Of a stretch of DNA of 64,000 nt, positions 1 to 64,000 are shown one piece after another. Made by a program: the position numbers and the translations under genes. The number at the start of each line of letters is the position of its first letter. Position 1 is the stretch's first letter. The stretch is from an uncultured Candidatus Poseidoniales archaeon. Its GTDB lineage: Archaea > Thermoplasmatota > Poseidoniia > Poseidoniales > Thalassarchaeaceae. Under the pieces are notes generated by a model. That model saw nothing but the letters and a program-made list of their open reading frames with translations. It did not search any database and was not told the DNA's origin. The DNA is taken from contig CACKMK010000002.1 of the NCBI GenBank assembly GCA_902601345.1, positions 43,571 through 107,570 of the forward strand. Reading direction: 5' to 3'.

Positions 1-649
1 TCGCAGCCGCTTCCCATGGTGTTGAGCCATCGTATGATTTTCCAATTGCGCCGACCTTTCCATTGGAAAATGGTGCCTTGCCGAGGTACTCGACAGCTGC
101 GTGGATGCCTAACTGTTCATCGAGACCCATGAGGTCCATGCAATGATTAGATTCCCCGGTTCCGAAAACGCTAACCTGTGCTACTCCGAAACCATGAGGT
201 ACAAAATTCTCAATTAGGAACCTCCCGAGTCTGTCTGCAGGAGTTAATGCGTCTACGTCGCCATCATCATAATATGGGCCTATTTCGGCAATGATCGGTA
301 CCTTACAATCTTCTTGGATCTCTGAAGAGTCCATATCACATCCTTCTATGATTGGAAGCCAGAGGCCTAGGTGGACTTCGGCCCCTCCTAATGCTCCAGC
401 ACCGCCGTCTGAAACAGTAATTTCAGGAACTGGGACAAAAATCGATCTCACGGTATCGATGGGATATGACCCATTAGAAGATACTCTACTGAATACATCA
501 TCGTCTCTGTAAATCAGGTTCGAACGATCTTCCACTCTGGGTAGCCAGTGTTCTTCTTCGACCTCCATAGATTCGGTAGAACCGTCTCCCATGCATCCCG
601 AAAATACTGGTGCCAACAAGAGTAGGATCGCTAGATAGGTTCGATGCAT
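1..649 (-). CDS. Partial (N-terminal part; gene continues past window start) CocE/NonD / Xaa-Pro dipeptidyl-peptidase (S15) family alpha/beta hydrolase, probable lipoprotein
   Basis: Own translation of the minus strand from the ATG at 649-647 runs to position 1 with no stop. N-terminus MHRTYLAILLLLAPVFSGC looks like a signal peptide plus lipobox Cys. ...GKVGAIGKSYDGSTPWEAAA matches the GxSYxG nucleophile elbow of CocE/NonD hydrolases. Absent from the ORF track because it is truncated by the window edge. Confidence 0.55.
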   Translation of the reverse strand, partial: MHRTYLAILLLLAPVFSGCMGDGSTESMEVEEEHWLPRVEDRSNLIYRDDDVFSRVSSNGSYPIDTVRSIFVPVPEITVSDGGAGALGGAEVHLGLWLPIIEGCDMDSSEIQEDCKVPIIAEIGPYYDDGDVDALTPADRLGRFLIENFVPHGFGVAQVSVFGTGESNHCMDLMGLDEQLGIHAAVEYLGKAPFSNGKVGAIGKSYDGSTPWEAAA

Positions 650-724
650 TCGATATCGGTCCACTAATTGCACGGTTGGGCGAGTCTGCATGAATATTAG
701 GGATTAATGTCAGGGTGTTTCAGG

Positions 725-1183
725 CTATTCCTTCATCAACATCCTGAGTTCCTCGACTGAGCGTTGTTCGTCGAAGTAGACCACTTCTAGGGAGTCATAG
801 AGCTCCGAGTCTCCGAGTTCCTCCACCAACGGCAAAATCCTGCCATAAATTTCCGCCGCTGCCTTTTCTGTTTGGTACGCCTCTTCGAGTATTTCCTTGT
901 AATTTGAAGTATGAACTATCGGAGATGGGTCCCTCTCAGTTATTGCAGTTCCATCCAGTTTTACGATAGCGGAGCGAACTGTGGAAGCGTGCATCACAGA
1001 TTCGTTGACCTCATTGCTGAAGTGGGTTGATAGATGAAGCCGATGGATCCCTGACACGTATGCAGAATAGTGAGCATACATTGCTATTGCTCTCAGTTCC
1101 CAAGATAAAGCTTGATTTAGCGCTTCGACTAGTTGACTCTTTGGCATATTTCTGTGGTATGTGTTTGTGGCGAGTGCTATCAA
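725..1183 (-). CDS. Dps/ferritin-like protein (DNA protection during starvation family)
   Basis: 152 aa. LNQALSWELRAIAMYAHYSAYVSGIHRLHLSTHFSNEVNESVMHAS...KLDG follows the Dps pattern LN..L..EL.A...Y..Y...V.G.....LH..F..E.......HA of a four-helix-bundle ferritin fold. Confidence 0.55.
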   Translation of the reverse strand: MIALATNTYHRNMPKSQLVEALNQALSWELRAIAMYAHYSAYVSGIHRLHLSTHFSNEVNESVMHASTVRSAIVKLDGTAITERDPSPIVHTSNYKEILEEAYQTEKAAAEIYGRILPLVEELGDSELYDSLEVVYFDEQRSVEELRMLMKE

Positions 1184-1248
1184 TACTCGTTTTTGAATAG
1201 AGTTTTTTCGGCCGCAACATATGTGTCTGTGTCCTGACTCGAGTAGAC

Positions 1249-2751
1249 GTGAGTGCGTACGAAGAATTACTGACGAGACTGAAAGATATCGACTTAATTA
1301 GACAAATAGGGAGCCTATTGAGTTGGGATCAGGAGGTGTTGATGCCTCCGAAGGCGGCTCCTCTGAGGGCAGAGCAACTTGCTTGGATTTCGAAGACTGC
1401 ACATGAGAGGCTAACTGATGACAGAGTAGGAGAAATATTGGATGAAATTGAGTCCAATGATGATATGGATGTAATTAAATCGGCGAATATCAGGCTTGCA
1501 AGGGAGGCTTTTGACAGGGCAACGAAGTTGCCTACAGAGTTCGTTGAAGAGATGGCGAAGCATCGTTCCAAGGCTCTGATTTCTTGGACTGAGGCGAGGG
1601 AGAAGGACGATTTCTCAATTTTCCGTGATGACCTCGAAATAGCGATTAGACATGCGAGGATGAAGGCCGATTTCTTCGGATATGATGGTCTGAGATACGA
1701 TGCGCTGCTCGATCTTTACGAAAGCGGTCTAACCGTGGAAAGACTCGACCCACTGTTTTCGGGTCTTAGGGAAAATGTGACACCCCTGATCAAGGAAGTA
1801 GTGGAAAGGGACGAAGGGCCGGATTTCTCATGGGTTACAGAAAGCACATGGAGTCAGAAAGCACAGGAAGAGCTGAGCCAAAGTGTTTCTGAGGCAATAG
1901 GTTTCGACTTCGGGGCAGGAAGGAGGGATCTGTCCACTCACCCATTCTGTGGGGGGCCTAATCCCGATGATGTAAGGTGGACAACTCGCTATAGTGAAGA
2001 GGAGCCGTTCGGATCCCTGTTTGGTTCAATGCATGAAACAGGTCACGGTACGTACGAACAAGGTAGACCTAGGGATTTGGACTTCCAACCGGCAGGAAAG
2101 GCAAACGGTCTTGGGATTCACGAGAGTCAAAGTCGCCTCTGGGAGAATCAGGTAGGGAGATCCCGGGAATTTTGTGAATGGTCCATCCCGTTGTGGAGGA
2201 AGTTCTTCCCAGAAAATATGGACGGAGTCAGCGCCGAGCAACTATGGCAGGCAGTTAATTTGGTGAAGCCTGGTTTAATCAGGGTTGATGCTGATGAGGC
2301 CACATACAATCTACACATCATGATCAGGTACGAGATCGAAAAGCAACTTATTGCTGGCGAAATAGATGTAGATGATCTTCCTGATGCTTGGGACGAAATG
2401 TACCATGAATACTTGGGAATTAGAGCTCCTTCCCGTACACTGGGAGTTCTTCAGGATATTCACTGGTCAATGGGTGCAATCGGCTACTTCCCAACGTACA
2501 CTCTCGGGAATCTTTACGCTGCTCAACTGCTCGAGTCAGCCAGAAAAGATCTCCCAGAACACGATACTCAGATTAGGGAGGGGGACTTCTCACCACTACT
2601 CAATTGGATGAGGGACAATGTCCACTCGAGGGGAAGCGTGCTGGAGCCAGCGGAGCTAATCAAGGAAGCAACTGGTCAGGACCCTTCCCCTGATGCTTTC
2701 ATAAGATATCTTAGCTCAAAGGTTGAGAGGCTTTACGGAGTTAGTGCTTAG
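1249..2751 (+). CDS. M32 family metallocarboxypeptidase (carboxypeptidase Taq-like)
   Basis: 500 aa. HETGHGTYEQG is an HExxH zinc motif in the M32 context. DIHWSMGAIGYFPTYTLGNLYAAQL is the M32 signature region. Confidence 0.85.
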   Translation: MSAYEELLTRLKDIDLIRQIGSLLSWDQEVLMPPKAAPLRAEQLAWISKTAHERLTDDRVGEILDEIESNDDMDVIKSANIRLAREAFDRATKLPTEFVEEMAKHRSKALISWTEAREKDDFSIFRDDLEIAIRHARMKADFFGYDGLRYDALLDLYESGLTVERLDPLFSGLRENVTPLIKEVVERDEGPDFSWVTESTWSQKAQEELSQSVSEAIGFDFGAGRRDLSTHPFCGGPNPDDVRWTTRYSEEEPFGSLFGSMHETGHGTYEQGRPRDLDFQPAGKANGLGIHESQSRLWENQVGRSREFCEWSIPLWRKFFPENMDGVSAEQLWQAVNLVKPGLIRVDADEATYNLHIMIRYEIEKQLIAGEIDVDDLPDAWDEMYHEYLGIRAPSRTLGVLQDIHWSMGAIGYFPTYTLGNLYAAQLLESARKDLPEHDTQIREGDFSPLLNWMRDNVHSRGSVLEPAELIKEATGQDPSPDAFIRYLSSKVERLYGVSA

Positions 2752-2767
2752 AAGTGGTGAGGTGCAC

Positions 2768-3853
2768 ATGACAGTATTCAGTCTGACTGACTACTCCTCC
2801 CTGGTCAGGGAGATTGGAGGGGAGTGTGCCTTCGTTAGAGTCTCAGGGAAATTACTGGTGTCGGGCTCCAAATCAGGAGAGGTTGCCTGCTGGGATTTGG
2901 ACAACGGTAAAGAGATGTGGAGATCAAAGTTCGAGGGTCCTTGTTCTAATGCGGATTCGAATAAAGATTTCCTGTTCTTCACAGAGTCAGATAGAGTTCA
3001 TTCAATTGTGTTGTCCTCTGGAGATGAGGCTTGGTGCGTGGAACTGGAGGGTTCTAGCGATCTTGTTAGAGTTTCTTCAGAGTGCGTTTGGGTGACTTCG
3101 TCTGTTTACAACTTCGAGATTCAGGACTATTCAGAGGGTTCGGTATGGAAAATTGACTATTCAGGAAAAGTTAGGTGGAAGGGTGACACGATAGGAAGAG
3201 CCTGGTCTCTATCTGATTTTCAAGGACAAGCAATCATGGGACTAAGTAGGCCTAAGTGTGGATATGCCATTGCATCCGAAACAGGAATTGAATATCTTGA
3301 GTTGGAAGAAAATAAGCCGATAACTGCTGGATGTAAATTAGATGGAGGAGGGATAGTTTTCGGGCATAGCAATGGATCGGTAACTGAGATATATGGAGAA
3401 GTCTGCTCTACCGTCAGCGTAGGAGACTCTGCGATCCGCGCGGTGGATTGCGGGACTAGTTGGGTTGCAGGGCTCGATTCTGGAGTCGTTTCAACCGGCG
3501 AATCCCTAGGATCATGGAAAATAGAGTCTTTTGGCTCCATTGATGTAGTTTCATTCGGTCCTTCGTTGGACGATGTCGCAGGCATATGGTACTCATCTTG
3601 GGACGGTAAAGGAGGAGTTTTCCTAGTAGACTCTTCATTTGGGAGTCTGCAGCTCGAGCTCTCTCACGAATCTAGGATAGTAACCTGTTTCGCTACTGAG
3701 CATACGATTTGCTTTGGAGATATTAGCGGATGCATACATGTAATCGAGAAGGAGGTTCTCCGGCGTCGTTTCGGAAGGCTCCCAGAAGGAGATATCGAAT
3801 CTGGAAGAGAATCGGAGCTTAGAAAGAAAATACGTGCACTGCGAGGTGCCTAA
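2768..3853 (+). CDS. PQQ-like beta-propeller repeat protein
   Basis: Repeated motifs SGKLLVSGSKSGEVACWDLDNGKEMW and SGDEAWCVELEGS are typical of PQQ/WD-like propeller blades. Start moved to the internal Met (MTVFS...) to avoid a 29-nt overlap with the upstream gene. Confidence 0.45.
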   Translation: MTVFSLTDYSSLVREIGGECAFVRVSGKLLVSGSKSGEVACWDLDNGKEMWRSKFEGPCSNADSNKDFLFFTESDRVHSIVLSSGDEAWCVELEGSSDLVRVSSECVWVTSSVYNFEIQDYSEGSVWKIDYSGKVRWKGDTIGRAWSLSDFQGQAIMGLSRPKCGYAIASETGIEYLELEENKPITAGCKLDGGGIVFGHSNGSVTEIYGEVCSTVSVGDSAIRAVDCGTSWVAGLDSGVVSTGESLGSWKIESFGSIDVVSFGPSLDDVAGIWYSSWDGKGGVFLVDSSFGSLQLELSHESRIVTCFATEHTICFGDISGCIHVIEKEVLRRRFGRLPEGDIESGRESELRKKIRALRGA

Positions 3854-3889
3854 TTTACAGTGGAAAAACACCCCAAAAACCCCCTATTT

Positions 3890-4530
3890 CCAGTGAACTG
3901 CTCCATTATTGACGAAATGTTTATGTGCCACCCATAACCCTGTGTTTCTTGCCGCTCCGGGGGAGTGGTGTGAGGGCGCTTCGGCGCGACTCGCGGGCCA
4001 CAAAAACCGAGCCCCGAAACCGGGGCGGTAAAACCGAAATCCGAAAGGAAATCGGGGAATGGCTGGAGCGTCTGTGGACGCAAAGGCCGCGGCGAATAAA
4101 TCGGACGAACTGGAGGTAACGAAAGGGAGAGCGAGATAGGAGCTGAAGAGATACACATGCGTAGGGTGAAGAGAATGAACCTGGGTCATGTAGGTGGGGA
4201 ACGAGGCAGAGATAACCGGACGCAAGGAAGGGGAAGGAAACCAAGGGAAACACCGGGCAACAAGGGCGGGGAGACCCGTGGAGAAGCCAGTATCGAGACG
4301 TGAAAGGAAAAGCGGAGACGAAGTACCAGAAGCGGATGCGGCGAGTGAAAGGGAGATCTATTACGAGTCGGAAAATGACAAAGGAAGAGCATGAAGTTCC
4401 GGAGTCGTCTACCCGGGGGAACCCGGGCCTTCGGGCCCGGGGGACACCCGGACCCTGCGGAGTTAACAGGGGGGGAAGCTCCCCCATGTGCTGAACCCCC
4501 TGTTGCTCCCACCTAATATCGGCCCAGAAA
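3890..4530. ncRNA. Candidate large structured non-coding RNA (unclassified), strand undetermined
   Basis: Roughly 700 nt lie between convergent genes with no credible ORF. The only ORFs are overlapping, low-complexity P/R/S-rich frames on both strands. The plus strand is strongly purine-rich and GC-rich. Perfect hairpins: gcgc-ttcg-gcgc (3976-3987), gccccg-aaac-cggggc (4011-4026), ccga..cc-gaaa-gg..tcgg, cccgggcc-ttcg-ggcccggg (4422-4441), gggggg-aagc-tccccc (~4470-4486). UUCG and GNRA tetraloops are hallmarks of stable RNA. No RNase P (GGAAAGUCCGG / ACAGAAnCCGGCUUA) or obvious SRP signature found by eye. Confidence 0.3.
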
Positions 4531-4558
4531 TTTCCTGAAGACTAGTGGAAACTACTGC

Positions 4559-6160
4559 TTATTCCATTGGACCAGTCATATCACCAGGTCTGACCCATTC
4601 TTCGAACTGCTGCTCATTCACCAGGTCCAGTTGGATAGCACTTTGCCTTAGAGTAAGTCCCTTCTCATGGGCATTCTTAGCGATTTTAGCTGCATTGTCG
4701 TATCCGATGTGTGGATTCAGAGCGGTAACTAGCATCAATGAGTTCTCGAGGTGCTCGGCAATCTTTGCTTCGTTTGCGCTGAGCCCGAGTATGCAATTTT
4801 CAGAGAAAGATACACAGCTATCTGAAAGCAGCCTTGTGCTATGCAGGAGATTATGGATCATCAACGGCTTGAAAACGTTCAGTTCGAAGTTCCCCTGACT
4901 TCCACCGATGGAGATAGCGACGTGGTTCCCCATTACTTGGCAACAGACCATAGTCATGGCCTCAGACTGTGTTGGATTGACCTTGCCAGGCATTATACTA
5001 GAGCCTGGTTCATTCGCGGGTAGAGAGAGTTCTCCGAAACCACATCTAGGTCCGGATCCAAGCCATCTCACATCATTGGCTATCTTCATCAATGAGGCTG
5101 AAAGTGTATTCAAAGCGCCAGAAGCTGCTACGATGGCATCGTGAGCTGCTAGTTGTGCAAACTTATTCTCTGCACTGATGAAAGGTAGGCCTGTTTTTTC
5201 TGAAATCTTACCAGCGACTATCTCTGCGAAATCGGGATGAGTATTGAGGCCGGTTCCAACTGCAGTCCCTCCTAGTGCTAGTTCGTACAAATCGTTCAGA
5301 GCCGTTTGAATTCTAATCAAGTCGGCATCCAACATCGACACGTAAGCACCAAACTCCTGTCCAAGTGTTAGCGGAACGGCATCCATGAGGTGGGTTCTGC
5401 CGATTTTGACTATGTCAGAGAACTCTTCCTCCTTCTCCGCTAAAGAATGTCGAAGTTTCAGTACTGATGGAATTAGTCGATGTTGTATTTCCTCAGCTGC
5501 AGCGATGTGCATTGCGGTTGGAAACGTATCATTACTAGACTGCGCGCGGTTTACATGATCATTAGGGTGTACCGGAGATTTACTGCCCAGCTTTCCTCCG
5601 GATATCTCAATTGCCCTATTCGCAACAACCTCGTTTGCATTCATGTTCGTCTGAGTCCCAGAGCCCGTCTGCCAAATCCTGAGGGGGAAATGGGAGTCTA
5701 GAACCCCAGAAATCACCTCTTCACATGTTTCCGTGATCAGTTTTCCAATGTCATCTTCCAGTACTCCGAGCTTGACATTTGTCTCTGCTGCTGCCTGCTT
5801 TAGGATTCCGAATGCACGAATCACAGATCTAGGCATTCTATCTTCTCCTATGTCGAAGTTGATCAGAGACCTTGCTGTCTGTGCCCCATAATATCTATCA
5901 GCAGGAACTTCTATGTCCCCCATTGTATCGGTCTCAACCCTTACTTTGAGATTGGTCTTGTTCGGTTTTCGAGACTTTTTCTCTCCAGAGTTCGGCTTGT
6001 TGATAACGGCTCCAGAAAGGGAGCTTTCAATCATCTTGGAAATAGTGGCAGATCTTCCCTCTCCTCTGCCCTTACCAACCCTAGCGTCCAATCTTCTAGC
6101 AATATCCTCAGGAATACTGACTGAAATTATTCTACGATCACCGACCCGATGTTTCGCCAT
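4559..6160 (-). CDS. fumC: Class II fumarate hydratase (FumC) with in-frame N-terminal ribbon-helix-helix (CopG/NikR-like) domain
   Basis: 533 aa. [20 protein letters not shown] matches the fumarase/aspartase signature GSSxMPxKxN. [20 protein letters not shown] is FumC-like. The canonical FumC N-terminus [19 protein letters not shown] begins at residue 80 (ATG at 5923-5921). Residues 9-48 ([40 protein letters not shown]) fit an RHH fold. Next comes a Lys-rich linker, with no stop codon in between. Confidence 0.8.
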
Positions 6161-6211
6161 AATAATACTATTAATAACTTATTAATAAATATATTTACTA
6201 CAGTCTAATCA

Positions 6212-6694
6212 TCATACTCTCTCTACACTGATTATCTTCTGAGGTGACACCGGTCTATCTCCGGGACGAGTCTCTGTGGACTCAATCTTCCTAACTACTT
6301 CCATCCCCTTAGCAACTTCGCCGAATACAGCATGGTTTCCATCGAGCCAGGGAGTGGGTACAGTAGTAAGAAAGAACTGGGAACCCCCCGTATCTCGTCC
6401 TGCGTTTGCCATAGAGAATATCCCTGGCCTGTCGTGTTTTTTCGATAATGCAGATGTCTCACATGGTATCTTCCAGCCGGGACCTCCGGTACCGGCTCTC
6501 CCATTGTTTGCATCTCTTGAATGTGGACATCCTCCTTGGATCATGAAATCTTTGATTATTCTGTGGAAGTGTAGGCCATCATAGAAGCCGTCGTCTACTA
6601 ATTTAAGGAAGTTGTTTGTTGTCTCTGGGCATTCCTCTGTGTACAATTGAATTTCTATCTCTCCCGCACTTGTTGTCATTCTTACGTATGTCAT
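6212..6694 (-). CDS. Peptidyl-prolyl cis-trans isomerase, cyclophilin type
   Basis: HFHRIIKDFMIQGG and GGSQFFLTTVPTPWLDGNHAVFGEV are cyclophilin signatures. Start placed at the internal Met (MTYVRMTTSAGEIEIQLY). Confidence 0.8.
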   Translation of the reverse strand: MTYVRMTTSAGEIEIQLYTEECPETTNNFLKLVDDGFYDGLHFHRIIKDFMIQGGCPHSRDANNGRAGTGGPGWKIPCETSALSKKHDRPGIFSMANAGRDTGGSQFFLTTVPTPWLDGNHAVFGEVAKGMEVVRKIESTETRPGDRPVSPQKIISVERV

Positions 6695-6739
6695 ATTGTA
6701 TGAGTAGAAAAACAGGTTCAATATGGTATTGTATTGCAG

Positions 6740-7138
6740 CTATGCAACTGTTGAGCCCGGCATAGTTCCTTCTGGGGCCTCCAACAGTCTGACTGTACCA
6801 TCCGCATCTAAAGCACCCAAGACCAGGAATTGGGAAACGAAGCCCGTGGGTAGTGTCTTCTCTCCTAGATTAATAGCCGCTACTACCATCCTTCCTATCA
6901 ATTGTGAACGGGAGTAGTTTGTAATCTGAGCCGAGCTCCAAAGCCTTCCAACTATGGGTCCAAAATCAACTCTAATCTTGTAAGATGGCTTTCTCATCTC
7001 TGGGAATTCCTGGACATCATCAATTATTCCGGCCCTCATATCCACAGAAAGAAATTCTCCGATTCCGATATACTCCTTTCTCTCAAGTTTGGATGGGTGG
7101 TATGGCAGACTTTCTGAATCAATGTCGTGCTGTCCCAT
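6740..7138 (-). CDS. tRNA-binding domain protein (CsaA / Myf-domain like)
   Basis: 132 aa. SVDMRAGIIDDVQEFPEMRKP...KIRVDFGP...QLIGRMVVAAINL matches the OB-fold tRNA-binding (CsaA/EMAP) domain pattern. Confidence 0.55.
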   Translation of the reverse strand: MGQHDIDSESLPYHPSKLERKEYIGIGEFLSVDMRAGIIDDVQEFPEMRKPSYKIRVDFGPIVGRLWSSAQITNYSRSQLIGRMVVAAINLGEKTLPTGFVSQFLVLGALDADGTVRLLEAPEGTMPGSTVA

Positions 7139-7142
7139 CTCT

Positions 7143-7727
7143 TCAACTCGCGATATCGGATTTAACGGTGAGAGGAATTAAGTTTATTCCAGCCTCCTCG
7201 AAGGCTTCCAATCCTCCCTCTTGTCTATCTAGTATAGTGATACAACAGACTACATCACAACCCATCTGATTGAGTGTTCTTGCCGCCTTCAAAGCGGACC
7301 CCCCGGTAGTTGTGACGTCCTCAAGAAGAACTACTCTATTCCCCGGCTGTAAACTAGACCCTTCTATCCCGGGAGGGTTTCCTGTCTTTCTCCCACCCCT
7401 GCCCTTTGGTTCCTTTCTGACAATAAAGCCTCTCAATGAGGATCCCTGTGCTGCCTTAGCGATTGTAATTCCTGTTAATGGTACAGCTCCTAATTCGAGG
7501 CCTCCAACTGCATCTACCTCCCCAATCTTCTTGATTTGATCATGAATTAGGATTCCAAGAAGATGAGCGCATTCCGGGTCCATCATAACTGGTTTCATGT
7601 CAAAGAAGTGCTTACTCTTTCTTCCACTGGCTAATGTGAAGGCCTCTTCCTCCGAGAAAAGATAAGCAAGATCGCGTATTCTGTAAATTAGTATTTCTCG
7701 GGCCTGTTCCACTGATGTTGAGGTCAT
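7143..7727 (-). CDS. pyrE: Orotate phosphoribosyltransferase
   Basis: 194 aa. VVLLEDVTTTGGSALKAARTL is the PRPP-binding motif of type I PRTases. Length and layout fit OPRTase. Confidence 0.75.
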   Translation of the reverse strand: MTSTSVEQAREILIYRIRDLAYLFSEEEAFTLASGRKSKHFFDMKPVMMDPECAHLLGILIHDQIKKIGEVDAVGGLELGAVPLTGITIAKAAQGSSLRGFIVRKEPKGRGGRKTGNPPGIEGSSLQPGNRVVLLEDVTTTGGSALKAARTLNQMGCDVVCCITILDRQEGGLEAFEEAGINLIPLTVKSDIAS

Positions 7728-7855
7728 TCTACCTGATATGGCCTTGACGTAATGTCATGAAGATTGCCTTCATTGAGGTGAATTTCGAGCAAGATGACGG
7801 TGAATGTTCTTGGACGGCCTCTTCGGAGTGGTTAGTGTTGTCGCGAGGGGAAGGC

Positions 7856-10800
7856 ATGTCCAAGAACATCAGAGCCGAGGAAATAGATGTAAAGAGGCTC
7901 GAGATTGAGCGTTCGGATTATTACGAATCTCTGGATAAGGAAATAGAGGAAGCGTATACAATCGCAGCGGAGGCAAAAAAGAAGGGTCTGGACTTTTCTG
8001 AGTCAGTTGAGATACCTAGAGCGTCGGATTTGGCTAGTAGAACCGAGAAGCTCCTTGAAGACCCGTACCTCTATGTTGATCCGGATCAAAGGGCTAAGCA
8101 GCCGCTGAAAATTGAGGGATATCTGAGGGAGCTGCTGCAGAAGCACGACAGGGAAAGTGCTGCAATAATGATCGCGATTCACGTTACAAAGGAGATGCAT
8201 TCTGCGACCGGTGACAGAAGGAGAGCTATTGATTCTGGACTAAGAGTGGGGTTGGCGGTCCTCACTGAGGCTGTCCTGGTGGCCCCATTGGATGGTATAG
8301 GCGAAGTCAGAATAATGAGCAACTCGGATGGATCTGAGTTTCTTTCAATTGATTTCTGCGGCCCCATCAGGGCTGCAGGGGGTACTGCTCAGGCTCTAGG
8401 TGTACTAATTGGTGACATTCTAAGAAGGGAAATAGGAGTGGGCAGATACATCCCAACTGTTCCCGAAGTAGAGAGGGTGAAAGAGGAGTTCGGGCTTTAT
8501 CGTGCGAATCTCCAGTTTAAGCCAGAACCAGAAGAGACAGACCTGATTGTCAACGAGTGCCCGGTGATGATCAACGGCGAAGAGACCGAGAGAATGGAGT
8601 GTGCGGGTTACAAGGAAGTTAGGAACATAGTGAATGACAATGGTTCTTTCAGAACCAGAGTAAGGGGAGGGGTGATGCTAGTAATCGCAGAGGGTCTATG
8701 CCTCAAGGCTCCAAAGATCCGCAGTCACACTGAGAGATTGGGGGTTCCGGGGTGGGATTTCATTTCCAAATTCGCTGATAAGAAGAAGGATGGAAAGTCG
8801 GAAACTACCGAATTGAAGAGTAGGGTTCTGGAAAAAGAAGGACGATACATGGAAGATGTGATTGCGGGCAGACCCGTTTTCGGAGAGCCGCGAGAACCCG
8901 GGGGCTTTAGGCTAAGATATGGTAGGAGTAGAGCTACAGGACTTGCAGCGGCTGGTCTGAATCCGATTACGATGGAAGCATTAGGAGGATTCCTATCAGT
9001 AGGGACTCAGATGAAGATCGAGGGGCCCGGGAAGGCCTGTGCAGTTACACCATGTGTGGACATTGATGGTCCAACCGTTCTACTGAGAAACGGGGAATTC
9101 GTTAGAGTAGGGAGTCAGGAGGAGTGGAAGAGGTGCGAGGGTGAATTGCTCTCGATATGGGATGCTGGGGAAATTCTACTTGGCTATGGGGAGTTTCTGG
9201 AGAATAACAAATCTCTTTCTCCATCCTCCTATTCTGTAGATTGGTGGTCGGTTGATCTTGCAGATTCTCTTGACTCGCATGAGAAAATAGAGTCTTTCGC
9301 TGAGATAATCGGAGTAAAAGTAGGGAAATTACCACCTGGAATGCCATTCAATGGAGCAATTAGCCGTGGAGGTGAATCTAGATTAGAGAGGTCTTTGAGG
9401 AAGAGGAGTTGGATTTCCTATCTCAAAAGTTTAGAGCTATCTTGGGATATGGTCAAAGAGATATGTGAGAGCTTTGGAACCGCTGTCCCCCCTCCATGGA
9501 ACCTCTGGTGGTCAGATTTGCCAATCCAGTTCCTACCTCCTTTAGCTAATGAAATTGAGTCTTATGGAAAAATCGAGGGTTCTTCCCTTAGGATAGGGAA
9601 GTCGGTGGAGGGATGGCCATACTCCTTCGATAAGGATTCAATTGGACTCGCAAATCCGATTCTTGGTGAGTGGCCACGTTGGACAGAAGTTTACCGCCAT
9701 GGATTAGTTAAGTCATCATTGATGACTCTAGGGCTTGTTCATCATCATGAGGGTTCTGATATCGTAATTCCTCTACATTGGGAGGGTCTGCTAGATGGTT
9801 TGGGTCTTGGAGAAGCAGACGGGAGAATCATAGTCAGGAGGGAGGTTGATTCACTGGTCTCGCAGACAGTAGGAAAGATTTCAGAAGTATTGAATTCCAA
9901 AAAAAAGGAAGACAGGGAGAAGAGAGCTGTTGACGACTATCTGGTTGAGAGGTCTCTTAGTTTGGTTCGAAAGGTCTCAGAGCTTCCTAGATGGGAAGAC
10001 TCGGTCCCCTGTAGAATCGGGGCTAGAATGGGTAGACCCGAGAAGTCCGGTGTTAGGGAAATGAGTCCGATGGTTCACTCGCTCTTCCCGATCGGAGAGA
10101 ATGGTGGACCTCAGAGGTTGGTTTCAGAAGCGTCCTCGAGAGGGGCTATCAGAGTAACAGTTGGTCCGAGGATCTGTCAAAAGTGCGGTAAGGAGACACC
10201 TCACGTAACTTGTCATCACCGACCGGACCCCAAGGAACCCATAGAGTGCGGAGGCAGGACCTTGGAAGGACCTTCAAGAAATAGGAGAGGTAGAAGGAAG
10301 GGAGAAATCACCGCAGTGAACCTAGGATCAATTCTGGAAGTAAAGCGGAGGAGGCTTGGTTTGGACAGGATTCCTAGCAAAATCAAGGCAGTGAAGGGAT
10401 TGGTCTCAAAGGATCAGGCTCCCGAGCAAATCGAGAAAGGGATACTGAGAGGATTACATGGTTTGTCTGTTTTCAGAGACGGAACAGCTAGATTCGACAT
10501 GAGTGACGTCCCAGTTACTCACTTCAGGCCATCAGAGATTGGTACGTCGTGGAAGAGGCTTGTTGAATTGGGATATACCCACGATCACGTTGGCGAGCCC
10601 CTGAAGAACGACGAACAACTACTGGAGTTGCTCCCCCAGGACTTCATTCCTTCCAGGTTAGCCTCCAATCATCTTCTTTCAACGTGCTCTTTCGTGGATG
10701 ATCTTTTGGTTAGATTCTACGAAATGCCACCATTCTACATAGCCAAGAACCCAGAAGACATTGTTGGGCATATCGCGATTGGGCTTGCGCCCCATACCTC

Positions 10801-11689
10801 AGGAGGTGTAGCGTGCCGAATAATCGGGTGGACCGATGCGTCTGCAGGCTACGCCCACCCGCTATTTCATGCTGCGAAGAGGCGTAACTGCGATGGGGAC
10901 GAGGATAGCATAATGATGCTGATGGATGGTCTACTGAATTTTACACAGACCATCCTGCCTGCGAACAGGGGAGGTAGAATGGATGCCCCCCTAGTTCTGA
11001 CGACTCGTCTTAATCCCAGCGAAATCGACAAGGAGGCTTTGAACGTGGATTGCGCCTGGTTTTACAGCAGAGATTTCTTTGAGTCTACTCTAGACCAGCC
11101 ACATCCAAAGGATATCAGGGACCTGATGGACATTGTAGAGGACCGTCTCGGGATGATTGGTGAAATTAGAGGCTACGGATGGACTCACGATTCTGGACCA
11201 TTGGACGCTGGTCCGGAGAATTCCTCATACAAGACGCTAGTCACGATGAAGGACAAGTTAGACAGACAACTGAGTCTAGGCAAGACTCTACGCCCAGTTG
11301 CTGCAGATAGAGTTGCCAAACAGGTAATCGAATCGCACTTCCTACCAGACATGAGGGGCAATCTGATGGCATACACTAGGCAGAAAATAAGATGTGTGAA
11401 GTGCGGCGAGTCATACCGGAGGATGCCGCTAGCGGGAAAGTGTATCAAGAATAAGCCGGCATCTGGTGGATTCTCAGGTGGAGAATTAGATTCGGGTTGC
11501 GGAGGGAACGTTGTACTGACTGTCTCTGAGGGCGCTGTTAGGAAGTACATCCAGATAACGGAGGACATCATGAATGAATTCGGAATAGATGACTACACAA
11601 AGCACAGGGTTGGGTGGATGTCTTCAAGCGTGGACTCGTTGTTCAATAATGACAAGGTTACCGTGATGACCCTTGAGGACTTCATCTAA
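7856..11689 (+). CDS. polC: DNA polymerase II (PolD) large subunit DP2
   Basis: ~1277 aa from the Met at 7856. N-terminus MSKNIRAEEIDVKRLEIERSDYYESLDKEIEEAYTIAAEAKKKGLDFSESVEIPRASDLASRTE aligns with the DP2 N-terminal pattern YFE.L..EI..AY.IA..A...G.D.S..VEIP.A.D.A.R.E. Cys clusters sit near the C-terminus (CQKCGKETPHVTCHH; CVKCGESYRRMPLAGKC). The track ORF starts 99 nt earlier, leaving only 29 bp to divergent pyrE. No intein-sized insertion. Confidence 0.9.
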   Translation: MSKNIRAEEIDVKRLEIERSDYYESLDKEIEEAYTIAAEAKKKGLDFSESVEIPRASDLASRTEKLLEDPYLYVDPDQRAKQPLKIEGYLRELLQKHDRESAAIMIAIHVTKEMHSATGDRRRAIDSGLRVGLAVLTEAVLVAPLDGIGEVRIMSNSDGSEFLSIDFCGPIRAAGGTAQALGVLIGDILRREIGVGRYIPTVPEVERVKEEFGLYRANLQFKPEPEETDLIVNECPVMINGEETERMECAGYKEVRNIVNDNGSFRTRVRGGVMLVIAEGLCLKAPKIRSHTERLGVPGWDFISKFADKKKDGKSETTELKSRVLEKEGRYMEDVIAGRPVFGEPREPGGFRLRYGRSRATGLAAAGLNPITMEALGGFLSVGTQMKIEGPGKACAVTPCVDIDGPTVLLRNGEFVRVGSQEEWKRCEGELLSIWDAGEILLGYGEFLENNKSLSPSSYSVDWWSVDLADSLDSHEKIESFAEIIGVKVGKLPPGMPFNGAISRGGESRLERSLRKRSWISYLKSLELSWDMVKEICESFGTAVPPPWNLWWSDLPIQFLPPLANEIESYGKIEGSSLRIGKSVEGWPYSFDKDSIGLANPILGEWPRWTEVYRHGLVKSSLMTLGLVHHHEGSDIVIPLHWEGLLDGLGLGEADGRIIVRREVDSLVSQTVGKISEVLNSKKKEDREKRAVDDYLVERSLSLVRKVSELPRWEDSVPCRIGARMGRPEKSGVREMSPMVHSLFPIGENGGPQRLVSEASSRGAIRVTVGPRICQKCGKETPHVTCHHRPDPKEPIECGGRTLEGPSRNRRGRRKGEITAVNLGSILEVKRRRLGLDRIPSKIKAVKGLVSKDQAPEQIEKGILRGLHGLSVFRDGTARFDMSDVPVTHFRPSEIGTSWKRLVELGYTHDHVGEPLKNDEQLLELLPQDFIPSRLASNHLLSTCSFVDDLLVRFYEMPPFYIAKNPEDIVGHIAIGLAPHTSGGVACRIIGWTDASAGYAHPLFHAAKRRNCDGDEDSIMMLMDGLLNFTQTILPANRGGRMDAPLVLTTRLNPSEIDKEALNVDCAWFYSRDFFESTLDQPHPKDIRDLMDIVEDRLGMIGEIRGYGWTHDSGPLDAGPENSSYKTLVTMKDKLDRQLSLGKTLRPVAADRVAKQVIESHFLPDMRGNLMAYTRQKIRCVKCGESYRRMPLAGKCIKNKPASGGFSGGELDSGCGGNVVLTVSEGAVRKYIQITEDIMNEFGIDDYTKHRVGWMSSSVDSLFNNDKVTVMTLEDFI

Positions 11690-12686
11690 TCAGGTATGAC
11701 AGAGGGTCTCCAAGAAGGAGCATTGGTAGTATTGCCAAGAAGAGGTAGACTAGAAATGGATGCTTGGTTGTTATCCAGACACTGTCCAAGCCCAATTCCT
11801 CGAGAAGCTCGAACTGCTTGTCCTTGTCATGGGCATTTGATAATCTCCTAGAGGGAAGTATCCGATCTACTGGACTCATCTCTCCGTTTTTCTCAATGAC
11901 CTCAGTCAGAATCCAAGATTGGTATGATTCAGAATCTGGGGCTTCCTTGAGATCTGAGATTCTTCTCTTCGTGGCGTGCCACGCCATCTTAAGATCTGAT
12001 AGTGAAGAAATATTGCCCCTCGCGGTGTTTTGAACGAAGATTATTGGTGGTGCAATCAGAAATGCAGCAGCGGCCCATATGAAGAGTACCATTGACGGGG
12101 GCATTCGGAATAGTGGGTCTTCCACCAGAGGGTACATCTGATCTGGCACGAATGCCCACGAGGGAAACACCAGAGTTACGAGAATCAGCGCCTTTACATC
12201 CGCTCCTCCTTGAATTAGCCCTATCCTCCATGAGCCATAGAAAATCGCAGAGGTCAGGAAAGCACCGTTCATACTCCACCAGAGAGTCGTTTCCTTTGAT
12301 TCATCGCCCAGAACCAAATCAACGAAATTTGTATCCGAGTAGACGTTCGCTCCGTACACGAATCCAACTAAACCCAGCGCATACACCACCGATAGGAGAG
12401 CCTGGTTTTGATTCCAATCCCTGAAATCTCGTGGATCCGGTGGGCCAGAGAAGCAGAAAGAATAGACTGCGACCAACGAGAATACCATGCATAGGTTGGC
12501 AATACCCATGTTCTCGGATACTATCTCCACCAAGAGGATGAGTACAACCGGGACAGACCATCTGACCCAGTGACTGTTCCTGACTGATAGTGTCTCCAAG
12601 TCTGAGCGTGCTGCAATGGCCATCATGATAGTTAGGGCCGAGATTCTCAGAGTGGACAGTAGGGGGTCGGCCACGATTGTTGACAA
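11682..12686 (-). CDS. flaK: A24-family preflagellin/prepilin peptidase (FlaK/PibD-like)
   Basis: 334-aa polytopic membrane protein. GGADVKALILVTLVF matches the conserved second catalytic Asp motif (GGxDVK) of type IV prepilin/preflagellin peptidases. Located at the distal end of the archaellum operon. Confidence 0.6.
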   Translation of the reverse strand: MSTIVADPLLSTLRISALTIMMAIAARSDLETLSVRNSHWVRWSVPVVLILLVEIVSENMGIANLCMVFSLVAVYSFCFSGPPDPRDFRDWNQNQALLSVVYALGLVGFVYGANVYSDTNFVDLVLGDESKETTLWWSMNGAFLTSAIFYGSWRIGLIQGGADVKALILVTLVFPSWAFVPDQMYPLVEDPLFRMPPSMVLFIWAAAAFLIAPPIIFVQNTARGNISSLSDLKMAWHATKRRISDLKEAPDSESYQSWILTEVIEKNGEMSPVDRILPSRRLSNAHDKDKQFELLEELGLDSVWITTKHPFLVYLFLAILPMLLLGDPLSYLIR

Positions 12687-12719
12687 ATGGCGAATGGCAT
12701 CAAGTCTTCTGCGCTATCG

Positions 12720-14522
12720 CTATGCTCCTGTCTGGAAAAGGCCCACTGACTGGTCCAGGATCCATGCGCTGAAGAAGTTCGCAAGACCTGCCACCCACAT
12801 CATCTGAATCATCTGTCCGAGGACCAGTGTGGTCCCGCCCCCTCTGATCCTAGCGGTTATGAGACCGAGAATGACAATTGAGATGACGATTAGGAAAGAT
12901 CCCATGTATTGGAAGACCCGGATATTCTGTTCAATCCCTCCTGTCTCTGCCAAAGCCGGTAACGCAACGTCTACGCCTCCGGCCGCGGTACCGACCTCAC
13001 CCGCTCCATCGACTAGTCCCTGAGCCACCGAAGCTATCGTCTCACCTAGACCGGCAATAATCGATGTAGTGATGTTGAGAGCGATAATCATCGCAATTAG
13101 GAGACCGTAGGAGACGCTCCTCATCACGTTGGCTGAAATCTGTCTCCTCTGCCTGAGCCCTAACAAACTAGTCGTACTCTGAGAGACCATGTCTCCAACC
13201 AGACCAGCCTCACCGGTGGAAGATGATCCCTCGATGAAAACCCTCGTGAACCTGGATACGAGCATTGAATTGTTGTCGGCTGCAAACCAATCCCATGAGT
13301 AGTCGCTGTCTATCCTCATGGACAGCCTCTTCTCAAGATTGGAGATTGAGTCGTCTAGGGCTCCGAAATCGATACCTGACAGCGCCTTTACCATGGCGCT
13401 GGGTTCCTGGGCCCTGGCTTGTGCAGTTCCTCCGAAGGCTCGAATGAACTCTGGGAAAGCGTCGTCCCTCCTTCTCACTCTTGTCTCCTCCTGAAGGGTT
13501 AGTAGGGCTGGTGCGAGCAGTGGCGACATCATAGCAGCAATCACCAGAAGTCCGAAGTAGTTCCACTGTTCGAACAGGATATCCGTCCCGTAGACAATGA
13601 AGACTGTGGAAATGAGTAATACCATTATCGTACCGAGTATGCCCGCAAAAATCCACGATCTACGCATGTCAATCGCCTGTTCTGTGTTGAATCCGTGTTT
13701 GGCGAAGAGGTCCTCGTCCGGAATAACCAGAGTGAATAGGTACCATGCTCCAATCTGTAGCAACGCGAAGAGTGTCCCCGTGAGGAGAACCCACCTCGCT
13801 CTTATTATCACCTCGAACGGATTCGATGTCTCCGCTCCCGTCTGGAAGAGTATGAGATGAAGGCCGGAAACCACTAGGAGAAGAAGCCCTGTTGTAGTCA
13901 GGGACACGAAGGTCTCCCTCAGAGTATCCAACTGCTCAAGCCTAGCATCGTAGATGGTGGTATAGGCCTGCTCGAAGGTCTCGTTCTCACTGGAGAAGAA
14001 CTCCCCGATTGGTTGCCCCACTTCCACGGAGAAGGCCATCCTGTCTAGGAAGTCGCTCCATATAGCCGACGGGCTCTGTCTTCCGACTATTCTTGCTGCC
14101 TCGGGTAGGTTAGTATGCCATTTGGTGACTAGGGTCTCTATCGCTTGGATCTCGTGAGCCAGTGCTCCGTAGTCACCCATCTCCTTCAGTACGTCGAACA
14201 TCCCCTTCTCGGCCGACTCTCCCATGGAAAGAATCCCCATCCTCGTCATGAACATGTGCATATCTTGCTCTATCTGGATTGCCTCTGCTGAAACCTGTGC
14301 CACCGGATAAGCAAGAGTGCCGGCAAAGGCCAGTGCCGGGAATAAGAGAATCATGAGTACTGCGGAAGGTCCCGTAATGACATCGCTCACGGTATACCAG
14401 ACTGCAATACCGGCGACTAGCCCCACTAAGGACACTGGCAGTGCGAAGAAAAGGAGGTAGTTCCTGAATGGCATTCCCAGACGGAGGAGTGCGATCTCCC
14501 ATGTGCTGGCCTTGTCCTCCAT
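12720..14522 (-). CDS. flaJ: Archaellum membrane platform protein FlaJ (TadC/GspF-like)
   Basis: 600-aa polytopic membrane protein immediately downstream of the FlaI ATPase. Size and operon position are typical of FlaJ. Confidence 0.7.
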   Translation of the reverse strand: MEDKASTWEIALLRLGMPFRNYLLFFALPVSLVGLVAGIAVWYTVSDVITGPSAVLMILLFPALAFAGTLAYPVAQVSAEAIQIEQDMHMFMTRMGILSMGESAEKGMFDVLKEMGDYGALAHEIQAIETLVTKWHTNLPEAARIVGRQSPSAIWSDFLDRMAFSVEVGQPIGEFFSSENETFEQAYTTIYDARLEQLDTLRETFVSLTTTGLLLLVVSGLHLILFQTGAETSNPFEVIIRARWVLLTGTLFALLQIGAWYLFTLVIPDEDLFAKHGFNTEQAIDMRRSWIFAGILGTIMVLLISTVFIVYGTDILFEQWNYFGLLVIAAMMSPLLAPALLTLQEETRVRRRDDAFPEFIRAFGGTAQARAQEPSAMVKALSGIDFGALDDSISNLEKRLSMRIDSDYSWDWFAADNNSMLVSRFTRVFIEGSSSTGEAGLVGDMVSQSTTSLLGLRQRRQISANVMRSVSYGLLIAMIIALNITTSIIAGLGETIASVAQGLVDGAGEVGTAAGGVDVALPALAETGGIEQNIRVFQYMGSFLIVISIVILGLITARIRGGGTTLVLGQMIQMMWVAGLANFFSAWILDQSVGLFQTGA

Positions 14523-14534
14523 ATGGAATCATTC

Positions 14535-16283
14535 CTAGTGATTGATTCCCGTCCAGGTCTCCAGTGCGGATGCAAACCTGTCCCAACCCTCTTTGTAGTA
14601 CACGTCTAATAAATCAAAAACGTCATCGTAGTGAGTTAGGTCTCTGTCGCACATCCTCTGGATGGCCTCTGTCCTTCTCTGCAACTCATCGTAGATGTCT
14701 CGCTTGCTCCGGAATCCCATCCTAGGGGCGATCTTGTTCTCCAGCATATCGGACTGGAACATCCCTCTGAAGTAGACCTCATCCGCCACTGGATCCCATT
14801 CGAACATATTTCTGGTGAGGATACCGTCAGCGGTCTTGTCGAATCCAATCACCTCGCTGACGCCGGTTATCCTCCTGGCTATACCCCCTCCTGGGGCTTC
14901 GACCACTTCCTGGAAGATTGCGAAGTTCAGGTTGTCGAAGAATCGGGCTGGGACGTTAATCGGGTCTCCTGTGAATCTCTGGATAAGCTTGACGATGTTA
15001 GAGGCGTGGAAGGTACCGACCACGGGGTGCCCTGTCTGCATAGCTTGGAAGGCGATTGCTCCCTCTACCCCCCTGATCTCCCCTATTATGATGTATCGGG
15101 GCCTGGATCTTAGTGCTGCCTTGAGCAGATCGAACATCTCCACTCTGGAGTCCTCATTCTTTGAGTCCCTGGTGATTAGCCTCTGCCATATTGTGTGAGC
15201 CACCTTGACCTCAGGAGTGTCCTCTGCTGTGTATATCTTGACATTGTGATCTATGAATGGGAGTACCGCGTTCAGCGTGGTGGTCTTTCCTGAGGCCGTC
15301 TCCCCCGAGACCAGCATGGACATCCCGGACTCCAGACCAAGCCAGATATATGCGGCCATCTGGGCGGATAGTGTCTTCCACTTGATCAACTGGATGATGG
15401 ATATGGTCTCCTCAGCGAACTTCCTTATCGTGAATGAAGAACCCTGGATAGAGACATCGTCGCTGTAGATTATGTTGATTCTAGAACCATCCAGCAGGGC
15501 ACCGTCGACAATCGGCTTGCTGTCAGATACTGGCCTCCCTATCCTTTCTGACATTGACCTCAGGTACTTGGTGAGAAGCTCCTGATCCCTGAATGCGATG
15601 TTTGAGGTAAGCATCGGGAAGACCTTGTGATCCATATTTATCCGAGATAGCCCGATCGAGTGAATATCCTCCAGCATCTCGTCGGCTAGAAGTGTCTCTA
15701 GAGGGCCGTTGTTAACTAGGTCCCTGACCACCACGTACTTGAGCCGATCGAGTTGTTCTGGTGTGACCTTGATTGGGGCCTCGCCCATGCCTATCAGTTC
15801 CCTTGCTTGGTTCACAACTGGATTGGAGAGAAGTGACGATGAAGTGGTGGTGGTCATCTCATCCATCATTTCGTGAATCATTGCGATGAATTCCTCGTCA
15901 TTGTCGAATCGCTCCTTCTGGGGAGCGTCTCTGAGGAGCCTTTCCACGATACGGTCCCTGATTTCGTCCTCCTCGTCTGTGATAGTTGGCTCTAGCCCGA
16001 ACCAGAAGGTGTTCCCTGCTCCTTCGGCTCCCTCAGGAGGGGAGTAGACATGTGCGAAGCAAGGAGGCTTTGTGGCGTAAATCAGGTTACGGGGGCTGAC
16101 GCTCTTCGCATCCCTGTCCAGAGGGCCATAGTAAATCGGCCTGGACCCGTGTTCTGCCTCGAACTGCTCGACCCATTCGCGGATATGTGGGTACTCGGCC
16201 ATGAGGCCACCGAGGTCGCCAGGCTCGATATTGAACTCTGGCTGTTTTCGGTCATCTTCGCTGGACTCTTGCTCGGTAACCAT
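14535..16283 (-). CDS. flaI: Archaellum ATPase FlaI (type II/IV secretion system ATPase family)
   Basis: 582 aa. Walker A is SGETASGKTTTLNAVLPF. YIIIGEIRGVEGAIAFQAMQTGHPVVGTFHASN matches the VirB11/FlaI His-box region. Confidence 0.85.
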   Translation of the reverse strand: MVTEQESSEDDRKQPEFNIEPGDLGGLMAEYPHIREWVEQFEAEHGSRPIYYGPLDRDAKSVSPRNLIYATKPPCFAHVYSPPEGAEGAGNTFWFGLEPTITDEEDEIRDRIVERLLRDAPQKERFDNDEEFIAMIHEMMDEMTTTTSSSLLSNPVVNQARELIGMGEAPIKVTPEQLDRLKYVVVRDLVNNGPLETLLADEMLEDIHSIGLSRINMDHKVFPMLTSNIAFRDQELLTKYLRSMSERIGRPVSDSKPIVDGALLDGSRINIIYSDDVSIQGSSFTIRKFAEETISIIQLIKWKTLSAQMAAYIWLGLESGMSMLVSGETASGKTTTLNAVLPFIDHNVKIYTAEDTPEVKVAHTIWQRLITRDSKNEDSRVEMFDLLKAALRSRPRYIIIGEIRGVEGAIAFQAMQTGHPVVGTFHASNIVKLIQRFTGDPINVPARFFDNLNFAIFQEVVEAPGGGIARRITGVSEVIGFDKTADGILTRNMFEWDPVADEVYFRGMFQSDMLENKIAPRMGFRSKRDIYDELQRRTEAIQRMCDRDLTHYDDVFDLLDVYYKEGWDRFASALETWTGINH

Positions 16284-16293
16284 TCAATCAACC

Positions 16294-16992
16294 TCATGCT
16301 ACAGCTGTGATATCCACGATGAATCCCATCTCGGGCATAACCTTCCATCCGATTCTCTCAGTCACTGGTCCCGCGGCTCGAAGGAATCGAGTGACGCTGA
16401 CGGTCCTGACAAGCTGTCCACCAACGACTGCGGTCATCATATCCAGCACGACCTCAGCGGAGTTCTTCATGTCCCTGAGGGTGTGGCTGTCCATCTCTTC
16501 GGGATCAATCGTCAATATCAGGGTACGACCCTCTGAGGTGAACTTCCGGAGAACCCTCAAAAGCTCCTTGCTCGACATATCATCTGGCATCAGCTCTGAG
16601 GCCCTGTCAATGATTACCACGTCTGCCTCCTTCGAGGCCGGTGACTCAAGTAGATTCAGCAGGGTTACTGGCTCTTCGGATGGTTCGGCAATGACTCCGA
16701 AGCTGGAAATCAGGTGGAATGATCCCTCGTCGATCCTCTTGTCCATGTAGTATCCGATGCTGGAAACCTGCTCAAGCCAGCCCCTCGTGGTTAGCTCGGT
16801 GGTGTATAGTGAGACTTTGACGTCGTTCGCTGTCATTCCGAATGACATTCGCTGTCCAATGATGCTCTTTCCGGAGCCAATGCCTCCGCAAACGAGCATC
16901 AGTGCCCTATTCGGGATGGCAGTCCCCATGCTCTGCCCCAGGCTGTCCTGGATTACCCCGAACTCGAAATTGTCGACGTTAGCTTGTGACAA
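16294..16992 (-). CDS. flaH: Archaellum protein FlaH (KaiC/RecA-like ATPase fold)
   Basis: 232 aa. Walker A is ALMLVCGGIGSGKSIIGQRM. KaiC-like architecture, located directly upstream of flaI. Confidence 0.7.
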   Translation of the reverse strand: MSQANVDNFEFGVIQDSLGQSMGTAIPNRALMLVCGGIGSGKSIIGQRMSFGMTANDVKVSLYTTELTTRGWLEQVSSIGYYMDKRIDEGSFHLISSFGVIAEPSEEPVTLLNLLESPASKEADVVIIDRASELMPDDMSSKELLRVLRKFTSEGRTLILTIDPEEMDSHTLRDMKNSAEVVLDMMTAVVGGQLVRTVSVTRFLRAAGPVTERIGWKVMPEMGFIVDITAVA

Positions 16993-17458
16993 GTCTTACT
17001 TCCTCCGAAACTGTGTATGCCCCAGCGTAACCCGTTGCAGTCGATACAACCGTTATTGTCATTATTACATCATTGGTGCCGGTGTAGCTGAGGGTATCGC
17101 TGGTATCGTCGACTGTGAACTGGACGATCTGCCCTTGTACCCAAGTCGTAGAACCGTCTGCGACTGACACGGTCATTGGGGTCCCCTCGATGTAGACTCC
17201 TATGGTTTCTAGGTCCAATTGCGTCTCGCCGGAATTCTGAATGTACAGTGTTGCCCTCTTCTCTGTGTCATCCCAACCTACATTGCTTGGGTCATTGACT
17301 AGGGATGCTCTGGTACGGACGTCCTCAGCGCCCTCCTTGCCCCTATCCTCGATTGCAGAGTCCATGTCCCCCCATGTGTCCAGGAGTACGCCTGAAACTA
17401 GGCCTGCTACTATCAACCCGGCAATGAGGAGAATGATCTCTGAGGGTCCGTTAGCCAT
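16979..17458 (-). CDS. FlaG-like archaellum protein (N-terminal TM anchor)
   Basis: 159 aa. N-terminal hydrophobic helix EIILLIAGLIVAGLVSGVLL is followed by a beta-rich soluble domain. Position between the FlaF-like gene and flaH matches the euryarchaeal flaF-flaG-flaH order. Confidence 0.4.
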   Translation of the reverse strand: MANGPSEIILLIAGLIVAGLVSGVLLDTWGDMDSAIEDRGKEGAEDVRTRASLVNDPSNVGWDDTEKRATLYIQNSGETQLDLETIGVYIEGTPMTVSVADGSTTWVQGQIVQFTVDDTSDTLSYTGTNDVIMTITVVSTATGYAGAYTVSEEVRLVTS

Positions 17459-17469
17459 CTATTCTCACC

Positions 17470-18234
17470 TCATGAAATTGTTACCGAAACCGCGTCGTTG
17501 TAGTCGTATATGGCTAGGAATGCCCTGTCTGGGTCTGCGTCTACAGAGAATCCATGGCTTGCCAAGGATAAAGGGAATGGCTCTGTGGATATCTCCTCAC
17601 CGGGGAAGAGGTACAGGTTTCCCCCGGTATAGTGGTCTGTGAACTGGAATGGTATGCCCTGTTGAATAGGGGAGGTGTCCGAGAGCGTAATCACCACGTG
17701 AGACAATTCAACCGTCTCTGAGCCTGTGTTGCTGATGGATATGGTATTCTGGTCCTCGATCGCTGTGATTGTGTAGGTGGCTGTTCCATCGGAGCCATCG
17801 GAGCCGCAGTCTATCGTCACGACCTCGGCAACGGCGTATCCGTTTCCTGGTACAAGGGTGGCACCGTTGTATCCATCAACCTCACCATCGCCATTAGCAT
17901 CGAGGATTTCGATAGTTGCCCCAGCGCCTGAGGAGCTGCTGACTAGGTCGCATGTTGTCCCTGAGATGTAGTCGCTGCCCCCGGAGTTTACTCCACCCGT
18001 CCAAGAAAGGGTGGAGACTGGCCCCGTTGACTCCTGCTTGTCAGTGACGCTCACTATCACGACCTCAGGGTCGGGTAGCTCGTAATCCGTGTTCTTGATC
18101 GACTCGTTGACGCTGTCGACCAGTGTGACGGTGGCCATTCCGAAGATCATTATGAAGACGGTGCCGACGACCATCGCAGCTACGCTAGAACCAGCCAATA
18201 CCCATCCCCCTATGGAGTCCCCTGGGCCCTCCAA
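17470..18234 (-). CDS. FlaF-like archaellum protein (N-terminal TM anchor, beta-sandwich)
   Basis: 254 aa. N-terminal TM segment is VAAMVVGTVFIMIFGMATVTL. G/S/T-rich beta-rich C-terminal part. Operon position assigns it to FlaF/FlaG. Longer than a typical FlaF. Confidence 0.4.
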   Translation of the reverse strand: MEGPGDSIGGWVLAGSSVAAMVVGTVFIMIFGMATVTLVDSVNESIKNTDYELPDPEVVIVSVTDKQESTGPVSTLSWTGGVNSGGSDYISGTTCDLVSSSSGAGATIEILDANGDGEVDGYNGATLVPGNGYAVAEVVTIDCGSDGSDGTATYTITAIEDQNTISISNTGSETVELSHVVITLSDTSPIQQGIPFQFTDHYTGGNLYLFPGEEISTEPFPLSLASHGFSVDADPDRAFLAIYDYNDAVSVTIS

Positions 18235-19028
18235 GCCTCGATCATCGCTGCGAAGGTCAGGAGCGTCCTGTTGTCAACCGCTGGTGCTCCCTCTGACTCT
18301 GCCCCGGCCTCTGCCAGCGCGGCGATTGAGCTCAGCGCCTTCTCCTCTGCCGCGGTGATCACTCCCGACTTGGAGGCGGCCTTTAGGAATCCCAGCGTGT
18401 CTGCCCCGCTCATGTTGTCGAGCAGAAGGGCTACTATCTTGGTGGGGTCAACTGACGGCCCGTGCATCAAGGCGTCTGCCTCCCCGCTCTTCAGGAAGGG
18501 GTTGACTGCCAAGGACTGGGCCTCGTAGAGGTCTAGGAGGCCCGGGCCTCCGGCCTTTCCACCGTGGGATAGAGGCCCTTCGACCTCGGACGCGGGAGAG
18601 TCTGCGGGTCGGCTAGTGACCTCTCCGTCATCGCCCACGGTGTGGATCACGTCCTGGGAAGCGCCTGCGGAGGCGCTAGCCGCAGATACCGAATCGGCTG
18701 CTATCTTCGCTGTCTGCTGGGCGGTCATCTTGATGTTGGCCTCCATCAGGTCCATTGCCGTCTCCAGCCTCTCGAACCTGTCCTTGACCATGTCCACCAG
18801 CTCCGGGATCTTGTCCTGCCCCTGGCTCGCCTGAGGGTCGCCGAGAACCCCGACCCTGGTCCCGGAGGGGGCGAAAAGCCACGCCTCTAGGTCCGTCGGC
18901 CTGAACTCGGTTGGGATGTCCACGTGCTCGACGCTTAGCCTGGCTACCTTGTCCAGCCTGGATGACATCCCGGGGTCGGCATCGGAGGAGCCACTAGAGC
19001 CAGACCTGAATTTGTCTAGTAATCCCAT
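18210..19028 (-). CDS. FlaC/FlaD/FlaE-family archaellum accessory protein (tentative)
   Basis: 272-aa soluble, Ala/Ser-rich protein. Sits between the archaellins and FlaF/G, where flaC/D/E genes occur in euryarchaeal fla operons. Assignment is by position only. Confidence 0.35.
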   Translation of the reverse strand: MGLLDKFRSGSSGSSDADPGMSSRLDKVARLSVEHVDIPTEFRPTDLEAWLFAPSGTRVGVLGDPQASQGQDKIPELVDMVKDRFERLETAMDLMEANIKMTAQQTAKIAADSVSAASASAGASQDVIHTVGDDGEVTSRPADSPASEVEGPLSHGGKAGGPGLLDLYEAQSLAVNPFLKSGEADALMHGPSVDPTKIVALLLDNMSGADTLGFLKAASKSGVITAAEEKALSSIAALAEAGAESEGAPAVDNRTLLTFAAMIEAWRAQGTP

Positions 19029-19078
19029 TCCAACACCTCATGATCCCACCTCGCAAGGCACCTCTAACCCTAAAGGTC

Positions 19079-19738
19079 TCACATCATCGAGGAGCCCAAA
19101 GTCAGGGAGTGTACTGTAAACTCCGTTAGGGTCTCTCCACCGCCGTCTACGACTATGCGCATGTTCAGTGTCTCACCTTGGGTTGCAGTGGTGTCGCAAC
19201 CTGGGTTGACATCATCTGTGTCCACATCACCGTCACTGTCAACGTCCGAGTTTCCTAGGGTAACCGTGGTGTAGTAGGTGTTTCCGGCCGACAGCTCGGT
19301 AGTGCCGGCTATTGGAGTCTCGGTGATTATGCTGGATGCTGGGAGGGTTCCGTCGTCGAACCCGAGACCCAGTCCGGTGTGAGCGCTGAGATCGCACGTG
19401 ATATAGTAGGAGACGTCACCCGGGTAGATGCCGGTTGAACCGGACGATACCCTCCATACGACGTCGAACGTAGCCACGTGGCTTCCTGCTCCTATGTCGT
19501 CAGCGATGGTATTCACAATCAAGTCCGTGAGCGCGACCTTACCGGATATCTGCTGTCTGGTGTCGCTGCTGGTCTGCTCTGCGTTCTGCTGTAGCTCTTC
19601 GGCGGTCTTGATGATGATCGTCGAAGCAACTGCGGCCACTAGGATCAGGGCGATGAAGACGATCATCGCACCGATACCGATTGAGCCCGAGTCCTCTTTG
19701 TCCCTTGGAATTCTCTCGTTCATGCTATCGCCTCCCAT
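19079..19738 (-). CDS. flaB: Archaellin (FlaB), class III signal peptide
   Basis: 219 aa. DSGSIGIGAMIVFIALILVAAVASTIIIKTAEELQQNAEQ matches the archaellin N-terminal consensus (G-IGTLIVFIAMVLVAAVA). The C-terminus is a variable Thr/Asp-rich beta domain. Confidence 0.8.
   Translation of the reverse strand: MGGDSMNERIPRDKEDSGSIGIGAMIVFIALILVAAVASTIIIKTAEELQQNAEQTSSDTRQQISGKVALTDLIVNTIADDIGAGSHVATFDVVWRVSSGSTGIYPGDVSYYITCDLSAHTGLGLGFDDGTLPASSIITETPIAGTTELSAGNTYYTTVTLGNSDVDSDGDVDTDDVNPGCDTTATQGETLNMRIVVDGGGETLTEFTVHSLTLGSSMM
19560..19681. repeat. 122-bp perfect direct repeat, copy A (5' coding region of archaellin)
   Basis: gtgtcgctgctggtctgctctgcgttctgctgtagctcttcggcggtcttgatgatgatcgtcgaagcaactgcggccactaggatcagggcgatgaagacgatcatcgcaccgataccgat recurs identically at 20205-20326. 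Confidence 0.9.
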
Positions 19739-20374
19739 CTAAACCACCGATGCCCCCGAGGTTAGTGAGTCTATCTTCAGTTCTGTAACGGTCGTGCCAC
19801 CATCGGTTACGATGATCTTGAGGAGCATCGTCTCGCCGATTCCGCCTAGGGCGTCGCAGTCCCCTCCGTTGGTTATTATGTCGAAGCGGAATACGGTTCC
19901 AGCGTCCATCTCAAGGGACCCGAAGTCGGAGCCGTCGAGGTTGTCCGCGTTCTGTGACTCTGTTCCGTCGATGGTGCCACCTTCAGCATCGGTTCCCCCT
20001 AGTGCGGAGGTGCCGAGGTTACCTGCTACGAGCCCGTAGCTTGCACTGTCACCGCATGTGAGGAGCCAGTTGATGTTCTGGGCAACCAGGTTCTGGGCTC
20101 CAGCGGCGACCTTGGCCGTGAAGACCATGCTCTCGACGTCGGTCGCGCTCGATGTGTTCACCAGCGCCTGTACGATGTTGATCTTCCCGGAAATCTCCTT
20201 CCTCGTGTCGCTGCTGGTCTGCTCTGCGTTCTGCTGTAGCTCTTCGGCGGTCTTGATGATGATCGTCGAAGCAACTGCGGCCACTAGGATCAGGGCGATG
20301 AAGACGATCATCGCACCGATACCGATGGAGCCTTCCTCTCGGTTTCTTTCTACTGTCTGGTATTCTTCGCTCAT
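19739..20374 (-). CDS. flaB: Archaellin (FlaB), class III signal peptide, paralogue
   Basis: 211 aa. The N-terminal ~50 residues are near-identical to the downstream archaellin (EGSIGIGAMIVFIALILVAAVASTIIIKTAEELQQNAEQTSSDTR). C-terminal domain is divergent. Confidence 0.8.
   Translation of the reverse strand: MSEEYQTVERNREEGSIGIGAMIVFIALILVAAVASTIIIKTAEELQQNAEQTSSDTRKEISGKINIVQALVNTSSATDVESMVFTAKVAAGAQNLVAQNINWLLTCGDSASYGLVAGNLGTSALGGTDAEGGTIDGTESQNADNLDGSDFGSLEMDAGTVFRFDIITNGGDCDALGGIGETMLLKIIVTDGGTTVTELKIDSLTSGASVV
20205..20326. repeat. 122-bp perfect direct repeat, copy B (5' coding region of archaellin)
   Basis: Identical to 19560-19681 by eye. Divergence starts one nucleotide after each end. 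Confidence 0.9.
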
Positions 20375-20462
20375 TGCGTGTTCACCCGTGCCCCCCTGTG
20401 AATGCTAATCATTTATGATATTACTGGAAAATGTGCTGGATAATCCAGTTCTGAGCGGTAAA
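20375..20462 (-). promoter_or_regulatory. Putative promoter / 5' leader of the archaellin operon
   Basis: 88-bp AT-enriched intergenic stretch upstream of the first archaellin. The minus-strand reading contains cataaatgatta (TATA-like) about 35 nt before the ATG. No experimental support. Confidence 0.25.
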
Positions 20463-21506
20463 TTAGCTACCGATTCCTACTGCTTCTCGCAGGTTCAGTA
20501 CCTCGATGGGAACGTGAACGACATCCCCTGGTCCAAGGTTCTCCACGAGTGGGAGCCTCATCGTCTCGAATCCCTCTGGCATCCATGGATCCAACAGGAG
20601 ACCCTGCATGATGTTCGGAGTCCTGTTTTCTACCCTGGTCTGGACATTCAGGCTACCGTACTCGACGTCATATCCGGTGGTGATGTTCAGGCTGCTTCCA
20701 AGGAGTGCTGTGGATGGGAAGGATCCGGATGGCCTGATCTCGATCCCGATCTCGATGAAGCCATCTGGGGGTATCTCGGGAATCTCGCACATCTTCGGAG
20801 TGGCAGACCACCCGTACGGTATTGGCGGGGCAAGCCTCATTGTGGAGATGTTGTTCTCGCCGGTGTTCTCTAGTGTAATTACCATCAGGGCGTGGTCCTT
20901 GCCCTCTGGCCATGTCGTCCCTATAGAAAGGAAGAAGCTGTTCACTAGGAAGGGGCTGGCAGCCTCGTTGACAGCGACTGGGCCGAGTGCGCTGATTGCG
21001 TCCTCGAACGCCTTTGCCGCGGACGAGAGGTCGGAGTCGAGTGCCTCCTTACCCTGGTTGACCAGCGTGAGTGCGATGTCCTCTATGTCGCTGAGCTCAC
21101 CCATCTCGTTGAGGTGCCTTCCAAGGGTGTTCAGTGACCTCTCGAGTCCGTCTTTGCCCATCGATGCGACTGCGCCCTCTACGCAATCTGCTGCTGCTCC
21201 CCAGTTCCCCTCCCTGAGGTGCTGCAGGCCTAGCATTGTCAGGTCCCAGGCGTTGCGATCGCCTTCTGACATCTGCTCGAGCTCCTCGAGGGATCGCTCT
21301 AGCGATGATAGCGCCCTGTAGAGGTCCATGATCTGTCCTTCTGCCTCTTCGACCTCCTTCGATAGGTCTCTCAGCATCTTTCTGGCGCCTATAGGCCTGT
21401 TTGCCCAGATTGCGAATTGGATGTTCTCGGCCTCTTCCTCGATGTAGTCGATCCGCTTGAGAGTGGCCTCGGCCCCTCCCGTTGCGGGTGCCTTCGTCCG
21501 TGCCAT
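20463..21506 (-). CDS. Hypothetical protein, archaellum-operon associated (helical N-terminal half, beta-rich C-terminal half)
   Basis: 347 aa. No family recognised by eye. Start codon lies 2 nt from the stop of the giant surface protein gene and directly upstream of flaB, which suggests co-transcription. Confidence 0.5.
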   Translation of the reverse strand: MARTKAPATGGAEATLKRIDYIEEEAENIQFAIWANRPIGARKMLRDLSKEVEEAEGQIMDLYRALSSLERSLEELEQMSEGDRNAWDLTMLGLQHLREGNWGAAADCVEGAVASMGKDGLERSLNTLGRHLNEMGELSDIEDIALTLVNQGKEALDSDLSSAAKAFEDAISALGPVAVNEAASPFLVNSFFLSIGTTWPEGKDHALMVITLENTGENNISTMRLAPPIPYGWSATPKMCEIPEIPPDGFIEIGIEIRPSGSFPSTALLGSSLNITTGYDVEYGSLNVQTRVENRTPNIMQGLLLDPWMPEGFETMRLPLVENLGPGDVVHVPIEVLNLREAVGIGS

Positions 21507-21507
21507 C

Positions 21508-24500
21508 TCAGTTCCTCCCTCCTGGCTTCTGACCTGCCCTTCCGAGGATCTTCTTGATTCTGATAGCTCGGAGCTCTATATCAGCGAGTTCGCTGTAAAG
21601 CCTGTCGTAAGAGCTGTCCAGGAATTTCAGGATGATGTGCACTAGGATGGGCGAGGCGATCATGAATCCGATTATGGATATCAACGACGATGCCCCCAGA
21701 TCTATGGCGAGGGATGGTGAGATTAGTACGAATGGAAGGAAGGCGTAGGGAGAGCAGGAGATGATGGCGCGGAGCTCGTTCCTAGTGTTCTGCTGTTCCT
21801 TGTCGTGATCCTCCAACAGCGCCATCGTTCCGATTCTGGCCTTCTTCCTGTCGTCATGGATCGCCTGGAGCTCGCTGGAGGATAGCCATGCTACAAGCCC
21901 TGCGAACAAGATGGAGGCTAGAGCGCAAAGAAGTGATAGGATCGTGGAGGCGCCGGTTAGCGAGAGGGCCCCGAATGCCATTGCTGCCACGTACGAGGAC
22001 GCATGCAGGCGGCTCTCTTGCTCTTCCAGTCCCTGTCTGATGAGCGATACCGCCAAGAGGAGTAGGAGTGCTGCGATTAGAAGTGCGGACGGGAGTTGCA
22101 GACCGGATAGTTCGACGGCTGGGGTGGACCATGAGTCAATGGACAGGTCCTCCGTCCTGACGTCATTTTCTACGACGTTGCCGAAGATTCCGCCCATCTG
22201 CATTATGATGTCCGGATAGGTGATGGATGCGGAGCAAGTCAGTGTCTCTGAGGACTTGTACCATGGGATTGGGTTTAGTTCCACGGCCCAGGAAGCAGTG
22301 AAGTTCCCGTTTGCCTCAAGAGCTGGTATCGGGTACGATGCGAACATGTTCGTCACGTCTGCGTAAGGCGTGGGAGTGCAGTCGAGGTTCAGTTGGGACT
22401 GTGTTGGCATTACTGCGTATCCTGCGTTAATTACGGTAACGTCGATCCAAGTGCTCTCCCCCTCTACGCCCTCCCCCCTGAATGTGATGCTGTTGACGAG
22501 GGGATCCGTCGATTCTGTCATCCTGAGTCTGACGACTAGATCCGTCGAGTACTCCGTTGTCTTGGGCTCCTCTGGGTGTCTTAGTTGCAGGTAGATGTTC
22601 CATCCGTCTCCCGCTGCAACCCCGTCCAGCTGCTTCTCGGGGATAATTACCTGGAGTACGATTGTGCCCCCGTGAGCGGAGTCTGGGCTCCCTCCCTCAT
22701 AGGGAGTGGTGGCGTCGAGTTCCCAATCCGAGTTGCATGTCTCTTCCGTCGCGTCCGTGGCGGCGATACCGAATCCATCTATGTCTGCTAGTTCGCACTT
22801 CGCAGTACCTGCATCGGTGTCGTGATCGATGTATAGCCACCAATGCACCTTGGGGTAGCTGGCTGAGTCCACGAGGCGTTCTGGGGGGTCTGCTGATGCA
22901 TCGTAGGGGTCCATATCCCCGTTCAATGCCAGTGTGTAGGACCTCGGGTCGAATGAGCTGTCTCGGTAGTTTATGTCCACCCATGGTATCTCTATCTGCC
23001 TGCAATTCGGGTCGTCGTTGTTTTCGCACTGGTACTGGCCGGCGGCATCGGCGCTCAAGGTGTAAGTGTCATCGGTCTGGGCTCTGACGACGGTGATTGG
23101 GAAGGAGTTCTGCTGGGTCTCCATCGCGGCGTCCACTGGTACTCTCTTCAGGATGAATGTTCCTTGCTCGCCCTTGATCGTGTCATTATGTGTCATTGCG
23201 AATTCGAAGCTAATTGAGCTGGTCTGCCCAACCTGCAGGTACAGGTTTGTAGAGCCTAGCGAGTTTCGGACTTCGAACCTATCTGGCTTCGAATCGTCCT
23301 GTTCCGTGTCTATGGTTTCCCACTGTATTGTGAGGTTGATCGGTGCGTTGCCCTTGTTCTCCATTTCGAATTCGATTGACCTGTCCACCCCTGGGACTAT
23401 TGCTATCCTCTGTGGGGACTTGGTCAATTCCACATCGAAGACGGGGAGGACCTTGATTTTGAGCGTCGAAGTCCCAGCTGGGACGCCCCCACCCATTGCG
23501 ACCCTCTCTGACAATGGAACGGGCTGGGCCACTCCATCGACCATTTTTGTTGCAGGCCATGTGGGGAACGGGTCGGTGATGTTTACCGCTCTCATGGTTA
23601 GGTTGTGGATGACGTCGGCTACGAGAATCTGGTCTCCGTCCCTGAGAGGGGGCAGTGTGATGCTGAGGAGTACGGTACGAGACTCATACTGGTCTAGTGA
23701 GAATCCGGATTCGTTGACCTGGTAAGACCAGTTGGTCATTCCCTCTGGGAAGGTCACAGTCAAGTTCAGTGTCTCCATGAGGTTGCCGTCGTTCCGTAAA
23801 ACCACCTCTAGGTCGAGGGTGTTCCCCGGGGCTACCTGCATTTCGGTGGGAGCTATGAATAGTATTGCATGGTCAGGAGCAACCTGAACCTTCCATTCGC
23901 TTGTGGACATTAACTGGCCGTCGTGAGACGCATTCAGGAAGAAAGTCTGGTTTTCATCTGCTCTCGAGTCCTCTCCAGCAGTGGAGTAAATCCTGACGAT
24001 TCCCTGCGACCCTGCCGGGACCAACAGTGTGGATTCGGTCACACAGGGCTGCATCTCCTCAGAGAAGCAGACCCTGATCTTGTCGACATCGAGATTGTCC
24101 AGGGACAGGTTGTATGTGACGTTCTTGTTTCCTGTGTTATTGAGCAGGGCAATCAGGGTCTTCTGGCCGACTCTGCTGTCCAATGAGGGGGAAGGGGTGA
24201 TTACCGCCGTGGAAGTAGGGGGGTAGAGTTCTGCCGAGATGACTTCGGTGAGGGTGAAGAGGGCAGGGGCATATGCAAGCAGTTCTCCAGTTTCCGTGGA
24301 GTTGGCGTACACCCAGACCTGATGTGTCTCATCCGCTCTGGCTGAGGCCGGGGGAGTGGCGGTGACCGTTATTGGCCGCTGATTCTGGGTTGATGAACCG
24401 TCATTGTACAGATTCGTCATGGAGGGTACGAGGTTCGCCGCGGTGGACCCCAGGGTGATGGTCCATCCAGGCTTAGGGACGTATCCGATGGTGAAGTTTG

Positions 24501-26703
24501 CTGGATCGTTCCCTGTGTTCTCCAAAACCACCTCAGAGGATATGGGGGTCCCAGGGTCCCCATTGGCTGCTCCTGAGGAAGTCAGCTCTGCCGACCAGAG
24601 TTCTGCTATTGACATGGAAACCGTGGCTGTGGCATTACGGGAAATTGCCCCGGAGAAAGCAGCCCAAGATGATGTCGCCATGAACGAGAAGTTGAGGTGA
24701 CCCGCCGATGGGTATTGGAAGTCTGGGGTGGGGCCGAAGCTCAGTCCCACCATTCCGTATCCGGTTTCTCCTGGCAGGAGTTCCAAGGTCGAGGCGGAGG
24801 ATGAGGAAGAGGTCTGGACCGTAGCCGTCCAACGCGAATTCTCGATGAGGCTGGAGCCAGCCGGGGTATCCTGAAGAAAGACCTTCCCATTGCTACAGGT
24901 GGATTGCGTCCAAGGGCTACCCGATGCAGCAGTGGTTGGCGCTAGGGAGGTACACGGCATGGCGCTGAGGGATACTTGGGCCAAGGTGTTGTTTGAGCCG
25001 AGATTGTGAACTATCGTCACTTCGAAGCCGACGAACCTGTCGGTATTGCCCCCGATGATGTCATTGACTGAAATATCATCGATTTCACTGGTCACGGAGA
25101 TGTCCAACTCAACAATGCTGTCTATCATTAGCGTCGTCTGGTTGACTGCTGGGACTCCCCCCTGTAGGGGGATTGCTTGGACCATCAGATCCACTCTTTC
25201 TATGGAGGAGACCTTCCAGGACGGGTTCAGTGGCATCTCTAGCTCCGGGGTGGTGATTGTTACGGGAAGTGTCCTGGTCTCATTTGGCAGCAGTACGTCG
25301 GTGATTGTGACAGGTGAGTCTATGATCCAGTACGGCACCGATTCCGTCGCTCCGACATCTATCTGATACTGGGCTGGTGCGGTACCGGTGTTCATCAGGG
25401 TGTATTGTAGGGTCCTGGGGGAACCGGGGGTGATGTTCGCGAAGTTTTCTCCCATCGAATGGCTGTGGTTTTGGAAAATCTCCGCGCTGAATGTACCTCC
25501 TGCCATGACCATTGTGCTGGCTGAGAGGACGTAACCCGCCGTGTCGCTTTGAATTGTTAGGGTCACAATTACGGCGTCTCCATTGGCGGCATCCGCGGGA
25601 ACATCGACCGGGATCTGAATTGCATGGGTTTGCTGGGCGCCTACATTGAGAAGGTTGGTGGAGGAATGTATCTGATCCGTGATATTTACCCAGTAGTTGG
25701 CGGGGTCGGAGTTGTTGCTCTGTGTCACGGTGAAGTTGTCCTCAACGGTTCCAGAGTTCTGTAGTATGAAGTTCAGAGTTGCCTGCGAACCTGGGTCGAC
25801 GTTCCGGTTGTTGGCTGGTATTAGCGATGCCCTTAGGGCTACGAAGCTCACTATTCTGGAGTCGATTGTGACCGAGCCCTGTGTAGAGCCCGACACAAGT
25901 ATGCTACCACTAAGGGTGTAATCTCCTTCAAGTCCGGAGCCATCGAACGATATTGTGATATTAGCAGGGGTTGGAGGATCTGCAAGGCTTCCGGGAAGCA
26001 ATTCTTCTGTACTCGAGGAGAGGGGGACGCTCGAACCACCCAGCGACGGAGTTAGTGTTAGCTGGGCTGTGACGTCGACTGGTTGATTGCCCGTGTTGAC
26101 CACGGTGATTGCTCCTTCCCAGAGTGCTCTCGCTAGGGAAGACCCATCGGATGGTAGGGAGTCTGCGATGTCTGAGGCAGACTCCACCTCAGCGACGCTT
26201 ACACCGGATAGAGACATCTGGTTATTGCTCGAGTCCGAGTCGGAGGATGATGATGCCGGGATCCATGACGCAGTTATCTCATATCCTGTTCCTGAGAGGG
26301 AAGAGGCGTCCCAGTACATCACGCTGTTTACCTGTCCTCCAGGAGTGATGGTGGCAGTCCTGTTGTCAACGACGACCCCGTTAACCTTGAGCGTTACATT
26401 GCCTTCGGCAGTAGACCCGCCCTGATTGGTAGTCCCGACAACAATCACGTGATCAACAGGAGCCAGTGTGGGGGTTCCTCCAACCGTAGCGGAGGGTGTG
26501 GTGACGTCTAGATCGGTTACTACCACATCTGGGCCCATTTGACGAGTCGAGCTTGGCATTGGGTTCTCTTCGTCTGTAGCAACGGGAATACCAGCGAGCA
26601 GGGGGGAGAGGAAAAGTAGAGCGACTAGAATCGTGGCCTTGCTAGCCGTTCTAGTTGTCCTATGTAGGTTTCTTGAGGATTCTTGACTGGAATCTTTCAG
26701 CAT
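21508..26703 (-). CDS. Giant secreted cell-surface protein (1731 aa): N-terminal CARDB-like domain, many beta-sandwich repeats, C-terminal multi-TM anchor
   Basis: N-terminal signal peptide/TM is ATILVALLFLSPLLAGIPVA. VVVTDLDVTTPSATVGGTPTLA...GNVTLKVNGVVVD...SDSDSSNNQMS resembles a CARDB domain (ending E.NE.NN). Long Thr/Ser/Asn-rich beta-repeat body with NxT/S sequons. The C-terminal ~250 aa hold about four hydrophobic helices (LIAALLLLLAVSLI, AAMAFGALSLTGASTILSLLCALASILFAGLVAWL, FLPFVLISPSLAIDLGASSLISIIGFMIASPILVHIIL). Confidence 0.6.
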   Translation of the reverse strand: MLKDSSQESSRNLHRTTRTASKATILVALLFLSPLLAGIPVATDEENPMPSSTRQMGPDVVVTDLDVTTPSATVGGTPTLAPVDHVIVVGTTNQGGSTAEGNVTLKVNGVVVDNRTATITPGGQVNSVMYWDASSLSGTGYEITASWIPASSSSDSDSSNNQMSLSGVSVAEVESASDIADSLPSDGSSLARALWEGAITVVNTGNQPVDVTAQLTLTPSLGGSSVPLSSSTEELLPGSLADPPTPANITISFDGSGLEGDYTLSGSILVSGSTQGSVTIDSRIVSFVALRASLIPANNRNVDPGSQATLNFILQNSGTVEDNFTVTQSNNSDPANYWVNITDQIHSSTNLLNVGAQQTHAIQIPVDVPADAANGDAVIVTLTIQSDTAGYVLSASTMVMAGGTFSAEIFQNHSHSMGENFANITPGSPRTLQYTLMNTGTAPAQYQIDVGATESVPYWIIDSPVTITDVLLPNETRTLPVTITTPELEMPLNPSWKVSSIERVDLMVQAIPLQGGVPAVNQTTLMIDSIVELDISVTSEIDDISVNDIIGGNTDRFVGFEVTIVHNLGSNNTLAQVSLSAMPCTSLAPTTAASGSPWTQSTCSNGKVFLQDTPAGSSLIENSRWTATVQTSSSSSASTLELLPGETGYGMVGLSFGPTPDFQYPSAGHLNFSFMATSSWAAFSGAISRNATATVSMSIAELWSAELTSSGAANGDPGTPISSEVVLENTGNDPANFTIGYVPKPGWTITLGSTAANLVPSMTNLYNDGSSTQNQRPITVTATPPASARADETHQVWVYANSTETGELLAYAPALFTLTEVISAELYPPTSTAVITPSPSLDSRVGQKTLIALLNNTGNKNVTYNLSLDNLDVDKIRVCFSEEMQPCVTESTLLVPAGSQGIVRIYSTAGEDSRADENQTFFLNASHDGQLMSTSEWKVQVAPDHAILFIAPTEMQVAPGNTLDLEVVLRNDGNLMETLNLTVTFPEGMTNWSYQVNESGFSLDQYESRTVLLSITLPPLRDGDQILVADVIHNLTMRAVNITDPFPTWPATKMVDGVAQPVPLSERVAMGGGVPAGTSTLKIKVLPVFDVELTKSPQRIAIVPGVDRSIEFEMENKGNAPINLTIQWETIDTEQDDSKPDRFEVRNSLGSTNLYLQVGQTSSISFEFAMTHNDTIKGEQGTFILKRVPVDAAMETQQNSFPITVVRAQTDDTYTLSADAAGQYQCENNDDPNCRQIEIPWVDINYRDSSFDPRSYTLALNGDMDPYDASADPPERLVDSASYPKVHWWLYIDHDTDAGTAKCELADIDGFGIAATDATEETCNSDWELDATTPYEGGSPDSAHGGTIVLQVIIPEKQLDGVAAGDGWNIYLQLRHPEEPKTTEYSTDLVVRLRMTESTDPLVNSITFRGEGVEGESTWIDVTVINAGYAVMPTQSQLNLDCTPTPYADVTNMFASYPIPALEANGNFTASWAVELNPIPWYKSSETLTCSASITYPDIIMQMGGIFGNVVENDVRTEDLSIDSWSTPAVELSGLQLPSALLIAALLLLLAVSLIRQGLEEQESRLHASSYVAAMAFGALSLTGASTILSLLCALASILFAGLVAWLSSSELQAIHDDRKKARIGTMALLEDHDKEQQNTRNELRAIISCSPYAFLPFVLISPSLAIDLGASSLISIIGFMIASPILVHIILKFLDSSYDRLYSELADIELRAIRIKKILGRAGQKPGGRN

Positions 26704-26766
26704 CGCTTCCGCTCCCCTCCTCGTAGAGGAGACTAACCTTCATTATGAAATAACCGGAGGAAATAA

Positions 26767-28014
26767 TTGCACTTCTTAGTTCATCTGGGTTGCAACCGAT
26801 GTTATGAAAAGTCACTGCTCAGGTTCGCTCACGTGGCGGACGCTGTATCCCTCGTTGTCATCGGTCTTATTCTGATGGCGACCTTCAATGGCTTGTTTCG
26901 AATTCTGCGTTCGCAAAATAGGAGGACAATCCTCCCTTCTACAAGGAGGAACGTCCCAGAGGAGGTTCTCGCAGGATCTACATCTAGAAGGAGAAGGGGA
27001 AGGGGAAGAGATCGTTCTGGCACTCCAACCGTATCCAGTTCACTAGGGGAGGGCTCTGAGGCAATTGGTGCCGGAGTGCAGGAAGCAGAGATATCAGAAA
27101 AGGGCGCTTCTGCACTCGAGAAGAGGCTCGAGAGGGAAGGAGCAAAGAGGGGTTCTGTCCAGATCAGTCTGATGTGGGATAATTGGAATGATCTCGACCT
27201 ACATGTAATCACCCCATCTGGAGAGCACATCTATCACGATAACAGGACATCAAATTGCGGTGGTGAGCTAGATGTAGACATGAACTTCAAGCCTACTTCG
27301 AAATCCCCAGTTGAGAATATTGTCTGGACGAAAACCCCTCCTCCAGGAGTCTACAGAGTTGGAGTCAGGCACTACAAAATCCATACAAAAGGGTTGTTCT
27401 CATGGGTACCTCTTCTACGAAGAATACACAATAAGAACGAGACAGATTTCACGGTCAGCCTGACAATTGGTGAGAGCAAACGGTTCTACGAGGGGGCCCT
27501 TGTCAAGAGTAATGACCTGCAATTCGTCGCTAAGTTCGCCATAGCTGGTCCAGATGGAGAAGTGCCTCAGCCTTCGGCGAGTGATGAGGAATTGGCTGAG
27601 GATACAAAGGAGGATTTCACCGAGGCTAGAGATGTGGATGAGCTTAGGAGAAGGGTGGGGACGGTTCAAGACGGTGCATCGGTGAGTCTCAACTGGGAAG
27701 GTAGTTCTGACTTGGGGCTCTCAATAATTGATTCTAATGGCGAGGAGTTGTCTTTCTTCAATCCGGAGGGATTGGGAGGAGGGAAATTCGATATGGATGG
27801 TTACGACCCTGAGTCCGGCTCCAGAGAGATAAGATGGGCCTCTTCTCCTCCATCCGGGACTTACTCGGTGGTTGTGAGGCACTTTGAGACAGAAGGTGAA
27901 GAAGGAGAGGTTCAGTTCGAGGTTAATGTGAACAACGGTGGGGATAGACAGCAATTCTCCGGATCTATCCAATCGGATGGCTCGTCTGTAGAGGCCGGAA
28001 GTTTCGAAATCTAG
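26767..28014 (+). CDS. Membrane-anchored protein with two tandem ~100-aa beta-sandwich repeats (DUF2135-like, tentative)
   Basis: 415 aa. N-terminal TM is [18 protein letters not shown]. Internal repeats are [26 protein letters not shown]...GGELDVDMN...[18 protein letters not shown] and [40 protein letters not shown]...[18 protein letters not shown]. Divergent from the giant protein gene. True start may be an internal Met. Confidence 0.45.
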
Positions 28015-28778
28015 CCGTCCCAAAGTCCTTGGATCTGCAGAATTGATTTCATCCACTGCAGTTTCTGGAGCTTGGAGGACTCCTCAGTATCTCCTGACCA
28101 TCGGCCCACAATATCAGATCTGGTGCCTAGGAGCTTGATGTTTCCTTTACGCGCCCCTAATGCCGTTAGGAAGCATGCTGCGCGGTCCCCATCCGTAAAC
28201 CCACCAGGGTTGTACATTCCGTCGATTGGATTCCGCGTTTGGTGGGTTAGTATAAGCTCAGGGGGGTTTGTCTGTTCCTCGGCCAATCCTAGTAGGCTGT
28301 CCCAGTCTTCTCTATTGTCTCCATGGGCATGTAGTACGAACGGTATTGATCTTCTAACTGCTTGATAGGTCCCTTCTCCACCATCGGCATCGCTAACCAT
28401 GCACACCACGCGGGACCATGCCTTCTCAGAAAGTGAGGCGGGCATCTCTGAAATCGCTCCAACTGCTCCATCTGCAGCTACAATGAGCGTTGGACCATCC
28501 AGAATAGAGGCTATCTCATCTGGTTCTACGGCTGCTCCGAGGATTGCTACCCGCGCTTCCCTAATCACTATTCTTCGGTAAATCTTCGATAGAGTTGCAG
28601 CTCTATTATGCCTGGCCCAGATTGCCACCGTTGAGTCTTCGACCCTTCGAAGCATCGAAACTGCGCTATCTTTGTCGTCCTCCTCGGTCCAACCGAAGTA
28701 TTCTCTGACTTCATTCTGAACACCAACCAACGTTGGAGAAGATGGCGTCAAGTCAGAGGGAGTTTCTTGTTTCGTCAT
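28011..28778 (-). CDS. Hypothetical protein, possibly DUF115/MptE-like (Rossmann-like; [11 protein letters not shown] and VSDADGG motifs)
   Basis: The track ORF (28011..29060) has a Ser/Thr-rich low-complexity N-terminus. That N-terminus overlaps the convergently placed primase gene on the other strand. Trimmed to the internal Met ([10 protein letters not shown]...). Family call is weak and from memory of the MptE/thiamine-pyrophosphokinase-like AADG motif. Confidence 0.3.
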
Positions 28779-28836
28779 GCTCTCCACTGGAAGGGCTCGG
28801 TAAGTATTCAAGAACCCTCGCGGAACTCTTGAGTTT

Positions 28837-30006
28837 GTGCCGATGCCAATCAGAGCTCCTGAAATCGATGACGAGGGTTTGCTTGCTAGGTATCCCTTTC
28901 TGCCACAGGGAAGGTCATTCATTCGTAAGATGTTGGAAGAGAACGGAATAACTGTTGAGGATCTAATTGAAGCCCCTTGGCTCGAGGATGTGAGAGTTAG
29001 GGGCAGGTTAAGGCTGGTGGATTCAGTTTTACAGCAGGAGGATGTGGCATCCTCTTCCACAATTGACCTTTCAACAGACGTTGGGAGGATGACTGAGACA
29101 CTGTCCTTCCTTCATGCAATGCTAGTAGTCTGTGCATCATTCGATGAGAGGCTGCTTTCCAGATGGATTGAGGGCGAGTCTAGCAGAGCGGATAAGTTAC
29201 TGGGTATGGACTCCAAGAACTTCAATTTGCTTTCCTCTTCTTTTCTTTCCGATATTGTAGTGGAAAGTAATAGCGAGGGGTCTGAAATATACTGGATTCC
29301 AATGGTAGACTTCATCGAGCTTAGCCCAAAAATTTCCGGCAAATACTGGAGATTGGTAAATAGGCCTTTGAGAGACGGTTGGGTTTGTCTGGATTCTGGA
29401 GCTGGAGAGACAGGGAGAGAGAGGGCTTCTCGACTGATAAAGGAGAGAGTTAGAGAGAGTCTGAGGGTTAGTTGTGAAGATAGAATTTCCAGGATGGATG
29501 ATGAGTTTGCAGCTAAGTTCGCAGACCCGGTAGATAGGATTACTGGACTGCTTTCTGAGAGAGTCAAGGAGGAGATGCCTATGACGGCAGCAGTCAGGGA
29601 TGACTGGCCTCCGTGTTTTGAATCGGCTGTTTCTGAGTTGAACCAGGGGGTAAATGTAAATCATGTTGGAAGGGTCTTCCTTGCCGCTTTCTCAAGATCG
29701 ATAGGACTTCAGCAGGAGCAAACCTGCAACTTCTTTTCCAATGCCCCTGACTATGACGCTGACACTACATCATACCAAGTGGGTCAGATTTACGAAAGAG
29801 AGTATACCCCTCATGGATGCTCTTCTCTAAAAACGAACGCCAGATGCCCCGTGCAAATAGGAGAGGACCCCCTCTGTGATCAAGAATGGTTGACTCATCC
29901 TCTGAAGTATATCAGAGCAAAGCAGAGGAGGAGGTATGGCTCGGGCAATGCCGGATCTGACGGATATGCCAATGACTCAGATAGCGATTCTGCCAATTCC
30001 TCATAA
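28837..30006 (+). CDS. priL: DNA primase large subunit PriL (Fe-S cluster domain)
   Basis: 389 aa. DDWPPCFESAV is the archaeal/eukaryotic PriL PPC motif, and three more C-terminal Cys residues follow (C at NFFS, HGCSS and ARCPV). Helical N-terminal domain. Confidence 0.6.
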   Translation: MPMPIRAPEIDDEGLLARYPFLPQGRSFIRKMLEENGITVEDLIEAPWLEDVRVRGRLRLVDSVLQQEDVASSSTIDLSTDVGRMTETLSFLHAMLVVCASFDERLLSRWIEGESSRADKLLGMDSKNFNLLSSSFLSDIVVESNSEGSEIYWIPMVDFIELSPKISGKYWRLVNRPLRDGWVCLDSGAGETGRERASRLIKERVRESLRVSCEDRISRMDDEFAAKFADPVDRITGLLSERVKEEMPMTAAVRDDWPPCFESAVSELNQGVNVNHVGRVFLAAFSRSIGLQQEQTCNFFSNAPDYDADTTSYQVGQIYEREYTPHGCSSLKTNARCPVQIGEDPLCDQEWLTHPLKYIRAKQRRRYGSGNAGSDGYANDSDSDSANSS

Positions 30007-30039
30007 GTAGGTGCTTACCAACCACTGACAAGGGAGGGC

Positions 30040-31167
30040 GTGATCATAGTACGAACACTGGTTCTCACAATTGACAGAGACAATGATTTGGGTGTGAAAT
30101 CGGGGATAAGAGGGCCGGTTGTTGGTAGGAAATCCTGCTTGACGGCAGCTCTCAGATTGGGTATCGCGGACCCTGAGGAGTCCGATACAAACGCGATTCT
30201 TGGTGCACTGCACCACCATGATAGGCTGGCAGAAGGAGCTGCTGCAAGCGATGAGGTTCAGATCGCTATTCTAACAGGTGACGTGAGGGTAGGACCTAGG
30301 AGCGATAGGTCGATAGCTAGCCAGTTGGACGAGGTGATTCAGGATTTCCAACCAGATGCAGCACTCCTTGTTACGGACGGCGCTGATGACGAAGCTTCTC
30401 TGCCTATAGTTACCTCGAGGGTGAGAGTGGACACGGTGGAGAAGGTAATAGTCAGGCAGTCAAAGGGAATCGAGGGCACCTACTACTACATCGTGAAGGC
30501 AATAGAGGACCCCAGATTCAGGTCTAGACTTCTAGTTCCACTCGCAGTTTTCCTAATCATAATTGGTCTGGGCCTAATCCTACCAAACGGAATAGCTCTC
30601 ATCGGCTCTCTACCACTTTTGATAGGATTGTGGGTCTTGGGCAAGGGGCTAGGTCTTGAGGCACAAATGGAGAGGGTAGCCATGGAGATGAGAGACAGCG
30701 CTACTGGGGGGCTTTTCTCGTCATTACTATGGGGGATGTCAATTGTGAGTTTGTTCCTGGCAGTTGCTACTGTTTGGGCGGGATGGGACGATCCTGTTCC
30801 AGATGGGAATTCTCAGTTCGAGCACTTACTAGGGCTTGTTGATGAGGTTCTACAATGGATTGTGGGTTCCGTATTCTCGTTCTTACTTGCTCTGGGAGTT
30901 CTGAGGTGGAAGGAGGGTTCCTTCACAGGGAGGAGCGTTCTACTAATTGGTCTTGGGGTAGTATTCTACACCTTCGTTGCGGCAACAATCGACGTGGCAC
31001 TCGTGATTTCATCAGGGCAGGAATATAGTCCCACATTCAATCAACTAGGGGATGATTGGGGGCTACCAATAATGTCCATGGTAATGTACTACCTTCTGAG
31101 AACCATAGTCCAATCATTCTCCGAGGACGATGACTTAGTCCAAGGAAGTCGTTTCTGGGGAGTATGA
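30040..31167 (+). CDS. DUF373-family archaeal membrane protein
   Basis: 375 aa. N-terminus MIIVRTLVLTIDRDNDLGVKSGIRGPVVG matches the DUF373 start (LVL.IDRDDDLG). Several C-terminal TM helices. Confidence 0.45.
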   Translation: MIIVRTLVLTIDRDNDLGVKSGIRGPVVGRKSCLTAALRLGIADPEESDTNAILGALHHHDRLAEGAAASDEVQIAILTGDVRVGPRSDRSIASQLDEVIQDFQPDAALLVTDGADDEASLPIVTSRVRVDTVEKVIVRQSKGIEGTYYYIVKAIEDPRFRSRLLVPLAVFLIIIGLGLILPNGIALIGSLPLLIGLWVLGKGLGLEAQMERVAMEMRDSATGGLFSSLLWGMSIVSLFLAVATVWAGWDDPVPDGNSQFEHLLGLVDEVLQWIVGSVFSFLLALGVLRWKEGSFTGRSVLLIGLGVVFYTFVAATIDVALVISSGQEYSPTFNQLGDDWGLPIMSMVMYYLLRTIVQSFSEDDDLVQGSRFWGV

Positions 31168-31406
31168 TGGGAAAAGTAACTGCATCCATACTTTGGACCG
31201 GTTCGAAGGAAAGAGGGGAGGCGCTGCTGGCAGCGATAATCCCCGACGATCCAGATGATTTCACGGTTGAGTTATTGGATTTCAGTGACCACGTAGAGTT
31301 GAGGATAGGAGTTATCGCGGACGGGCTGGGTCGATCGAGATCATCGGTAGATGACATTCTTGCCTGCTTGTCAGCAGCTGAGTCCGGGCTTGACTCTCTA
31401 GATTGA
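31164..31406 (+). CDS. KEOPS complex subunit Pcc1-like
   Basis: 80 aa. FTVELLDFSDHVELRIGVIADGLGRSRSSVDDILACLSAAES aligns with the archaeal Pcc1 pattern (...L.I.A.D..ALRG.VNS.LRWI.AA). Size is typical. Confidence 0.45.
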   Translation: MMGKVTASILWTGSKERGEALLAAIIPDDPDDFTVELLDFSDHVELRIGVIADGLGRSRSSVDDILACLSAAESGLDSLD

Positions 31407-31456
31407 CCTTAACGAGTACTAGTACTATTCAAGGGTGGGCTTGCAGTCCATGATGC

Positions 31457-32398
31457 GTGGAAGGACTGCCGCATGACCGATCCCACTTGTTATGCAATGC
31501 AAATGAAGTTCCTAATCCGACAAAAATGTTTCAGGATTCAATAAGGAGATGGTTGATTGCTCACTTGTCAGATGACTCTGCAACGGATGGAAAAATGGGA
31601 AGTATTGTTGAGGCAGTGGTGATATCGAAAAGTGCAGGAGTGTTCTGTGGCAGAATTCCAGTGGACTTGCTTTTCGCCGAGTGGTTTCCCTCCTGTGAGC
31701 TGACTTGGAATGTCGAAGAAGGAGGGGATATCAAAGTAGGTAGCCAGATTCTCTCTATCTCTGGGCCATCGGATAGTGTCTTGAGTTGTGAGAGGGTTGT
31801 GCTGAACATTCTTGGTAGGCTATCAGGCATTACCACTAGGACCTCCGAATGGGTAAGCGAGTCAGGAGATGTTTCTATAGCATGCACAAGAAAAACTGCA
31901 TGGGGGTTGATGGACAAATGGGCCGTACATATGGGAGGAGGACTAACCCATCGGCTCAGTAGGACAGATGCATTGATGATTAAGGAAAATGATTTGAGCG
32001 TAATCGGCTCTAAAGATGGTGTTGAATCAGCAATTTCATCCGCAATCTCCTCCATTGATTTTGAGAAGAATCCCGGATTTGTTGTAATCGAGGTTCAGGA
32101 CTCTGCGCAGGCGATTTCAGCCGCCGAGTCCTGGTCAGAAAATCAGAAAATCAGAGGAAGGGAGGAAAGAATAGTGATACTGCTAGACAATATGGGACCA
32201 AGTGGGTGCAGGTCTGCAGAAATTCTTCTGAGAGAGTCTGGGTTAAGGGAGTGGTGCATTCTCGAGGGATCAGGAGGAGTAACATTGGATGATTTGCATA
32301 CCTGGATTGAGAATTCCATGGTAGATGTGATATCTTCAAGCTCGGTAAACATGGGAGTCCCCCCGCTGGATCTCTCAATGCTAATTGGAGGGAGTTGA
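31457..32398 (+). CDS. nadC: Nicotinate-nucleotide pyrophosphorylase (quinolinate phosphoribosyltransferase)
   Basis: CTRKTAWGLMDKWAVHMGGGLTHRLSRTDALMIKEND matches the QPRTase core (TRKT.PG...K.AV..GGG.NHR..L.D..MIKDNH). Real start is probably the internal Met (MFQDSIRRW) about 69 nt in. Confidence 0.7.
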   Translation: MEGLPHDRSHLLCNANEVPNPTKMFQDSIRRWLIAHLSDDSATDGKMGSIVEAVVISKSAGVFCGRIPVDLLFAEWFPSCELTWNVEEGGDIKVGSQILSISGPSDSVLSCERVVLNILGRLSGITTRTSEWVSESGDVSIACTRKTAWGLMDKWAVHMGGGLTHRLSRTDALMIKENDLSVIGSKDGVESAISSAISSIDFEKNPGFVVIEVQDSAQAISAAESWSENQKIRGREERIVILLDNMGPSGCRSAEILLRESGLREWCILEGSGGVTLDDLHTWIENSMVDVISSSSVNMGVPPLDLSMLIGGS

Positions 32399-33183
32399 TG
32401 GCCAGGATTCCCGATAGCCACCCTAGGAAGAAATCCCTAGAGTCAAGGCAGAAGATAGTGGATGGCAGCTCCATGGGTCTGCTTGCGGACTCGGCAATGA
32501 TTGCTCATGGCAGAGGAGAGGCTTTCGACTATCTGCTCGGAGAGAGGACCACGGAGTCAGCCAGAGAGGCCATTCGTGAGAGTGCGGCTCGCCTCAGGAA
32601 TGCCAGAAGACCGATCATCTCAGTTAACGGAAACACGACAGTCCTAGCAGGCGACGGAGCGATTAGGTTGGCTGCAGTCCTTGGTTGTCCTATTGAGGTG
32701 AACCTCTACTACAGAACCCCAAGCAGGGTCAAGGGGCTGATCTCGCTATTGGAAGAAGGGAAGTTTAAGCTGTCCCAAGAGGCTGCCCCTGACGGGTTCT
32801 ATCGGGACTGGAAGGAAAGAGTCGAGGGAGTGTCGATTCTAGGGGAATCTCCTAATTTCAAGATAGAAGGTTTGGAGGGGCCACGTTCAAACTGCACTGT
32901 AGAAGGAATAGGCGGAGCTGATACTATCCTTGTCCCTCTTGAGGACGGTGACAGGTGCGAGGCACTGATCAGTCTTGACAAGGAGGTCATAGTGGTCGAT
33001 CTGAACCCTCTTTCAAGAAGTGCTAGGATGGCCTCGGTGACGATAGTAGACGAGGTTTCCAGAGCGTTCGAGGGTATTCTGTCCTGTCTACTCAATGACT
33101 CCGATTACAAACAGACAGAATGGGATAATCAGAAATCTTTGAGAGGGTCCCTGCAGGAGATTTGTGAACATTTCTCAGAATAG
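32395..33183 (+). CDS. Archaeal 4-phosphopantoate--beta-alanine ligase (phosphopantothenate synthetase, DUF137) (tentative)
   Basis: 262 aa. IPDSHPRKKSLESRQKIVDG...IAHGRGEAFDYLLGERT matches my recollection of the archaeal PPS N-terminal signature (HPRY.SL..RE.LV.G......AHGRGEAFDYL.GE.T). Confidence 0.45.
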   Translation: MMARIPDSHPRKKSLESRQKIVDGSSMGLLADSAMIAHGRGEAFDYLLGERTTESAREAIRESAARLRNARRPIISVNGNTTVLAGDGAIRLAAVLGCPIEVNLYYRTPSRVKGLISLLEEGKFKLSQEAAPDGFYRDWKERVEGVSILGESPNFKIEGLEGPRSNCTVEGIGGADTILVPLEDGDRCEALISLDKEVIVVDLNPLSRSARMASVTIVDEVSRAFEGILSCLLNDSDYKQTEWDNQKSLRGSLQEICEHFSE

Positions 33184-33198
33184 GTCCTAATGTCCTGT

Positions 33199-34386
33199 TC
33201 AGCTGCCTAACTCTGTGAGAATAGCCGCACATCTGGACGCTATGGCCTCGCCGACCTCCGTGGTTGAGGCCTTGCCTCCCAAGTCGTAAGTAACGGGTCC
33301 TCCAGAAGACATGTGTTCTGAAATCGCTCTCTCAATGACTTCTGCGCACAATATCGCTTCCTGATCGTCATTCTTCAAACCAAGAGAATCGAACATCAAT
33401 TGTACAGAAGATATTGCTGCAATGGGATTCACTTTGTTCTGTCCTGCATATTTCGGGCTGGACCCGTGAACTGGCTCGAACAGCATGTGTTCGTCTCCTA
33501 TGTTGGCGCTGGCCGCCATACCCATCCCACCCTGAAGTACTGAGGCTAGATCTGTGGCTATATCTCCAAACATGTTCGGAAGAACGACTACATCGAGATC
33601 CTCTGGACTCCTGACTAGCCACATAGTGAATGCATCGATGAACGCCTCGTTGGTTACAATGCCATGGTATTCAGATGAGACCTCTCTGAAAACATCCCTG
33701 AATAGTCTGCATCCCCTAGTGACGTTGCTCTTGTCTACGCATGTTACCTTCTGAACGCTACCAAATCTGGATTCACGTCTTTTAGCTAGTTCAAATGAGA
33801 AACGGATAACTCTCTCGCTACCCTTCCGCGATATCGGCCTAACGTCCCAGCCTACTTCTCCTTCCAGACCCGGGAATCCGTCGATTACAAGCGGTTCGTC
33901 CCTTTCCTCTCCTCTGGCTGCCATTCCAGATCTCCTTAACAGGGCATGGTATAGGCCCTCGGTATTTTCTCTCACCATTACGACGTCTACGAGTTCGTTG
34001 TCCCAAACATCAATGAAAGTCCCATGCACCTTGTGCTTGACACCCTTGTAGAGTTTGACTGGTCTAACGTTAGCATACAGATCTAATGCTGACCTCAGTC
34101 CCAGAAGTGCCTGCCCTCCGGCAATATCACCATTTGGGAGAGTAGCGCCCGGCCAGCCAACTGCACCGACTACAATGGCATCAGATTCATCTCTGCAGTG
34201 TTCGAAAGAACCAGTTGGCCATTCCTCACCAGTATCCAGATAGTGTTGGCCGCCACAAGGAATCTCGGTGGTTTCCATTGAAATTGCTCCTGAATCGTGG
34301 AAGGTTGAGAGCAACCGCTTTACCTCTTCCATAACCTCTCGACCAGTCCCATCCCCGGGCAAAAGTGCCAATCTGTACGGCGCCAT
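33199..34386 (-). CDS. Isocitrate/isopropylmalate dehydrogenase family (NAD(P)-dependent beta-decarboxylating dehydrogenase)
   Basis: RLALLPGDGTGREV (N-terminal GDGIG motif), NLYANVRPVK, and NMFGDIATDLASVLQGGMGMAASANIG (Asp/metal-binding signature). Start set at MAPYRLALLPGDG. The 110-aa upstream extension in the track ORF is low-complexity and implausible. Confidence 0.75.
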   Translation of the reverse strand: MAPYRLALLPGDGTGREVMEEVKRLLSTFHDSGAISMETTEIPCGGQHYLDTGEEWPTGSFEHCRDESDAIVVGAVGWPGATLPNGDIAGGQALLGLRSALDLYANVRPVKLYKGVKHKVHGTFIDVWDNELVDVVMVRENTEGLYHALLRRSGMAARGEERDEPLVIDGFPGLEGEVGWDVRPISRKGSERVIRFSFELAKRRESRFGSVQKVTCVDKSNVTRGCRLFRDVFREVSSEYHGIVTNEAFIDAFTMWLVRSPEDLDVVVLPNMFGDIATDLASVLQGGMGMAASANIGDEHMLFEPVHGSSPKYAGQNKVNPIAAISSVQLMFDSLGLKNDDQEAILCAEVIERAISEHMSSGGPVTYDLGGKASTTEVGEAIASRCAAILTELGS

Positions 34387-34483
34387 TGACCGGGGCACAA
34401 CCTTTTCATTCATCAATCCAACCCCATGGAGAGGTTTTCTCACAGAGCAGATAATTGATAGACGGTCAAGTTGACAACAAGAT

Positions 34484-35092
34484 ATGGGAACCAACTCAGA
34501 AGAGGATAAGAGCGGACCGAAAATCGACATCAGAACACTACCGGAGTCCGTATCCCTCCTCTGGGAGTCAATGCTACGCAAAAATCCAAACTGGGACTTA
34601 TCTGAGTGGCTAGACGAAAGAGCCAATGAAGAGTTGGAACTTCTGGAGTCGCACCTCGGCAGGGAGAAGCTCAGGTACGAGCAAAGACTCCATAGAATAG
34701 AGAATCTCTCCAAACAGATGAGCAGGAGGAGGGAGAGCGCTGGGACATCTCCATTGCCCGATCCAAACCAGCGGAATCTCTTCGATGTATACGGTCCTTC
34801 GGAGGAGGTCCCCCCTGCCGAAGGAAAGGAAATCGATGGAGTGCCATTAGTTGACCTCGGATCGCTTTCGGCTGATGATGACCTCCTGCTGGCTTACATT
34901 AGTCAGAAGATTCTGATTGTAATAGAGGAGGCAAATGAGAAGGGAGAGGGTTTGCATTTCGACAATATAATTCGGTTGATGGAGTCTCCTGGGATAACCT
35001 CAGAGGACATTGATGAGTCGATATCTTGGCTTCTTCAGAAGAACGAGATTATTGAGATAGAAAGAGACGTTTTTGTCATCAGCTCAAAATAA
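34484..35092 (+). CDS. Hypothetical protein with possible C-terminal winged-helix domain
   Basis: 202 aa. Acidic. C-terminus LLLAYISQKILIVIEEANEKGEGLHFDNIIRLMESPGITSEDIDESISWLLQKNEIIEIE is wHTH-like. No family recognised. Confidence 0.35.
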   Translation: MGTNSEEDKSGPKIDIRTLPESVSLLWESMLRKNPNWDLSEWLDERANEELELLESHLGREKLRYEQRLHRIENLSKQMSRRRESAGTSPLPDPNQRNLFDVYGPSEEVPPAEGKEIDGVPLVDLGSLSADDDLLLAYISQKILIVIEEANEKGEGLHFDNIIRLMESPGITSEDIDESISWLLQKNEIIEIERDVFVISSK

Positions 35093-35149
35093 TCGTGGTG
35101 GTAATCAATACAACCATTCAAACACGAAGAGCGAATCGGTGGGTTACCT

Positions 35150-37105
35150 ATGACGAGCGAAACTTCTGGGTGGTATGCAAGGCTGGATCATGAGTGTCCA
35201 GAAAGGACCCGACAGATCGGAATTTGGCTTGATTCATGGCTTGAGGCAACCAAGAAAGGGCTCCCTATAGCAGCCACTCTCCCAAACAATTGGCCAACCC
35301 TTCCTGCAGGTCTGCTCAGCAACCCAGGAACGGTTTTAGATCACCTGATTGCTAGGTTTGATGCCCAAAGCGATGGGCGTTCCCCGAGGGGAGTTTACGC
35401 ACCTCCAGCGCGATTTGTAGATGCGATATTGTACGACGAGCTGCGGCATGGAAGGGGTAAGAAGAAAGAGCCCCCCGCTACTCTCTCTCTAGCTGCTCTT
35501 CCACCTAGTTTCAGAGGGTTTGCAAAACAGATTAACGAGAACATCGATGAGAATGGGGACTCCGAAAGCGACAGTCTGGAGATGGATAATAGAACGATGT
35601 CGGGAATTCCGATTCCGTTTGCAGACCCTTGTGTAGGGGGCGGTCTCTTCGTTGAGAGAATATTGAGGATACACTCTGAAAGAATTTCAGGAAACACACC
35701 GAATGAGAGGAGAGAGGATACCCTGCGACTCTTGGAGGGACTACAGTTGGTGGACAGTTCCGAGGTGGCAGTGACTTCGGCGAGGAAGAGAATCGTGATT
35801 GTTCTTGCCAGGCTAGATCTTGTAGATCTGGACGGAGAGGGGAACGAAGGAAAGATTGGTCTCAGTGAGGCAGAGATGATTATCGAGAGTAACGTTCGTT
35901 GTGTTGATCCTCTACTTGGCGAGTGGCCTTGGAACGAAGGCCCCATGCTTCTAGTTTCACGCCCTCCGTGGCTCAGAATCAAGGATAGGTTCAGAGGACA
36001 TCCAGATGGGAGTGCTCTTAGAAAGAGGCTATCCTGTCAGCTAAGGGAATTCAAGGAGTCAGATGGAAGAACCAGATTCTCAGCAATCAAAGGGAATGTG
36101 AACCTGTACAGACTTTACATCGAGAGATCAATGCAGTTGTGTCAGAAAGGAGGAAGGGCTAGGCTAGTAGTGCCCAGTTCGGTTCTGAGAGAAAAAAGCA
36201 GTCTGCCGCTCAGAAAATTGCTTGTTGAGTCAAACCAATGGGATTCAGTCTGGTCGTTTCCAGAAGACCACAAATTGCTCTTTGGGGGTTCACAAGGAGT
36301 ATCTGTAATCGGTGTTACCGTTGGAGAGGAAACCGATGTTCTAACCAGCTTCGGACCTCTGCAGACCAATGACCTCTCATCGGGCAATGGACTTGTGTCC
36401 GACGCTCCATTCTTTGAATTAGAAAGAGGGCCATGGTCCTCATGGACGGATGCATCATATGCCGTTCCAAAGATGCCCAGATCGTCGATTGAAAGGACTA
36501 GGACCTTGTCAGCAATAGGAAAACTGGCAGATAAGCCTCGTTTGGTCGAAGACGGAACGGGCTTGAATCCGAGTACTAGAGTCATCAAAGTCAGGGTAGG
36601 GGAGGTTGAGAGGTCTTCCTGGGAGGACGAGATATGCGAATGGAGGGAGGGTCTTCTTCCATTTGTAAGGGCATCTCACATCCATTTCGAGGATGGTAGA
36701 GGGGTGATTAGGCACCCCGCTTTTGATGCCAACAATGTAGGCGAACTAGAGGCTAGTAATTCTGGATGGTCAGGACCCAAAAATATGGCCGTCCAGTCTA
36801 GAATCGCCTGTCAGGCGGTGGTGAATCCTAACTCAGAGAGGAGACTGGTGTGGGCGGTTGTTCCAGAGGGCTGCGTTATCGGGAACTCGGTTAGCTTCCT
36901 CGATCTGCCTCCCGAGGTTACAGAGCGGCTAAAGGATAGGTTCGGAACCATTGAAGAGGGTTTGAGAGTCCTTGCTAGCCAACTGAATTCAGAAGATCTG
37001 GATCTGTGGTCCAAAGCTTGGGCGGCAAATAACAATGTGAATAACTATGAAATCGAGACTCTACCGTTCGAAATAGAGGGTGGAGAGTTTGGATTGCCTG
37101 CCTAG
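35150..37105 (+). CDS. Gamma-class DNA (N6-adenine/N4-cytosine) methyltransferase with C-terminal putative target-recognition domain
   Basis: 651 aa. Motif X is GVYAPPARFVDAIL. Motif I (FxGxG-like AdoMet site) is IPFADPCVGGGLFVERI. Motif IV is LLVSRPPWL ((D/N/S)PP(Y/F/W)). The downstream GGRARLVVPSSVLREKSSLPLRKLL resembles the Eco57I/TaqI-like motifs V-VIII. The order X-I-IV is gamma-class. No nuclease motifs seen. Confidence 0.55.
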   Translation: MTSETSGWYARLDHECPERTRQIGIWLDSWLEATKKGLPIAATLPNNWPTLPAGLLSNPGTVLDHLIARFDAQSDGRSPRGVYAPPARFVDAILYDELRHGRGKKKEPPATLSLAALPPSFRGFAKQINENIDENGDSESDSLEMDNRTMSGIPIPFADPCVGGGLFVERILRIHSERISGNTPNERREDTLRLLEGLQLVDSSEVAVTSARKRIVIVLARLDLVDLDGEGNEGKIGLSEAEMIIESNVRCVDPLLGEWPWNEGPMLLVSRPPWLRIKDRFRGHPDGSALRKRLSCQLREFKESDGRTRFSAIKGNVNLYRLYIERSMQLCQKGGRARLVVPSSVLREKSSLPLRKLLVESNQWDSVWSFPEDHKLLFGGSQGVSVIGVTVGEETDVLTSFGPLQTNDLSSGNGLVSDAPFFELERGPWSSWTDASYAVPKMPRSSIERTRTLSAIGKLADKPRLVEDGTGLNPSTRVIKVRVGEVERSSWEDEICEWREGLLPFVRASHIHFEDGRGVIRHPAFDANNVGELEASNSGWSGPKNMAVQSRIACQAVVNPNSERRLVWAVVPEGCVIGNSVSFLDLPPEVTERLKDRFGTIEEGLRVLASQLNSEDLDLWSKAWAANNNVNNYEIETLPFEIEGGEFGLPA

Positions 37106-37248
37106 AGGGATAACGGGCGTAGGATAATTTGCAGATTTCGGATTTTGGTTTCCTAGTTCCGGAAAACCACCCATATCGAGAATGGATTAATATCCATGGT
37201 TTGCGTACGCGGGACGTTCCGAACTTGGAATGCATTTAGGAGAGCAGC

Positions 37249-37827
37249 ATGGGAATCAATCCAAAGATCGGAATTACTGGTCTCCCACGCTCGGGAAAGT
37301 CAGCTGTACTTCAGAAAGTTGTAGACATGATCTCCCAAGAGGGTAGTGGCTTCAGGAGGACCAAGGGTCCTAGTCCCCCTGAGCACATCATTGGGGGCAT
37401 GAGGTGCGAGCCAGTAATTGAGAACGGAGAGAGGGTTGGATATGCTTGCGTAAACATTCTTACCGGTGAGAAAGGGGTAATGGCCCATAGAGAAATAGAC
37501 TCTAGGAATCGCATACTTGGTTTCGGCATAGACCCAAGTGAGATTGATAGGGTTGGGGTTCCCGCGATAATTGACAGTATAGGAAACTGCGAGATCTTAG
37601 TGATTGACGAGGTCGGGAAGTTCACTGTTGAAAGCGAGGGGTTCGTCAATTCGGTTAGGTTGGCACTACAGCATGACCTACCTACTCTGCTGACTCTTCA
37701 CAAGAAAAGTCGTCACCCTCTATTGCAGGATATCCGGAGGAGGGATGACGCTCGTATACTGGAGGTGACTCCAGTGAACAGGTCGCTGCTTCCATACAAG
37801 ATTCACAAGTTAATCCAAGAGTTGTGA
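37249..37827 (+). CDS. THEP1-family nucleoside-triphosphatase (P-loop NTPase)
   Basis: 192 aa. Walker A is GITGLPRSGKSAV and Walker B is ILVIDEVGKF. Size and motif spacing match the MJ1559/THEP1 family. Confidence 0.65.
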   Translation: MGINPKIGITGLPRSGKSAVLQKVVDMISQEGSGFRRTKGPSPPEHIIGGMRCEPVIENGERVGYACVNILTGEKGVMAHREIDSRNRILGFGIDPSEIDRVGVPAIIDSIGNCEILVIDEVGKFTVESEGFVNSVRLALQHDLPTLLTLHKKSRHPLLQDIRRRDDARILEVTPVNRSLLPYKIHKLIQEL

Positions 37828-37873
37828 TGCTAACTTAGGTCAAGTTGATTGGAAGTGTCGAATTCGTGAAGCC

Positions 37874-38230
37874 ATGGATTCTCCGGCTTCGAGGATGAGC
37901 AGGCTCCTGTCGGGATTCATTCTCTGTCTACTGGCGGTGACATCCATTGCAGTCGTAGATGGCAGATTCACTGATTTTTCAGAGTTCGGAGTCTTCTCGG
38001 TAGTCTGTGCAATCTCGGTCTTAGCATCGGTTCTTCTTGTCTCATTAGCAGCGGGCAGGGGGAAGGAACACGGGAGATGGCCTACAGACTCAATGATCAG
38101 TAGAGAAGCCGAAGAGGCTATGATATCTAGGTTGGAGAAAGAGAGGGAGGAGGCCAGCATGCAGGGTCTTAGTTCCAAATGGGCAAGGATGGAGATGGAG
38201 CACCTGGAGTCAAAACACAGTGAGGAGTAG
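37874..38230 (+). CDS. Small hypothetical membrane protein (2 TM helices + charged coiled-coil tail)
   Basis: 118 aa. LLSGFILCLLAVTSIAVV and VFSVVCAISVLASVLLVSLAA. Preferred over the overlapping Ser-rich minus-strand ORF 37840..38427. Confidence 0.3.
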   Translation: MDSPASRMSRLLSGFILCLLAVTSIAVVDGRFTDFSEFGVFSVVCAISVLASVLLVSLAAGRGKEHGRWPTDSMISREAEEAMISRLEKEREEASMQGLSSKWARMEMEHLESKHSEE

Positions 38231-38269
38231 GGAGCGAAAACTTGACCCCATGTCCACTGCACGCGCTGT

Positions 38270-38665
38270 TTGGTAGTTGGTATGGGAGACGTTCCTGAAG
38301 AGCTGAAATACACCGAGGAGCATGAGTGGGTTAGAGTTGAAGGAGACGAGGTGAGTATAGGAATAACTGACTTTGCCCAGAATGCCCTGACTGAGGTGGT
38401 CTGGGTAGAGCTTCCCGAGACCGACATCGAGGTGAGCGCGATGGAGTCTTTTGCGAGTGTCGAATCTGTGAAGTCGGTTAGCGAGATTTATGCCCCTGTC
38501 GCCGGTACCGTAACTGAAGTCAACCATTCTCTGGAGGATTCTCCAGAGCAGATAAACGAGGACCCATATGGCTCGGGGTGGATATGCAAAATCAATGTAG
38601 GTCCTGATTTGGATCTGAGTGGGCTTCTGGATGCAGGCAGTTACTCCAAACTTATCGGAGAATGA
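38270..38665 (+). CDS. gcvH: Glycine cleavage system H protein (lipoyl carrier)
   Basis: 131 aa. SVESVKSVSEIYAPVAGTV contains the lipoyl-lysine motif (ESVK..S..Y.P..G). EEHEWVRVEGDEVSIGITDFAQ is the typical GcvH N-terminal region. Confidence 0.85.
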   Translation: MVVGMGDVPEELKYTEEHEWVRVEGDEVSIGITDFAQNALTEVVWVELPETDIEVSAMESFASVESVKSVSEIYAPVAGTVTEVNHSLEDSPEQINEDPYGSGWICKINVGPDLDLSGLLDAGSYSKLIGE

Positions 38666-39207
38666 CCATGGGGTCTACTCGGCCTGTACACATCTACGTT
38701 GACGGTTCATGTGGAGAGAATCGTAATGTTACATCAGATACCAAGGCTGGATGGGGGTTCTGTGTAATCTCAGAGGACACCGGGTCTGGAAATGGTAAGG
38801 GGAGTCTCTTGATGGAATCATTTGGACATGTCGTCACAAATCCAGAGGATGATGGGTTTTTGGGTGCCGAAGTGGGTTCTAACAACACCGCCGAGCTATC
38901 GGCCATCGCCCATGCTCTGAGGTGGGTTATTCTGGAGAAGGGAGTAGGGGCAGCAATAGTGAGGAGTGACTCGACTTATGCGTTGAATATAGCCTCGGGG
39001 ACTTGGGAGGCGAAGGCAAATCAAGAATTAGCAAGGAGAGTGAGTTCTTTGTGGAAGGAAGTGTCTGGCCTTATGATGCTGAGTGGTGAGCATGTGCCTG
39101 CTCACACCGGTCATAGGTGGAATGAGCGAGCTGATCACCTAGCGTTCAGGGCTATGAAAGGAGAACCCCCGCTACCTCTGCAGTTCTGGAAACCCGGGAA
39201 GAGGTAG
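38662..39207 (+). CDS. rnhA: Ribonuclease HI
   Basis: 181 aa. VDGSCGEN...AGWGF (catalytic Asp region), TNNTAELSAIAHALRW (the E of the DEDD), IVRSDSTYALN, and VPAHTGHRWNERADHLA (C-terminal HxxxNExAD). Confidence 0.8.
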   Translation: MTMGSTRPVHIYVDGSCGENRNVTSDTKAGWGFCVISEDTGSGNGKGSLLMESFGHVVTNPEDDGFLGAEVGSNNTAELSAIAHALRWVILEKGVGAAIVRSDSTYALNIASGTWEAKANQELARRVSSLWKEVSGLMMLSGEHVPAHTGHRWNERADHLAFRAMKGEPPLPLQFWKPGKR

Positions 39208-39208
39208 T

Positions 39209-39622
39209 TCACTCCTCTTTTAGAGGGCCTATGACGAGGTATACGTATACGGCCTGGAGACCCAGAAGGAGTCCAACTAGAACCAAGATGAGCCCGGTTG
39301 GATCAGGAAGGTGAGGTTGCATAGGATTCCCAGCTACCCAGGAAATTGCTAGAAATCCTATGGAGGCATATAGAACTAGTCTGGCGGACTCCTCTGGTTT
39401 CTCCCAAAGGTCAATCCAAGGGACTAGTCCCTTTCTCTTGAATGTTCGACGATACCAAGCCACATAGGCTAAGGATGCCCCTACAAGACCGATTACTCCT
39501 CTGGAAAAACTGGAGTCTTCCCAAGGTCCGCTCGGTGCGACGCCGAACACTAGGGCATCGAGAATCAACAGCACGGCTGCGACTGCATGCGGCTTCCACT
39601 GCGGCTCGCTTTGGCTTACCAT
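39209..39622 (-). CDS. Hypothetical membrane protein
   Basis: 137 aa with about four hydrophobic helices. No family recognised. Confidence 0.35.
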   Translation of the reverse strand: MVSQSEPQWKPHAVAAVLLILDALVFGVAPSGPWEDSSFSRGVIGLVGASLAYVAWYRRTFKRKGLVPWIDLWEKPEESARLVLYASIGFLAISWVAGNPMQPHLPDPTGLILVLVGLLLGLQAVYVYLVIGPLKEE

Positions 39623-39684
39623 GGAATGACCAGGTCGAGCCGCAGTAATGATGTATTGCTCTCATCTGCGAAGCCTGAGAAGAC

Positions 39685-40638
39685 ATGGAAGAAGTTGCGT
39701 TCTCCGATATCGTCGAGGCTGCTAAAGCGCTCGAAGGAGTAATCGTAAGGACTCCAGTTGTAAATTCCGCGAAAATTGACGAAATCGCTGGAAGGAAGGT
39801 TTTCATGAAGTGTGAGAATGCCCAACACGTCAAGGCGTTCAAATTCCGAGGGGCTTCTAATGCGGTAAGAGTCCTCGGGGACGACGCAGAGGATGGTCTT
39901 TGCACTCACAGCAGCGGGAACCATGGACAGGCAGTCGCTTTGGCTGCAAAGCACAGGGGAGTCCCTGCCTACATCGTGATGCCTAACAACGCTCCCAAGG
40001 TTAAGATCAACGGCGTCATTAGCCATGGTGCAGAGGTGATCCTCTGCGAGCCTAACCTAGATGCGAGGATTTCTACTGCAAATTCGGTGCTTGAAAGGAC
40101 CGGGGCGACCTTCATCCATCCTTTTGACAACCTCAGCGTCATAGCCGGACAGGGAACTGCAGCGAAAGAGATGATAGAGGATTGTGAGGGACTAGATGCC
40201 GTCTTGTCCCCCATTGGCGGAGGTGGCCTGATGTCTGGGACATGCATTTCCACCCGGGCTCTACTTCCGGAAGCTCGAATTTTCGGAGCAGAGCCAGAAG
40301 GGGCTGATGATGCTGCTAGATCTCTGGAGACCGGGGAGTATGTGTCCCAGACAGATCCCGATACTATCTGTGATGGCCTTTTGACCAGCATGGGCCAGAA
40401 GACATGGCCAATCATCAAGAGGCACGTAGAAGAAATTGTCACCGTTAATGACGATGCTGTGCTGGGGGCAATGTCGCTGATTCACGAAGAGTTCGGGATG
40501 GTCGTGGAACCCAGTGGAGCCATATCCCTGGCAGCAGTGCTCAAGGATGAGTTCAGAGAAAAGAAAGGAATCGGATCTATTGGAATTATTCTGTGTGGTG
40601 GAAACGTAGACCCTGAGAATCTCCCCTTCACCCTTTGA
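39685..40638 (+). CDS. PLP-dependent threonine ammonia-lyase / serine racemase family (fold type II)
   Basis: 317 aa. MKCENAQHVKAFKFRGASNAV contains the PLP-lysine signature of serine/threonine dehydratases. Glycine-rich SPIGGGGLMSG loop. No C-terminal ACT domain. Confidence 0.75.
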   Translation: MEEVAFSDIVEAAKALEGVIVRTPVVNSAKIDEIAGRKVFMKCENAQHVKAFKFRGASNAVRVLGDDAEDGLCTHSSGNHGQAVALAAKHRGVPAYIVMPNNAPKVKINGVISHGAEVILCEPNLDARISTANSVLERTGATFIHPFDNLSVIAGQGTAAKEMIEDCEGLDAVLSPIGGGGLMSGTCISTRALLPEARIFGAEPEGADDAARSLETGEYVSQTDPDTICDGLLTSMGQKTWPIIKRHVEEIVTVNDDAVLGAMSLIHEEFGMVVEPSGAISLAAVLKDEFREKKGIGSIGIILCGGNVDPENLPFTL

Positions 40639-40682
40639 ATCTATGCTAACAGATTATATCCTTATGGTGAGCCTAGTACCCA

Positions 40683-41693
40683 ATGGCCCTAGTATTTGAT
40701 AGGATTAAATCGACGCCCGGCGAAGCACTGCTTCTTCTGACTGCCTTGGTAACCCTGGTTTACTCGTTGAACTTCATGTTCTTCTCGGTGTGTTACACTA
40801 CTGCAGGAGAAGATTGCTTCACCTTACTAAATAATGGTGCGCCCATTGGTGATCCAGCATACGGTGCTGGCGCACCAGAGTTCGCATTCAACGGCATCCT
40901 GATGTTCGGGCTTTTCATATCGACCATGCTGATTCTCAATGAGGGCGCGCGTGGCATGTGGAAGGTGATGCTCCCCGTTCTCGCTGGACTAGTCGTAGCT
41001 AGCGCGGTAATCTGGATATTCTGGAACGATGCTAGCGAGTCTAGCGAGGCCCCCAAGTTCCTCACTCCCATCGTGACCTTGGCTTATGCCGGAGCGTACA
41101 TGATGCTCCGTTCGGAGGATCAGGTTCACGAGGGTTTGGATTCGCTCTCGTTCGGTATCGGTATCAAGGACCCAGTGGCTATGATGGGCCTGATCTTGGT
41201 CATCGCAACGGGGATATTCTACGTGTTCAGGCAGATAGCTGACCCACAATCCGTGATTGACGCGGTCACTCCGGGGAATGCCACAGATGGCCTCCTAGCT
41301 CCGTCTGAAGTTACTGTGGCCTTCACAGGGGCTCTTCTACTAACTTACGTACTTTGGGCAGTCGTTATCCTGACCCAAGGGGCCAAGGGGATGTGGGCAG
41401 TAGCTCACCCTGCACTCTTCGCTTTCCTTACCGTGACGATAGCCAACTACTTCGGATTCGTCTTTGGTCCGATTAGAGAGTTCTCAGAGCAGAATGAGAT
41501 GGATGCGATTTCGGGACCGGCGACCATGCTCGTATTCCTCTTGGTCTACCTCAGGCTAAGGGACGAGGGCATCGAGGATGGCATGACCATCCAAGGTGAG
41601 TCGCAGGATTCTGCAGGATTCGATCGTTTCTTCGTGGTGGGTGCAATCATGATATCAGCAGCATTTATGATCGTACAGATATCTGGTCTGTGA
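40683..41693 (+). CDS. Hypothetical polytopic membrane protein
   Basis: 336 aa with about 8 predicted TM helices. No motif recognised. Confidence 0.4.
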   Translation: MALVFDRIKSTPGEALLLLTALVTLVYSLNFMFFSVCYTTAGEDCFTLLNNGAPIGDPAYGAGAPEFAFNGILMFGLFISTMLILNEGARGMWKVMLPVLAGLVVASAVIWIFWNDASESSEAPKFLTPIVTLAYAGAYMMLRSEDQVHEGLDSLSFGIGIKDPVAMMGLILVIATGIFYVFRQIADPQSVIDAVTPGNATDGLLAPSEVTVAFTGALLLTYVLWAVVILTQGAKGMWAVAHPALFAFLTVTIANYFGFVFGPIREFSEQNEMDAISGPATMLVFLLVYLRLRDEGIEDGMTIQGESQDSAGFDRFFVVGAIMISAAFMIVQISGL

Positions 41694-41698
41694 ATAGG

Positions 41699-41772
41699 TG
41701 GAGCACGAGCCGGGATTTGCACCCGGGTCCATGGATCTGCAGTCCATTGCATAGCTGCTCTGCCACTCGTGC
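41699..41772 (-). tRNA. tRNA-Cys (GCA), CCA encoded; atypical D- and T-loops
   Basis: Manual fold of the minus strand. Acceptor is GCACGAG/CTCGTGC (7 bp) with discriminator U and CCA. Anticodon stem ATGGA/TCCAT carries the loop CUGCAGA (U33, anticodon GCA, G37), identical to M. jannaschii tRNA-Cys. T-stem CCGGG/CCCGG has the loop UGCAAAU. D-arm is only ~3 bp and its loop has no GG. Confidence 0.65.
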
Positions 41773-41859
41773 TTCACCCCGCCGACCGTACTTTCTCTCT
41801 TGAAGGCTGTCCGCGTTTCGGCATACCTTCATTGGGTGGGTGCCGGTGTGAAAGGCATG

Positions 41860-42993
41860 CCCCGGGTGTCTTCCCGTTTCGAGGGTCTCGGCGTCGGTTT
41901 CGCCCCTTATCTCCAGCCTCCAGGTCCCGAGGTCGTCAGATGGACCGTTGGCGAACCCGGTTTCGAAACCCCATCCCCTATCGTCGATGCTGCGATTAGG
42001 GGTCTCGAGGAAGGGAAGACGAAGTACACCAGAGGACCGGGATCAGTAGAACTATGCAATGCCGTTTCCGAATACCTCAGAACTCACCATGACATCGAGG
42101 CAAGGGCGGAAGATATCGTAGTCACTCCAGGGGCGAAGCAGGCTCTTCTATACTCATTCTTGATTACAACTATGCCGGGAGACGAAGCTATTCTCCTTTC
42201 CCCATCATGGGCATCATACGAACCCATGCTGGAATTCATCGGAGCCGTGCCCGTGAATGTAAATGTGAAGATGGACAACTTTCACCCTGATTTGGAAGCA
42301 ATTAGAGAGGCTGTAACCGAGAAGACCAAAATGATCCTCATCAATTCTCCATGCAATCCGACTGGAGCCGTATTCACTCCTGAGGAAATCAGGGGGATTG
42401 TGGATATAGCGGTTGAGAATGACTTGTGGATAGTTTCTGACGAGATTTACGGAAGAATGGTTTGGGTGGATTGGCCTCACGTTTCTCCGTCAACAATGCC
42501 CGGTGGAATGGAGAGGACCATTGTGGTCAATGGTTGGTCAAAGTCTTGGGCTATGACCGGGATGAGAGTAGGTTTTCTCACTGGTCCAAGCGAAGCGATG
42601 AGAGCAGCGGTGAAGAGCCAGGCCAACTCAGCATCCCATATCCCGACATTCATGATGGATGCAGCCAAGGTAGCGCTGGAATGCGAGGACTCGGTACAGG
42701 AGTTCAACAGTGAGTATAGGAAGAGAAGGAATCTGATGACGGAAGGGCTATCTTCCATCCCAGGAATAAGGGTCCCGGAACCAGAGGGTGCTTTCTACGT
42801 ATTCGCAGACGTAACAGGGACTGGGATGACCGATATCGAATTCGCAGATGGGGCATTAGAAGCAGGAGTGCAACTAATTCCGGCCTCTTTGATTACGGGA
42901 GGCGAGGGTTTCGTCAGGATCTCATATGCTGCTGATGAAGAGGACATTATGGAGGGTTTGAGGAGACTCAAGTCCTGGCTATTGCAAGAGTGA
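41860..42993 (+). CDS. Class I/II PLP-dependent aminotransferase (aspartate aminotransferase family)
   Basis: NSPCNPTGAV, IVVNGWSKSWAMTGMRVGF (PLP-lysine SKS.AMTGWR.G motif), and TVGEPGFETPSPIVDAA N-terminal region. Start set at Met 41860 to leave room after the tRNA. Track ORF starts at 41800. Confidence 0.8.
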   Translation, partial: PRVSSRFEGLGVGFAPYLQPPGPEVVRWTVGEPGFETPSPIVDAAIRGLEEGKTKYTRGPGSVELCNAVSEYLRTHHDIEARAEDIVVTPGAKQALLYSFLITTMPGDEAILLSPSWASYEPMLEFIGAVPVNVNVKMDNFHPDLEAIREAVTEKTKMILINSPCNPTGAVFTPEEIRGIVDIAVENDLWIVSDEIYGRMVWVDWPHVSPSTMPGGMERTIVVNGWSKSWAMTGMRVGFLTGPSEAMRAAVKSQANSASHIPTFMMDAAKVALECEDSVQEFNSEYRKRRNLMTEGLSSIPGIRVPEPEGAFYVFADVTGTGMTDIEFADGALEAGVQLIPASLITGGEGFVRISYAADEEDIMEGLRRLKSWLLQE

Positions 42994-43006
42994 GTTTGAA
43001 ATCTCG

Positions 43007-43408
43007 GTGACTTGGCTCGGGACTGTGGACGATATCGAATCTGCAGGTTCCCATGTCCTTCTTGACTATGTCAACTACAGGAGGGGAGAAACTGGAGACG
43101 GAGAATGGGTACTATCGGTTCTAAGGGAGTGCGTAAGAGAGTCAGGAGTGAGGGAGGTCCATTCACACGTAGAGATATTCGATGGAGAAGATAGCCCCCC
43201 TGGTTTTGCTGCTGTAGTTCTTATCGATGAGAGCCATGTAACGGCACATTGCTACTCGGAGAGGGGAATTCTAGCCGTCGACGTCTTCACATGTGGAGAT
43301 AGCGATCCCTCTGAGGTAGCAGCCATGATCAATGACACGCTGGTATCCGAGATTCCCGGCTTGAGGAGAGTTTTCGAGAAGAGAGTCGAACGATTCAGGA
43401 GTGATTAG
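43007..43408 (+). CDS. speH: S-adenosylmethionine decarboxylase proenzyme (class 1b, SpeH-type)
   Basis: 133 aa. VVLIDESHVTAHCYSERGILAVDVFTCGD matches the SpeH processing site (ES-H) and core (similar to B. subtilis ...[27 protein letters not shown]). Confidence 0.8.
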   Translation: MTWLGTVDDIESAGSHVLLDYVNYRRGETGDGEWVLSVLRECVRESGVREVHSHVEIFDGEDSPPGFAAVVLIDESHVTAHCYSERGILAVDVFTCGDSDPSEVAAMINDTLVSEIPGLRRVFEKRVERFRSD

Positions 43409-44353
43409 ATGGGAATTAGGGACTTCATCGAAACCCACTATTCTCACTTCAATGCCGGTGAACTGGCGAAATGCATAGATTCCCTAAGGGAGTTCCTAGA
43501 TGGAGGAGGGAGACTGATGATCACTCTAGCAGGAGCGATGTCCACTGCAGAGGTCGGAAAGAGCCTAGCCCCTGCAATCAGGTCTCAGAAAGTGCATGCA
43601 ATTTGCTGCACCGGAGCAAATCTGGAAGAGGAGTTGTTTGGCCTCTTCTCTAGATCTGAATACGAGCATGTTCCAAACTGGAGGCATCAGAGCAAGGAAG
43701 AGGATGCTGAGCTTCACCAAAGAGGAATGAACCGTGTTACTGACGTAGCAATCCCGGAAAGTACGTTCACCAAGGTGGGGGAATCATTGATGTCACTGTG
43801 GGAGGAATCCGAGGCCGTGGGGGACAGTCGCTTCCCGCACGAATACGTATACGACCTGCTACTTCACGAAGACCTCGAGGTCTCCTCGGCACCTGAGGAT
43901 TCGTGGTTAGTAGCGGCTGCTGATGCCAATCTTCCTATTTTCACCCCTGGCTGGGAGGACTCAACACTCGGGAACCTGCTTTCTGCTAGGGTCATAGACT
44001 GCACGCTCAAGAGCAATGCGATTGTGAGAGGCGGATTAGACGCGATGCAATCTCTTGCAGATTGGTATCGAGAGGATGACTCTCCCACGGGTATGCTACA
44101 AGTTGGAGGCGGAATTTCAGGAGATTTCGCGATCTCAGTCGTACCTATGCTTAGGCAGGACGCGGGAGTGGAGGTTCCACTTTGGGCATGGTTTGCTCAA
44201 ATCTCTGAGTCCAGTCCTTCATACGGCGGCTATTCTGGAGCTCCTCCAACTGAGAAGATTAGCTGGGGCAAATTGGGAGTCGAGACTCCTCAGTTCGTAA
44301 TCGAGTCAGATGCAAGCATCGTACTTCCCCTGATCCTTTGCTCATTGGAATAG
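43409..44353 (+). CDS. dys: Deoxyhypusine synthase
   Basis: 314 aa. ITLAGAMSTAEVGKSLAPAIRSQKVHAICCTGANLEEE matches the DHS NAD/spermidine-binding core. Start codon overlaps the stop of speH. Confidence 0.8.
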   Translation: MGIRDFIETHYSHFNAGELAKCIDSLREFLDGGGRLMITLAGAMSTAEVGKSLAPAIRSQKVHAICCTGANLEEELFGLFSRSEYEHVPNWRHQSKEEDAELHQRGMNRVTDVAIPESTFTKVGESLMSLWEESEAVGDSRFPHEYVYDLLLHEDLEVSSAPEDSWLVAAADANLPIFTPGWEDSTLGNLLSARVIDCTLKSNAIVRGGLDAMQSLADWYREDDSPTGMLQVGGGISGDFAISVVPMLRQDAGVEVPLWAWFAQISESSPSYGGYSGAPPTEKISWGKLGVETPQFVIESDASIVLPLILCSLE

Positions 44354-45586
44354 TTGAGAGTAGTTCCCAACCTCCTCTGATATTCGAATCAGTTGGTTGT
44401 ACTTCGATGTCCTGTCTGACCTAGCCGGTGCCCCCGTCTTGATCTGCATTGAGTTTGTACCAACGGCCAAATCGGAAATTATGTCGTCAGAAGTCTCTCC
44501 TGACCTATGACTGATTATAGTCCCAAAACCAGCCTCTCTTGACTTTCGAATCACTTCCATAGTCTCAGTGAAGGTCCCAATCTGGTTCAATTTGATTAGT
44601 ATAGCATTTGAGGCATGGATAGAGATTCCTTTCTCGAGCCTCTTAGGATTAGTCACATACAGGTCATCACCGACTATCTGTACCCTGTGTCCTTCTCTGG
44701 AGGTGAATTCCTTCCAAGAGTCCCAATCGTCTTCTCCGAATGGGTCCTCGATTGACACAATTGGATACTCATCCAACCAATCAGAGTATTTTTTGCCGAG
44801 ATCTGTTCCAGATATTAGTTCTCCATCAATTAGGTAGTTTGAGCCATCGAAGAATTCCTGTGCTGCTACGTCTAAGGCTATGGAGACCTCTTTCCCTGGA
44901 GTGTATCCTGCTGCCTCTATTGCTTCTCTGACCAAACGTAGTCCCTCTTCGTTCCTAGGAAGATTCGGGGCGAAGCCACCTTCGTCCCCCACTCCGCCAA
45001 GCAGTCCCTCTTCCTTTAATTTGGTCTTGAGGGAATGGTAAATCTCGACTCCCGATCTCAGAGCCTCCGAGAAGGATTGGAAACCGTGAGGGACGACCAT
45101 AAATTCCTGCACATCGACATTCGATTCGGCGTGTGCTCCGCCGTTCAGAATATTCATCATCGGAACTGGCAGACTGATCTCGTCTCCGTGACAAATATGC
45201 TTCCAAAGTTCTCCTTCTGAAGAAGCCCTCAAGCATGCCAAGGAGGCTCCCAATATGGCGTTGGCCCCCAAGGAACCTTTGTTCTCAGAGCCATCCAATT
45301 CTATCAGTAGAGAGTCAATACTCTCCTGTTCAGAAGGATTCATTCCGATCAGTGCCTCTCTGATTGGACCGTTGACATTGTCAACCGCCTTTTGAACTCC
45401 CTTACCCATCCACTGAGTCCCGCCATCTCTCAATTCTACTGCTTCATGTGTTCCAGTGCTTGCTCCCGAAGGAACCGCTGCCCTACCCTTCAATACACCA
45501 TCGACATAGCAGTCGACTTCAATGGTTGGATTCCCTCTTGAATCGATGATAGCCCTAGCGAAGATGTCGCTGATAGCGGCACCCAT
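44342..45586 (-). CDS. eno: Enolase (phosphopyruvate hydratase)
   Basis: ILIKLNQIGTFTETMEVIRKSREAGFGTIISHRSGETSD is the enolase signature. Start set at MGAAISDIFARAIIDSRGNPTIEVD, the canonical N-terminus. The 21 upstream codons in the track ORF are not conserved. Confidence 0.9.
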   Translation of the reverse strand: MGAAISDIFARAIIDSRGNPTIEVDCYVDGVLKGRAAVPSGASTGTHEAVELRDGGTQWMGKGVQKAVDNVNGPIREALIGMNPSEQESIDSLLIELDGSENKGSLGANAILGASLACLRASSEGELWKHICHGDEISLPVPMMNILNGGAHAESNVDVQEFMVVPHGFQSFSEALRSGVEIYHSLKTKLKEEGLLGGVGDEGGFAPNLPRNEEGLRLVREAIEAAGYTPGKEVSIALDVAAQEFFDGSNYLIDGELISGTDLGKKYSDWLDEYPIVSIEDPFGEDDWDSWKEFTSREGHRVQIVGDDLYVTNPKRLEKGISIHASNAILIKLNQIGTFTETMEVIRKSREAGFGTIISHRSGETSDDIISDLAVGTNSMQIKTGAPARSDRTSKYNQLIRISEEVGNYSQLFQ

Positions 45587-45633
45587 TGATGCGCCCACGG
45601 GACCCTGACTTCTCAAGGTAGCGATTCGAATGG

Positions 45634-46065
45634 CTATCTGTTTAGCCAACTAAGCCACCGAGAGACCTTACTCTGCATCTCTGGGACTTCCAACTCTGAT
45701 CTGCATGAGCATTCCCAGCACAGTTGCTCCTCATTAGGTGAAATTGAGAATAGTTCGGCTCTAATTAGTACTCCATCTGCATCATTAGATTTGGAACGGT
45801 TATCGTCTACGAAGCAGTGCAACAAGTGCTTTGGGTAATGGTGGATTCTTCCAGACTTGGGGCAGCATAACATAGCGCTCCTAGGGAGGAAGATGAGCGA
45901 GGAGCCAGTAGCTGGGTCAAGTTCGTGTCCCTCGATCTTGGTTCCATCCAACAGGGATGCCACGTCAATATGATGCCACTGAGATTCTGAATGTGGGATA
46001 TCTAGTCCAGACACGTCATCAAGGTACTCCTGAATCCTGAGTTGGGAGGCTGCTTCCTCCTTAGT
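45634..46065 (-). CDS. Hypothetical Cys/His-rich protein (possible Zn-binding)
   Basis: ~144 aa from MTKEEAASQL. Cys/His clusters: LCCPKSGRIHHYPKHLLHC and CWECSC. The track ORF extension reads through the AT-rich promoter region. Confidence 0.35.
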   Translation of the reverse strand, partial: TKEEAASQLRIQEYLDDVSGLDIPHSESQWHHIDVASLLDGTKIEGHELDPATGSSLIFLPRSAMLCCPKSGRIHHYPKHLLHCFVDDNRSKSNDADGVLIRAELFSISPNEEQLCWECSCRSELEVPEMQSKVSRWLSWLNR

Positions 46066-46210
46066 CATGGCTAACCAAGATGGGTCGTCCCATTTGAATA
46101 CAACCAATTTTATTGATTTAAACAATAACAAGAAAAGTGTCTTTTTATGAAGAAAAATGTTCGATAATACCAAGAAATAACCATAAGTTGCATGTTTTTC
46201 GGAGAAGAGT
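46066..46210. promoter_or_regulatory. AT-rich divergent promoter region (hypothetical Cys-rich gene <-> lrp)
   Basis: The window's most AT-rich intergenic stretch (tttattgatttaaacaataacaagaaaagtgtctttttatgaagaaaaatgttcgataatacc), with several TATA-like elements, lies between divergently transcribed genes. Confidence 0.35.
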
Positions 46211-46633
46211 ATGAGTAATGTTGATTCACTAGACAGATCTATTCTATCCTTCCTCAGAGAGTCTGCAAGGGCCCCCTACGTAGAGATAGCCAAAGGAGTC
46301 GGAGTCACAGAAAGGACTGTTCGAACTAGAATCAAAAGGCTAGAGGATGAGGGCGTAATCAGAGGATATACGGTTAGAGAGTCCGGAATAGGGCTCACTG
46401 CGCTGATTCGTCTCAAAGTTGGTTCGGGTACCGAGATTGGTTCTCTGGCTGGTGAGTTCTCGGGATGGGCTGGCGTTGAGTGCGTATACGAAATAAGCGG
46501 CGATGCAGATTTAGTTGCGGTGGTTCACGTTGATGATACCGTGGCTCTGAGGGACATGCTGGACAGAATGTGGTTAGCAGCACCCGGAGACATCAGTTCG
46601 ACTCAGACCGAACTAGTCCTAGAACAGTACTAG
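46211..46633 (+). CDS. lrp: Lrp/AsnC family transcriptional regulator
   Basis: 140 aa. LDRSILSFLRESARAPYVEIAKGVGVTERTVRTRIKRLEDEGVIRGYTV is the Lrp HTH domain. C-terminal RAM domain. Confidence 0.8.
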   Translation: MSNVDSLDRSILSFLRESARAPYVEIAKGVGVTERTVRTRIKRLEDEGVIRGYTVRESGIGLTALIRLKVGSGTEIGSLAGEFSGWAGVECVYEISGDADLVAVVHVDDTVALRDMLDRMWLAAPGDISSTQTELVLEQY

Positions 46634-46647
46634 AGTAGGAATATTGT

Positions 46648-47502
46648 CTATTCGGGTTTGCAAAGAAGATATCTGAAATACTGAATCCTCCCTAACTTTA
46701 GGGACTCGTAAACAGGAGTGCCGGGCACCCCCCCGAAGGTCTCGAAGCTTTTCCTGAGAGATGGCGGAGCACTTTGGCGTATCATCTCCCTCCTGTCCTC
46801 ATCGATAATATCCAATGCGTCCACTACGTTTTCAGTCACGTCCGTCCATGACTCTATGGTAAATCCGGACTGGACGAAACTCTCGTGCATTTTCTCCATG
46901 GTCTTCTTATCCCTCATATCGGTCCAGCAGAACTTTCCACCTGGCTTTAGGACCCTGAATACCTCAGAGACGAAGGCTGGAATATCAGCATAGCAATGGG
47001 ATGATTCGACATTGTACACGATATCAAACGATTGATCTGGTAGAGCAAGTTGCTGAGCGTTTCCAACTCTGAATTCTAAATTATCCTGGTCTGAAAACCA
47101 CCCTTGAGAGAGTCGTATCGCCTCATCTGAATAGTCGACTGCAAGAAGGGATTTTGGATTGTATTTCCTTGATACCCAACTCGCTCCTCCTCCCCTTCCA
47201 GACCCTACTTCGAGGACTTCTTTTCCCTCAATCTCAACATCCCTAATATTCATGTTGTAAAGTTGGATGAATAGCCTGTCTCCCTCATCCTCGGGGGATA
47301 ATTCGAGTTCATCTCCATCTTTGAATCCATAGTTCATGAATCGGAAGTTGTGGTCTTTCTGTGATCTTGCCATCCTCTGATATAGACCTCTCCACATTCT
47401 CATCCTAATCCGGGGAGGAGCCAGTCGCATTACAGAGTAGAATATCCTCGCAGGGATGCCGGTTGACAAATTAGCACCTATTCTTTCCACTTTACTGAAC
47501 AA
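46648..47502 (-). CDS. Class I SAM-dependent methyltransferase
   Basis: 284 aa. VLEVGSGRGGGASWV is motif I. VLKPGGKF is the post-II region. Resembles small-molecule/phospholipid N-methyltransferases. Confidence 0.6.
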   Translation of the reverse strand: MFSKVERIGANLSTGIPARIFYSVMRLAPPRIRMRMWRGLYQRMARSQKDHNFRFMNYGFKDGDELELSPEDEGDRLFIQLYNMNIRDVEIEGKEVLEVGSGRGGGASWVSRKYNPKSLLAVDYSDEAIRLSQGWFSDQDNLEFRVGNAQQLALPDQSFDIVYNVESSHCYADIPAFVSEVFRVLKPGGKFCWTDMRDKKTMEKMHESFVQSGFTIESWTDVTENVVDALDIIDEDRREMIRQSAPPSLRKSFETFGGVPGTPVYESLKLGRIQYFRYLLCKPE

Positions 47503-48032
47503 CCGATACTCTCTGTCCTAGACACGGACACCTTCTGCCCTGAGGTAAGCTCGTTTATTGCGTCGTCTAGTTCGGAAGTAGTAGCGTGTGACGGATCTCT
47601 GGGAGAGTCATCCAGGCGACCCCTGTAAACCACGATTGATTCCTTATTCAGGAGGTAGAATTCCGGGGTCCTCTCCGCGCTGTAGGCAATTGCAACCTCC
47701 TGGGTTGAGTCGTGGAGGTATGGATATGTCATACCCTTTTTAGCTCTCTTTACCATGTTCTCCCATGAATCCGATTCATACTTGACTGGGTCATTTGAGT
47801 TGATTCCAACGAACCCCAGGCCCTTGCTTCTGGCTACATTAGCTGCGTCCTCTATTCTGGGCTCTGACCCCACTACATACGGGCAGTGATTGCAAGTGAA
47901 GAAGACAACAGTACCGTTCTCTCCCATGGTATCACTGAGTGTGATGGTCTTCTCGCCTGAGTTTTCGTTGGCGTTTGGAAGTTCGAAATTAGGGGCCAAT
48001 TCTCCCGGTTCAAGTTTCTTCAAGAAATGCAT
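47478..48032 (-). CDS. Thioredoxin-fold redoxin (AhpC/TSA/TlpA-like thiol-disulfide oxidoreductase)
   Basis: 184 aa. VVFFTCNHCPYV carries the Cys pair in the redoxin context. GEKTITLSD...GTVVFF is the N-terminal peroxiredoxin-like region. Confidence 0.5.
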   Translation of the reverse strand: MHFLKKLEPGELAPNFELPNANENSGEKTITLSDTMGENGTVVFFTCNHCPYVVGSEPRIEDAANVARSKGLGFVGINSNDPVKYESDSWENMVKRAKKGMTYPYLHDSTQEVAIAYSAERTPEFYLLNKESIVVYRGRLDDSPRDPSHATTSELDDAINELTSGQKVSVSRTESIGCSVKWKE

Positions 48033-48058
48033 GTATTAACGCCAGGGTAGCACATTGT

Positions 48059-50347
48059 TCAATCCTTTGGAACGAGGGCTTCCCTCTTGGTATTGATTTG
48101 CTCTCGACACTCCTCCAACCTCCTCCTTGCCAGTCTATTCTGAGAGTCAACATCGAGTACCTTACGCCAAGCTGTAGCGGCTTTCTCTACATCTCTACCT
48201 TCATGAAGAATTGCAGCGATACGGAGTCTCGCGTCCAGGTGTTGTGGGTCGGTCCTGACTGCAGCCTCGAAATCAGAAATTGCCTTCTCAGATCTTCCGA
48301 AGTCAACATACAGAAGTCCTCTTTGATACCATGCCTCCGAAAGATTAGGATTCTCCTCTATGGCTTTGTTTAGAGGTTTCTCCGCCTGTTCTGACCTGCC
48401 CATTGCTATCATACATGTACCCAAGTGGACTAATCCCATCGAATGGTTATGACTTAACTTTAGGAGTTCTCTTAACTCGAATTCAGCATTTTCCCAATCG
48501 CCCTGATTCATTAGTATCTCCGACTTCCTCAAGCGACCTAGTTCATGATTGGGTCGTTCCTCCACCAATTGGGTGGCATCATCTAATGCCATTGCCAAAT
48601 CGTCACAGAGAAGGGCTGCTGATGATCTGTTTAGTCTGGCCCTGGCATGTTTTGGGTCGAAACTTAGAGTATCGGAGAATAGCTTGATCGCCTCTCTAAA
48701 ACGACCGTGCTTGGCTGCGATGATTCCCCGGATGAACGGTACGGTTTGATTGTCCTTCAGAGTAGTTGTTGCCTCCAGAGTTAGTGCGTTCGCCTGCTCC
48801 AAGTCTCCAACCTCCAAGCATAACTGTGCTTCCTCCAGCGAAATCGAGGGGTGTTCTGGAATCAGCCTCCGCGCTCTCACCAGAGCAACTTCTGCCTCAT
48901 CGAAGGCACCTTGGTATCTGAGTGCTCTAGCCCTCCCAAGCCAGGCTAAACCTGACTCCCTATCAATCTCAATCGCTCTATCGAAAGAGACGAGTGCGTC
49001 AATCACTGGAATCTGATCGACTTTGCCGGTCTCATCACGATGATGGTCTGCGTCAACTAGACTGAGTCTTCCTTTCATGATGTGCAATGAAGACGAGTTC
49101 CAGGCTTCCTCCGGTGCTTCTTCCAGAGTTTGAAGAGCGGAGTCCGGTGATCCGCTGCTTAACCAGAGTTGACTCAGTCTACCTCTGGCCTCTGAATCTC
49201 CTGGAGAGTTGCGGAGATGTTCCTCTAGAACCTCTATTGAGGCATCTGTCCTACCGTCGTTTTCGAGTATCTCGGACTCTAAAATAACAGTATATTCGCC
49301 CAAGGCGTTTGCCCTTCTAAGGGATTTCATTGCCTCTTTCATGGGGCCAGCCTCGGCAGCAACCAATCTGGCCTTGAGAGACCATGCCTGGCCGAAATTT
49401 TGATCCCTCTTGATTGCCGATTCTACCGACTCCAGTGCTGGTCTGAACTCTCCCAGCATCAGTTGCTTGGTTGCCTTTTCGACCAAAGTCGATGCTGTTC
49501 CTGACGAATAATCGCCTCTGTCATCTGACTCCTTCGCTCTTTGGGATATTTGAGAGAGATCGCCATCTATTGCAGATAGAGATGTCGAGGCGCCCAAGCC
49601 CTCTAGTCTCTTCGTGTTCCTACCATATCGTTCGTCTTCAGTACCGTCCAACAGAACGAGTTGCTCATTTAGTAAGCTGATATCATCCGGAACAATCGCA
49701 AGTAGCCTCTCTAGAGTCCTATCAAGAGAGTCAAGATCTCCGCTTTTCCTCAGGATGTCAGAAAGTGAGCGGAGAGCTGCTTCGTCCTCTGGATCTAAGT
49801 CGTTCGCTCTATGATAACAGTCTGCGGCCCAATCAAACCTTTCGATGGAGTGGAAAAGTTCACCCAATCTCCGATGCTCATTGGCAGACAGTTCAACATC
49901 CTCAGCCTTCATCTCAGCCTCTGTGAGGATGGCAGCTAGCCTCTTAGAAAGCGGTTTAAGTCCCTGGAGTATTATTCTCTCTTCTTCAGGGTCGCCCTCT
50001 TCATAGTGCTCCAGCAAAGACTTAGCTGCATGGCTCGCTATCGCGCATGACTCGCTATTACTGACTGGTATGCCTTGATTGAACAGTAACGACTCTGCTG
50101 CCTCTAGTGACTTATGTACTCCGAGTAGCTCATGGACTTCAGGAGCGTCGGAAAGAATGGTGTCGACGCCCCGGGAAAGAAGATCTAACTTCTCCGAGGT
50201 TTGTACCAGATTTCCTTTCATGGAACCGATCTTAGATGCAAGCTTCTGTCTCTGTCTAAGTACAGACTTGTGCTTTATCCACAAAACAAATAGAGTGATC
50301 GACAGTATCCCGTAGAGAGTCATGACGACCATGGTGGTCTCTTGCAT
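48059..50347 (-). CDS. Tetratricopeptide-repeat protein with N-terminal membrane anchor
   Basis: 762 aa. TM helix is MVVMTLYGILSITLFVLWI. Many TPR-like units (W-LG-Y...A...F..A..L.P.). Confidence 0.6.
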   Translation of the reverse strand: MQETTMVVMTLYGILSITLFVLWIKHKSVLRQRQKLASKIGSMKGNLVQTSEKLDLLSRGVDTILSDAPEVHELLGVHKSLEAAESLLFNQGIPVSNSESCAIASHAAKSLLEHYEEGDPEEERIILQGLKPLSKRLAAILTEAEMKAEDVELSANEHRRLGELFHSIERFDWAADCYHRANDLDPEDEAALRSLSDILRKSGDLDSLDRTLERLLAIVPDDISLLNEQLVLLDGTEDERYGRNTKRLEGLGASTSLSAIDGDLSQISQRAKESDDRGDYSSGTASTLVEKATKQLMLGEFRPALESVESAIKRDQNFGQAWSLKARLVAAEAGPMKEAMKSLRRANALGEYTVILESEILENDGRTDASIEVLEEHLRNSPGDSEARGRLSQLWLSSGSPDSALQTLEEAPEEAWNSSSLHIMKGRLSLVDADHHRDETGKVDQIPVIDALVSFDRAIEIDRESGLAWLGRARALRYQGAFDEAEVALVRARRLIPEHPSISLEEAQLCLEVGDLEQANALTLEATTTLKDNQTVPFIRGIIAAKHGRFREAIKLFSDTLSFDPKHARARLNRSSAALLCDDLAMALDDATQLVEERPNHELGRLRKSEILMNQGDWENAEFELRELLKLSHNHSMGLVHLGTCMIAMGRSEQAEKPLNKAIEENPNLSEAWYQRGLLYVDFGRSEKAISDFEAAVRTDPQHLDARLRIAAILHEGRDVEKAATAWRKVLDVDSQNRLARRRLEECREQINTKREALVPKD

Positions 50348-50453
50348 CGCTCCCAGCGGACATGAGAGACTTTTGATGGCTTCTGCTAAGAATGCCCCTC
50401 AGATGGCCATTAACCCTGGGTCAAAGAACAGCCATACAAGTGTTAGTTGTATC

Positions 50454-51623
50454 TCATTCCAAATCTCTAATGGAGTATGCCTGAACTCCAAGTTTCAGAG
50501 ATTGAGGGCCCACTGTCTTGCCTACGACATTGTTTATTCCAGCGCCCGACGCTAGTTCATGAATCCGATCTGTCACCTTACCCGAGAATACTAGCCCTTG
50601 GGCTCCTTCTATTTCACCGAGAGCAGACTCTAGGTCCTTCGCACTAACAGGCTCAGAGCCGCTTCCATCGGCCTGGACAATTACTGTGTAGTTTCTCTTG
50701 AGTCCGTCCATCATAGGTGCCCATCCCTTGATCTCATCTGATGCTTCCATAGTCGGTTTTCCTTTCCCGACCGATGCGTCATCGTCCTTTTGGATTTCTG
50801 TCTGAATCCTGGCGACGGCCTTGGATGCCGGTTCTTTCTGTCCTAGGCACTTGGTCACAACCTTGCCCTCCAGATGCTCGACTTCCCTACTCTGCGGTGC
50901 AAATGCTACATGGGTTAGTGACTTACCTAGTGTACCGCTAATCTCCATCAACAGAAGCTTGCCTCCTCGATCTCCATCAAGGAAAGCGGTAACTGTCTTC
51001 TTCTTGGATGCCAACTCCGCCAGTTCCGGCTTGATTCCGGAACCCATGGTCGCGATAGCATTGTTAATCCCGTACTTCAATAGGTTTCGGACATCATTTC
51101 TACCCTCAACTATGATGATTGCGTCCGAGTTCTTCACATTCGGGCCGGCAGTCATCTCTTGGTAGTCTGTCTCTGTATCGAGTGTCAACACTGCTCTGAC
51201 CTCATCGAGGATGTTCTTTGACTCCCCGGATGCAGAGTTCACAATGTTCAGGAGAAGCTGCTTTGCTCTGTCAATGACGTGGTCTCTCTTAGCAGACCTA
51301 ACGTTCTCTATCTCCTTAACCTTGATTACGGCCTTGCATGGTCCTATCCTGTCGATAGTCTCCAGGGCAGCACCGATTACTGCAGTGCTAACCTGATCTA
51401 TCGAGGAAGAAACTTCTAGTGTTCCCTGGACACGTCCCTTGTGGTTGTTTAAACTCACATCCACGTGTCCGATTCTCCCGGTCTGCTGGAGTTTCCTTAG
51501 CTGCAGCCCTTCTCCTAGAAGTCCCTCGGTCTGGCCGAAAATAGCACCTACGACGTCTTTGCGCGCCACGGTACCATCGACTCTAATTGTTGCATGTATT
51601 ACGTATTTTCCTTCATTTGCCAT
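50454..51623 (-). CDS. dnaG: Archaeal DnaG-like primase (TOPRIM domain)
   Basis: MANEGKYVIHATIRVDGTVARKDVVGAIFGQTEGLLGEGLQLRKLQQTGRIGHVDV matches the archaeal DnaG N-terminus. TOPRIM residues IIVEGRNDVRNL and LDGDRGGKLL. Start set at MANEGKY. The 53 upstream codons of the track ORF cover a GC-rich hairpin region. Confidence 0.8.
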   Translation of the reverse strand: MANEGKYVIHATIRVDGTVARKDVVGAIFGQTEGLLGEGLQLRKLQQTGRIGHVDVSLNNHKGRVQGTLEVSSSIDQVSTAVIGAALETIDRIGPCKAVIKVKEIENVRSAKRDHVIDRAKQLLLNIVNSASGESKNILDEVRAVLTLDTETDYQEMTAGPNVKNSDAIIIVEGRNDVRNLLKYGINNAIATMGSGIKPELAELASKKKTVTAFLDGDRGGKLLLMEISGTLGKSLTHVAFAPQSREVEHLEGKVVTKCLGQKEPASKAVARIQTEIQKDDDASVGKGKPTMEASDEIKGWAPMMDGLKRNYTVIVQADGSGSEPVSAKDLESALGEIEGAQGLVFSGKVTDRIHELASGAGINNVVGKTVGPQSLKLGVQAYSIRDLE

Positions 51624-51840
51624 ATTGTTCAAATCCTTTGCTTCTCGGCCCCAAACCGGGGCCTTGCCCCCTATTTTGCCAGTTTGGCTCGGGGGGTTCG
51701 GATGGGCGCAAGGCGCCCGCGAGTGGGCTGATAAGCAACTTACCGGGCGATAGGGGTATTCATGAATCCTCCTGTTTACCAATGGGTCTTTACTGAAGCG
51801 ATATACCCAGTGGTTAAGTCTAGTATGTATATCGGAGTTC

Positions 51841-52329
51841 GTGGTGGAAGAGTCCTGGCTCGAAGATGATCGGTCTCAAGTATTCATGAACGCATCTATG
51901 CTGGCTCTTAGAGACGGGCAATTATCTAATGGAGAGAAGAGAATCTTGGTGAAGCTAGCACACGCGCTGAGGCTCCAGGAGGACGAGCCCAAGCGGATTT
52001 ACGATGCTATTCTATCAGGAGAGACGGACAGGACCAGTGGAGATAAGTTAGGGCATAGCGAGAAGATACTAGTGTACGGCCAAGTTCTGGAAGCAATGCT
52101 AATCCACACGGATCGTTCAGAAGAGGTGATCGCTCAAATTGCATATCTTAGAAAGATGTTCGCTATTGAGGAGGCTGAGCACAGGGCTATTGCAAGAAGT
52201 CTGGATCGGCAGTTAGAAGAAATAGTCCATCGGTCTTTCATAGACGAGTATCGAGTCCGTCTGAACGAGACTGGAGATGCGCTAAGACAGATTTCTTCAC
52301 AGCTACTGGAGCGAGTTGTTCGTCGATAG
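51841..52329 (+). CDS. TerB-like domain protein (tentative)
   Basis: 162 aa. ALRDGQLSNGEKRILVKLAHALRLQEDE resembles the TerB/DjlA-N helical-bundle motif. Confidence 0.3.
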   Translation: MVEESWLEDDRSQVFMNASMLALRDGQLSNGEKRILVKLAHALRLQEDEPKRIYDAILSGETDRTSGDKLGHSEKILVYGQVLEAMLIHTDRSEEVIAQIAYLRKMFAIEEAEHRAIARSLDRQLEEIVHRSFIDEYRVRLNETGDALRQISSQLLERVVRR

Positions 52330-52362
52330 CGTCAAATTGCCAATAGGGAATCAGTAGTTGAA

Positions 52363-53007
52363 ATGAGTGGAGTATTGGTACTTGATGAGTTCCTTGAGAG
52401 CCAACCGAAGAGAGTGCACAGATCATACAGGAAGTTAGCTAGAGTAGTTCGTGAGGCATACCCGATAGGGGTACCAGCACTGATCATGAAATCAAGTACA
52501 GATAGACTGGGAGCGTCTGCCGGTTACTCTTTCCACCTTGGAACACCGGATGACATCCTCAGAAGGATTGCTTCCTGGCTGATTACATATGCTAAGGGAA
52601 ATCAGGACGTGCTATGGAGACTGATGCGAGAGCTGTGGTCCAGGCACGGAAGAGAGGATGTTGCTCTTTCCGCGCTGCTTCTAGCGAATTTGGACCACCA
52701 GGCAGCTGGTACCGACCCGTGGGATATACTGTCTTCATTGATTAATACCAAGGAGCCTGCAGATGCGCTCCTGCTAAGTATTGAGGAGGTGCTTAGAGCA
52801 GGTCATGGAGGGCCAAGTAATGTGCAGTATAGATCATGGTGCTCTGGTAGGATGGTGCAGACTCACCTAGCGCTTATATCAGCGTTCGCTAGCCAAAACT
52901 CGGGTCTAGACATCTCTCCGGAGGTTATTGCACTGCTCCTTGATGTAGATGTCCCGGACGGCGATACTCTTCTTGGCCGAATCAGAGACAGGTTTTCGGA
53001 ACTCTAA
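52363..53007 (+). CDS. Hypothetical alpha-helical (HEAT-like) protein
   Basis: 214 aa. Helical repeats. No family assigned. May continue, after a frameshift, in the ORF at ~53047..53254. Confidence 0.3.
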   Translation: MSGVLVLDEFLESQPKRVHRSYRKLARVVREAYPIGVPALIMKSSTDRLGASAGYSFHLGTPDDILRRIASWLITYAKGNQDVLWRLMRELWSRHGREDVALSALLLANLDHQAAGTDPWDILSSLINTKEPADALLLSIEEVLRAGHGGPSNVQYRSWCSGRMVQTHLALISAFASQNSGLDISPEVIALLLDVDVPDGDTLLGRIRDRFSEL

Positions 53008-53258
53008 CAATAGTACTAATTCGTCCTTAGCCTCCGTAATTGCCATGGTCGAGCGCCTGTTGCCATCGGATGACCCCGTAGCAGAGGAAGTTCTAGAGTG
53101 GACAATTAAGAGAGATGCCCAAGATATTGCCCAGTTAATGGAGTGGCTAGTAGGAACCACTGCAAGGAAGGATCGAGAGATGCTCATAAACCGTGCATTG
53201 GATTTAATGGAAGAGATTGATCATGCATTAAAGCGACTTGACGAGCTAAGGTGAACTT

Positions 53259-53816
53259 ATGCGGTCTCTATTGCTTGCAGGGGGGAAATCGTCTAGGATG
53301 GGGATAGATAAAGCAATGATTGAGGTAGATGGCTACTCAATGATTTCGAGAGTAGTCAAGGCACTGACTCTCGCAGGATTGGAGCCAATCAGAATCGCTG
53401 TGGCTAGTCCTGAAGACATCGAGAAATATGGAAGCGTAGTAGGCCCGGACGCAGATGTTGAATGGGTTTTGGATGCCAGAACTCACGCTGGTCCAATTGA
53501 TGCTATTAAGGAGGCGCTTCTAGACTCTGGATGCGGTGAAATCCTACAGCTAGCGGCAGTAGACTACCCATGGGTGACAGAGGAGTTGTTCATCTCTCTG
53601 CAGGAGGGTTTGGATGATGATAATGCTCTAATCATGCCCCATGATGGAGAGGTTTCCCACCCTCTCCTAGCATTGATTCGGAGCGAGGACGTTCTAGGAA
53701 TCCTGCATTCTGACAGGAGGTCCCTCAGAGCGCAGTTCGCAGAGGTCAAGCATTCAATACTAATTGAAGAGCCAGAAATCCTTCGGAACGCGAACTCACC
53801 CGAGGACCTCAAGTGA
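53259..53816 (+). CDS. mobA: Molybdenum cofactor guanylyltransferase MobA-like (nucleotidyltransferase)
   Basis: 185 aa. LLAGGKSSRMGIDKAMIEVDG is the MobA/NTP-transferase N-terminal signature. Confidence 0.6.
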   Translation: MRSLLLAGGKSSRMGIDKAMIEVDGYSMISRVVKALTLAGLEPIRIAVASPEDIEKYGSVVGPDADVEWVLDARTHAGPIDAIKEALLDSGCGEILQLAAVDYPWVTEELFISLQEGLDDDNALIMPHDGEVSHPLLALIRSEDVLGILHSDRRSLRAQFAEVKHSILIEEPEILRNANSPEDLK

Positions 53817-54443
53817 AACCCCCCCATTGCAGAGTAGATCGATAATCTCGGGATATAGAGTATGCTCGACCTTCCTGACTCTATCCTGGAGTGACTCCTC
53901 ATCGTCGTCAGGGAGAATAGGCACTTCTCTTTGAGCGAGAATGGGGCCTGAATCGACGCCCTCATCAACCAGATGTACGGTACACCCCGTGGTTTTCACA
54001 CCTGCAGCGAGTGCGTCTCGGTGAGCATGCGCCCCAGGGAAATCTGGAAGTAGAGAGGGATGAATATTCAGGAGCCTCCCCTTCCATATTGCTACGAAAG
54101 ATGGTGTCAGGATTCTCATATACCCACTGAGAACAACTAGTTCAACACCGGAAGATTTGAGTTGTCGTAGAATCATACTCTCATGTGCTAAACGACGCTC
54201 GGTGCTCTGCAGTCCCAGCGGAAGTGGGATTCCCATCGTGGCGATTCCTGCACTCCTTCCATGCTCTAGTCCTCCAGCATTTTCACTATCTGCAATTACC
54301 AAAACTGTCCGATGACTCCTAGGCTTGGAAAATTGGAACGACAATATGGAAGATAGTCCCGAACCGCCTCCTGAAATCAGAACGGCCAACCTCAGAGGCT
54401 CTTCGATAGAAGCGGCTCTAGGTAGAATGAATGGCGCCTCCAT
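53796..54443 (-). CDS. purN: Phosphoribosylglycinamide formyltransferase
   Basis: LLNIHPSLLPDFPGAHAHRDALAAGVKTTGCTVHLVDEGVDSGPILAQ is the PurN active-site region. Start set at MEAPFILPRAASIEEPLRLAVLISGGGSGL. Confidence 0.8.
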   Translation of the reverse strand: MEAPFILPRAASIEEPLRLAVLISGGGSGLSSILSFQFSKPRSHRTVLVIADSENAGGLEHGRSAGIATMGIPLPLGLQSTERRLAHESMILRQLKSSGVELVVLSGYMRILTPSFVAIWKGRLLNIHPSLLPDFPGAHAHRDALAAGVKTTGCTVHLVDEGVDSGPILAQREVPILPDDDEESLQDRVRKVEHTLYPEIIDLLCNGGVSLEVLG

Positions 54444-54525
54444 GCCTTTCTGGTGAGGAGTTTCCGCTTGAGTCTTCGGATTACTCAAACTTAAACGAAG
54501 GCGGGGTTACCAATGGACGTAGTTC

Positions 54526-55017
54526 ATGGAAAGAACAGCCACCATTGACGAAATTGTTGAGAGATATTGCGTATCCAGCAATCCCTTTCTGAGTCGTTTA
54601 TACCTGGGGTTAGGATTTATGTTCATAGGTTTCGCTATAATCGGCCTTTGGGTTCCAGGATGGCCTACGGTTTCATGGGCTGTACCAGCGGCCTTCCTCT
54701 TCTCATACTCCAGCGAGAGAATGTTCAGGTGGACTCTTACGAATCGGTTCTTCGGCTCCGCGATGTTCGATTACTATGCAACTGGAAAGACGGTGCCGAG
54801 TCATGCAAAAGTGGCAATCATTGTGCTTATTGCGTTGATGTCTGCCGCATCGGCGACCCTCGTCTGGAAGGTTTCTACACTTGGTGATGGAAAAATTTTC
54901 GAGCCATCCTCATGGAATGGTGCTGATCCGGGATATGGGGCTGTGACCATTATCCTAGTCGGGCTTTTCGGTATGTATTACGTGGCAACCAGAGTCAGAA
55001 TCAGAGAAATAGGCTGA
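54526..55017 (+). CDS. DUF454 (YbaN-like) small membrane protein
   Basis: 163 aa. LGLGFMFIGFAIIGLWVPGWPTVSWAVPAAFLFSYSSERMFRWTLTNRFFG matches the YbaN family pattern. Confidence 0.45.
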   Translation: MERTATIDEIVERYCVSSNPFLSRLYLGLGFMFIGFAIIGLWVPGWPTVSWAVPAAFLFSYSSERMFRWTLTNRFFGSAMFDYYATGKTVPSHAKVAIIVLIALMSAASATLVWKVSTLGDGKIFEPSSWNGADPGYGAVTIILVGLFGMYYVATRVRIREIG

Positions 55018-55062
55018 CTCAAACTCTTTTTGCAGGTGGCCAGTCCGAGGGCTTTGAGAAAC

Positions 55063-56205
55063 ATGGACTTTGACACAATCTCAGTAAGAGGCAAGAGCAA
55101 GCCAGACCCGACAACGGGTGCGATAGTACCCCCGATATACCAGACTGCGACCTATGTATTGGAGGAGATAGGGGTCGACAAGGGGTTCGACTACACTCGC
55201 TCATCCAATCCCACCAGGCAGGATCTGGAGGAGCACTTGGCCGCGTTGGAGGGAGGCAAATATGGGATTGCTTTCTCCAGTGGAATGGCAAGTGCGGATA
55301 GTTGTATGAAGCTTCTAAAACAGGGCGATCACGTTGTCTGCTGCGATGACGTGTATGGTGGGACTGCGAGACTTTTCAACAACCTGATGACGAACTACGG
55401 AGTCGAGTTCACCTACGTTGACTCACAAGTGGCGGAGAATGTCCAGAAGGCTATACGTCCAGAGACGAAGATGGTGTGGGTAGAAACCCCAACAAATCCA
55501 CTTTTGAAGGTTACAGATCTAGAGGCTGTAGGGAATATCGCAAAGAGTAATGATCTGCTTTACGTTGTGGATACCACTTTCGCGACCCCGGTTTTCCTCA
55601 GGCCTCTTGAGTATGGGGCTGATCTGGTGCTTCACAGTACCACGAAGTATCTGAGTGGACATAACCAGATTATCGGGGGTGCAATAATTACCGATAGAGA
55701 CGATCTATATAATCAGTTGAAGTACATCCAAAAGAGCGTTGGGGCCGTCCCTAGCCCGTTCGATTGCTGGTTGGTGATTATGGGTCTGAAGACTCTTCAT
55801 CTCAGGATGCATAGACATTGGGAGAACGCGGAGAAGATAGCGTCCTACTTGGAGGGACATCCAAAGGTATCCAAGGTGGTCTATCCTGGATTGGAGTCAC
55901 ATCCCATGCACAAAGTTGCCAAAAGTCAGATGAAAGGGTACAGTGGGATGATCTCATTCGAGTTGGAGGGAGGATTGGAGGCTGGTAAGAAGTTAATGAA
56001 TTCGGTCGAGTTGTGCCTCCTTGCCGAGAGCCTGGGTGCTGTGGAAACTATGATCACCCATCCTGCAACTATGACTCATGCGGAGGTTCCTCGAGAGGAG
56101 CGTTTGTCCAGAGGGTTTGAAGACGGCTTGGTCAGGCTCTCTGTGGGAATCGAGGACCCAGATGACCTGATTGCTGATTTGGAGAAGGCCTTCGAAAAGG
56201 TGTGA
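55063..56205 (+). CDS. Cys/Met-metabolism PLP enzyme (cystathionine gamma-synthase / gamma-lyase / beta-lyase family)
   Basis: VVDTTFATPVFLRPLEYGADLVLHSTTKYLSGHNQIIGGAI has the PLP lysine in the STTKY(L)xGH context. Start at MDFDTISVRG. Confidence 0.8.
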   Translation: MDFDTISVRGKSKPDPTTGAIVPPIYQTATYVLEEIGVDKGFDYTRSSNPTRQDLEEHLAALEGGKYGIAFSSGMASADSCMKLLKQGDHVVCCDDVYGGTARLFNNLMTNYGVEFTYVDSQVAENVQKAIRPETKMVWVETPTNPLLKVTDLEAVGNIAKSNDLLYVVDTTFATPVFLRPLEYGADLVLHSTTKYLSGHNQIIGGAIITDRDDLYNQLKYIQKSVGAVPSPFDCWLVIMGLKTLHLRMHRHWENAEKIASYLEGHPKVSKVVYPGLESHPMHKVAKSQMKGYSGMISFELEGGLEAGKKLMNSVELCLLAESLGAVETMITHPATMTHAEVPREERLSRGFEDGLVRLSVGIEDPDDLIADLEKAFEKV

Positions 56206-57243
56206 TTATTCCCACTCGTCTGGCTCCCAACCGTTCTCTCTAAGCCAGTCGTCGTTATAGAACTTCGAAAGATATGGATTACCGGCATCTGGGAGAACTG
56301 CGACCACCATGGCTTCCTCGCCATTTTCCTCTGCCTCGTTGGCAATATCGATAGCCACCTTGATCGAGCCCCCACATGAGCCTCCGCAGAACATCCCCTC
56401 CCTCCTTGCAAGGGCTCTCGCCCATTGGAAGCACTCTCCGTCATCGACCTGACGAATCTCGTCAATTACAGAGAAATCGGTTGCAGATGGGATAAAATCC
56501 TCTCCGAATCCTTCGACCTTGTACGTGTCTGGCTGCCCCATGGTCCCCTCTTCGAACCATTGTTTGAGAATAGAGCCAACTGCGTCGACCCCAACGATCT
56601 TTGGTGGTTCTGATCCATTTGACTCGGCCATCTCCTTCAATGACTTGGAGGTGCCAGAAATCGTCCCACCAGTTCCCATAGTGGCTACGAAGTGGGTTAT
56701 CTTTCCCTGAGTCTGCTCCCAAATCTCCGGTCCTGTTGAGAGGTAGTGAGTCAATGGATTCGCCTCGTGAGAGTATTGGTCAGGATACCAGGCTCCTGGT
56801 ATATCTCTTGCCAGTCTAGCAGCTACTTCGTAGTACGAACGGGGATCCTCCTTCTCTACTGCGGTCGGACAGACGTGAACCTCAGCTCCCATAGCCCGTA
56901 GGAGGTCTATCTTCTCCTTACTCATTTTATCTGCCATGGTGAAGATGCAGCGATAGCCCCGCTGTGCAGCAACCATTGCTAGCCCTATTCCAGTGTTTCC
57001 AGAAGTTCCCTCGACGATCGTCCCTCCTGGTTTCAGTAGTCCTTTCTCCTCAGCGTCTAGAACCATCTGCAGACCGATTCTATCCTTTATCGATCCTCCC
57101 GGGTTACATCTCTCAAGCTTGACCCAGACGGAAGATTTTCTCAGTTCCTCCGTAATTCTATTCAATCGAATGAGGGGCGTATTGCCTATGGCCGATACCA
57201 AGTCCTCATAGGTATTGGAACGTGGTTGGGACGGGTTGGGCAC
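56206..57243 (-). CDS. Cysteine synthase / cystathionine beta-synthase family (fold type II PLP)
   Basis: 345 aa. ERCNPGGSIKDRIGLQMV is the CysK/CBS lysine motif (xSxKDRxx). GNTGIGLAMVAA glycine-rich loop. Confidence 0.8.
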   Translation of the reverse strand: MPNPSQPRSNTYEDLVSAIGNTPLIRLNRITEELRKSSVWVKLERCNPGGSIKDRIGLQMVLDAEEKGLLKPGGTIVEGTSGNTGIGLAMVAAQRGYRCIFTMADKMSKEKIDLLRAMGAEVHVCPTAVEKEDPRSYYEVAARLARDIPGAWYPDQYSHEANPLTHYLSTGPEIWEQTQGKITHFVATMGTGGTISGTSKSLKEMAESNGSEPPKIVGVDAVGSILKQWFEEGTMGQPDTYKVEGFGEDFIPSATDFSVIDEIRQVDDGECFQWARALARREGMFCGGSCGGSIKVAIDIANEAEENGEEAMVVAVLPDAGNPYLSKFYNDDWLRENGWEPDEWE

Positions 57244-57276
57244 AGTGGTGCATCGAACCCCGCTGTATGATGGTTT

Positions 57277-57621
57277 TCACTCAGAGTTTCTTGATGATTT
57301 GTAGTAGTTCCATCCAGCAAAAGGTAGGCTCCAGAAGAGGCCGCCCAAGGCGGCGAATGGGATGAGCAATAGCCAGTAGGAATACTCGTCAAGTGATGGG
57401 CCTCCGAAAGTTGCACCGAATACAGGAAAAACGAACGTTCCAAAAGAGGTTGGAACGAGGTGATATAGACTAAGTCTCACATTGAGTTTTTCCTCCCATA
57501 TTTTCTGAGTTAGAATCGGGGGCAATAGGGCTATACAAAGAAAGCCGATTGCCGCACTGCCGCATGACTCGAATATCATATCACCTAGAGACAGAAGTAG
57601 AAGCATCAAGATAGCAATCAT
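57277..57621 (-). CDS. Small hypothetical membrane protein
   Basis: 114 aa with three hydrophobic helices. No homology recognised. Confidence 0.3.
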   Translation of the reverse strand: MIAILMLLLLSLGDMIFESCGSAAIGFLCIALLPPILTQKIWEEKLNVRLSLYHLVPTSFGTFVFPVFGATFGGPSLDEYSYWLLLIPFAALGGLFWSLPFAGWNYYKSSRNSE

Positions 57622-57674
57622 TCCGCCGGATACCGCTCCGCTGGAGAGGATTTGCTTCCAATTCAGGTACTCAC

Positions 57675-59258
57675 CTAATGTCTGAAGAGCCGGATTCCTG
57701 TAAATATCATTGCCATATCATGCTGGTTAGCGGCCTCGATTACTTCATCGTCACGAATTGAGCCTCCTGGTTGCACAATACTGGTAATCCCGATTTCATT
57801 TGATGTGTCTATCCCATCGCGGAAGGGAAAGAAGGCATCGGATATCATCATGGCTCCCTTTGCTCTTTCACCCGCCCTTCTTGCCGCTATTCGGACTGAC
57901 TCCACCCGACTAGTCTGCCCGGGACCGACTCCCACGGTAGAGTAACCATTCTCTGTCTTAACTACTAGAATAATCGCATTAGACTGGACTTCGGCAATCA
58001 CGGAAGTACCGAACCTAGCCAGATTTAGCTCGTCCCCGTCAAGCGTCTTTTCGGTGACATGGCTTACATTTTCCCAATCGATGTTAGGAATGCCTTGGAT
58101 TTGAGATAGCCAACCTCCCTGTACTTGTCGAATCTTCGGTTCATCTGTAAGTTCGCCTAATGGATCAAGAGTCAGAATTCTCCTATTCTTGCTCTCAGAG
58201 AGAATCTCCAAGGCATCCGATTCGTAACCCGGTGCAATCATACATTCAAAGAAGTGATTTCCGATTGACTCGGCGGTTTCTCTCTCAACCACCTGATCGA
58301 ATGCGATCACGCATCCGAATGCGCTCTCTGGGTCGCTGGCCAGAGAGTTTTCCCAGGCAGAAACCTGATTCTCGGAGATAGAGGCCCCACAGGGATTTGT
58401 GTGCTTGATGACTACACAAGAGTGAGTACCGAAATCGCAAGTCTGCGAAATAGACCTGACTAGCCTCAGCGCGGCGTCGAGATCCAAGTAGTTGTTGTAT
58501 GAGAGGGGTTTGCCACCATGTTGAACTGCTCTTGAGAGCCCTCTTGGCGCCCCAGGAGATGGGAAGAAAGAAGCCGGTTGGTGAGGATTCTCCCCATACC
58601 TTAGTTCTACACCCTGATCTGAGGTCGTCAGAATTCTATTTGGTATCGTACTTTCTGTGAACCTTCCCCACAACTCGTTAGAAACCGCAGAGTCGTAAGC
58701 TGCGGTAGATTGGAATGCAGATATTGCCAAGTCCCTCCTCAACCCCAAATCGACCCCAGAGGGGTTCCCTTCGGTTTTCGAAAGCGCTTCCAGTACCGAT
58801 CTATGCTGATCTGGGTGTGTGATTACAATGACGTCTGAATGGTTCTTTGCCGCCGATCTCACCATCGCCGGTCCACCAATATCAATCATCTCAATCAGTT
58901 CTTGTTCGCTTGCCGGGGGGTCTCGCGCAGCGGTTTCTTCGAAAGGATACAGGTTTACGCATACCATTTCTATTGACCCATATCCCATTTCCACTAGTTT
59001 TTCCATATCCTGTTTCGAATCGCGTCTGGCAAGTATCCCTCCGTGGACCGCGGGGTGTAGGGTCTTGACCCTGCCATCGAATATCTCAGGGTGACCGGTA
59101 GCTTCGGATACATCCATTACTTCGATTCCCGAATCTCTGAGTCTGGTTGCTGTTCCACCCGTCGATAGGATTGCCCAGCCCATGGATTGTAATGATGCAG
59201 CCAGTTCTTCGATTCCGGTTTTGTCCCAGACGCTGATCAGCGCTGTGGGTCGCTCCAT
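57675..59258 (-). CDS. purH: Bifunctional AICAR transformylase / IMP cyclohydrolase
   Basis: 527 aa. ALISVWDKTGIEELAASLQSMGWAILSTGGTA is the MGS-like IMPCH domain. C-terminal AICARFT domain ends with the FTGIRLFRH-type motif. Confidence 0.85.
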   Translation of the reverse strand: MERPTALISVWDKTGIEELAASLQSMGWAILSTGGTATRLRDSGIEVMDVSEATGHPEIFDGRVKTLHPAVHGGILARRDSKQDMEKLVEMGYGSIEMVCVNLYPFEETAARDPPASEQELIEMIDIGGPAMVRSAAKNHSDVIVITHPDQHRSVLEALSKTEGNPSGVDLGLRRDLAISAFQSTAAYDSAVSNELWGRFTESTIPNRILTTSDQGVELRYGENPHQPASFFPSPGAPRGLSRAVQHGGKPLSYNNYLDLDAALRLVRSISQTCDFGTHSCVVIKHTNPCGASISENQVSAWENSLASDPESAFGCVIAFDQVVERETAESIGNHFFECMIAPGYESDALEILSESKNRRILTLDPLGELTDEPKIRQVQGGWLSQIQGIPNIDWENVSHVTEKTLDGDELNLARFGTSVIAEVQSNAIILVVKTENGYSTVGVGPGQTSRVESVRIAARRAGERAKGAMMISDAFFPFRDGIDTSNEIGITSIVQPGGSIRDDEVIEAANQHDMAMIFTGIRLFRH

Positions 59259-59298
59259 GGGAACCCGTGTGTGAAGGAGGCTTGAAGGTTCGTGGTCG

Positions 59299-60864
59299 CT
59301 ATTCGCCCCTAGCTGAAATGACCTGATCTATTCGTAGCATCCCCATTGCCGTCTCGGTGGCCGATTGCAAGGAGTTCTCAATTACTGACCTAGGGTGCCA
59401 GACCCTTTCGACTACCCATTTCTTGCCGTCCTCGGAAATTCCAACGGGAGGCTCCTCCAGTGATGTAGATCTTAGTTCCAGAATACGGTCCAGCGGCTCC
59501 CCTCCAGCGTTCTCAACAAGTGTGGAGGGGATCGTCTCCATGGCTCTAGCAAACGCCTCCATTGCAAGTCTCTCCCTCCCTGACTGTTTCTCTGAAGCCA
59601 ATCTAACTGCATGAGCTATTCTGCTGTGGATAGATCCTGCGCCCGGAAGGACGTATTCATTCAGTGCTAAGGAAGTAGATCTGAGCGAGTCGTGTATTCC
59701 TCTGATTACCTCCTCTGTACCTGTCTCACCTGCACCTCCTATCTCTATAGTCACAACTGATGGATTTGGGCATCCCTCAATCCGAATCACGTCTTCTACC
59801 TCATTAGTGGCTGGCTTCCTCTCCCATGACGCGCTACCGCACTGCCCCAGGTCAGACTCCTCTATATCTAGCGGGCTTTCTACTATCCTAGCTCCCGTTG
59901 CACCAGAAGCGTTTCTCAATTCAGAAGAGTCCAGTCCTTCCACGACTAGAACAGATTTCTGGCAGAGCATATGAAGGACGTCCTTGTCGATCTCACCGGA
60001 GCAAAGAACTACACTTGCACCAGATTCGAGGATACTTCTGGAAATTTCCTCCTTCCGGTACTTCTCGGCTTCGATGAAAGAGTCCAAGTCGTCAGCACTC
60101 GTGATTTTCATTTCTGCATCTCTGGACATTTCTCTAATCTTCAGTTCTCCGTTTAGACACACCACCTTCGCATCTCGTAAGTCGTTGGGTAGGTTGTCCA
60201 TCAGTACTCGTCTACGTAGGATAATCCCGTTTACCAATCGAGAGTCCCTGATGCTCCCAGTTCCGCTCTTGAACATGGAAACGTGTTGGGCGGATGCCTC
60301 TCCCCTGTTGTCTAACACTGTGCTGAGAGCCTTGACAATTAGAGGTGGGAAGAACCCGAGGGCGGTGTCTGCAACTTTACCACTGAGAGACGTCTTGGCC
60401 ACTTCCAATAGCTTCTTGTCATCGCATTTTCTCAGGTCTGACTCTATCTGTAATCTAGCGGTCTGGAGTGATAATTCGTATCCATCGACCAGGGTTAGAG
60501 GGTGGAGGCCCTTCCTGAATAGGTTATTCGCCTCGATTAGCAGTGAACCGCAGAGTAGCATCGTGGTTGTTACCCCGTCACCGCAGTCCTCCTCTTGCGA
60601 CTCTGCCATCGAGACCATCATCTTGGCAGCAGGGTGCCTTACCAGAAGCTCAGCCACTATCTTCGCTCCGTCGTTGGTGACTGCTGTGGTACCGTCCGTC
60701 TTGTAGAGCATCTTATCTAGACCTCTGGGTCCGAATGTTGGCTTCAGAAGATCAGAGAATACTCTCGCTGCGACGATGAGTTTCTCTTGGACCTCTGTAC
60801 TGCTGGTGACCTTGGTGCTTCGTGAGGTGATTGCGACCTTGGGTCCATCTGAGTCCCCTCCCAT
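59299..60864 (-). CDS. ths: Thermosome subunit (group II chaperonin, Cpn60/TCP-1 family)
   Basis: LKPTFGPRGLDKMLYK (compare TLGPKGMDKML) and EDCGDGVTTTMLLCGSLL (GDGTTT ATP-binding motif). Start set at MGGDSDGPKV. Confidence 0.85.
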   Translation of the reverse strand: MGGDSDGPKVAITSRSTKVTSSTEVQEKLIVAARVFSDLLKPTFGPRGLDKMLYKTDGTTAVTNDGAKIVAELLVRHPAAKMMVSMAESQEEDCGDGVTTTMLLCGSLLIEANNLFRKGLHPLTLVDGYELSLQTARLQIESDLRKCDDKKLLEVAKTSLSGKVADTALGFFPPLIVKALSTVLDNRGEASAQHVSMFKSGTGSIRDSRLVNGIILRRRVLMDNLPNDLRDAKVVCLNGELKIREMSRDAEMKITSADDLDSFIEAEKYRKEEISRSILESGASVVLCSGEIDKDVLHMLCQKSVLVVEGLDSSELRNASGATGARIVESPLDIEESDLGQCGSASWERKPATNEVEDVIRIEGCPNPSVVTIEIGGAGETGTEEVIRGIHDSLRSTSLALNEYVLPGAGSIHSRIAHAVRLASEKQSGRERLAMEAFARAMETIPSTLVENAGGEPLDRILELRSTSLEEPPVGISEDGKKWVVERVWHPRSVIENSLQSATETAMGMLRIDQVISARGE

Positions 60865-60972
60865 GAGGGTTTCCGGCACGAAGGGCTGACATGAATGCTT
60901 TGAGGAGGCAAAACGCACCAATTGTTAGTAAAAGATACGAATGTCTATGATAGTTAAAACTCAGGAATTATT

Positions 60973-61920
60973 GTGAAAATACGACGTAAGGCTGTCATAT
61001 TCGTTTCCTCTATGATGCTGATCTGCTGCTTTTCGACCATTGGTTCAGCTCAAATTCTCCCCGAGGCTGATGTGGAGTGCGAGGATTTGGTTACGTTGGA
61101 CATATCTCCTGGTTCTACAAGACAAGCAATTGTTAATTGCGAACTGACAAATCCTACTTCCGGACCTGAGAGTATAGAAATCTCGTATCAATCTGGAAAC
61201 CTGGACGTAGCCGGTCCGGGAAGCATGACTGTGGAAGGTGGGGAGTCTGTAGATTTCCAGATTGCTGTAGAATCTACAGGCGAAATTCCAGCCGGGATGT
61301 ATGATATCAACGTGAGTGTCGTAGTCACTGAGTGGAACGGAGTGCCAGTGAGTGTGTTTGGGTTCTCAGATGAGGATGTGATCGAAGTGGAAGTTCTACC
61401 ATACACCGTATGCTCTTCATCCGGTCCTTCTGCGATATTCTCTGAGGCGGGAGAAGATGTATTGTTCTCAGTTGTTTACAGTTGCGACAGCAACGAAGAG
61501 AACTCTCTGGAAGTCTCGCTACACCTCCTAGAGAAGGGGAGTAGCCAGGAGACTATGTGGCCCTCTGGGTTCAATGATATGTCCGTAGATACTTGTAGAG
61601 TGGAAAATCCTATGGGCTCAGTCAACTGTGATTTTGTCCTGACCACCCCCTCCAATCTTCAGAGCAAATGGGAGGGTTGTCTAATCATAGTAGATGAAAT
61701 GACGGATCCGAACTGGGGATGTTCTAGCGAGTTCGCTTTCTCGCTCACTGTTAATGAGAAGGAGACCGTGGTTCCATCTGTTGGTTTGGATGTTAATGGA
61801 ACGTTTCTTGAAGACTTTGGCATTACCGAGGAGAATCAGAGTTTGTTGATTGGAGTAGGTTTGGGAGGAGCAATTCTGATGCTTTCACTATTCTTTCTTT
61901 ACAGGAGAAGAAGAGGCTAG
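60973..61920 (+). CDS. Secreted cell-surface protein with C-terminal TM anchor and basic tail
   Basis: 315 aa. Signal peptide is AVIFVSSMMLICCFSTIGSAQI. Beta-rich Cys-containing body. C-terminus LLIGVGLGGAILMLSLFFLYRRRRG resembles archaeal C-terminal anchoring (archaeosortase-type) signals, without a PGF motif. Confidence 0.45.
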   Translation: MKIRRKAVIFVSSMMLICCFSTIGSAQILPEADVECEDLVTLDISPGSTRQAIVNCELTNPTSGPESIEISYQSGNLDVAGPGSMTVEGGESVDFQIAVESTGEIPAGMYDINVSVVVTEWNGVPVSVFGFSDEDVIEVEVLPYTVCSSSGPSAIFSEAGEDVLFSVVYSCDSNEENSLEVSLHLLEKGSSQETMWPSGFNDMSVDTCRVENPMGSVNCDFVLTTPSNLQSKWEGCLIIVDEMTDPNWGCSSEFAFSLTVNEKETVVPSVGLDVNGTFLEDFGITEENQSLLIGVGLGGAILMLSLFFLYRRRRG

Positions 61921-62276
61921 CCCAATACGGTGACCATCCATCTGATTGACAGGGAAGAGGTGGCTCCGAGAGCCAACGAGGCAACTGATTCGAAGTTGAA
62001 TGTGTTCGTGTAAATATAGAATAGGGAAAGTGTGAGTAGGAGGAAGACGCCCAGGTCTAATATCTCGTTCTTTCCGAATCCTGATCTCTGGATGATATGA
62101 TCCCGCTCCTTAATGCCCAAAACGATAGTTGCCAGAGCTGCTGCAAGAATGGAATGCCCTACGATCCAGCCTAATGTTTCGCCGAACAGGACGACTAAAT
62201 CGTCCTGGAACCCAGCAAGGATGGTTGATGCAATGTTCACCATGGACCTGCGGTCAGGCTCTGAACCTTTGAACAA
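61917..62276 (-). CDS. Small hypothetical membrane protein
   Basis: 119 aa with three hydrophobic helices. Confidence 0.3.
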   Translation of the reverse strand: MFKGSEPDRRSMVNIASTILAGFQDDLVVLFGETLGWIVGHSILAAALATIVLGIKERDHIIQRSGFGKNEILDLGVFLLLTLSLFYIYTNTFNFESVASLALGATSSLSIRWMVTVLG

Positions 62277-62311
62277 TATGTAAGTGAGTGCACCTTAGTT
62301 GGCCGTAATGA

Positions 62312-63034
62312 GTGGGCTTGAACCTCGCTATTGTGGGGATTTATTACGAATGCCCATGCAGAAGAATCGGGGATCAGATGTATATTCCGGGGGCTTGGAC
62401 ACTGAAGCAACTCATTACAGATCCTGGGTCCCTATTCGATAGGTCTCCAAAGAACCCGGATGGGACCAAGATAGTGACCGAAGAGAGTGAGTTAGTAGAA
62501 ATGTTCCTCAAGGAGCCGATTGACATTTGGGTAAATTCGTTCGGAGGGGCACGCTCAAACTTCATCGTAAACCTGCTGGAGCACAAATACACGGTCAGGA
62601 ATGAGGCACACAGGGTCAAGGGGTGTCATTACATCAGACCTCTAGATGTAGGGGTCCAAATGGGTGCCTTCTGCTTTGTGGATGACTTCGGCTTGGCTCT
62701 GAGCTCTCAGATAAACAGAGGCTTCACTTTCAACTACAACAAACTAAGAGACGACACCAGCGAATTCTCTGTGGAAAGATGGATCGAGAAGGTATCCAAG
62801 CAAATTGACAATTGGACGGCGGGGAGTTTCTTTCCGGTGATTCTGATAAACACGGATCGAATTACGGAAAATGCAGCTGAATTCGAGAAAACCTTCGAAG
62901 TTCCATTTTCTGGTTTTCAGGTAAGAAAGACGAGGGAAATGCATCCGAGCCTGGAGCCATTCCACGAGCACATCTCCGAAGTAAATGATAAATTGGCAGA
63001 ACTCCCGGATTTTGCTACTTTAGGAGTAAATTAG
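62312..63034 (+). CDS. Hypothetical protein, possible sulfotransferase-like P-loop fold
   Basis: 240 aa. IWVNSFGGARSNFIVNLL may be a degenerate PAPS/phosphate-binding loop. Lies in a lower-GC block next to methyltransferase and glycosyltransferase genes. Confidence 0.3.
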   Translation: MGLNLAIVGIYYECPCRRIGDQMYIPGAWTLKQLITDPGSLFDRSPKNPDGTKIVTEESELVEMFLKEPIDIWVNSFGGARSNFIVNLLEHKYTVRNEAHRVKGCHYIRPLDVGVQMGAFCFVDDFGLALSSQINRGFTFNYNKLRDDTSEFSVERWIEKVSKQIDNWTAGSFFPVILINTDRITENAAEFEKTFEVPFSGFQVRKTREMHPSLEPFHEHISEVNDKLAELPDFATLGVN

Positions 63035-63044
63035 AGGTATCAGT

Positions 63045-63740
63045 TTGACTATTTCTAGGGAAGATTCAGCGAGGATTTACTCGATTCTGGATAAGTCAGG
63101 GGTTTTTTCCGGGGGTAGCCAGAATGACTTCCATGATGCAGGAGAAAACCAATTGGCCATACTTACTCATTTTGGATTAATGGCGTCTTCATTGGTCTTG
63201 GACATCGGCTGCGGCTGCCTTAGAGGAGGCAGGTGGCTCATTCCCTACCTAAATTCGGACTGTTACTTCGGTGTGGAGCCTAATGTAGAAATGCTTGAGA
63301 TAGGGAAGAAAGTAGTAATCGATTCTAAAATACTACGAGATAAGAAACCAAAATTCAACACGAATTCAGACTTCGAGTTCGATGTATTCGGAACAACTTT
63401 CGATTATTTCATCGCAAGATCAATATGGACCCATTCTTCCAAAAAACAGATAGAAAAGATGCTTGACCAGTTTGTCAGACATTCGTCCCCCTCGGCTAGA
63501 TTCCTGACTTCTTACATGAGGCCAAGAATACCATTCCTCGACGGCTACAAGGGAGAGAGTTGGATTGGCAAGAGTCACGAATCTGATCAACCAGGAATTG
63601 CTAGGCATAGTCTAAGATGGATAAAAAGGGCCTGTTTAAACAGGGGACTGAAGGTAAGTAGTATAGATGAGCCAAATCTGAACTACGGAGCACAAATATG
63701 GCTGTTGATAGAGAGGACGCAGGAGGATACTGACCTCTAA
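63045..63740 (+). CDS. Class I SAM-dependent methyltransferase
   Basis: 231 aa. SLVLDIGCGCLRGGRWL is motif I. DYFIARSIWTH is the motif IV region. Confidence 0.55.
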   Translation: MTISREDSARIYSILDKSGVFSGGSQNDFHDAGENQLAILTHFGLMASSLVLDIGCGCLRGGRWLIPYLNSDCYFGVEPNVEMLEIGKKVVIDSKILRDKKPKFNTNSDFEFDVFGTTFDYFIARSIWTHSSKKQIEKMLDQFVRHSSPSARFLTSYMRPRIPFLDGYKGESWIGKSHESDQPGIARHSLRWIKRACLNRGLKVSSIDEPNLNYGAQIWLLIERTQEDTDL

Positions 63741-63749
63741 TGTGTATCA

Positions 63750-64000
63750 TTATACGGTAGTGATCGAATCTATCGATTTCTTGAGTCGTTCCACGTGTCT
63801 TTCAGGAGTAAGGCCTAGTTCCTGGATTCGCGTCACACCTTCCCTTGCCCATGACTCTCTCGTTTCCTCATCCTTGGCTTGTTCGAAGGCTTTCCTCCAA
63901 GCTTCGAGGTCGCCTCTGCCAAGCAGTCTTCCGTTTACCCCGTCGACGATTGTATCTGTATACCCTCCAAAATCAACAAACAACGGGGGCGTTCCTATGG
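63750..64000 (-). CDS. Glycosyltransferase family 4 (GT-B), C-terminal part; gene start lies beyond window end
   Basis: ...GTPPLFVDFGGYTDTIVDGVNGRLLGRGDLEAWRKAFEQ matches the GT1/GT4 C-terminal consensus (E.FG...LEAMA.G.PV.....GG..E.V.DG.NG.LV...D...LA.A). Reading frame is open to the window edge. Confidence 0.5.
   Translation of the reverse strand, partial: IGTPPLFVDFGGYTDTIVDGVNGRLLGRGDLEAWRKAFEQAKDEETRESWAREGVTRIQELGLTPERHVERLKKSIDSITTV

Follow-up and report, generated by a model that had tools for sequence, protein, structure and literature searches.

The window analysed here, 64 kb of DNA of an archaeon of the Poseidoniales (Marine Group II), contains a PQQ_2 beta-propeller gene and a convergent fumC gene whose stop codons are separated by 705 nt (3854-4558). 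An earlier sequence-only reading had described this gap as about 700 bp long, GC-rich, strongly purine-skewed on the plus strand and dense in hairpins, and its account of length and composition was borne out by measurement. The G+C content is 59.4% in the RNA body (3951-4526) compared to 50.5% in the window, purines make up 65.6% of this body and U accounts for 67 of its 576 nt. The purine fraction of 0.686 is the highest among all 500-nt stretches of the window (mean 0.503, sd 0.054). The statement that spacers elsewhere are shorter than 150 bp was roughly right; the remaining apparent gaps of more than 150 nt can all be filled by ORFs of 100-350 codons. An exact-protein look-up of the fumC and PQQ proteins gave no recorded match, and ARAGORN detected neither a tRNA nor a tmRNA in 3800-4600. 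The following features were assigned to the locus.

2723-3853, plus strand: PQQ_2 beta-propeller gene, the 5' flank of the RNA element
3858-3895, plus strand: inverted repeat CAGUGGAAA...UUUCCAGUG, with 9-nt arms that are 89% complementary
3913-3926, plus strand: predicted archaeal promoter, with a BRE-like cGAAA (3913-3917) and a TATA box TTTATG (3920-3925)
3951-4526, plus strand: structured non-coding RNA body, delimited by conservation, consensus structure and covariation
3921-4487, minus strand: ATG ORF of 188 codons, a by-product of T-poor/A-poor composition and no gene
4530-4536, plus strand: ATTTCC with a short run of T, weakly suggestive of an archaeal transcription stop
4559-6160, minus strand: fumC, the convergent 3' flank

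Conservation, covariation and putative transcription signals

The sequence-only reading had proposed a search of related genomes for conservation and covariation; conservation proved strong and covariation abundant. Using the fumC protein we reached 15 Poseidoniales genomes, nine of which carry the element at the same, syntenic place (L001, L002, L004-L007, L010, L013 and L016); these loci were found by protein and not by RNA. The element was also present on about 90 metagenome contigs, nearly always between the PQQ gene and fumC, and its linkage to the PQQ gene was tight in nearly every locus with room on both sides. In the Poseidonia genomes L008 and L015 the PQQ gene and fumC abut, with about 20 nt between them and no element, and in L199 the downstream neighbour of the RNA is a different gene. 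The ends of the RNA stay about 80% identical or better among relatives in which the adjoining PQQ protein falls to 23-35% identity, which argues for selection on the RNA. The invariance of the first helix, P1, in the metagenome set is partly by construction, because those contigs were found with a pattern taken from P1. The nine loci reached via fumC were free of this selection, and they keep the P1 sequence as well.

As far as seen, the distribution appears restricted to Poseidoniales. A second sequence resembling the 5' motif, at 20691-20711, was attributed to chance, since the other elements are missing there and a 347-codon ORF spans it. Three pattern matches on viral contigs showed no homology past the search pattern, no match to the 3' domain and no fumC or PQQ neighbour. 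A mobile element or repeat was likewise rejected, since there is one copy per locus, none elsewhere in the 64-kb window, and the position is syntenic.

Based on an alignment of 35 non-redundant copies, the 140 base pairs of the model were paired in 91% of cases (91.2% of cells), compared to 39-47% when the partners were slid. Double compensatory changes occurred in 76 pairs, against 27-31 in the slid controls, and all 500 shuffles stayed below the observed values for each of five measures. In an independent set of seven sequences, double changes were seen in 48 of 133 pairs. Compensatory changes thus exceed the controls, and the multi-helix fold of the RNA is supported by covariation. The density of hairpins that had been noticed earlier was not above chance, although the hairpins themselves exist: the single-sequence MFE z-score was -1.5 for the plus strand and -0.35 for the minus strand. 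As this folding energy is unremarkable, the structure rests on covariation and not on thermodynamics. Invariant G-U pairs in P1 and in the second helix, P2, indicate that the RNA is encoded on the plus strand, and the alignment fold energy was -252.6 kcal/mol for this strand versus -213.3 kcal/mol for the reverse complement.

The first helix starts 97 nt past the stop of the PQQ gene, on the same strand, and in 38 non-redundant copies it is preceded at a fixed distance by a cGAAA-N2-TTTAW box. Counted from the first base of P1, the TTTA at -31 to -28 is invariant (38/38), the G at -37 is found in 35 copies and the A at -36, -35 and -34 in 37, 36 and 35 of the 38, respectively. The sequence GAAANNTTTAW occurs only twice in the window. 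The boxes at 3913-3926 fit the archaeal BRE/TATA consensus, and from the distance to the TATA box the RNA is predicted to start at or just before G3951. At the other end, the last helix strand stops at 4525 and the transcript likely terminates around 4526-4536, with less than 40 nt left to fumC. A run of at least four T within 80 nt past CUCCCAMC was found in 15 of 39 homologues, mostly about 25 nt or less from the P3 strand; the window itself has TTT only, and its T-run at 4530-4536 may at most be proposed as a weak candidate stop.

Architecture and length variation of the RNA

The consensus structure of the RNA in the window comprises the following elements, given from 5' to 3' with the two strands of the closing helix P3 side by side.

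3951-3969, plus strand: P1, 8-bp hairpin GCCGCUCC-GGG-GGAGUGGU with its triloop at 3959-3961; two invariant G-U pairs, 100% paired
3970-3994, plus strand: P2, hairpin with a UUCG loop (3980-3983) and the core GCGC-UUCG-GCGC (3976-3987); double changes in 6 of 9 pairs, for example GC 23 / AU 12
3995-3999, plus strand: 5' strand of the long-range helix P3, GGGCC; 97% paired, with G-C to G-U changes only
4521-4525, plus strand: 3' strand of P3, GGCCC, from the consensus structure
4006-4029, plus strand: P4, hairpin with the hexaloop GAAACC; consensus helices 4-5
4034-4055, plus strand: P5, CCGA-AA-UCC-GAAA-GGA-AA-UCGG, with the inner hairpin UCC-GAAA-GGA at 4040-4049; double changes in 5 of 6 pairs
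4062-4087, plus strand: P6, with a symmetric purine-rich internal loop and a UGUG loop; double changes in 7 of 8 pairs
4090-4145, plus strand: P7, pairing 4090-4093 with 4142-4145; covariation in all 4 pairs, among them one with CG 12 / GC 12 / UA 8 / UG 3
4110-4125, plus strand, inside P7: G·A hairpin module 1, CU-GGA-G-GUAA-C-GAA-AG, with the GNRA-loop (GUAA) hairpin at 4115-4120; loop-closing pair CG 27 / GC 7
4216-4231, plus strand: G·A hairpin module 2, CC-GGA-C-GCAA-G-GAA-GG, with the GNRA-loop (GCAA) hairpin at 4221-4226; closing pair CG 24 / GC 5
4266-4279, plus strand: hairpin GCGGG-GAGA-CCCGU; 99% paired, one pair GC 18 / AU 10 / UA 4
4413-4451, plus strand: 3' domain hairpin CCGGG...CCCGGGCC-UUCG-GGCCCGGG...CCCGG, its CCCGGGCC-UUCG-GGCCCGGG part at 4422-4441; conserved, helices 31-33
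4457-4513, plus strand: terminal 3' hairpin UGCGGAG...CUCCCACC, with the C-rich, near-invariant apical loop CUCCCCCAU at 4479-4487; inner stem fully covarying, helices 34-37

The two UUCG hairpins and the GNRA/GAAA-type hairpins that the earlier reading had pointed out are those of P2, the 3' domain, P5 and the two G·A modules. P1 and P2 lie outside the closing helix P3, which encloses nearly the entire RNA, and the interior is multi-branched. Long forms of the RNA have an equivalent of P3 in a GGCCCC:GGGG(C/U)C pairing, and in P2 they have C-G where short forms have G-C. The internal loop of P6 reads UGGA/AAAG in the window and GGAA/GGAA in relatives. A near-invariant UCUACCCGG precedes the 3' domain hairpin, and in the terminal 3' hairpin of the long forms the outer motif is kept and the inner stem is different.

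Covariation also points to a kissing contact between the loops of P1 and P4, with the pairs C4020:G3960 and C4021:G3959. The corresponding positions show four and five pair types: A2 columns 12:76 are GC 19 / UA 10 / GU 3 / AU 3 (100% paired), and columns 13:75 are GC 10 / GU 11 / CG 5 / AU 3 / UA 1 (86% paired). This contact alone stood out in a pseudoknot scan, in which the other couplings were mostly false ones that correlated with clades. An alternative partner of the P1 loop, at A2 columns 950-951, was weaker than P4. In the long forms the P1 loop CGA could pair with a RAUUC loop, both being invariant there. Partners tried for the C-rich loop at 4479-4487, such as GUGGGG (4194-4199), showed no covariation; the alignment fold pairs this segment with CCCUGC (4453-4458), also without covariation.

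The length of the RNA is about 575 nt in the window and ranges from about 560 to 1,290 nt in relatives. Across these size variants a 330-nt domain is present one to three times. The long forms, one of which is found in the Thalassarchaeaceae genome L007, contain this domain as tandem duplicates and reach about 1,260 nt in Thalassarchaeaceae; in L152 the duplication is 331-337 nt long with 92-94% identity. The smaller units vary as well, with 0-6 copies of the G·A module (5'-YC-GGA-S-GNRA-S'-GAA-GG) among homologues, up to 5 copies of a second module type with GGAA/GGAA loops, and a P5 unit that is tandemly repeated three to five times in some relatives (L091, L193). The trinucleotide GGA is counted 29 times in 584 nt here and up to 82 times in L156. 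In L013, L081, L135 and L149 the G·A modules are degenerate or unrecognisable, so that they may be dispensable decoration.

Comparison with known RNA families

A scan against Rfam, also proposed by the sequence-only reading, matched no family. We searched the 4,227 models of Rfam 15, which include OLE, GOLLD, ROOL, HEARO, raiA, IMES and the group II intron. At gathering score the sole match in the whole window was a tRNA at 41702-41772. For 3700-4700 at E values up to 10, chance scores of 10-19 bits were obtained against cut-offs of 39-69, and 15 diverse homologues, long forms included, gave no more than one spurious lncRNA match at E up to 1.

The models for archaeal RNase P RNA (RF00373) and archaeal SRP RNA (RF01857) remained unmatched in the window, in the region (E up to 10) and in the 15 homologues. 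Like these two, which are universal in archaea, the Poseidoniales RNA is an archaeal structured RNA of several hundred nt. The SRP Alu domain has a pair of 5'-proximal hairpins whose loops make 2-3 tertiary base pairs with each other, and a long helix closed by the 3' end. The Poseidoniales RNA likewise joins two 5' hairpin loops and closes a long helix with its 3' end, but its kissing hairpins P1 and P4 are split by P2 and a strand of the closing helix. Marine Group II possesses separate RNase P RNAs of 292-306 nt matching RF00373 and SRP RNAs of 305-315 nt matching RF01857 (PMC5069720).

A further comparison is with the large bacterial ncRNAs OLE, GOLLD, ROOL, raiA and HEARO, whose functions are known in part or not at all. 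They also exceed 500 nt, have a covarying multi-helix fold with many GNRA and UUCG loops and conserved nucleotides in loops and junctions, and come from stand-alone, lineage-restricted genes. However, the Poseidoniales RNA has no similarity to them at the level of Rfam models, belongs to an archaeal host with a predicted archaeal promoter, consists of 66% purine and 12% U, and varies in the copy number of its modules and domains. With CsrB/RsmZ it shares many GGA-containing purine repeats on hairpin units whose number varies between species. It differs in that most of its GGA lie in internal loops and stems (G·A contacts) and not in apical loops, and in having a large invariant, tertiary-folded core; CsrA, moreover, is bacterial.

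The stems of the G·A hairpins place 5'-GGA-3' opposite 5'-GAA-3' with C-G flanks, as in the non-canonical stem of the kink-turn Kt-7, and the tandem GA opposite GA is present. A kink-turn or K-loop was nevertheless rejected: the hairpins have no 3-nt bulge and a covarying closing pair, and their loops, 3x3 or 4x4, are symmetric. The missing bulge and the covarying closing pair indicate that these hairpins are not canonical L7Ae sites. In OLE, which acts as an RNP, the kink-turn is needed for the protein partner (PMC9723947).

Hou et al. 2016 was the sole paper found in a literature search for Poseidoniales or Marine Group II non-coding RNAs. From Thalassoarchaea, which belong to Marine Group II, Tan1 (Thalassoarchaea ncRNA 1) has been described as a highly abundant RNA of 229 nt with 'complex secondary structure' in a Red Sea metatranscriptome, with five homologues of 75-79% identity (PMC5069720). 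As judged from the Rfam searches, the RNA reported here matches no catalogued family, and by its published description Tan1 is probably a different RNA.

Interpretation of the locus

The earlier suggestion of an unclassified large structured RNA is backed by conservation, covariation, the absence of an Rfam match and the absence of a coding signal, and we consider it very likely that the gap at 3854-4558 holds the gene for such an RNA. The view that no credible ORF is present held in so far as no gene was found, although the 188-codon ORF on the minus strand does exist. Long frames occur on both strands: the minus strand of the window is open for 194 codons and the plus strand of L175 for up to 227. 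Disordered proteins are highly expressed in Marine Group II (PMC5069720). The region could thus be read as a protein-coding gene, either the minus-strand ORF or a plus-strand K/E/R/G-rich disordered protein, possibly frameshifted or decaying. Such a gene does not account for the region and we regard it as scarcely credible: a frame conserved across the family was looked for and not found, open-frame lengths jump erratically among relatives of about 90% identity (from 194 to 114 or 81 codons), and indels are mostly of 1-2 nt and mostly non-multiples of 3. Substitutions showed no codon periodicity in any frame (chi-square p ~0.2) and are instead compensatory in helices, and no Pfam domain was detected in the minus-strand ORF. 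Stop codons are rare because the plus strand has 12% T. A cis-acting element, by comparison, would be a structured 3' UTR or stabiliser of the PQQ mRNA, the former also being an option of the earlier reading, or a structure that blocks or terminates transcription where the PQQ and fumC transcripts converge. The shared strand and tight linkage with the PQQ gene, and the convergence with fumC with so few nucleotides to spare, would suit such an element. We nonetheless judge it quite improbable, since in all 38 copies a BRE/TATA box follows the PQQ stop and precedes the first helix at invariant spacing, which speaks against a 3' UTR and for a gene of its own. In addition, the genes of L008 and L015 abut without the element, the RNA of L199 has another downstream neighbour, and a covarying fold of 560-1,290 nt with an invariant core far exceeds the needs of a terminator.

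Given an RNA gene, it might be asked whether the RNA is Tan1 or a longer precursor of it, and hence already reported. Tan1 is an abundant structured ncRNA of Thalassoarchaea metagenomes, and the Thalassarchaeaceae genome L007 carries a long form of our RNA. We find this identity improbable, however: Tan1 has 229 nt, whereas the present family starts at 560 nt and reaches about 1,260 nt in Thalassarchaeaceae, and only five homologues of Tan1 compare with very many of this RNA. It is also conceivable, though unlikely, that the RNA works without protein, as a self-assembling 'ornate' homo-oligomer forming cages or bundles in the manner of GOLLD, ROOL and OLE, or as a ribozyme. Its GNRA and purine-rich internal loops would then make tertiary or intermolecular contacts of the tetraloop/receptor type and would not be protein sites. 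The size of the RNA, its many GNRA- and UUCG-capped helices, its invariant loop and junction nucleotides and the covarying loop-loop contact are all in line with this, and according to PMC12286853, GOLLD, ROOL and OLE were seen by cryo-EM as RNA-only homo-oligomers. On the other hand, no sequence or model similarity to these three was found, and neither a candidate substrate nor a processing site came to light. The copy number of domains and modules varies between close lineages; a catalytic core rarely varies in this way, and the geometry of any assembly would be altered.

Our best complete explanation, to which we give somewhat less than an even chance, is a gene for a large structured RNA that acts in trans as a ribonucleoprotein scaffold. 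Specific recognition and a platform for assembly would be provided by its invariant part, made up of P1, P2, P3 and the 3' hairpin. The G·A hairpin modules, in variable number, would serve as repeated docking sites for a protein that binds tandem G·A pairs, for which an L7Ae-family protein would be the natural candidate in an archaeon. The tandem 330-nt domains of the long forms would have a docking role too. The scaffold idea is drawn from architecture and analogy only, and we propose this mechanism of scaffolding or multivalent binding as a tentative one.

Few large structured RNAs of prokaryotes are known beyond rRNA, RNase P RNA and SRP RNA, and we are aware of no archaeal member among the 'ornate' classes whose function is unknown. 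The present RNA is probably the first large 'ornate' class specific to Archaea, one that grows by duplication of modules and of the 330-nt domain and would form the hub of a new RNP or RNA-only assembly. Marine Group II archaea are uncultured and among the most abundant planktonic archaea of the surface ocean, and an RNA of 0.56-1.3 kb, strongly conserved and with a predicted promoter of its own, would point to a part of their cell biology that has gone unnoticed. The size series, with 0-6 G·A modules and one to three 330-nt domains, suits structural work and studies of evolution by modular duplication, and the covariation model together with the conserved putative promoter makes the RNA testable in ocean metatranscriptomes and in vitro.

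Outside the RNA, the inverted repeat at 3858-3895 lies just 3' of the PQQ-gene stop and 5' of the predicted RNA promoter. It is also found in L004, L005 and L006 with partly compensating changes (alignment A1), and it may be a 3'-end hairpin of the PQQ-type gene or an operator.

The 705-nt gap that separates the PQQ-type gene from fumC

The stops of a PQQ_2-type beta-propeller gene (2723-3853, + strand, 376 codons) and of fumC (4559-6160, - strand) flank a gap of 705 nt (3854-4558), and the sequence-only reading had noted this gap as long, GC-rich and purine-skewed. This was found to hold, with a G+C content of 59% compared to 50.5% in the window, and with a plus strand that is 66% purine and has U at just 12%; the RNA element lies in the strongest purine skew of any 500 nt in the 64 kb. 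The hairpins it had pointed out were also recovered, two of them capped by UUCG, one by GAAA and several by GNRA loops. As the single-sequence folding energy was unremarkable (z = -1.5 for the plus and -0.35 for the minus strand), the sequence alone is no proof of structure.

Based on RNAalifold analysis of seven protein-anchored sequences we obtained 133 pairs, 48 of which had double compensatory changes, with the long-range helix P3 shutting nearly the whole molecule. In an alignment of 35 non-redundant short forms (<94% identity), a 140-pair model was 91.2% paired, compared to 39-47% when the partners were slid by 1-3 columns, and changes on both sides were seen at 76 pairs, compared to 27-31 in the slid controls. 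Column shuffles never matched the observed value in any of five measures (0 of 500). One covarying pair of helix P7, for example, occurred as CG (12), GC (12), UA (8) and UG (3). P1 and P2 contain invariant G-U pairs, which would be C-A on the opposite strand, and the fold energy of the alignment was -252.6 kcal/mol as given versus -213.3 kcal/mol for the reverse complement. We read the element as an RNA encoded on the plus strand, and are highly confident that the gap is the gene of a large RNA with a defined structure. The secondary-structure model is well supported and the predicted gene structure is clear.

Features of the RNA element (window coordinates)
3951-3969, + strand: P1, 8 bp with GGG triloop
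3970-3994, + strand: P2, UUCG loop
3995-3999 with 4521-4525, + strand: P3, closing helix, GGGCC:GGCCC
4006-4029, + strand: P4, hexaloop GAAACC
4034-4055, + strand: P5, GAAA loop
4062-4087, + strand: P6
4090-4093 with 4142-4145, + strand: P7
4110-4125 and 4216-4231, + strand: two G·A hairpins
4266-4279, + strand: hairpin
4413-4451, + strand: conserved 3' domain, UCUACCCGG and UUCG hairpin
4457-4513, + strand: terminal hairpin, outer motif UGCGGAG/CUCCCACC and C-rich loop near-invariant
4479-4487, + strand: C-rich loop of the terminal hairpin, CUCCCCCAU

In the terminal hairpin, the inner stem covaries throughout. When covarying pairs that stack were sought beyond the nested model, one clear tertiary contact emerged, between bases 1-2 of the P1 triloop and the final two bases of the P4 hexaloop. 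Of these two column pairs, the first was 100% paired and showed four pair types, the second was 86% paired and showed five, and the loop combinations include GGG/ACC, UCU/AGA, UUU/AAA, AGG/CUU and AGA/UUU.

Distribution and variable modules

Related loci (genomes or metagenome contigs, designated L) were collected in two ways. A fumC protein scan with one genome per species, unbiased as to the RNA because loci were picked by protein, assigned the window to the Poseidoniales (Marine Group II archaea) and recovered L001, with a fumC 97% identical to that of the window, and fifteen further Poseidoniales loci. The gap sequence was kept directly downstream of fumC in L001, L002 (cut), L004, L005, L006, L013 and L016, and an expanded 1.4-kb form was present at fumC in L007 (Thalassarchaeaceae) and L010. 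The element was missing beside fumC in two Poseidonia genomes, whose PQQ-type and fumC genes are only ~20 nt apart; in L003, L009, L011 and L012 no copy occurred within 6 kb of this gene. The metagenome scan used one 21-nt pattern from P1 and gave at least 120 loci; the invariance of P1 in this set is partly built in, and P1 was also retained in nine protein-anchored loci.

Among the matches listed, profile search of the metagenome loci gave ~90 true relatives, and 73 copies across all loci were full-length, most of them short forms of 536-849 nt; long forms were 917-945 nt if measured up to where the 3' motif first occurs internally, and 1,224-1,256 nt over their whole length. Wherever these contigs had room on both sides, the element lay between the PQQ-type gene and fumC, except in L199, where the downstream neighbour resembles peptidyl-tRNA hydrolase. 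The PQQ protein was 23-35% identical in lineages whose RNA ends hold ~80% identity or more. The element is single-copy per locus, and no second copy was found in the 64-kb window. A one-mismatch match to the P1 pattern at 20691-20711 (+ strand, GCTGCTTCCAAGGAGTGCTGT) was judged to be chance, as the other elements of the RNA were absent; it sits within a 347-codon minus-strand ORF (20463-21506), and shuffles had predicted no such match.

The G·A hairpins have the form 5'-YC-GGA-S-GNRA-S'-GAA-GG with a symmetric purine loop and a closing pair that covaries (C-G or G-C), and homologues carry from 0 to 6 copies. In L193 and L091 a similar unit, whose loop is GGAA/GGAA, occurs in three to five tandem copies. 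P1, P2 and the terminal hairpin motif are retained in long forms, as is a closure of the P3 type. In one of these forms (L152:322-1608, with the RNA encoded on the minus strand there) a tandem duplication of 331-337 nt, 92-94% identical, takes in the terminal-hairpin motif and looks recent, and the same organisation was seen in L007 and L010.

Predicted promoter and ends, and flanking repeats

In 38 non-redundant copies having 45 nt of upstream sequence, TTTA was located exactly 31-28 nt ahead of the first base of P1 in every copy, GAAA at -37 to -34 in 35-37, and TT immediately before P1. We take this layout to be the classical archaeal BRE/TATA arrangement, and its spacing predicts a start at or adjoining G3951. 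Judged from these motifs, the element looks like an independent gene with a predicted promoter. A T-run is common in homologues after the P3 3' strand; the window has only TTT (4531-4533), so that the 3' end is uncertain.

Archaeal promoters are usually without sequence constraint between the TATA box and the start. A CCCTGT block was observed in this interval, at -13 to -8 from P1 (3938-3943), with 26-37 of the 38 copies agreeing per position. Between the PQQ stop and the promoter lies an inverted repeat, CAGTGGAAA-N20-TTTCCAGTG (3858-3895, + strand), kept with partly compensating changes in L004-L006; the long-form L007 likewise has a GGAAAA...TTTTCC repeat ahead of its TATA box. The repeat at 3858-3895 may terminate the upstream gene as a hairpin, or may serve to bind a regulator. 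A separate conserved hairpin, CAATCATTGCGGAGC-NNNN-GCTCCGC, was found 30-60 nt past the P3 strand and before the fumC stop in many relatives (L006, L091, L094, L151, L156, L175, L180 and others), its window counterpart being a smaller AGTGG-AAA-CTACT (4543-4555). It may act as a bidirectional terminator.

Identity and possible function

Long open frames on both strands, a 188-codon minus-strand ORF among them, stem from the composition, as stop codons require T (or, read from the opposite strand, A). This ORF had no Pfam domain, and sequences sharing 86-93% identity differed widely in open-frame length, with 194 codons in one and 114, 97 or 81 in others. Most indels were of 1-2 nt, and in none of the frames did substitutions follow a three-base period (p about 0.2). 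Coding is effectively excluded by these erratic frames, the indels and the lack of periodicity and of a Pfam domain.

Neither the gap region nor fifteen diverse homologues matched Rfam 15, for which a tRNA gene (41702-41772, - strand) was the sole family match in the whole window. The G·A hairpins have the GGA/GAA non-canonical stem in common with the kink-turn Kt-7, but the defining bulge is absent and the hairpins are therefore not kink-turns. The host RNase P and SRP RNAs were ruled out, since Marine Group II contigs hold ordinary ones (292-306 nt and 305-315 nt) that fit Rfam models (Hou et al. 2016, PMC5069720). We found no literature on such an RNA besides this study, which describes an abundant RNA of no assigned identity, Tan1, in Thalassoarchaea. 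It is unlikely, on grounds of size, that the element is Tan1, which has 229 nt. With its conservation, covariation, and lack of an Rfam match and of coding signal, the element is essentially the unclassified structured RNA that had been proposed; the finding is genuine, and the element is best placed in a new family of large, structured RNAs from archaea.

An invariant, tertiary-folded core, to which purine-rich hairpins in variable number and duplicated domains are added, is the pattern best expected of an RNA with many binding sites for some partner. We tentatively favour, at somewhat below even chances, an RNP scaffold or multivalent protein-binding RNA, for which an L7Ae-family or other G·A-recognising protein would be a candidate partner. 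The main rival, an RNA-only assembly or ribozyme in the style of GOLLD, ROOL and OLE (PMC12286853), appears less probable, at perhaps one chance in a handful. As the predicted promoter box comes after the PQQ stop and ahead of P1, a mere 3' UTR is disfavoured, and likewise a cis-acting role for the neighbouring genes, which we regard as unlikely.

Pfam places Lyase_1 in the fumC product only from residue 81, and the N-terminal ~70 codons form an extension resembling a ribbon-helix-helix DNA-binding motif. All Poseidoniales loci align from residue 1, and bacterial ones from residue 32-74 (mostly ~58-74). The PQQ-type propeller proteins, elsewhere 23-35% identical, all share a basic C-terminal tail of the type ...(K/R)LRxLR(x), RKKIRALRGA in the window; the Poseidonia genomes without the RNA element have this tail as well.

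Follow-up and report, generated by a model that had tools for sequence, protein, structure and literature searches.

Few enzymes also serve as transcription factors; the textbook example with a ribbon-helix-helix (RHH) domain as its DNA-binding part is PutA. Other trigger enzymes, such as BirA and NadR, likewise unite catalysis and repression of cognate pathway genes in one polypeptide, but they do so with winged-helix or HTH domains rather than RHH domains, and none of them is a TCA-cycle enzyme. To our knowledge, no TCA-cycle enzyme carries its own sequence-specific DNA-binding domain, and our search of the accessible literature found none. PutA from E. coli and other proteobacteria is a bacterial, dimeric protein that binds GTTGCA sites and is freed when a redox change drives it to the membrane. 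In trifunctional PutA the N-terminal RHH domain serves as an autogenous repressor (PMC5293562).

A second point of comparison is NikR, in which an N-terminal RHH domain precedes a C-terminal tetramer domain, so that two RHH dimers read two half-sites; this C-terminal domain is no enzyme but a small, ACT-like domain that binds metal. Arc, Mnt, CopG and MetJ, by comparison, are stand-alone, enzyme-free RHH repressors of 45–100 aa, whose cooperativity arises from dimer-dimer contacts. The FumC family is homotetrameric, its subunits sharing active sites. In B. subtilis, the class II fumarase Fum-bc has a moonlighting role in the DNA-damage response (PMC5711358) that needs no DNA-binding domain.

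Here we describe a gene from a 64-kb stretch of archaeal DNA (the window) in which an RHH domain is joined to a class II fumarase, together with a conserved palindrome overlapping the TATA box of the fumC promoter, which is new here. The Poseidoniales (Marine Group II, MGII), to which the window belongs, are planktonic, globally abundant and uncultured archaea whose gene regulation is barely known. No published description of an RHH-fumarase fusion was found in the literature, where the sole related paper concerns fusions of class I fumarase subunits.

Results

The sequence-only reading of the window had proposed that an RHH domain is fused in frame to class II fumarase, and this was borne out: one open frame, stop-free ahead of the fumarase part, encodes a protein of 533 aa with an RHH domain and an intact FumC domain (Table 1). 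The protein has an exact match in a public collection, where it is a member of a 384-member 90% cluster. Public records name it merely 'class II fumarate hydratase', and some gene callers place the start at an internal Met or split the gene.

Table 1. Features of the fused gene and its promoter in the window
Feature	Position	Strand	Details
RHH-linker-FumC gene, complete	4559..6160	minus	single ORF, 533 codons; stop 4559-4561
RHH domain, residues 1-49	6014..6160	minus	
Inter-domain linker, residues 50-72	5945..6013	minus	sequence variable among orthologs; coil in AlphaFold2
Class II fumarate hydratase (FumC) domain, residues 73-533	4562..5944	minus	TIGR00979, Pfam, solved structures
Fumarase signature loop, residues 386-395	4976..5005	minus	columns invariant in 39-sequence alignment A2
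Met80 codon	5921..5923	minus	internal Met of conserved D-T-M-G motif
Intergenic region, 51 bp	6161..6211		cyclophilin stop codon to fumC start
Candidate operator, 17-bp palindrome ATTAATAA-G-TTATTAAT	6170..6186		-26 to -10 from ATG
TATA-like box TTTATTAA	6182..6189	minus	-29 to -22 from ATG; overlaps palindrome left half

The enzyme half scored 768.5 bits against the fumC_II equivalog model TIGR00979 (cutoff 664.75) over residues 73–529, and matched the Pfam families Lyase_1 (E 7e-110) and FumaraseC_C (E 1.9e-23). Solved structures of FumC and of human FH are colinear with it (E 1e-196 to 1e-177): query residues 73–532 align with residues 4–463 of E. coli FumC (1FUO), residue 4 of 1FUO corresponding to query residue 73, and query residues 72–531 align with residues 49–509 of human FH. 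The canonical class II fumarases E. coli FumC, human FH and B. subtilis Fum-bc, all colinear with residues 73–533, share the GSSxMPxKxN signature loop, and 77 of the 78 complete loci described below have it as well. All catalytic motifs are kept, and from its sequence the enzyme part is predicted to be catalytically intact; by analogy with the FumC family, RHH-FumC presumably assembles into a homotetramer. Residues 1–64 of the query are covered by none of the 46 solved relatives, and human FH has its N-terminal mitochondrial presequence where RHH-FumC has the RHH domain.

The point at which the fumarase begins differs from that first proposed. Met80 had been taken as the canonical FumC start, with its codon starting at 5923 and an extension of 79 codons ahead of it. 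The codon does lie at that position (5923–5921), but the TIGR00979 match at 73–529, the 1FUO alignment and a hairpin in the AlphaFold2 model all place the FumC boundary at residue 73, and the extension therefore comprises about 72 aa, namely the domain (1–49) and the linker (50–72). Met80 itself is the conserved Met of a D-[ST]-M-G motif between the two strands of the first FumC β-hairpin (residues 73–78/81–86 in AlphaFold2); an isoform begun there would be without the first conserved β-strand of FumC. The linker region is modelled as coil, with pLDDT below 50 for residues 26–60 and about 75 for residues 61–70, and carries a semi-conserved R-[KS]-[PA] motif close to its C-terminal end. Its Lys richness, put forward earlier as a feature of the linker, turned out to be peculiar to the window sequence, the linkers of orthologs being variable and often acidic.

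The extended fumarase anticipated in related archaeal genomes was found throughout them. Of the best 120 protein clusters, 119 share this N-terminus, at 72–97% identity. Among species-representative Poseidoniales genomes, 256 were matched and loci were taken from 80, yielding 78 complete loci; the fusion is intact in all 78 (519–535 aa), which cover both Thalassarchaeaceae and Poseidonia. Mean pairwise differences across RHH codons 1–48 amounted to 0.21 at first, 0.13 at second and 0.61 at third codon positions, a pattern that marks the RHH region as translated and subject to purifying selection. The Poseidoniales contain three divergent RHH lineages, every one fused to FumC, with the two further lineages encoding RHH-FumC of 530–531 aa and of 521 aa; the lineage-1 profile (A1) and the domain profile of lineages 2 and 3 (A4) match each other with an hhalign probability of 99.3.

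A missing stop, a frameshift or a wrong start could artificially join a small RHH gene to fumC, and a few database entries do show an N-terminal piece of 80–150 aa with a separate FumC. These split entries, however, trace to contig ends, to adapter chimeras, or to pilon-polished long-read assemblies with frameshifts, where neighbouring genes are disrupted as well. The fusion is found in hundreds of protein clusters, and its frame runs without a break in single-cell genomes and independent short-read assemblies, hundreds in all, so that a stop codon lost through an assembly error, which the sequence-only reading had named as a way for the fusion to fail, does not account for it. A word-index search and an exhaustive one, which covered 1.84 billion cluster representatives, brought up fusion fragments, frameshifts and adapter chimeras but no free-standing RHH ortholog. 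On this ground we also reject the idea that a small gene next to fumC was recently fused to it. We consider the artefact effectively refuted and give it next to no credence; the fusion is real and ancient, and is a conserved trait of Poseidoniales. The same searches returned two weak, unrelated stand-alone RHH proteins (E about 1e-4).

Taken by itself, the window RHH domain reached 16–17.2 bits against RHH_1, below the Pfam gathering score of 20.5, and the N-terminal part had no match in NCBIfam. RHH_1 was matched by 24 of 25 orthologs, two of which exceed the gathering score (26.9 and 21.1 bits), so the profile match by which the RHH assignment was to be checked came via orthologs, with the window sequence itself sub-threshold. 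Against the PDB, a profile of lineage 1 only gave nothing significant (NikR E 0.9); once lineages 2 and 3 were added, the family profile matched the RHH domain of P. horikoshii NikR at E 2.2e-4, ungapped from the strand through helix B, and H. pylori NikR at 0.02. Among RHH domains of known structure, that of P. horikoshii NikR is thus the nearest in sequence.

The layout of the domain agrees with these matches. A basic N-terminal arm is followed by a β-strand at about residues 9–16 (RRIISVSI), helix A (18–29) and helix B (36–49), a β-α-α topology within about 45 residues. The strand alternates hydrophobic and polar residues (R10-I11-I12-S13-V14-S15-I16-P17) and is conserved through all three lineages, with I/L/M/V at position 12, S/T at 13 and V/I at 14, while a G-x-S/T/N cap opens helix B, here the G35-R36-S37 that is nearly invariant among orthologs. 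Judged on its sequence, the extension is a genuine NikR/CopG-type RHH domain, for which we infer an RHH dimer with a two-stranded antiparallel sheet and sequence-specific DNA binding. Membership of the NikR family itself was rejected, since the C-terminal part is FumC and not an ACT-like nickel-binding tetramerisation domain.

AlphaFold2 monomer confidence is low for the RHH domain (pLDDT 64 for the domain alone and below 50 in the full-length model), and FumC of close relatives works without it. Both observations would suit a domain that does not bind DNA and acts as a dimerisation, stability or protein-protein module, with the upstream element being bound by TBP/TFB or another factor. We regard this as quite improbable, because strong purifying selection falls precisely on the parts that contact DNA (N-terminal arm, strand and GRS helix cap), and because the conserved upstream block is symmetric, exceeds with its length the needs of a TATA box, and vanishes together with the RHH domain.

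An upstream inverted repeat that could serve as operator, as the sequence-only reading had envisaged, was located on the fumC promoter (Table 1). In the window this palindrome is perfect except for its unpaired central base, and it is readable equally as two tandem 10-bp boxes, TTATTAATAA (6179–6188) and TTATTAATAG (6168–6177), 11 bp apart; in pure A/T sequence, 7–8 symmetric pairs of 8 have a chance of about 3.5%. All three RHH lineages have a TATA-like box equally far from the ATG; in the window, this box and the palindrome together span -29 to -10. No GGAGG-type Shine-Dalgarno sequence is present between this box and the fumC ATG, whereas many other window genes have one, and the fumC transcript is apparently leaderless. 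A scan of the intergenic region for sigma-70 promoters and intrinsic terminators, which are bacterial models irrelevant to archaea, found none.

Across 38 non-redundant promoters, the element forms a near-invariant block of 19–20 nt, TTTATTAATAA[C/G]T[A/T]ATTAAT, at a fixed distance from the ATG, with information of about 1.6–2 bits per position and about 0 in the flanks. Some of this conservation is plain promoter conservation, since the element and the TATA box overlap. The possibility that it is simply the usual MGII promoter was rejected, as the other long ORFs of the window have neither an AT-rich upstream region nor a TATA-like box so placed. The upstream neighbour of fumC varies by clade, and the element remains with fumC. 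In lineage 2 the arms TTAATAAC and GTTATTAA are kept with 12 bp more between them, and in lineage 3 TTTATTAATAAT is kept at -29 and a second palindromic box, TTAATTAA, is added 22 bp upstream; linker length showed no simple relation to half-site spacing over the three lineages.

Such an inverted repeat might also act in RNA, as an mRNA hairpin beside the start codon that controls translation. For lineage 2, where pairing of the arms extends as far as the ATG, a fold of -17.2 kcal/mol (z -4.5) does result. The corresponding values are only -4.2 kcal/mol (z -0.25) for the window lineage and -2.9 kcal/mol (z +1.1) for lineage 3, however, and lineage 1 conserves the sequence rather than the pairing. 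The left arm, moreover, is the TATA-like box at -29, which would remain untranscribed if the mRNA is leaderless, and we therefore hold control by an RNA hairpin to be very unlikely.

The palindrome occurs once in the window, and 594 kb of related loci contain one other match at up to 2 mismatches. This bears on whether RHH-FumC could be a one-component metabolic regulator with a wider regulon, for example of TCA or C4-dicarboxylate genes, in which the FumC body would be mainly a fumarate/malate sensor and tetramerisation scaffold, and its own promoter one target among several. The layout is like that of NikR, with an N-terminal RHH domain and a C-terminal tetrameric ligand-binding core, and a strand and half-site strictly conserved in three lineages would suit such a regulon. 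Against it stand the lack of a second site in the window and the single stray match in the related loci, a weak test at less than one-tenth of a genome per organism, as well as the intact catalytic motifs, which show that the enzyme has not degenerated to a sensor. We consider a wider regulon unlikely.

Close relatives with RHH-less fumarases provide a natural control. Their FumC genes are 91% identical to lineage-3 FumC, with homology ending exactly at the FumC boundary; the region upstream is 52% A+T, and the palindrome motif is absent throughout their 7.4-kb locus. The RHH domain and the element thus co-occur, and both are absent in these relatives. The two may have been lost together in a single replacement event, and for this reason the co-absence counts as only one independent observation.

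The same co-occurrence bears on a further explanation, in which the RHH domain anchors fumarase on the chromosome, by binding DNA non-specifically or where it is AT-rich, to supply fumarate and malate locally, for instance during DNA damage, the upstream block being merely a strong promoter. The class II fumarase of B. subtilis is part of the response to DNA damage and co-localises with DNA (PMC5711358), and the basic N-terminal arm with an AT-rich preference could yield low-specificity binding. RHH domains, however, are sequence-specific operator binders, and a tether does not predict a gene-specific dyad element at the protein's own promoter that co-occurs with the domain. The conserved synteny holds no DNA-repair genes, the neighbours being cyclophilin, asparaginase and a non-coding RNA, and the fumarases of B. 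subtilis, yeast and human act in DNA damage without any DNA-binding domain. We judge a tethering role improbable, and none of our results point to the DNA-damage link that the sequence-only reading had suggested.

Discussion

Our analysis suggests, with moderate confidence, that RHH-FumC is a bifunctional autoregulatory trigger enzyme in the style of PutA and NikR, with its RHH domain on a flexible linker. The sequence-only reading had raised a self-regulating trigger enzyme as one option; this idea gains support from the conserved, gene-specific palindrome on the fumC promoter, and more from the co-absence of RHH domain and palindrome in close relatives, the support from both being indirect. 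In the mechanism we propose, the four N-terminal RHH units of the FumC homotetramer would pair into two RHH dimers, and the two-stranded β-sheet of each dimer (RI-I/V-S-V/I-S-I/F-P) would enter the major groove of one AT-rich box. These boxes overlap the TATA box of the protein's own, apparently leaderless promoter and extend directly downstream of it. Operator occupancy would block recruitment of TBP/TFB or RNA polymerase, and the amount of fumarase would hold back transcription of its gene. Operator occupancy might in turn be tuned by fumarate or malate. DNA binding at the candidate operator, repression, dimer and tetramer assembly and the ligand effect are all inferred.

As in PutA, enzyme and DNA-binding domain reside in one polypeptide, but RHH-FumC is not homologous to PutA itself: the enzyme part of PutA is an unrelated PRODH/P5CDH flavoenzyme, whereas that of RHH-FumC is a lyase of the fumarase/aspartase superfamily. 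RHH-FumC further differs from PutA in its archaeal host, its presumably tetrameric core and a candidate operator that overlaps the TATA box. The topology, with two RHH dimers on a tetrameric core, would be that of NikR, although NikR half-sites are wider apart. Where Arc, Mnt, CopG and MetJ depend on contacts between dimers, the RHH units here would be covalently attached to the tetrameric core.

A tentative extension of the autoregulatory reading, which we hold to be possible but doubtful, is that RHH-FumC acts as a flux sensor, in which fumarate or malate occupancy or turnover in the FumC tetramer alters how the two RHH dimers are arranged or whether they are available, and with this their binding to the operator. 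If true, the enzyme itself would read the state of the TCA cycle at the promoter, and this in archaea that rank among the most abundant in the ocean. The three lineages share a half-site but differ in its spacing and in linker length, and would then be natural experiments on how a tetrameric core positions its DNA-binding heads.

The candidate pair is amenable to in vitro work with synthetic DNA and recombinant protein, no culture being needed, and the RHH-less and spacing variants found in nature serve as natural controls. In the Poseidoniales, an enzyme of central metabolism probably also turns off its own gene, and the protein-operator pair would be the first defined regulator and operator for MGII.

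A ribbon-helix-helix domain is fused to class II fumarase

The fumC gene occupies a single uninterrupted frame of 533 codons, as the sequence-only reading had proposed, and the ATG at 6160 is its start, because only ~6 in-frame codons separate it from the preceding stop. Against the NCBIfam equivalog model for class II fumarate hydratase, the protein scores 768.5 bits (cutoff 664.75), with a match that begins at residue 73; alignments to solved fumarases begin at residue 72–73, with residue 73 corresponding to E. coli FumC residue 4, and AlphaFold2 places the first FumC β-hairpin at 73–78/81–86. Therefore, Met80 (codon 5923–5921), previously taken as the canonical FumC start, is a conserved internal methionine of a D-[ST]-M-G motif, and the extension, while real, spans ~72 residues rather than 79 codons. 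It comprises a conserved domain (residues 1–49) and a linker (50–72) of variable sequence, whose Lys-rich character holds for the window sequence but not for its orthologs. The fumarase enzyme is intact, and full-length public entries are named simply 'class II fumarate hydratase'.

Positions of features in the window (or as indicated) and in the fusion protein
Feature	Position	Strand	Remark
RHH–linker–FumC fusion gene	4559..6160	-	533 aa
RHH_1	residues 12-40		Pfam, sub-threshold
Lyase_1	residues 81-411		Pfam
FumaraseC_C	residues 477-530		Pfam
17-bp palindrome ATTAATAA-G-TTATTAAT	6186 down to 6170		perfect save the unpaired central base
TATA-like box TTTATTAA	-29 to -22 from ATG		left half of the palindrome
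ORF-free region	~3935-4515	+	between ORF 2723..3853 and fumC 3' end, convergent with fumC
Cyclophilin-type PPIase	6212-6721	-	directly upstream of fumC
Small ORF	6740-7138	-	132 aa
ORF	7143-7727	-	194 aa
ORF	7757-11689	+	1310 aa
tRNA gene	41702-41772	-	sole Rfam match at gathering score in the window
RHH-less fumC	loci L130 and L131, 3001-4392		upstream 2925-3000

Profile comparisons assign the N-terminal domain to the RHH fold, as had been claimed. Pfam RHH_1 matches 24 of 25 diverse orthologous N-termini, two of them (26.9 and 21.1 bits) above the gathering score of 20.5, which the window's own N-terminus does not reach (16–17 bits). A profile including two more divergent lineages matched the RHH of Pyrococcus horikoshii NikR (E 2.2e-4) without gaps from the strand to helix B, followed by H. 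pylori NikR (0.02), the EndoAI antitoxin, HicB and E. coli NikR. AlphaFold2 predicts a strand and helices at residues 18–29 and 36–49 with low confidence, as expected for a lone chain of an obligate dimer. The strand shows the alternating pattern typical of RHH proteins, G35-R36-S37 is near-invariant at the start of helix B, and the basic N-terminal arm (K3 H4 R5 ... R9 R10) is conserved. One fragment bears the NCBI title 'ribbon-helix-helix domain-containing protein, partial'.

The fusion is conserved and under selection

The existence of a conserved fusion is near certain. Of the 120 top-scoring protein clusters at 90% identity (72–97% identical), 119 are 529–545 aa long and share the start MAKHR.GDRRI.S.S.PE..., and a scan limited to one representative of each GTDB species matched the domain in 256 genomes. 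All complete copies in the 80 loci kept, which come from Thalassarchaeaceae (MGIIb), Poseidonia (MGIIa) and unclassified Poseidoniales and include single-cell genomes, are intact fusions of 519–535 aa. An assembly artefact joining two separate genes, for which split entries in public data might speak, is excluded by these intact copies, the split entries being artefacts themselves. Short 'stand-alone' RHH matches, considered as separate genes, proved to be contig-end fragments, Illumina-adapter chimeras or frameshifts. Many such 'proteins' (public clusters P0121–P0158; loci L081 and L082) are assembly artefacts; some carry adapter-derived tails (LSLIHI, CLLYTSPSPRDS, VSYTHLRAHET), and others are frameshift-split genes from pilon-polished long-read assemblies, in which the nearby asparaginase, PEPCK and QRPTase genes are broken too.

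Judged from codon substitutions, the RHH domain is translated and under purifying selection: across 81 loci, mean pairwise differences in RHH codons 1–48 were 0.21, 0.13 and 0.61 at codon positions 1, 2 and 3, and 68% of codon differences were synonymous. Selection on the DNA-contacting segments speaks against an RHH fold retained without DNA binding.

We distinguish three RHH lineages, each fused to FumC. By source names, lineage 1, that of the window (529–535 aa, one copy 519 aa), occurs in Thalassarchaeaceae and some Poseidonia, lineage 2 (530–531 aa; N-terminus MAKHNVGDRRIVSVSIPEDVAQELDRWTGGGK..GRSAWIVQAIR) in Candidatus Poseidoniaceae, and lineage 3 (521 aa, with a shorter linker of ~12 aa) in 'Euryarchaeota archaeon'. 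The lineage-1 profile aligns to that of lineages 2 and 3 with an hhalign probability of 99.3, and the strand R-I-[IV]-S-[VI]-S-[IF]-P is common to all three. In lineage 3 (locus L125, 2971–4533), a methionine lies near the canonical FumC start position (…EGIRMEADTMG). An exhaustive search of 1.84 billion cluster representatives recovered, outside intact fumC, only pieces of the fumC N-terminus and two weak stand-alone RHH proteins (E ~1e-4); the fusion is therefore old and essentially restricted to Poseidoniales.

A conserved palindrome overlaps the fumC promoter

When the sequences upstream of fumC in the window and in the 80 loci were aligned at the start codon, a block, TTTATTAATAA[C/G]T[A/T]ATTAAT, emerged at −29 to −10. 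In 38 promoters of <80% mutual identity, it carries ~1.6–2 bits per position over 19–20 nt, with almost no information further upstream or between block and ATG. In the window, this element contains the palindrome, and can just as well be parsed as a tandem pair of 10-bp boxes 11 bp apart (TTATTAATAA and TTATTAATAG). Inverted repeats, earlier suggested as possible operators, are thus present upstream of the gene, and this candidate operator at fumC's own promoter is new in this analysis.

The element is specific to fumC. Searches of the 64-kb window with the 19-mer, with the pattern ATTAAT-N5-ATTAAT and with each 10-bp box alone matched nothing else, and in 594 kb of related loci, allowing two mismatches at most, a single match fell outside the fumC promoter. 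The element stays with fumC though the upstream neighbour varies by clade. A wider regulon, with FumC as its sensor, is compatible with these data, and is unsupported solely because little genome could be scanned.

The constant TATA–ATG distance, together with the lack of a ribosome-binding site, suggests a leaderless fumC mRNA, on which translation would have to begin at the RHH ATG. Neither an AT-rich upstream region nor a TATA-like box at this distance precedes any other long ORF of the window: of the 49 ORFs of at least 200 aa, fumC alone combines the two, with its box at −29. These promoter features suggest that fumC, unusually for this genome, is transcribed independently and without a leader; many other window genes have GGAGG/GGAGGT-type ribosome-binding sites a few nucleotides ahead of the ATG.

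In lineage 2, the same two arms recur and are conserved (TTAATAAC at −30 to −22; GTTAWTAA at −10 to −3), separated by a variable spacer with 12 extra bp, and lineage 3 carries TTTATTAATAAT at −29 together with another conserved palindromic box, TTAATTAA, the two centres being 22 bp apart. That the element acts as an mRNA hairpin is plausible only in lineage 2, where it would, if transcribed, fold at −17.2 kcal/mol (z −4.5), as against −4.2 kcal/mol (z −0.25) in the window's lineage. In lineage 2 (L081 9960–10012, L083–L119), the dyad extends beyond its TTAATAAC/GTTATTAA arms into the start-codon region (TTTGCATTGA...TCATGGCAAA), and a further conserved block at ~−76 to −60, GGAGGTTTATCAGTTCA, may belong to the promoter of a divergent gene.

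The 90%-identity cluster of lineage 3 also holds a set of fumC genes that encode 463 aa and share the same synteny (PEPCK, cyclophilin, asparaginase). The entries examined (P0255 on L130/L131) truly lack the RHH, begin with a different N-terminus (MGEFRIEADTMG) and are 91% identical to lineage-3 FumC over 459 aa; this homology sets in precisely at the FumC boundary, where residue 62 of the fused protein aligns with residue 4 of the unfused one. Their upstream 60 nt are 52% A+T, and no box-like motif or AT-rich palindrome was found anywhere in the two 7.4-kb loci. Considering also the boxes of lineages 2 and 3, RHH and AT-rich dyad element are therefore present or absent together, with the co-absence counting as one independent observation, since it may reflect a single replacement event. 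Upstream of this RHH-less fumC lies a divergent 238-aa gene; the RHH-less FumC sequence itself is also recorded on contigs of up to ~2.0 Mb. If the RHH were instead a chromosomal tether for the DNA-damage response, in which fumarase is known to take part (PMC5711358), neither a gene-specific operator nor its loss together with the RHH would be predicted.

Genomic neighbourhood of the fusion

Judging from its conservation and covariation, the ORF-free region downstream of fumC probably encodes a structured, unclassified RNA of ~580 nt. It is 55–60% GC, strongly purine-rich on the + strand, preceded by a conserved TATA-like GAAATGTTTATG and always located immediately 3' of fumC in the lineage-1 loci of Poseidoniales, with nucleotide conservation from 96% down to ~70% and variable GA-rich insertions in two loci. 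RNAalifold on 13 sequences gave 150 pairs, 27 with compensatory double changes. No Rfam family matched it at gathering score or E<=1, and it may be a divergent form of RNase P or SRP RNA.

The cyclophilin call is based on Pro_isomerase Pfam matches to the equivalent gene in L081, L082 and L130, and the cyclophilin–fumC pairing recurs in lineages 2 and 3. From their translations alone, we take the 194-aa ORF to resemble orotate phosphoribosyltransferase and the 1310-aa ORF the DNA polymerase II (PolD) large subunit; such neighbours would fit an archaeal origin.

A proposed model for fumarase autoregulation

We consider it probable, if only by a little, that fumarase regulates itself through the RHH at its own promoter. 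The FumC tetramer would present two RHH dimers, which could bind the two boxes that cover the TATA box and the sequence immediately after it; the bound RHH would block assembly of the pre-initiation complex, such that fumarase limits its own synthesis, and fumarate or malate might modulate this repression. The proposed layout of N-terminal RHH, flexible linker and C-terminal tetrameric core matches that of NikR, and trifunctional PutA, a repressor of its own regulon (PMC5293562), likewise combines an RHH with an enzyme. Full-text literature searches found no earlier description of an RHH–fumarase fusion; a candidate prior paper on archaeal fusion proteins covers class I fumarase subunits only. 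RHH-bearing trigger enzymes are already known; what is new here is the pairing with fumarase, in an archaeon, on a presumed tetrameric scaffold and with a candidate operator that overlaps the TATA box.

Follow-up and report, generated by a model that had tools for sequence, protein, structure and literature searches.

The minus strand of the 64,000-nt stretch of Poseidoniales DNA analysed here (the window) carries an archaellum gene cluster headed by two genes, encoding a 1731-residue protein (the giant) and a 347-residue orphan protein (p347). The most probable reading of this arrangement, to which we assign a probability of about 0.6, is that the two proteins form a translationally coupled trans-membrane accessory module, lineage-specific and integral to the Poseidoniales archaellum cluster. 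Among the planktonic archaea of surface oceans, the uncultured Marine Group II (MGII) is the most abundant, and it is debated whether its archaella are used to swim or to attach to particles. Two order-wide, uncharacterised genes tied to the archaellum cluster are obvious candidates for what sets the MGII apparatus apart.

ORF calls in the window gave eleven consecutive co-oriented genes on the minus strand, running 5′ to 3′ from the giant through p347, two archaellins, p272, the gene at the ArlF position, ArlG, ArlH, ArlI and ArlJ to a prepilin-peptidase-like gene, with successive intergenic distances of 1, 88, 0, 50, −25, 11, −14, 10, 12 and 33 nt. A preliminary description of this DNA had the co-orientation and coordinates right but counted ten genes, and it placed the giant stop codon 2 nt from the p347 start, where the distance is 1 nt (TGA G ATG). 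The overlap that it reported between the FlaK gene and the end of the DP2 gene is present and amounts to 8 nt with the convergent DP2 polymerase gene (7757-11689). The features of the locus, in window positions, are as follows.

26704-26800, minus strand: giant upstream region and 5′ leader, with a TCATAATGA motif and the leader CTCCTCTACGAGGAGGGGAGCGGAAGCG
21508-26703, minus strand: giant, 1731 aa, with N-terminal signal/TM segment, Ig-like ectodomain and C-terminal anchor
21628-22095, minus strand: C-terminal multi-pass anchor of the giant, aa 1537-1692, 4-5 hydrophobic helices by hydropathy
20463-21506, minus strand: p347, 347 aa, no signal peptide, no TM segment
20375-20462, minus strand: p347-arlB1 spacer, 88 nt, with a hairpin plus TTTT, TAATATCATAAATGATTAGC and GGGTGA
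19739-20374, minus strand: archaellin ArlB1, 211 aa (PF01917, E = 3.4e-18), TM segment at aa 22-40, class III-type signal peptide
19079-19738, minus strand: archaellin ArlB2, 219 aa (PF01917, E = 7.8e-12; NCBIfam flagellin, 3.8e-17)
18210-19028, minus strand: p272, soluble, at the ArlC/D/E position by placement only
17470-18234, minus strand: p254, at the ArlF position, N-terminal TM helix and C-terminal β domain
16979-17458, minus strand: ArlG-like stator protein, 159 aa (NCBIfam ArlG, 3.5e-22; PF01917, 3.7e-16)
16294-16992, minus strand: ArlH, KaiC-like ATP-binding protein (PF06745, 5.7e-11)
14535-16283, minus strand: ArlI, motor/assembly ATPase (PF00437, T2SSE, 1.5e-35)
12720-14522, minus strand: ArlJ, polytopic platform protein (PF00482, T2SSF, 2.2e-6), ~9 TM segments
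11682-12686, minus strand: A24-type prepilin/prearchaellin peptidase-like protein, polytopic, weak profile matches

With archaellins and with ArlH, ArlI and ArlJ on adjacent genes, the locus has the core of a euryarchaeal-type archaellum cluster, and the earlier archaellin, FlaH, FlaI and FlaJ labels are borne out by matches to PF01917 and to KaiC-type ATPase, T2SSE and T2SSF profiles. Both archaellins begin with a short charged leader followed by a hydrophobic stretch (sequence, hydropathy). The ArlG-like protein scores 79 bits against the NCBIfam ArlG model, below its curated cutoff of 110. No family match was obtained for p254, and its earlier designation as FlaF-like draws on its position, its N-terminal TM helix and an alignment by hhalign with the ArlG family (E = 6.7e-5, probability 64%); the protein also carries an insert of ~100 aa that is variable between lineages. 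The soluble protein p272 returned no match in Pfam, NCBIfam or the PDB, its best FlaC_arch alignment in Pfam covering only 15 residues at E = 0.039, and none of 17 p272 homologues matched FlaC_arch or Arch_fla_DE significantly; the name FlaCDE-like thus reflects its position only. All 80 loci anchored on ArlI that extend to its position contain the gene. For the putative FlaK peptidase, only weak matches were obtained, to Arc_PepC_II (1.9e-6; 28.8 bits, just under the cutoff of 29.9) and FlaK_Arch (E = 1.4e-3). Its SDLETLSVRN and GGADVK segments are candidate catalytic Asp motifs, and locus comparison places the gene next to arlJ in the window-type MGIIb sub-lineage only.

The giant consists of a Sec-type signal/TM segment (aa 23-41, hydropathy), an ectodomain of ~1490 aa made up of Ig-like β-sandwich domains, the multi-pass anchor and a C-terminal tail (aa 1693-1731). 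The anchor includes a conserved K/R-rich loop (aa 1601-1650; nt 21754-21903) that is predicted to be cytoplasmic. Among 28 giant orthologues, conservation peaks in this loop (0.64) and in the C-terminal tail (0.59), the ectodomain having values of 0.34-0.59, and the motif SSxE[LF]QxIHxD...R.G is common to MGIIa and MGIIb. Pfam matches are to generic Ig-like families only (FixG_C, 4.8e-7; Ig_VWA7, 1.1e-6; HYDIN-type Ig), with a weak 'choice-of-anchor T' match in NCBIfam, and the search of PDB sequences gave a generic match to 2l0d, 'cell surface protein' (E = 0.042). The giant had been described as a CARDB-repeat protein; PF07705 (CARDB) gave no match to the window giant at E ≤ 0.1 in Pfam and was found on few of 72 giant orthologues, PF11614, PF23619 and PF10633 (NEW3) being more frequent. 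The homologue search returned Poseidoniales orthologues only, with no paralogue of the giant among them.

The 72 orthologues share 33-100% identity with lengths confined to 1570-1736 aa, and searches of the giant with Pfam and NCBIfam revealed no adhesive domain of a known kind (vWA, thrombospondin, lectin); neither result fits a repeat-variable giant adhesin. The conserved length and the multi-pass anchor instead favour a structural envelope component, and the earlier term adhesin-type is not borne out. The same observations bear on the alternative that survives best, in which the giant would be a co-regulated adhesin for attachment to particles or phytoplankton and p347 its cytoplasmic assembly or regulatory partner, neither being physically archaellar. 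Co-expression with archaella would follow if both served surface colonisation, and MGII archaella have been argued to be adhesive, chemotaxis genes being absent and flaJ being enriched in particle fractions (Rinke 2018, PMC6461757). The Ig-like/E-set domains of the ectodomain are typical of adhesins, and the similar promoter-like motifs ahead of the giant and arlB1 and the invariant gene order (both below) are also compatible with this idea. It remains unlikely, because the length and architecture of the giant are fixed despite large divergence, vWA, thrombospondin and lectin domains were not found, the best-conserved parts of the protein are predicted to be intracellular, and a multi-pass anchor is combined with a dedicated cytoplasmic partner.

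Neither a signal peptide nor a TM segment is present in that partner, p347, in any lineage examined, and an in-frame stop codon 72 nt upstream leaves no room for a hidden N terminus. From the absence of export signals it is predicted to be cytoplasmic. In an AF2 model (pLDDT 74) its N-terminal half (aa ~11-173) is helical and spectrin/coiled-coil-like, and its C-terminal half forms two Ig-like NEW3-type β-sandwiches (aa ~189-260 and 273-338), consistent with NPCBM_assoc being matched by 13 of the 17 p347 homologues. NEW3 Ig-like domains are normally extracellular, and a cytoplasmic p347 would be unusual in this respect. The family is small (39 matches among 1.84 billion representatives). Weak matches to EzrA, Spc24 and SMC-type proteins were obtained, and comparison with the PDB gave no relative beyond generic coiled-coil/Ig matches (9fyn C-terminal domain, 1.4e-4). 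A check for an unrelated housekeeping family found none in Pfam, NCBIfam or the PDB, and FlaC_arch (PF05377) and Arch_fla_DE (PF04659) matched none of the 17 homologues. A FlaC-like 'NPFL' module common to p347 and p272 was considered and rejected, with an hhalign probability of 4.5% and no Pfam match for the excised segments.

In seven loci with gene calls, the junction between the giant and p347 measures 1, 0, 1, −8, −8, −14 and −14 nt, and a GGAGG lies 8 nt 5′ of the p347 ATG; as judged from these sequences, the two genes are probably translationally coupled. The region between p347 and arlB1 is organised differently. A small hairpin plus TTTT directly follows the p347 stop codon, 3′ of which TTTTCCAC is kept in both MGIIa and MGIIb, and the spacer further contains a promoter-like element (core 20409-20418, 44 nt ahead of the arlB1 ATG) and GGGTGA as a Shine-Dalgarno-like site. 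The corresponding promoter-like element of the giant lies at 26740-26748, 45 nt ahead of its ATG. Upstream of the giant, ~60 nt are nearly invariant among MGIIb relatives, the sequence farther upstream being variable. A TCATAA(A)TGA motif precedes both the giant and arlB1, and each copy is conserved in close relatives of the window clade; this type of motif is not conserved in MGIIa, and it is not significantly enriched in the window (3 versus 1.4 expected, with 19 of 100 shuffles reaching 3). These motifs are suggestive of promoters by position and conservation only.

Transcription of all these genes as a single operon had been inferred. With a promoter-like motif in the 88-nt spacer and a similar one upstream of the giant, two co-directional transcription units appear no less likely than a single transcript, and the hairpin, T4 run and promoter-like motif of the spacer could make the pair a separate unit. 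A scan of the window for bacterial-type promoters and terminators was uninformative, the host being archaeal. According to a Red Sea mdRNA-seq study, one archaellin-family gene of MG-II has a very strong TSS (PMC5069720); its supplementary TSS tables contain no matching entries. The conserved hairpins of the giant leader and of the p347-arlB1 spacer were also considered as structured RNAs and rejected (z = −0.13 and −0.25; no Rfam family).

The linkage of the pair to the archaellum was followed in a scan anchored on ArlI, using one genome per GTDB species, which yielded 80 Poseidoniales loci with ArlI orthologues at 68-100% identity. Wherever these loci reach the relevant position, p347 (53/53) and the giant (51/51) are present; at least 15 of the loci with the pair are labelled Poseidoniaceae/Poseidonia and several Thalassarchaeaceae. 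In metagenome loci anchored on p347, an archaellin lies directly downstream in 61/61 and the giant directly upstream in 61/61. In both families, the order giant-p347-arlB...arlJ holds without exception among the testable loci, and p347 was seen in archaellum context only, every homologue with an examinable context adjoining arl genes. The outer flanks, by comparison, change: window-type MGIIb loci have a PPC-domain protein and primase on one side and the peptidase and DP2 on the other, MGIIa loci have AhpC on one side and HhH-GPD and PolX on the other, and a third lineage has four additional unknown genes on one side and MscS on the other. A search of the window for a homologue of the small MGIIa upstream gene gave no match. 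Unlinked homologues would have spoken against the proposal, made in the preliminary description, of novel archaellum accessory components. The linkage was upheld, and the invariant synteny amid changing flanks, together with the lack of a housekeeping family for p347, makes that proposal a well-supported hypothesis.

This pattern also weighs on the idea that the giant is a general S-layer-like envelope protein of Poseidoniales whose adjacency to the archaellum is a frozen accident. Like many archaeal S-layer proteins, the giant is large, Ig-rich, C-terminally anchored and single-copy, several S-layer arCOGs were left out of type IV pilus (T4P) sets on that account (Makarova 2016, PMC4858521), and the giant has a conserved upstream region of its own. 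Such an accident is nonetheless very improbable, given that 53 species and 61 metagenome loci of two families preserve both the adjacency and the strand, that the genes on either flank were reshuffled three or more times while the pair stayed, and that p347 was never found elsewhere. Moreover, the operon is reported to be missing from half of the MGIIb genera (Rinke 2018, PMC6461757), the homologue contexts covered here being those of arl-bearing loci. There is similarly little to commend p347 and/or p272 as a highly diverged ArlC/D/E- or ArlX-type ring component in a canonical cluster plus envelope protein: FlaC/D/E are frequently too divergent to recognise (Makarova 2016, PMC4858521), p347 is a soluble protein whose N-terminal half resembles a coiled coil (the weak EzrA, Spc24 and SMC-type matches) and p272 has its 15-residue FlaC_arch alignment (E = 0.039), but neither set of 17 homologues matches FlaC_arch or Arch_fla_DE significantly, the p347 gene precedes those of the archaellins and is coupled to that of the giant, the C/D/E slot is already taken by p272, and the two proteins are unrelated (hhalign probability 4.5%).

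In the preferred reading, that of a trans-membrane accessory module, the giant would be exported via Sec, display its ~1490-residue Ig-like region outside the cell as a stalk or sheet, and be held in the membrane by its 4-5-helix C-terminal anchor. Cytoplasmic p347 might then bind the short cytoplasmic loop and tail of the giant, and the resulting complex would work with the archaellum, conceivably through contact with ArlF/ArlG or the motor; both interactions are conjectural. Its most likely role would be to surround the motor with a dedicated scaffold or anchoring matrix in the envelope, giving the ArlF/ArlG stator something to brace against, with filament-associated attachment as an added or alternative role. 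Transcription would probably start from two similar promoters, before the giant and before arlB1, implying co-regulation and not one obligatory transcript. A more specific version, in which the giant forms an Ig-domain collar or matrix bound by ArlF/ArlG and p347 clamps the loop to the motor ring as an archaellum-dedicated torque anchor, is offered only tentatively and is doubtful as a whole; its premise is that Poseidoniales may lack a canonical S-layer. Whatever its role, p347 provides a compact genetic marker for archaellated Poseidoniales in metagenomes.

The locus itself has been seen before. The 'putative MGII motility operon' with conserved unannotated proteins in Fig. 4 of Tully 2019 (PMC6336850) and the flagella operon described in Rinke 2018 (PMC6461757) are the same locus, with conserved, syntenic unannotated proteins in and around FlaAGHIJ; in the text consulted, neither the giant nor p347 is singled out, and their coupling, topology and locus exclusivity are not described or interpreted. 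No chemotaxis genes have been reported for MGII (PMC6461757, PMC6864105). Compared with the canonical euryarchaeal operon (arlB-arlC/D/E-arlF-G-H-I-J; Oxyplasma meridianum, PMC12448462), the archaellins and ArlG-ArlJ are recognisable in the same order and the ArlF and C/D/E positions are filled. The Poseidoniales cluster differs in its two extra conserved 5′ genes and in p272, which has no detectable FlaC/D/E similarity. The Thermoplasmatales operon of O. meridianum (arlB, C, D, F-J) functions without a pair resembling the giant and p347 (PMC12448462).

The earlier statement that a giant adhesin-type protein is absent from known fla operons is not supported. The nearest precedent is provided by S-layer-like multi-Ig proteins, which archaellum loci of some Methanococcales and of Thermococcales are reported to encode and for which a local adaptation of the envelope to the filament or motor has been proposed (bioRxiv 10.64898/2026.04.22.720090; Makarova, Koonin & Albers 2016, PMC4858521). 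Likened to the Methanococcales type (arCOG05057) by architecture and locus position, the giant shares with these proteins a large size, export, several Ig folds, a C-terminal anchor and a place in or near the arl cluster. Unlike them, it has a multi-pass anchor with a conserved, predicted cytoplasmic loop, and it is coupled to an orphan partner of a kind not described for Methanococcales or Thermococcales. It also differs from the arCOG05057 type in being order-wide in testable loci at a fixed position upstream of arlB.

Cultured Thermoplasmatota lack S-layers, and the pair could bear on what the ArlF/ArlG stator braces against in this phylum. The S-layer is believed to be where ArlF/G anchor the motor, the mechanism being open for S-layer-less Thermoplasmatota (PMC12448462). 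In the Sulfolobus ArlF/ArlG-S-layer model (PMC12448462), the need that the giant could fill is that of a rigid extracellular partner for the periplasmic stator. In Sulfolobus this partner is the paracrystalline S-layer (SlaA/SlaB), whereas the Poseidoniales candidate, known from genes alone, is encoded within the operon. If correct, a stator-scaffold role of the giant would answer for Poseidoniales the anchoring question posed by the S-layer-less Thermoplasmatales (PMC12448462).

The ORF map and translations of the window revealed 11 co-oriented minus-strand genes spanning 26703 down to 11682, with intergenic gaps, in gene order from the giant protein, of 1, 88, 0, 50, -25, 11, -14, 10, 12, and 33 nt. 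The coordinates of the preliminary description were reproduced, and its consecutive same-strand run stood, although the count is 11 instead of ten; the overlap claimed for the last gene was also recovered, at 8 nt with the convergent DP2 polymerase gene. The features discussed here are as follows.

21508-26703, minus strand: 1731-aa protein (the giant)
20463-21506, minus strand: 347-aa protein (p347)
18210-19028, minus strand: protein at the ArlC/D/E position (p272)
17470-18234, minus strand: protein at the ArlF position (p254)
11682-12686, minus strand: prepilin-peptidase-like gene
26767-28014, plus strand: 415-aa protein with a PPC (pre-peptidase C-terminal) domain, divergent neighbour of the giant
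35150-37105, plus strand: 651-aa protein with an Eco57I-type restriction-modification methylase domain, unrelated to the finding
41702-41772, minus strand: single tRNA, the only Rfam match in the window, unrelated to the finding
L167:4548-5030 and L169:4599-4985 (comparison contigs): small basic helical protein

Scanning one genome per GTDB species with ArlI as the anchor yielded 80 Poseidoniales loci (ArlI identity 68-100%), whose six-frame ORFs were searched with the window proteins (phmmer). p347 was found in 53/53 and the giant in 51/51 loci reaching far enough upstream, both immediately 5′ of the archaellins, and the pair-bearing loci cover Poseidoniaceae/Poseidonia (MGIIa) and Thalassarchaeaceae (MGIIb) labels. 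A p347-anchored scan of metagenome contigs placed an archaellin directly downstream in 61/61 cases and the giant directly upstream in 61/61, so the linkage proposed from the window holds in its relatives. The outer neighbours are not conserved among lineages: in window-type MGIIb loci, the divergently transcribed PPC-domain protein and primase adjoin the giant end of the cluster, and the peptidase and DP2 the arlJ end; MGIIa clusters lie between AhpC and HhH-GPD/PolX; and in a third Poseidoniales lineage (L165:1-5221, L166:1-5221) four unknown genes (325, 277, 148, and 1054 aa), closely spaced and in the same orientation, lie before the giant, with an MscS channel gene after arlJ. This constant core with differing flanks defines the conserved unit as giant-p347-arlB(1-2)-p272-ArlF-ArlG-ArlH-ArlI-ArlJ, which has persisted through at least three flank rearrangements while identity fell to ~22% for p347 and ~33% for the giant. 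The spacing between giant and p347 is -14 to +1 nt in every gene-called locus and, in the window, GGAGG lies 8 nt upstream of the p347 ATG, together the signature of translational coupling. The invariant, coupled, same-strand order despite reshuffled flanks, the occurrence of p347 in no other context, and the single-copy, fixed-architecture giant make a functional tie of both proteins to the archaellum very likely.

The window is assigned to MGIIb, order Poseidoniales; its ArlI is 100% identical to that of locus L022 (LURZ01000009.1, 'Marine group II euryarchaeote REDSEA-S42_B7'), and p347 homologues carry the label Candidatus Thalassarchaeaceae. Its housekeeping flanks comprise DP2, a phosphoribosyltransferase-domain protein, cyclophilin, fumarase, primase large subunit, DUF373, and QPRTase. 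Several MGIIb lineages encode a homologue of the PPC protein beside the giant, in some cases (L027, L045) in the same orientation. In MGIIa and one MGIIb subclade, the small basic helical protein (~128-160 aa; also in L016, L017, L019, and L051) is conserved directly upstream of the giant and overlaps its start; it has no Pfam match and no homologue in the 64-kb window, and may act as a regulator or be an additional component of the cluster that the lineage of the window has lost or relocated. Typical MGIIa clusters in MAGs labelled Verrucomicrobiales and Salinimicrobium (L034, NZEQ01000038.1; L064, CAXRAI010000045.1) are most likely binning contamination of those public MAGs.

Profile searches matched both archaellins to PF01917, ArlG to its NCBIfam family (3.5e-22, sub-threshold), ArlH to KaiC-type ATPases, ArlI to T2SSE (1.5e-35), and ArlJ to T2SSF, and gave weak A24-peptidase signals for the polytopic protein. 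Against loci L016-L084, the gene for the latter lies 3′ of arlJ only in window-type MGIIb loci; since it is not adjacent in MGIIa and other MGIIb lineages, the peptidase is there encoded elsewhere or too divergent for detection. p254, previously termed FlaF-like, has no family match in the profile search; it carries the expected N-terminal helix and a β domain distantly resembling the ArlG family (hhalign E 6.7e-5). In the window clade, L003, and MGIIa (213 aa), the ArlF-position protein contains a ~100-residue Gly/Asp/Ser-rich insert that is missing in L001, L016, L045, and L165. ArlF is the S-layer-contacting stator cap in other archaea, so this variability may track the binding partner. Searches of Pfam, NCBIfam, and PDB detected no relative of p272, even with 17 members of its family as queries; the FlaCDE-like identity given to it proved to be positional only. 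An (N/S)PF(L) motif is invariant in the p347 (aa 184-187) and p272 (aa 176-179) families, just past their helical parts; homology of the two was rejected at a profile comparison probability of only 4.5%, and the motif could be a common short binding motif or a coincidence.

The giant begins with a Sec-type signal/TM segment (aa 23-41), followed by an ectodomain of ~1490 aa and four to five hydrophobic helices (aa 1537-1692) with K/R-rich loops between them and a charged tail. CARDB repeats, claimed earlier, are undetectable in the window protein, which matches FixG_C, Ig_VWA7, and a HYDIN-type Ig domain; as its orthologues variously match NEW3, CARDB, and Fn3-like families, the giant consists of generic E-set Ig-like domains in series. 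In a comparison of 28 orthologues covering both families, the best-conserved 50-residue stretch is a predicted cytoplasmic loop (aa 1601-1650, score 0.64), with the C-terminal tail next (0.59); the ectodomain scores 0.34-0.59. An SSxE[LF]QxIHxD...R.G motif is common order-wide. The homologue search detected 72 proteins, each a full-length orthologue (1570-1736 aa), and no paralogue. p347 contains no hydrophobic segment, and an in-frame stop 72 nt upstream of its ATG rules out a hidden signal peptide, which is likewise missing from MGIIa homologues. Its AlphaFold2 model (37-sequence alignment; pLDDT 74, β domains 82-91) comprises six helices (aa 11-173) and, C-terminal to them, two β-sandwiches, and 13 of 17 homologues match the NEW3/NPCBM_assoc Ig-like family. 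Among 1.84 billion cluster representatives, searched exhaustively with a HMMER profile of p347, only 39 proteins matched.

Only two spacers in the cluster are sizeable, p347-arlB1 (88 nt) and arlB2-p272 (50 nt). The former holds a small hairpin then TTTT, TAATATCATAAATGATTAGC, and a GGGTGA site; upstream of the giant, GTTTCATAATGA(A/T)GGTTAG closely resembles TAATATCATAAATGATTAGC, the motif cores lying 44 nt (arlB1) and 45 nt (giant) from the ATG. Both promoter-like motifs are kept in window-clade relatives. Their number in the window is within the range of chance, and the conservation does not extend to MGIIa, where the p347-arlB1 spacer of 40-95 nt shares only 'TTTTCCAC(C)' with the window; neither the spacer upstream of the giant nor that upstream of arlB1 has unusual RNA structure. 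Judged from these sequences, two co-directional and probably co-regulated units, giant-p347 and arlB-arlJ, are no less likely than a single operon. In Red Sea metatranscriptomic dRNA-seq, an archaellin-family gene has one of the strongest MG-II primary TSSs (PMC5069720), which would fit a dedicated archaellin promoter. In the giant's 5′ leader (26704-26770), a CTCCTCTACGAGGAG hairpin and GGGGAGCGGAAGCG ahead of the ATG are almost invariant in MGIIb relatives, with free variation in the sequence ~60 nt further upstream; the hairpin includes an SD-like GGAGG and has unexceptional folding energy (z -0.13).

Past linkage and topology prediction, every mechanistic step is what we infer. The giant would be exported, built of Ig domains, and fixed by a multi-pass anchor, with its intracellular segments best conserved, and its putative co-translation with a soluble helical/Ig-like p347 suggests a trans-membrane complex. 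An adhesin would agree with the ecological argument that MGII archaella serve attachment (PMC6461757), but fits less well with the intracellular conservation and with the giant's fixed length, which, like its single copy, differs from repeat-variable adhesins. Our preferred reading is a scaffold or anchor in the envelope that serves the archaellum motor, whether or not it also has a role in attachment, on three grounds: ArlF/ArlG are believed to brace the motor against the S-layer, bracing in S-layer-less Thermoplasmatota is an acknowledged open question (PMC12448462), and S-layer-like Ig-rich proteins in Methanococcales and Thermococcales archaellum loci have been proposed as local envelope adaptation (10.64898/2026.04.22.720090; PMC4858521).

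Ig-rich S-layer-like proteins in archaellum loci are already a known kind, and the MGII archaellum region was drawn earlier with 'several orthologous proteins lacking annotations' (PMC6336850). Not described in the searchable literature are the order-wide invariance of the giant and its coupling to an orphan, predicted cytoplasmic partner, the predicted multi-pass anchor of the giant and the conserved cytoplasmic loop in it, the restriction of p347 to the archaellum locus, and a Poseidoniales cluster without recognisable ArlC/D/E.
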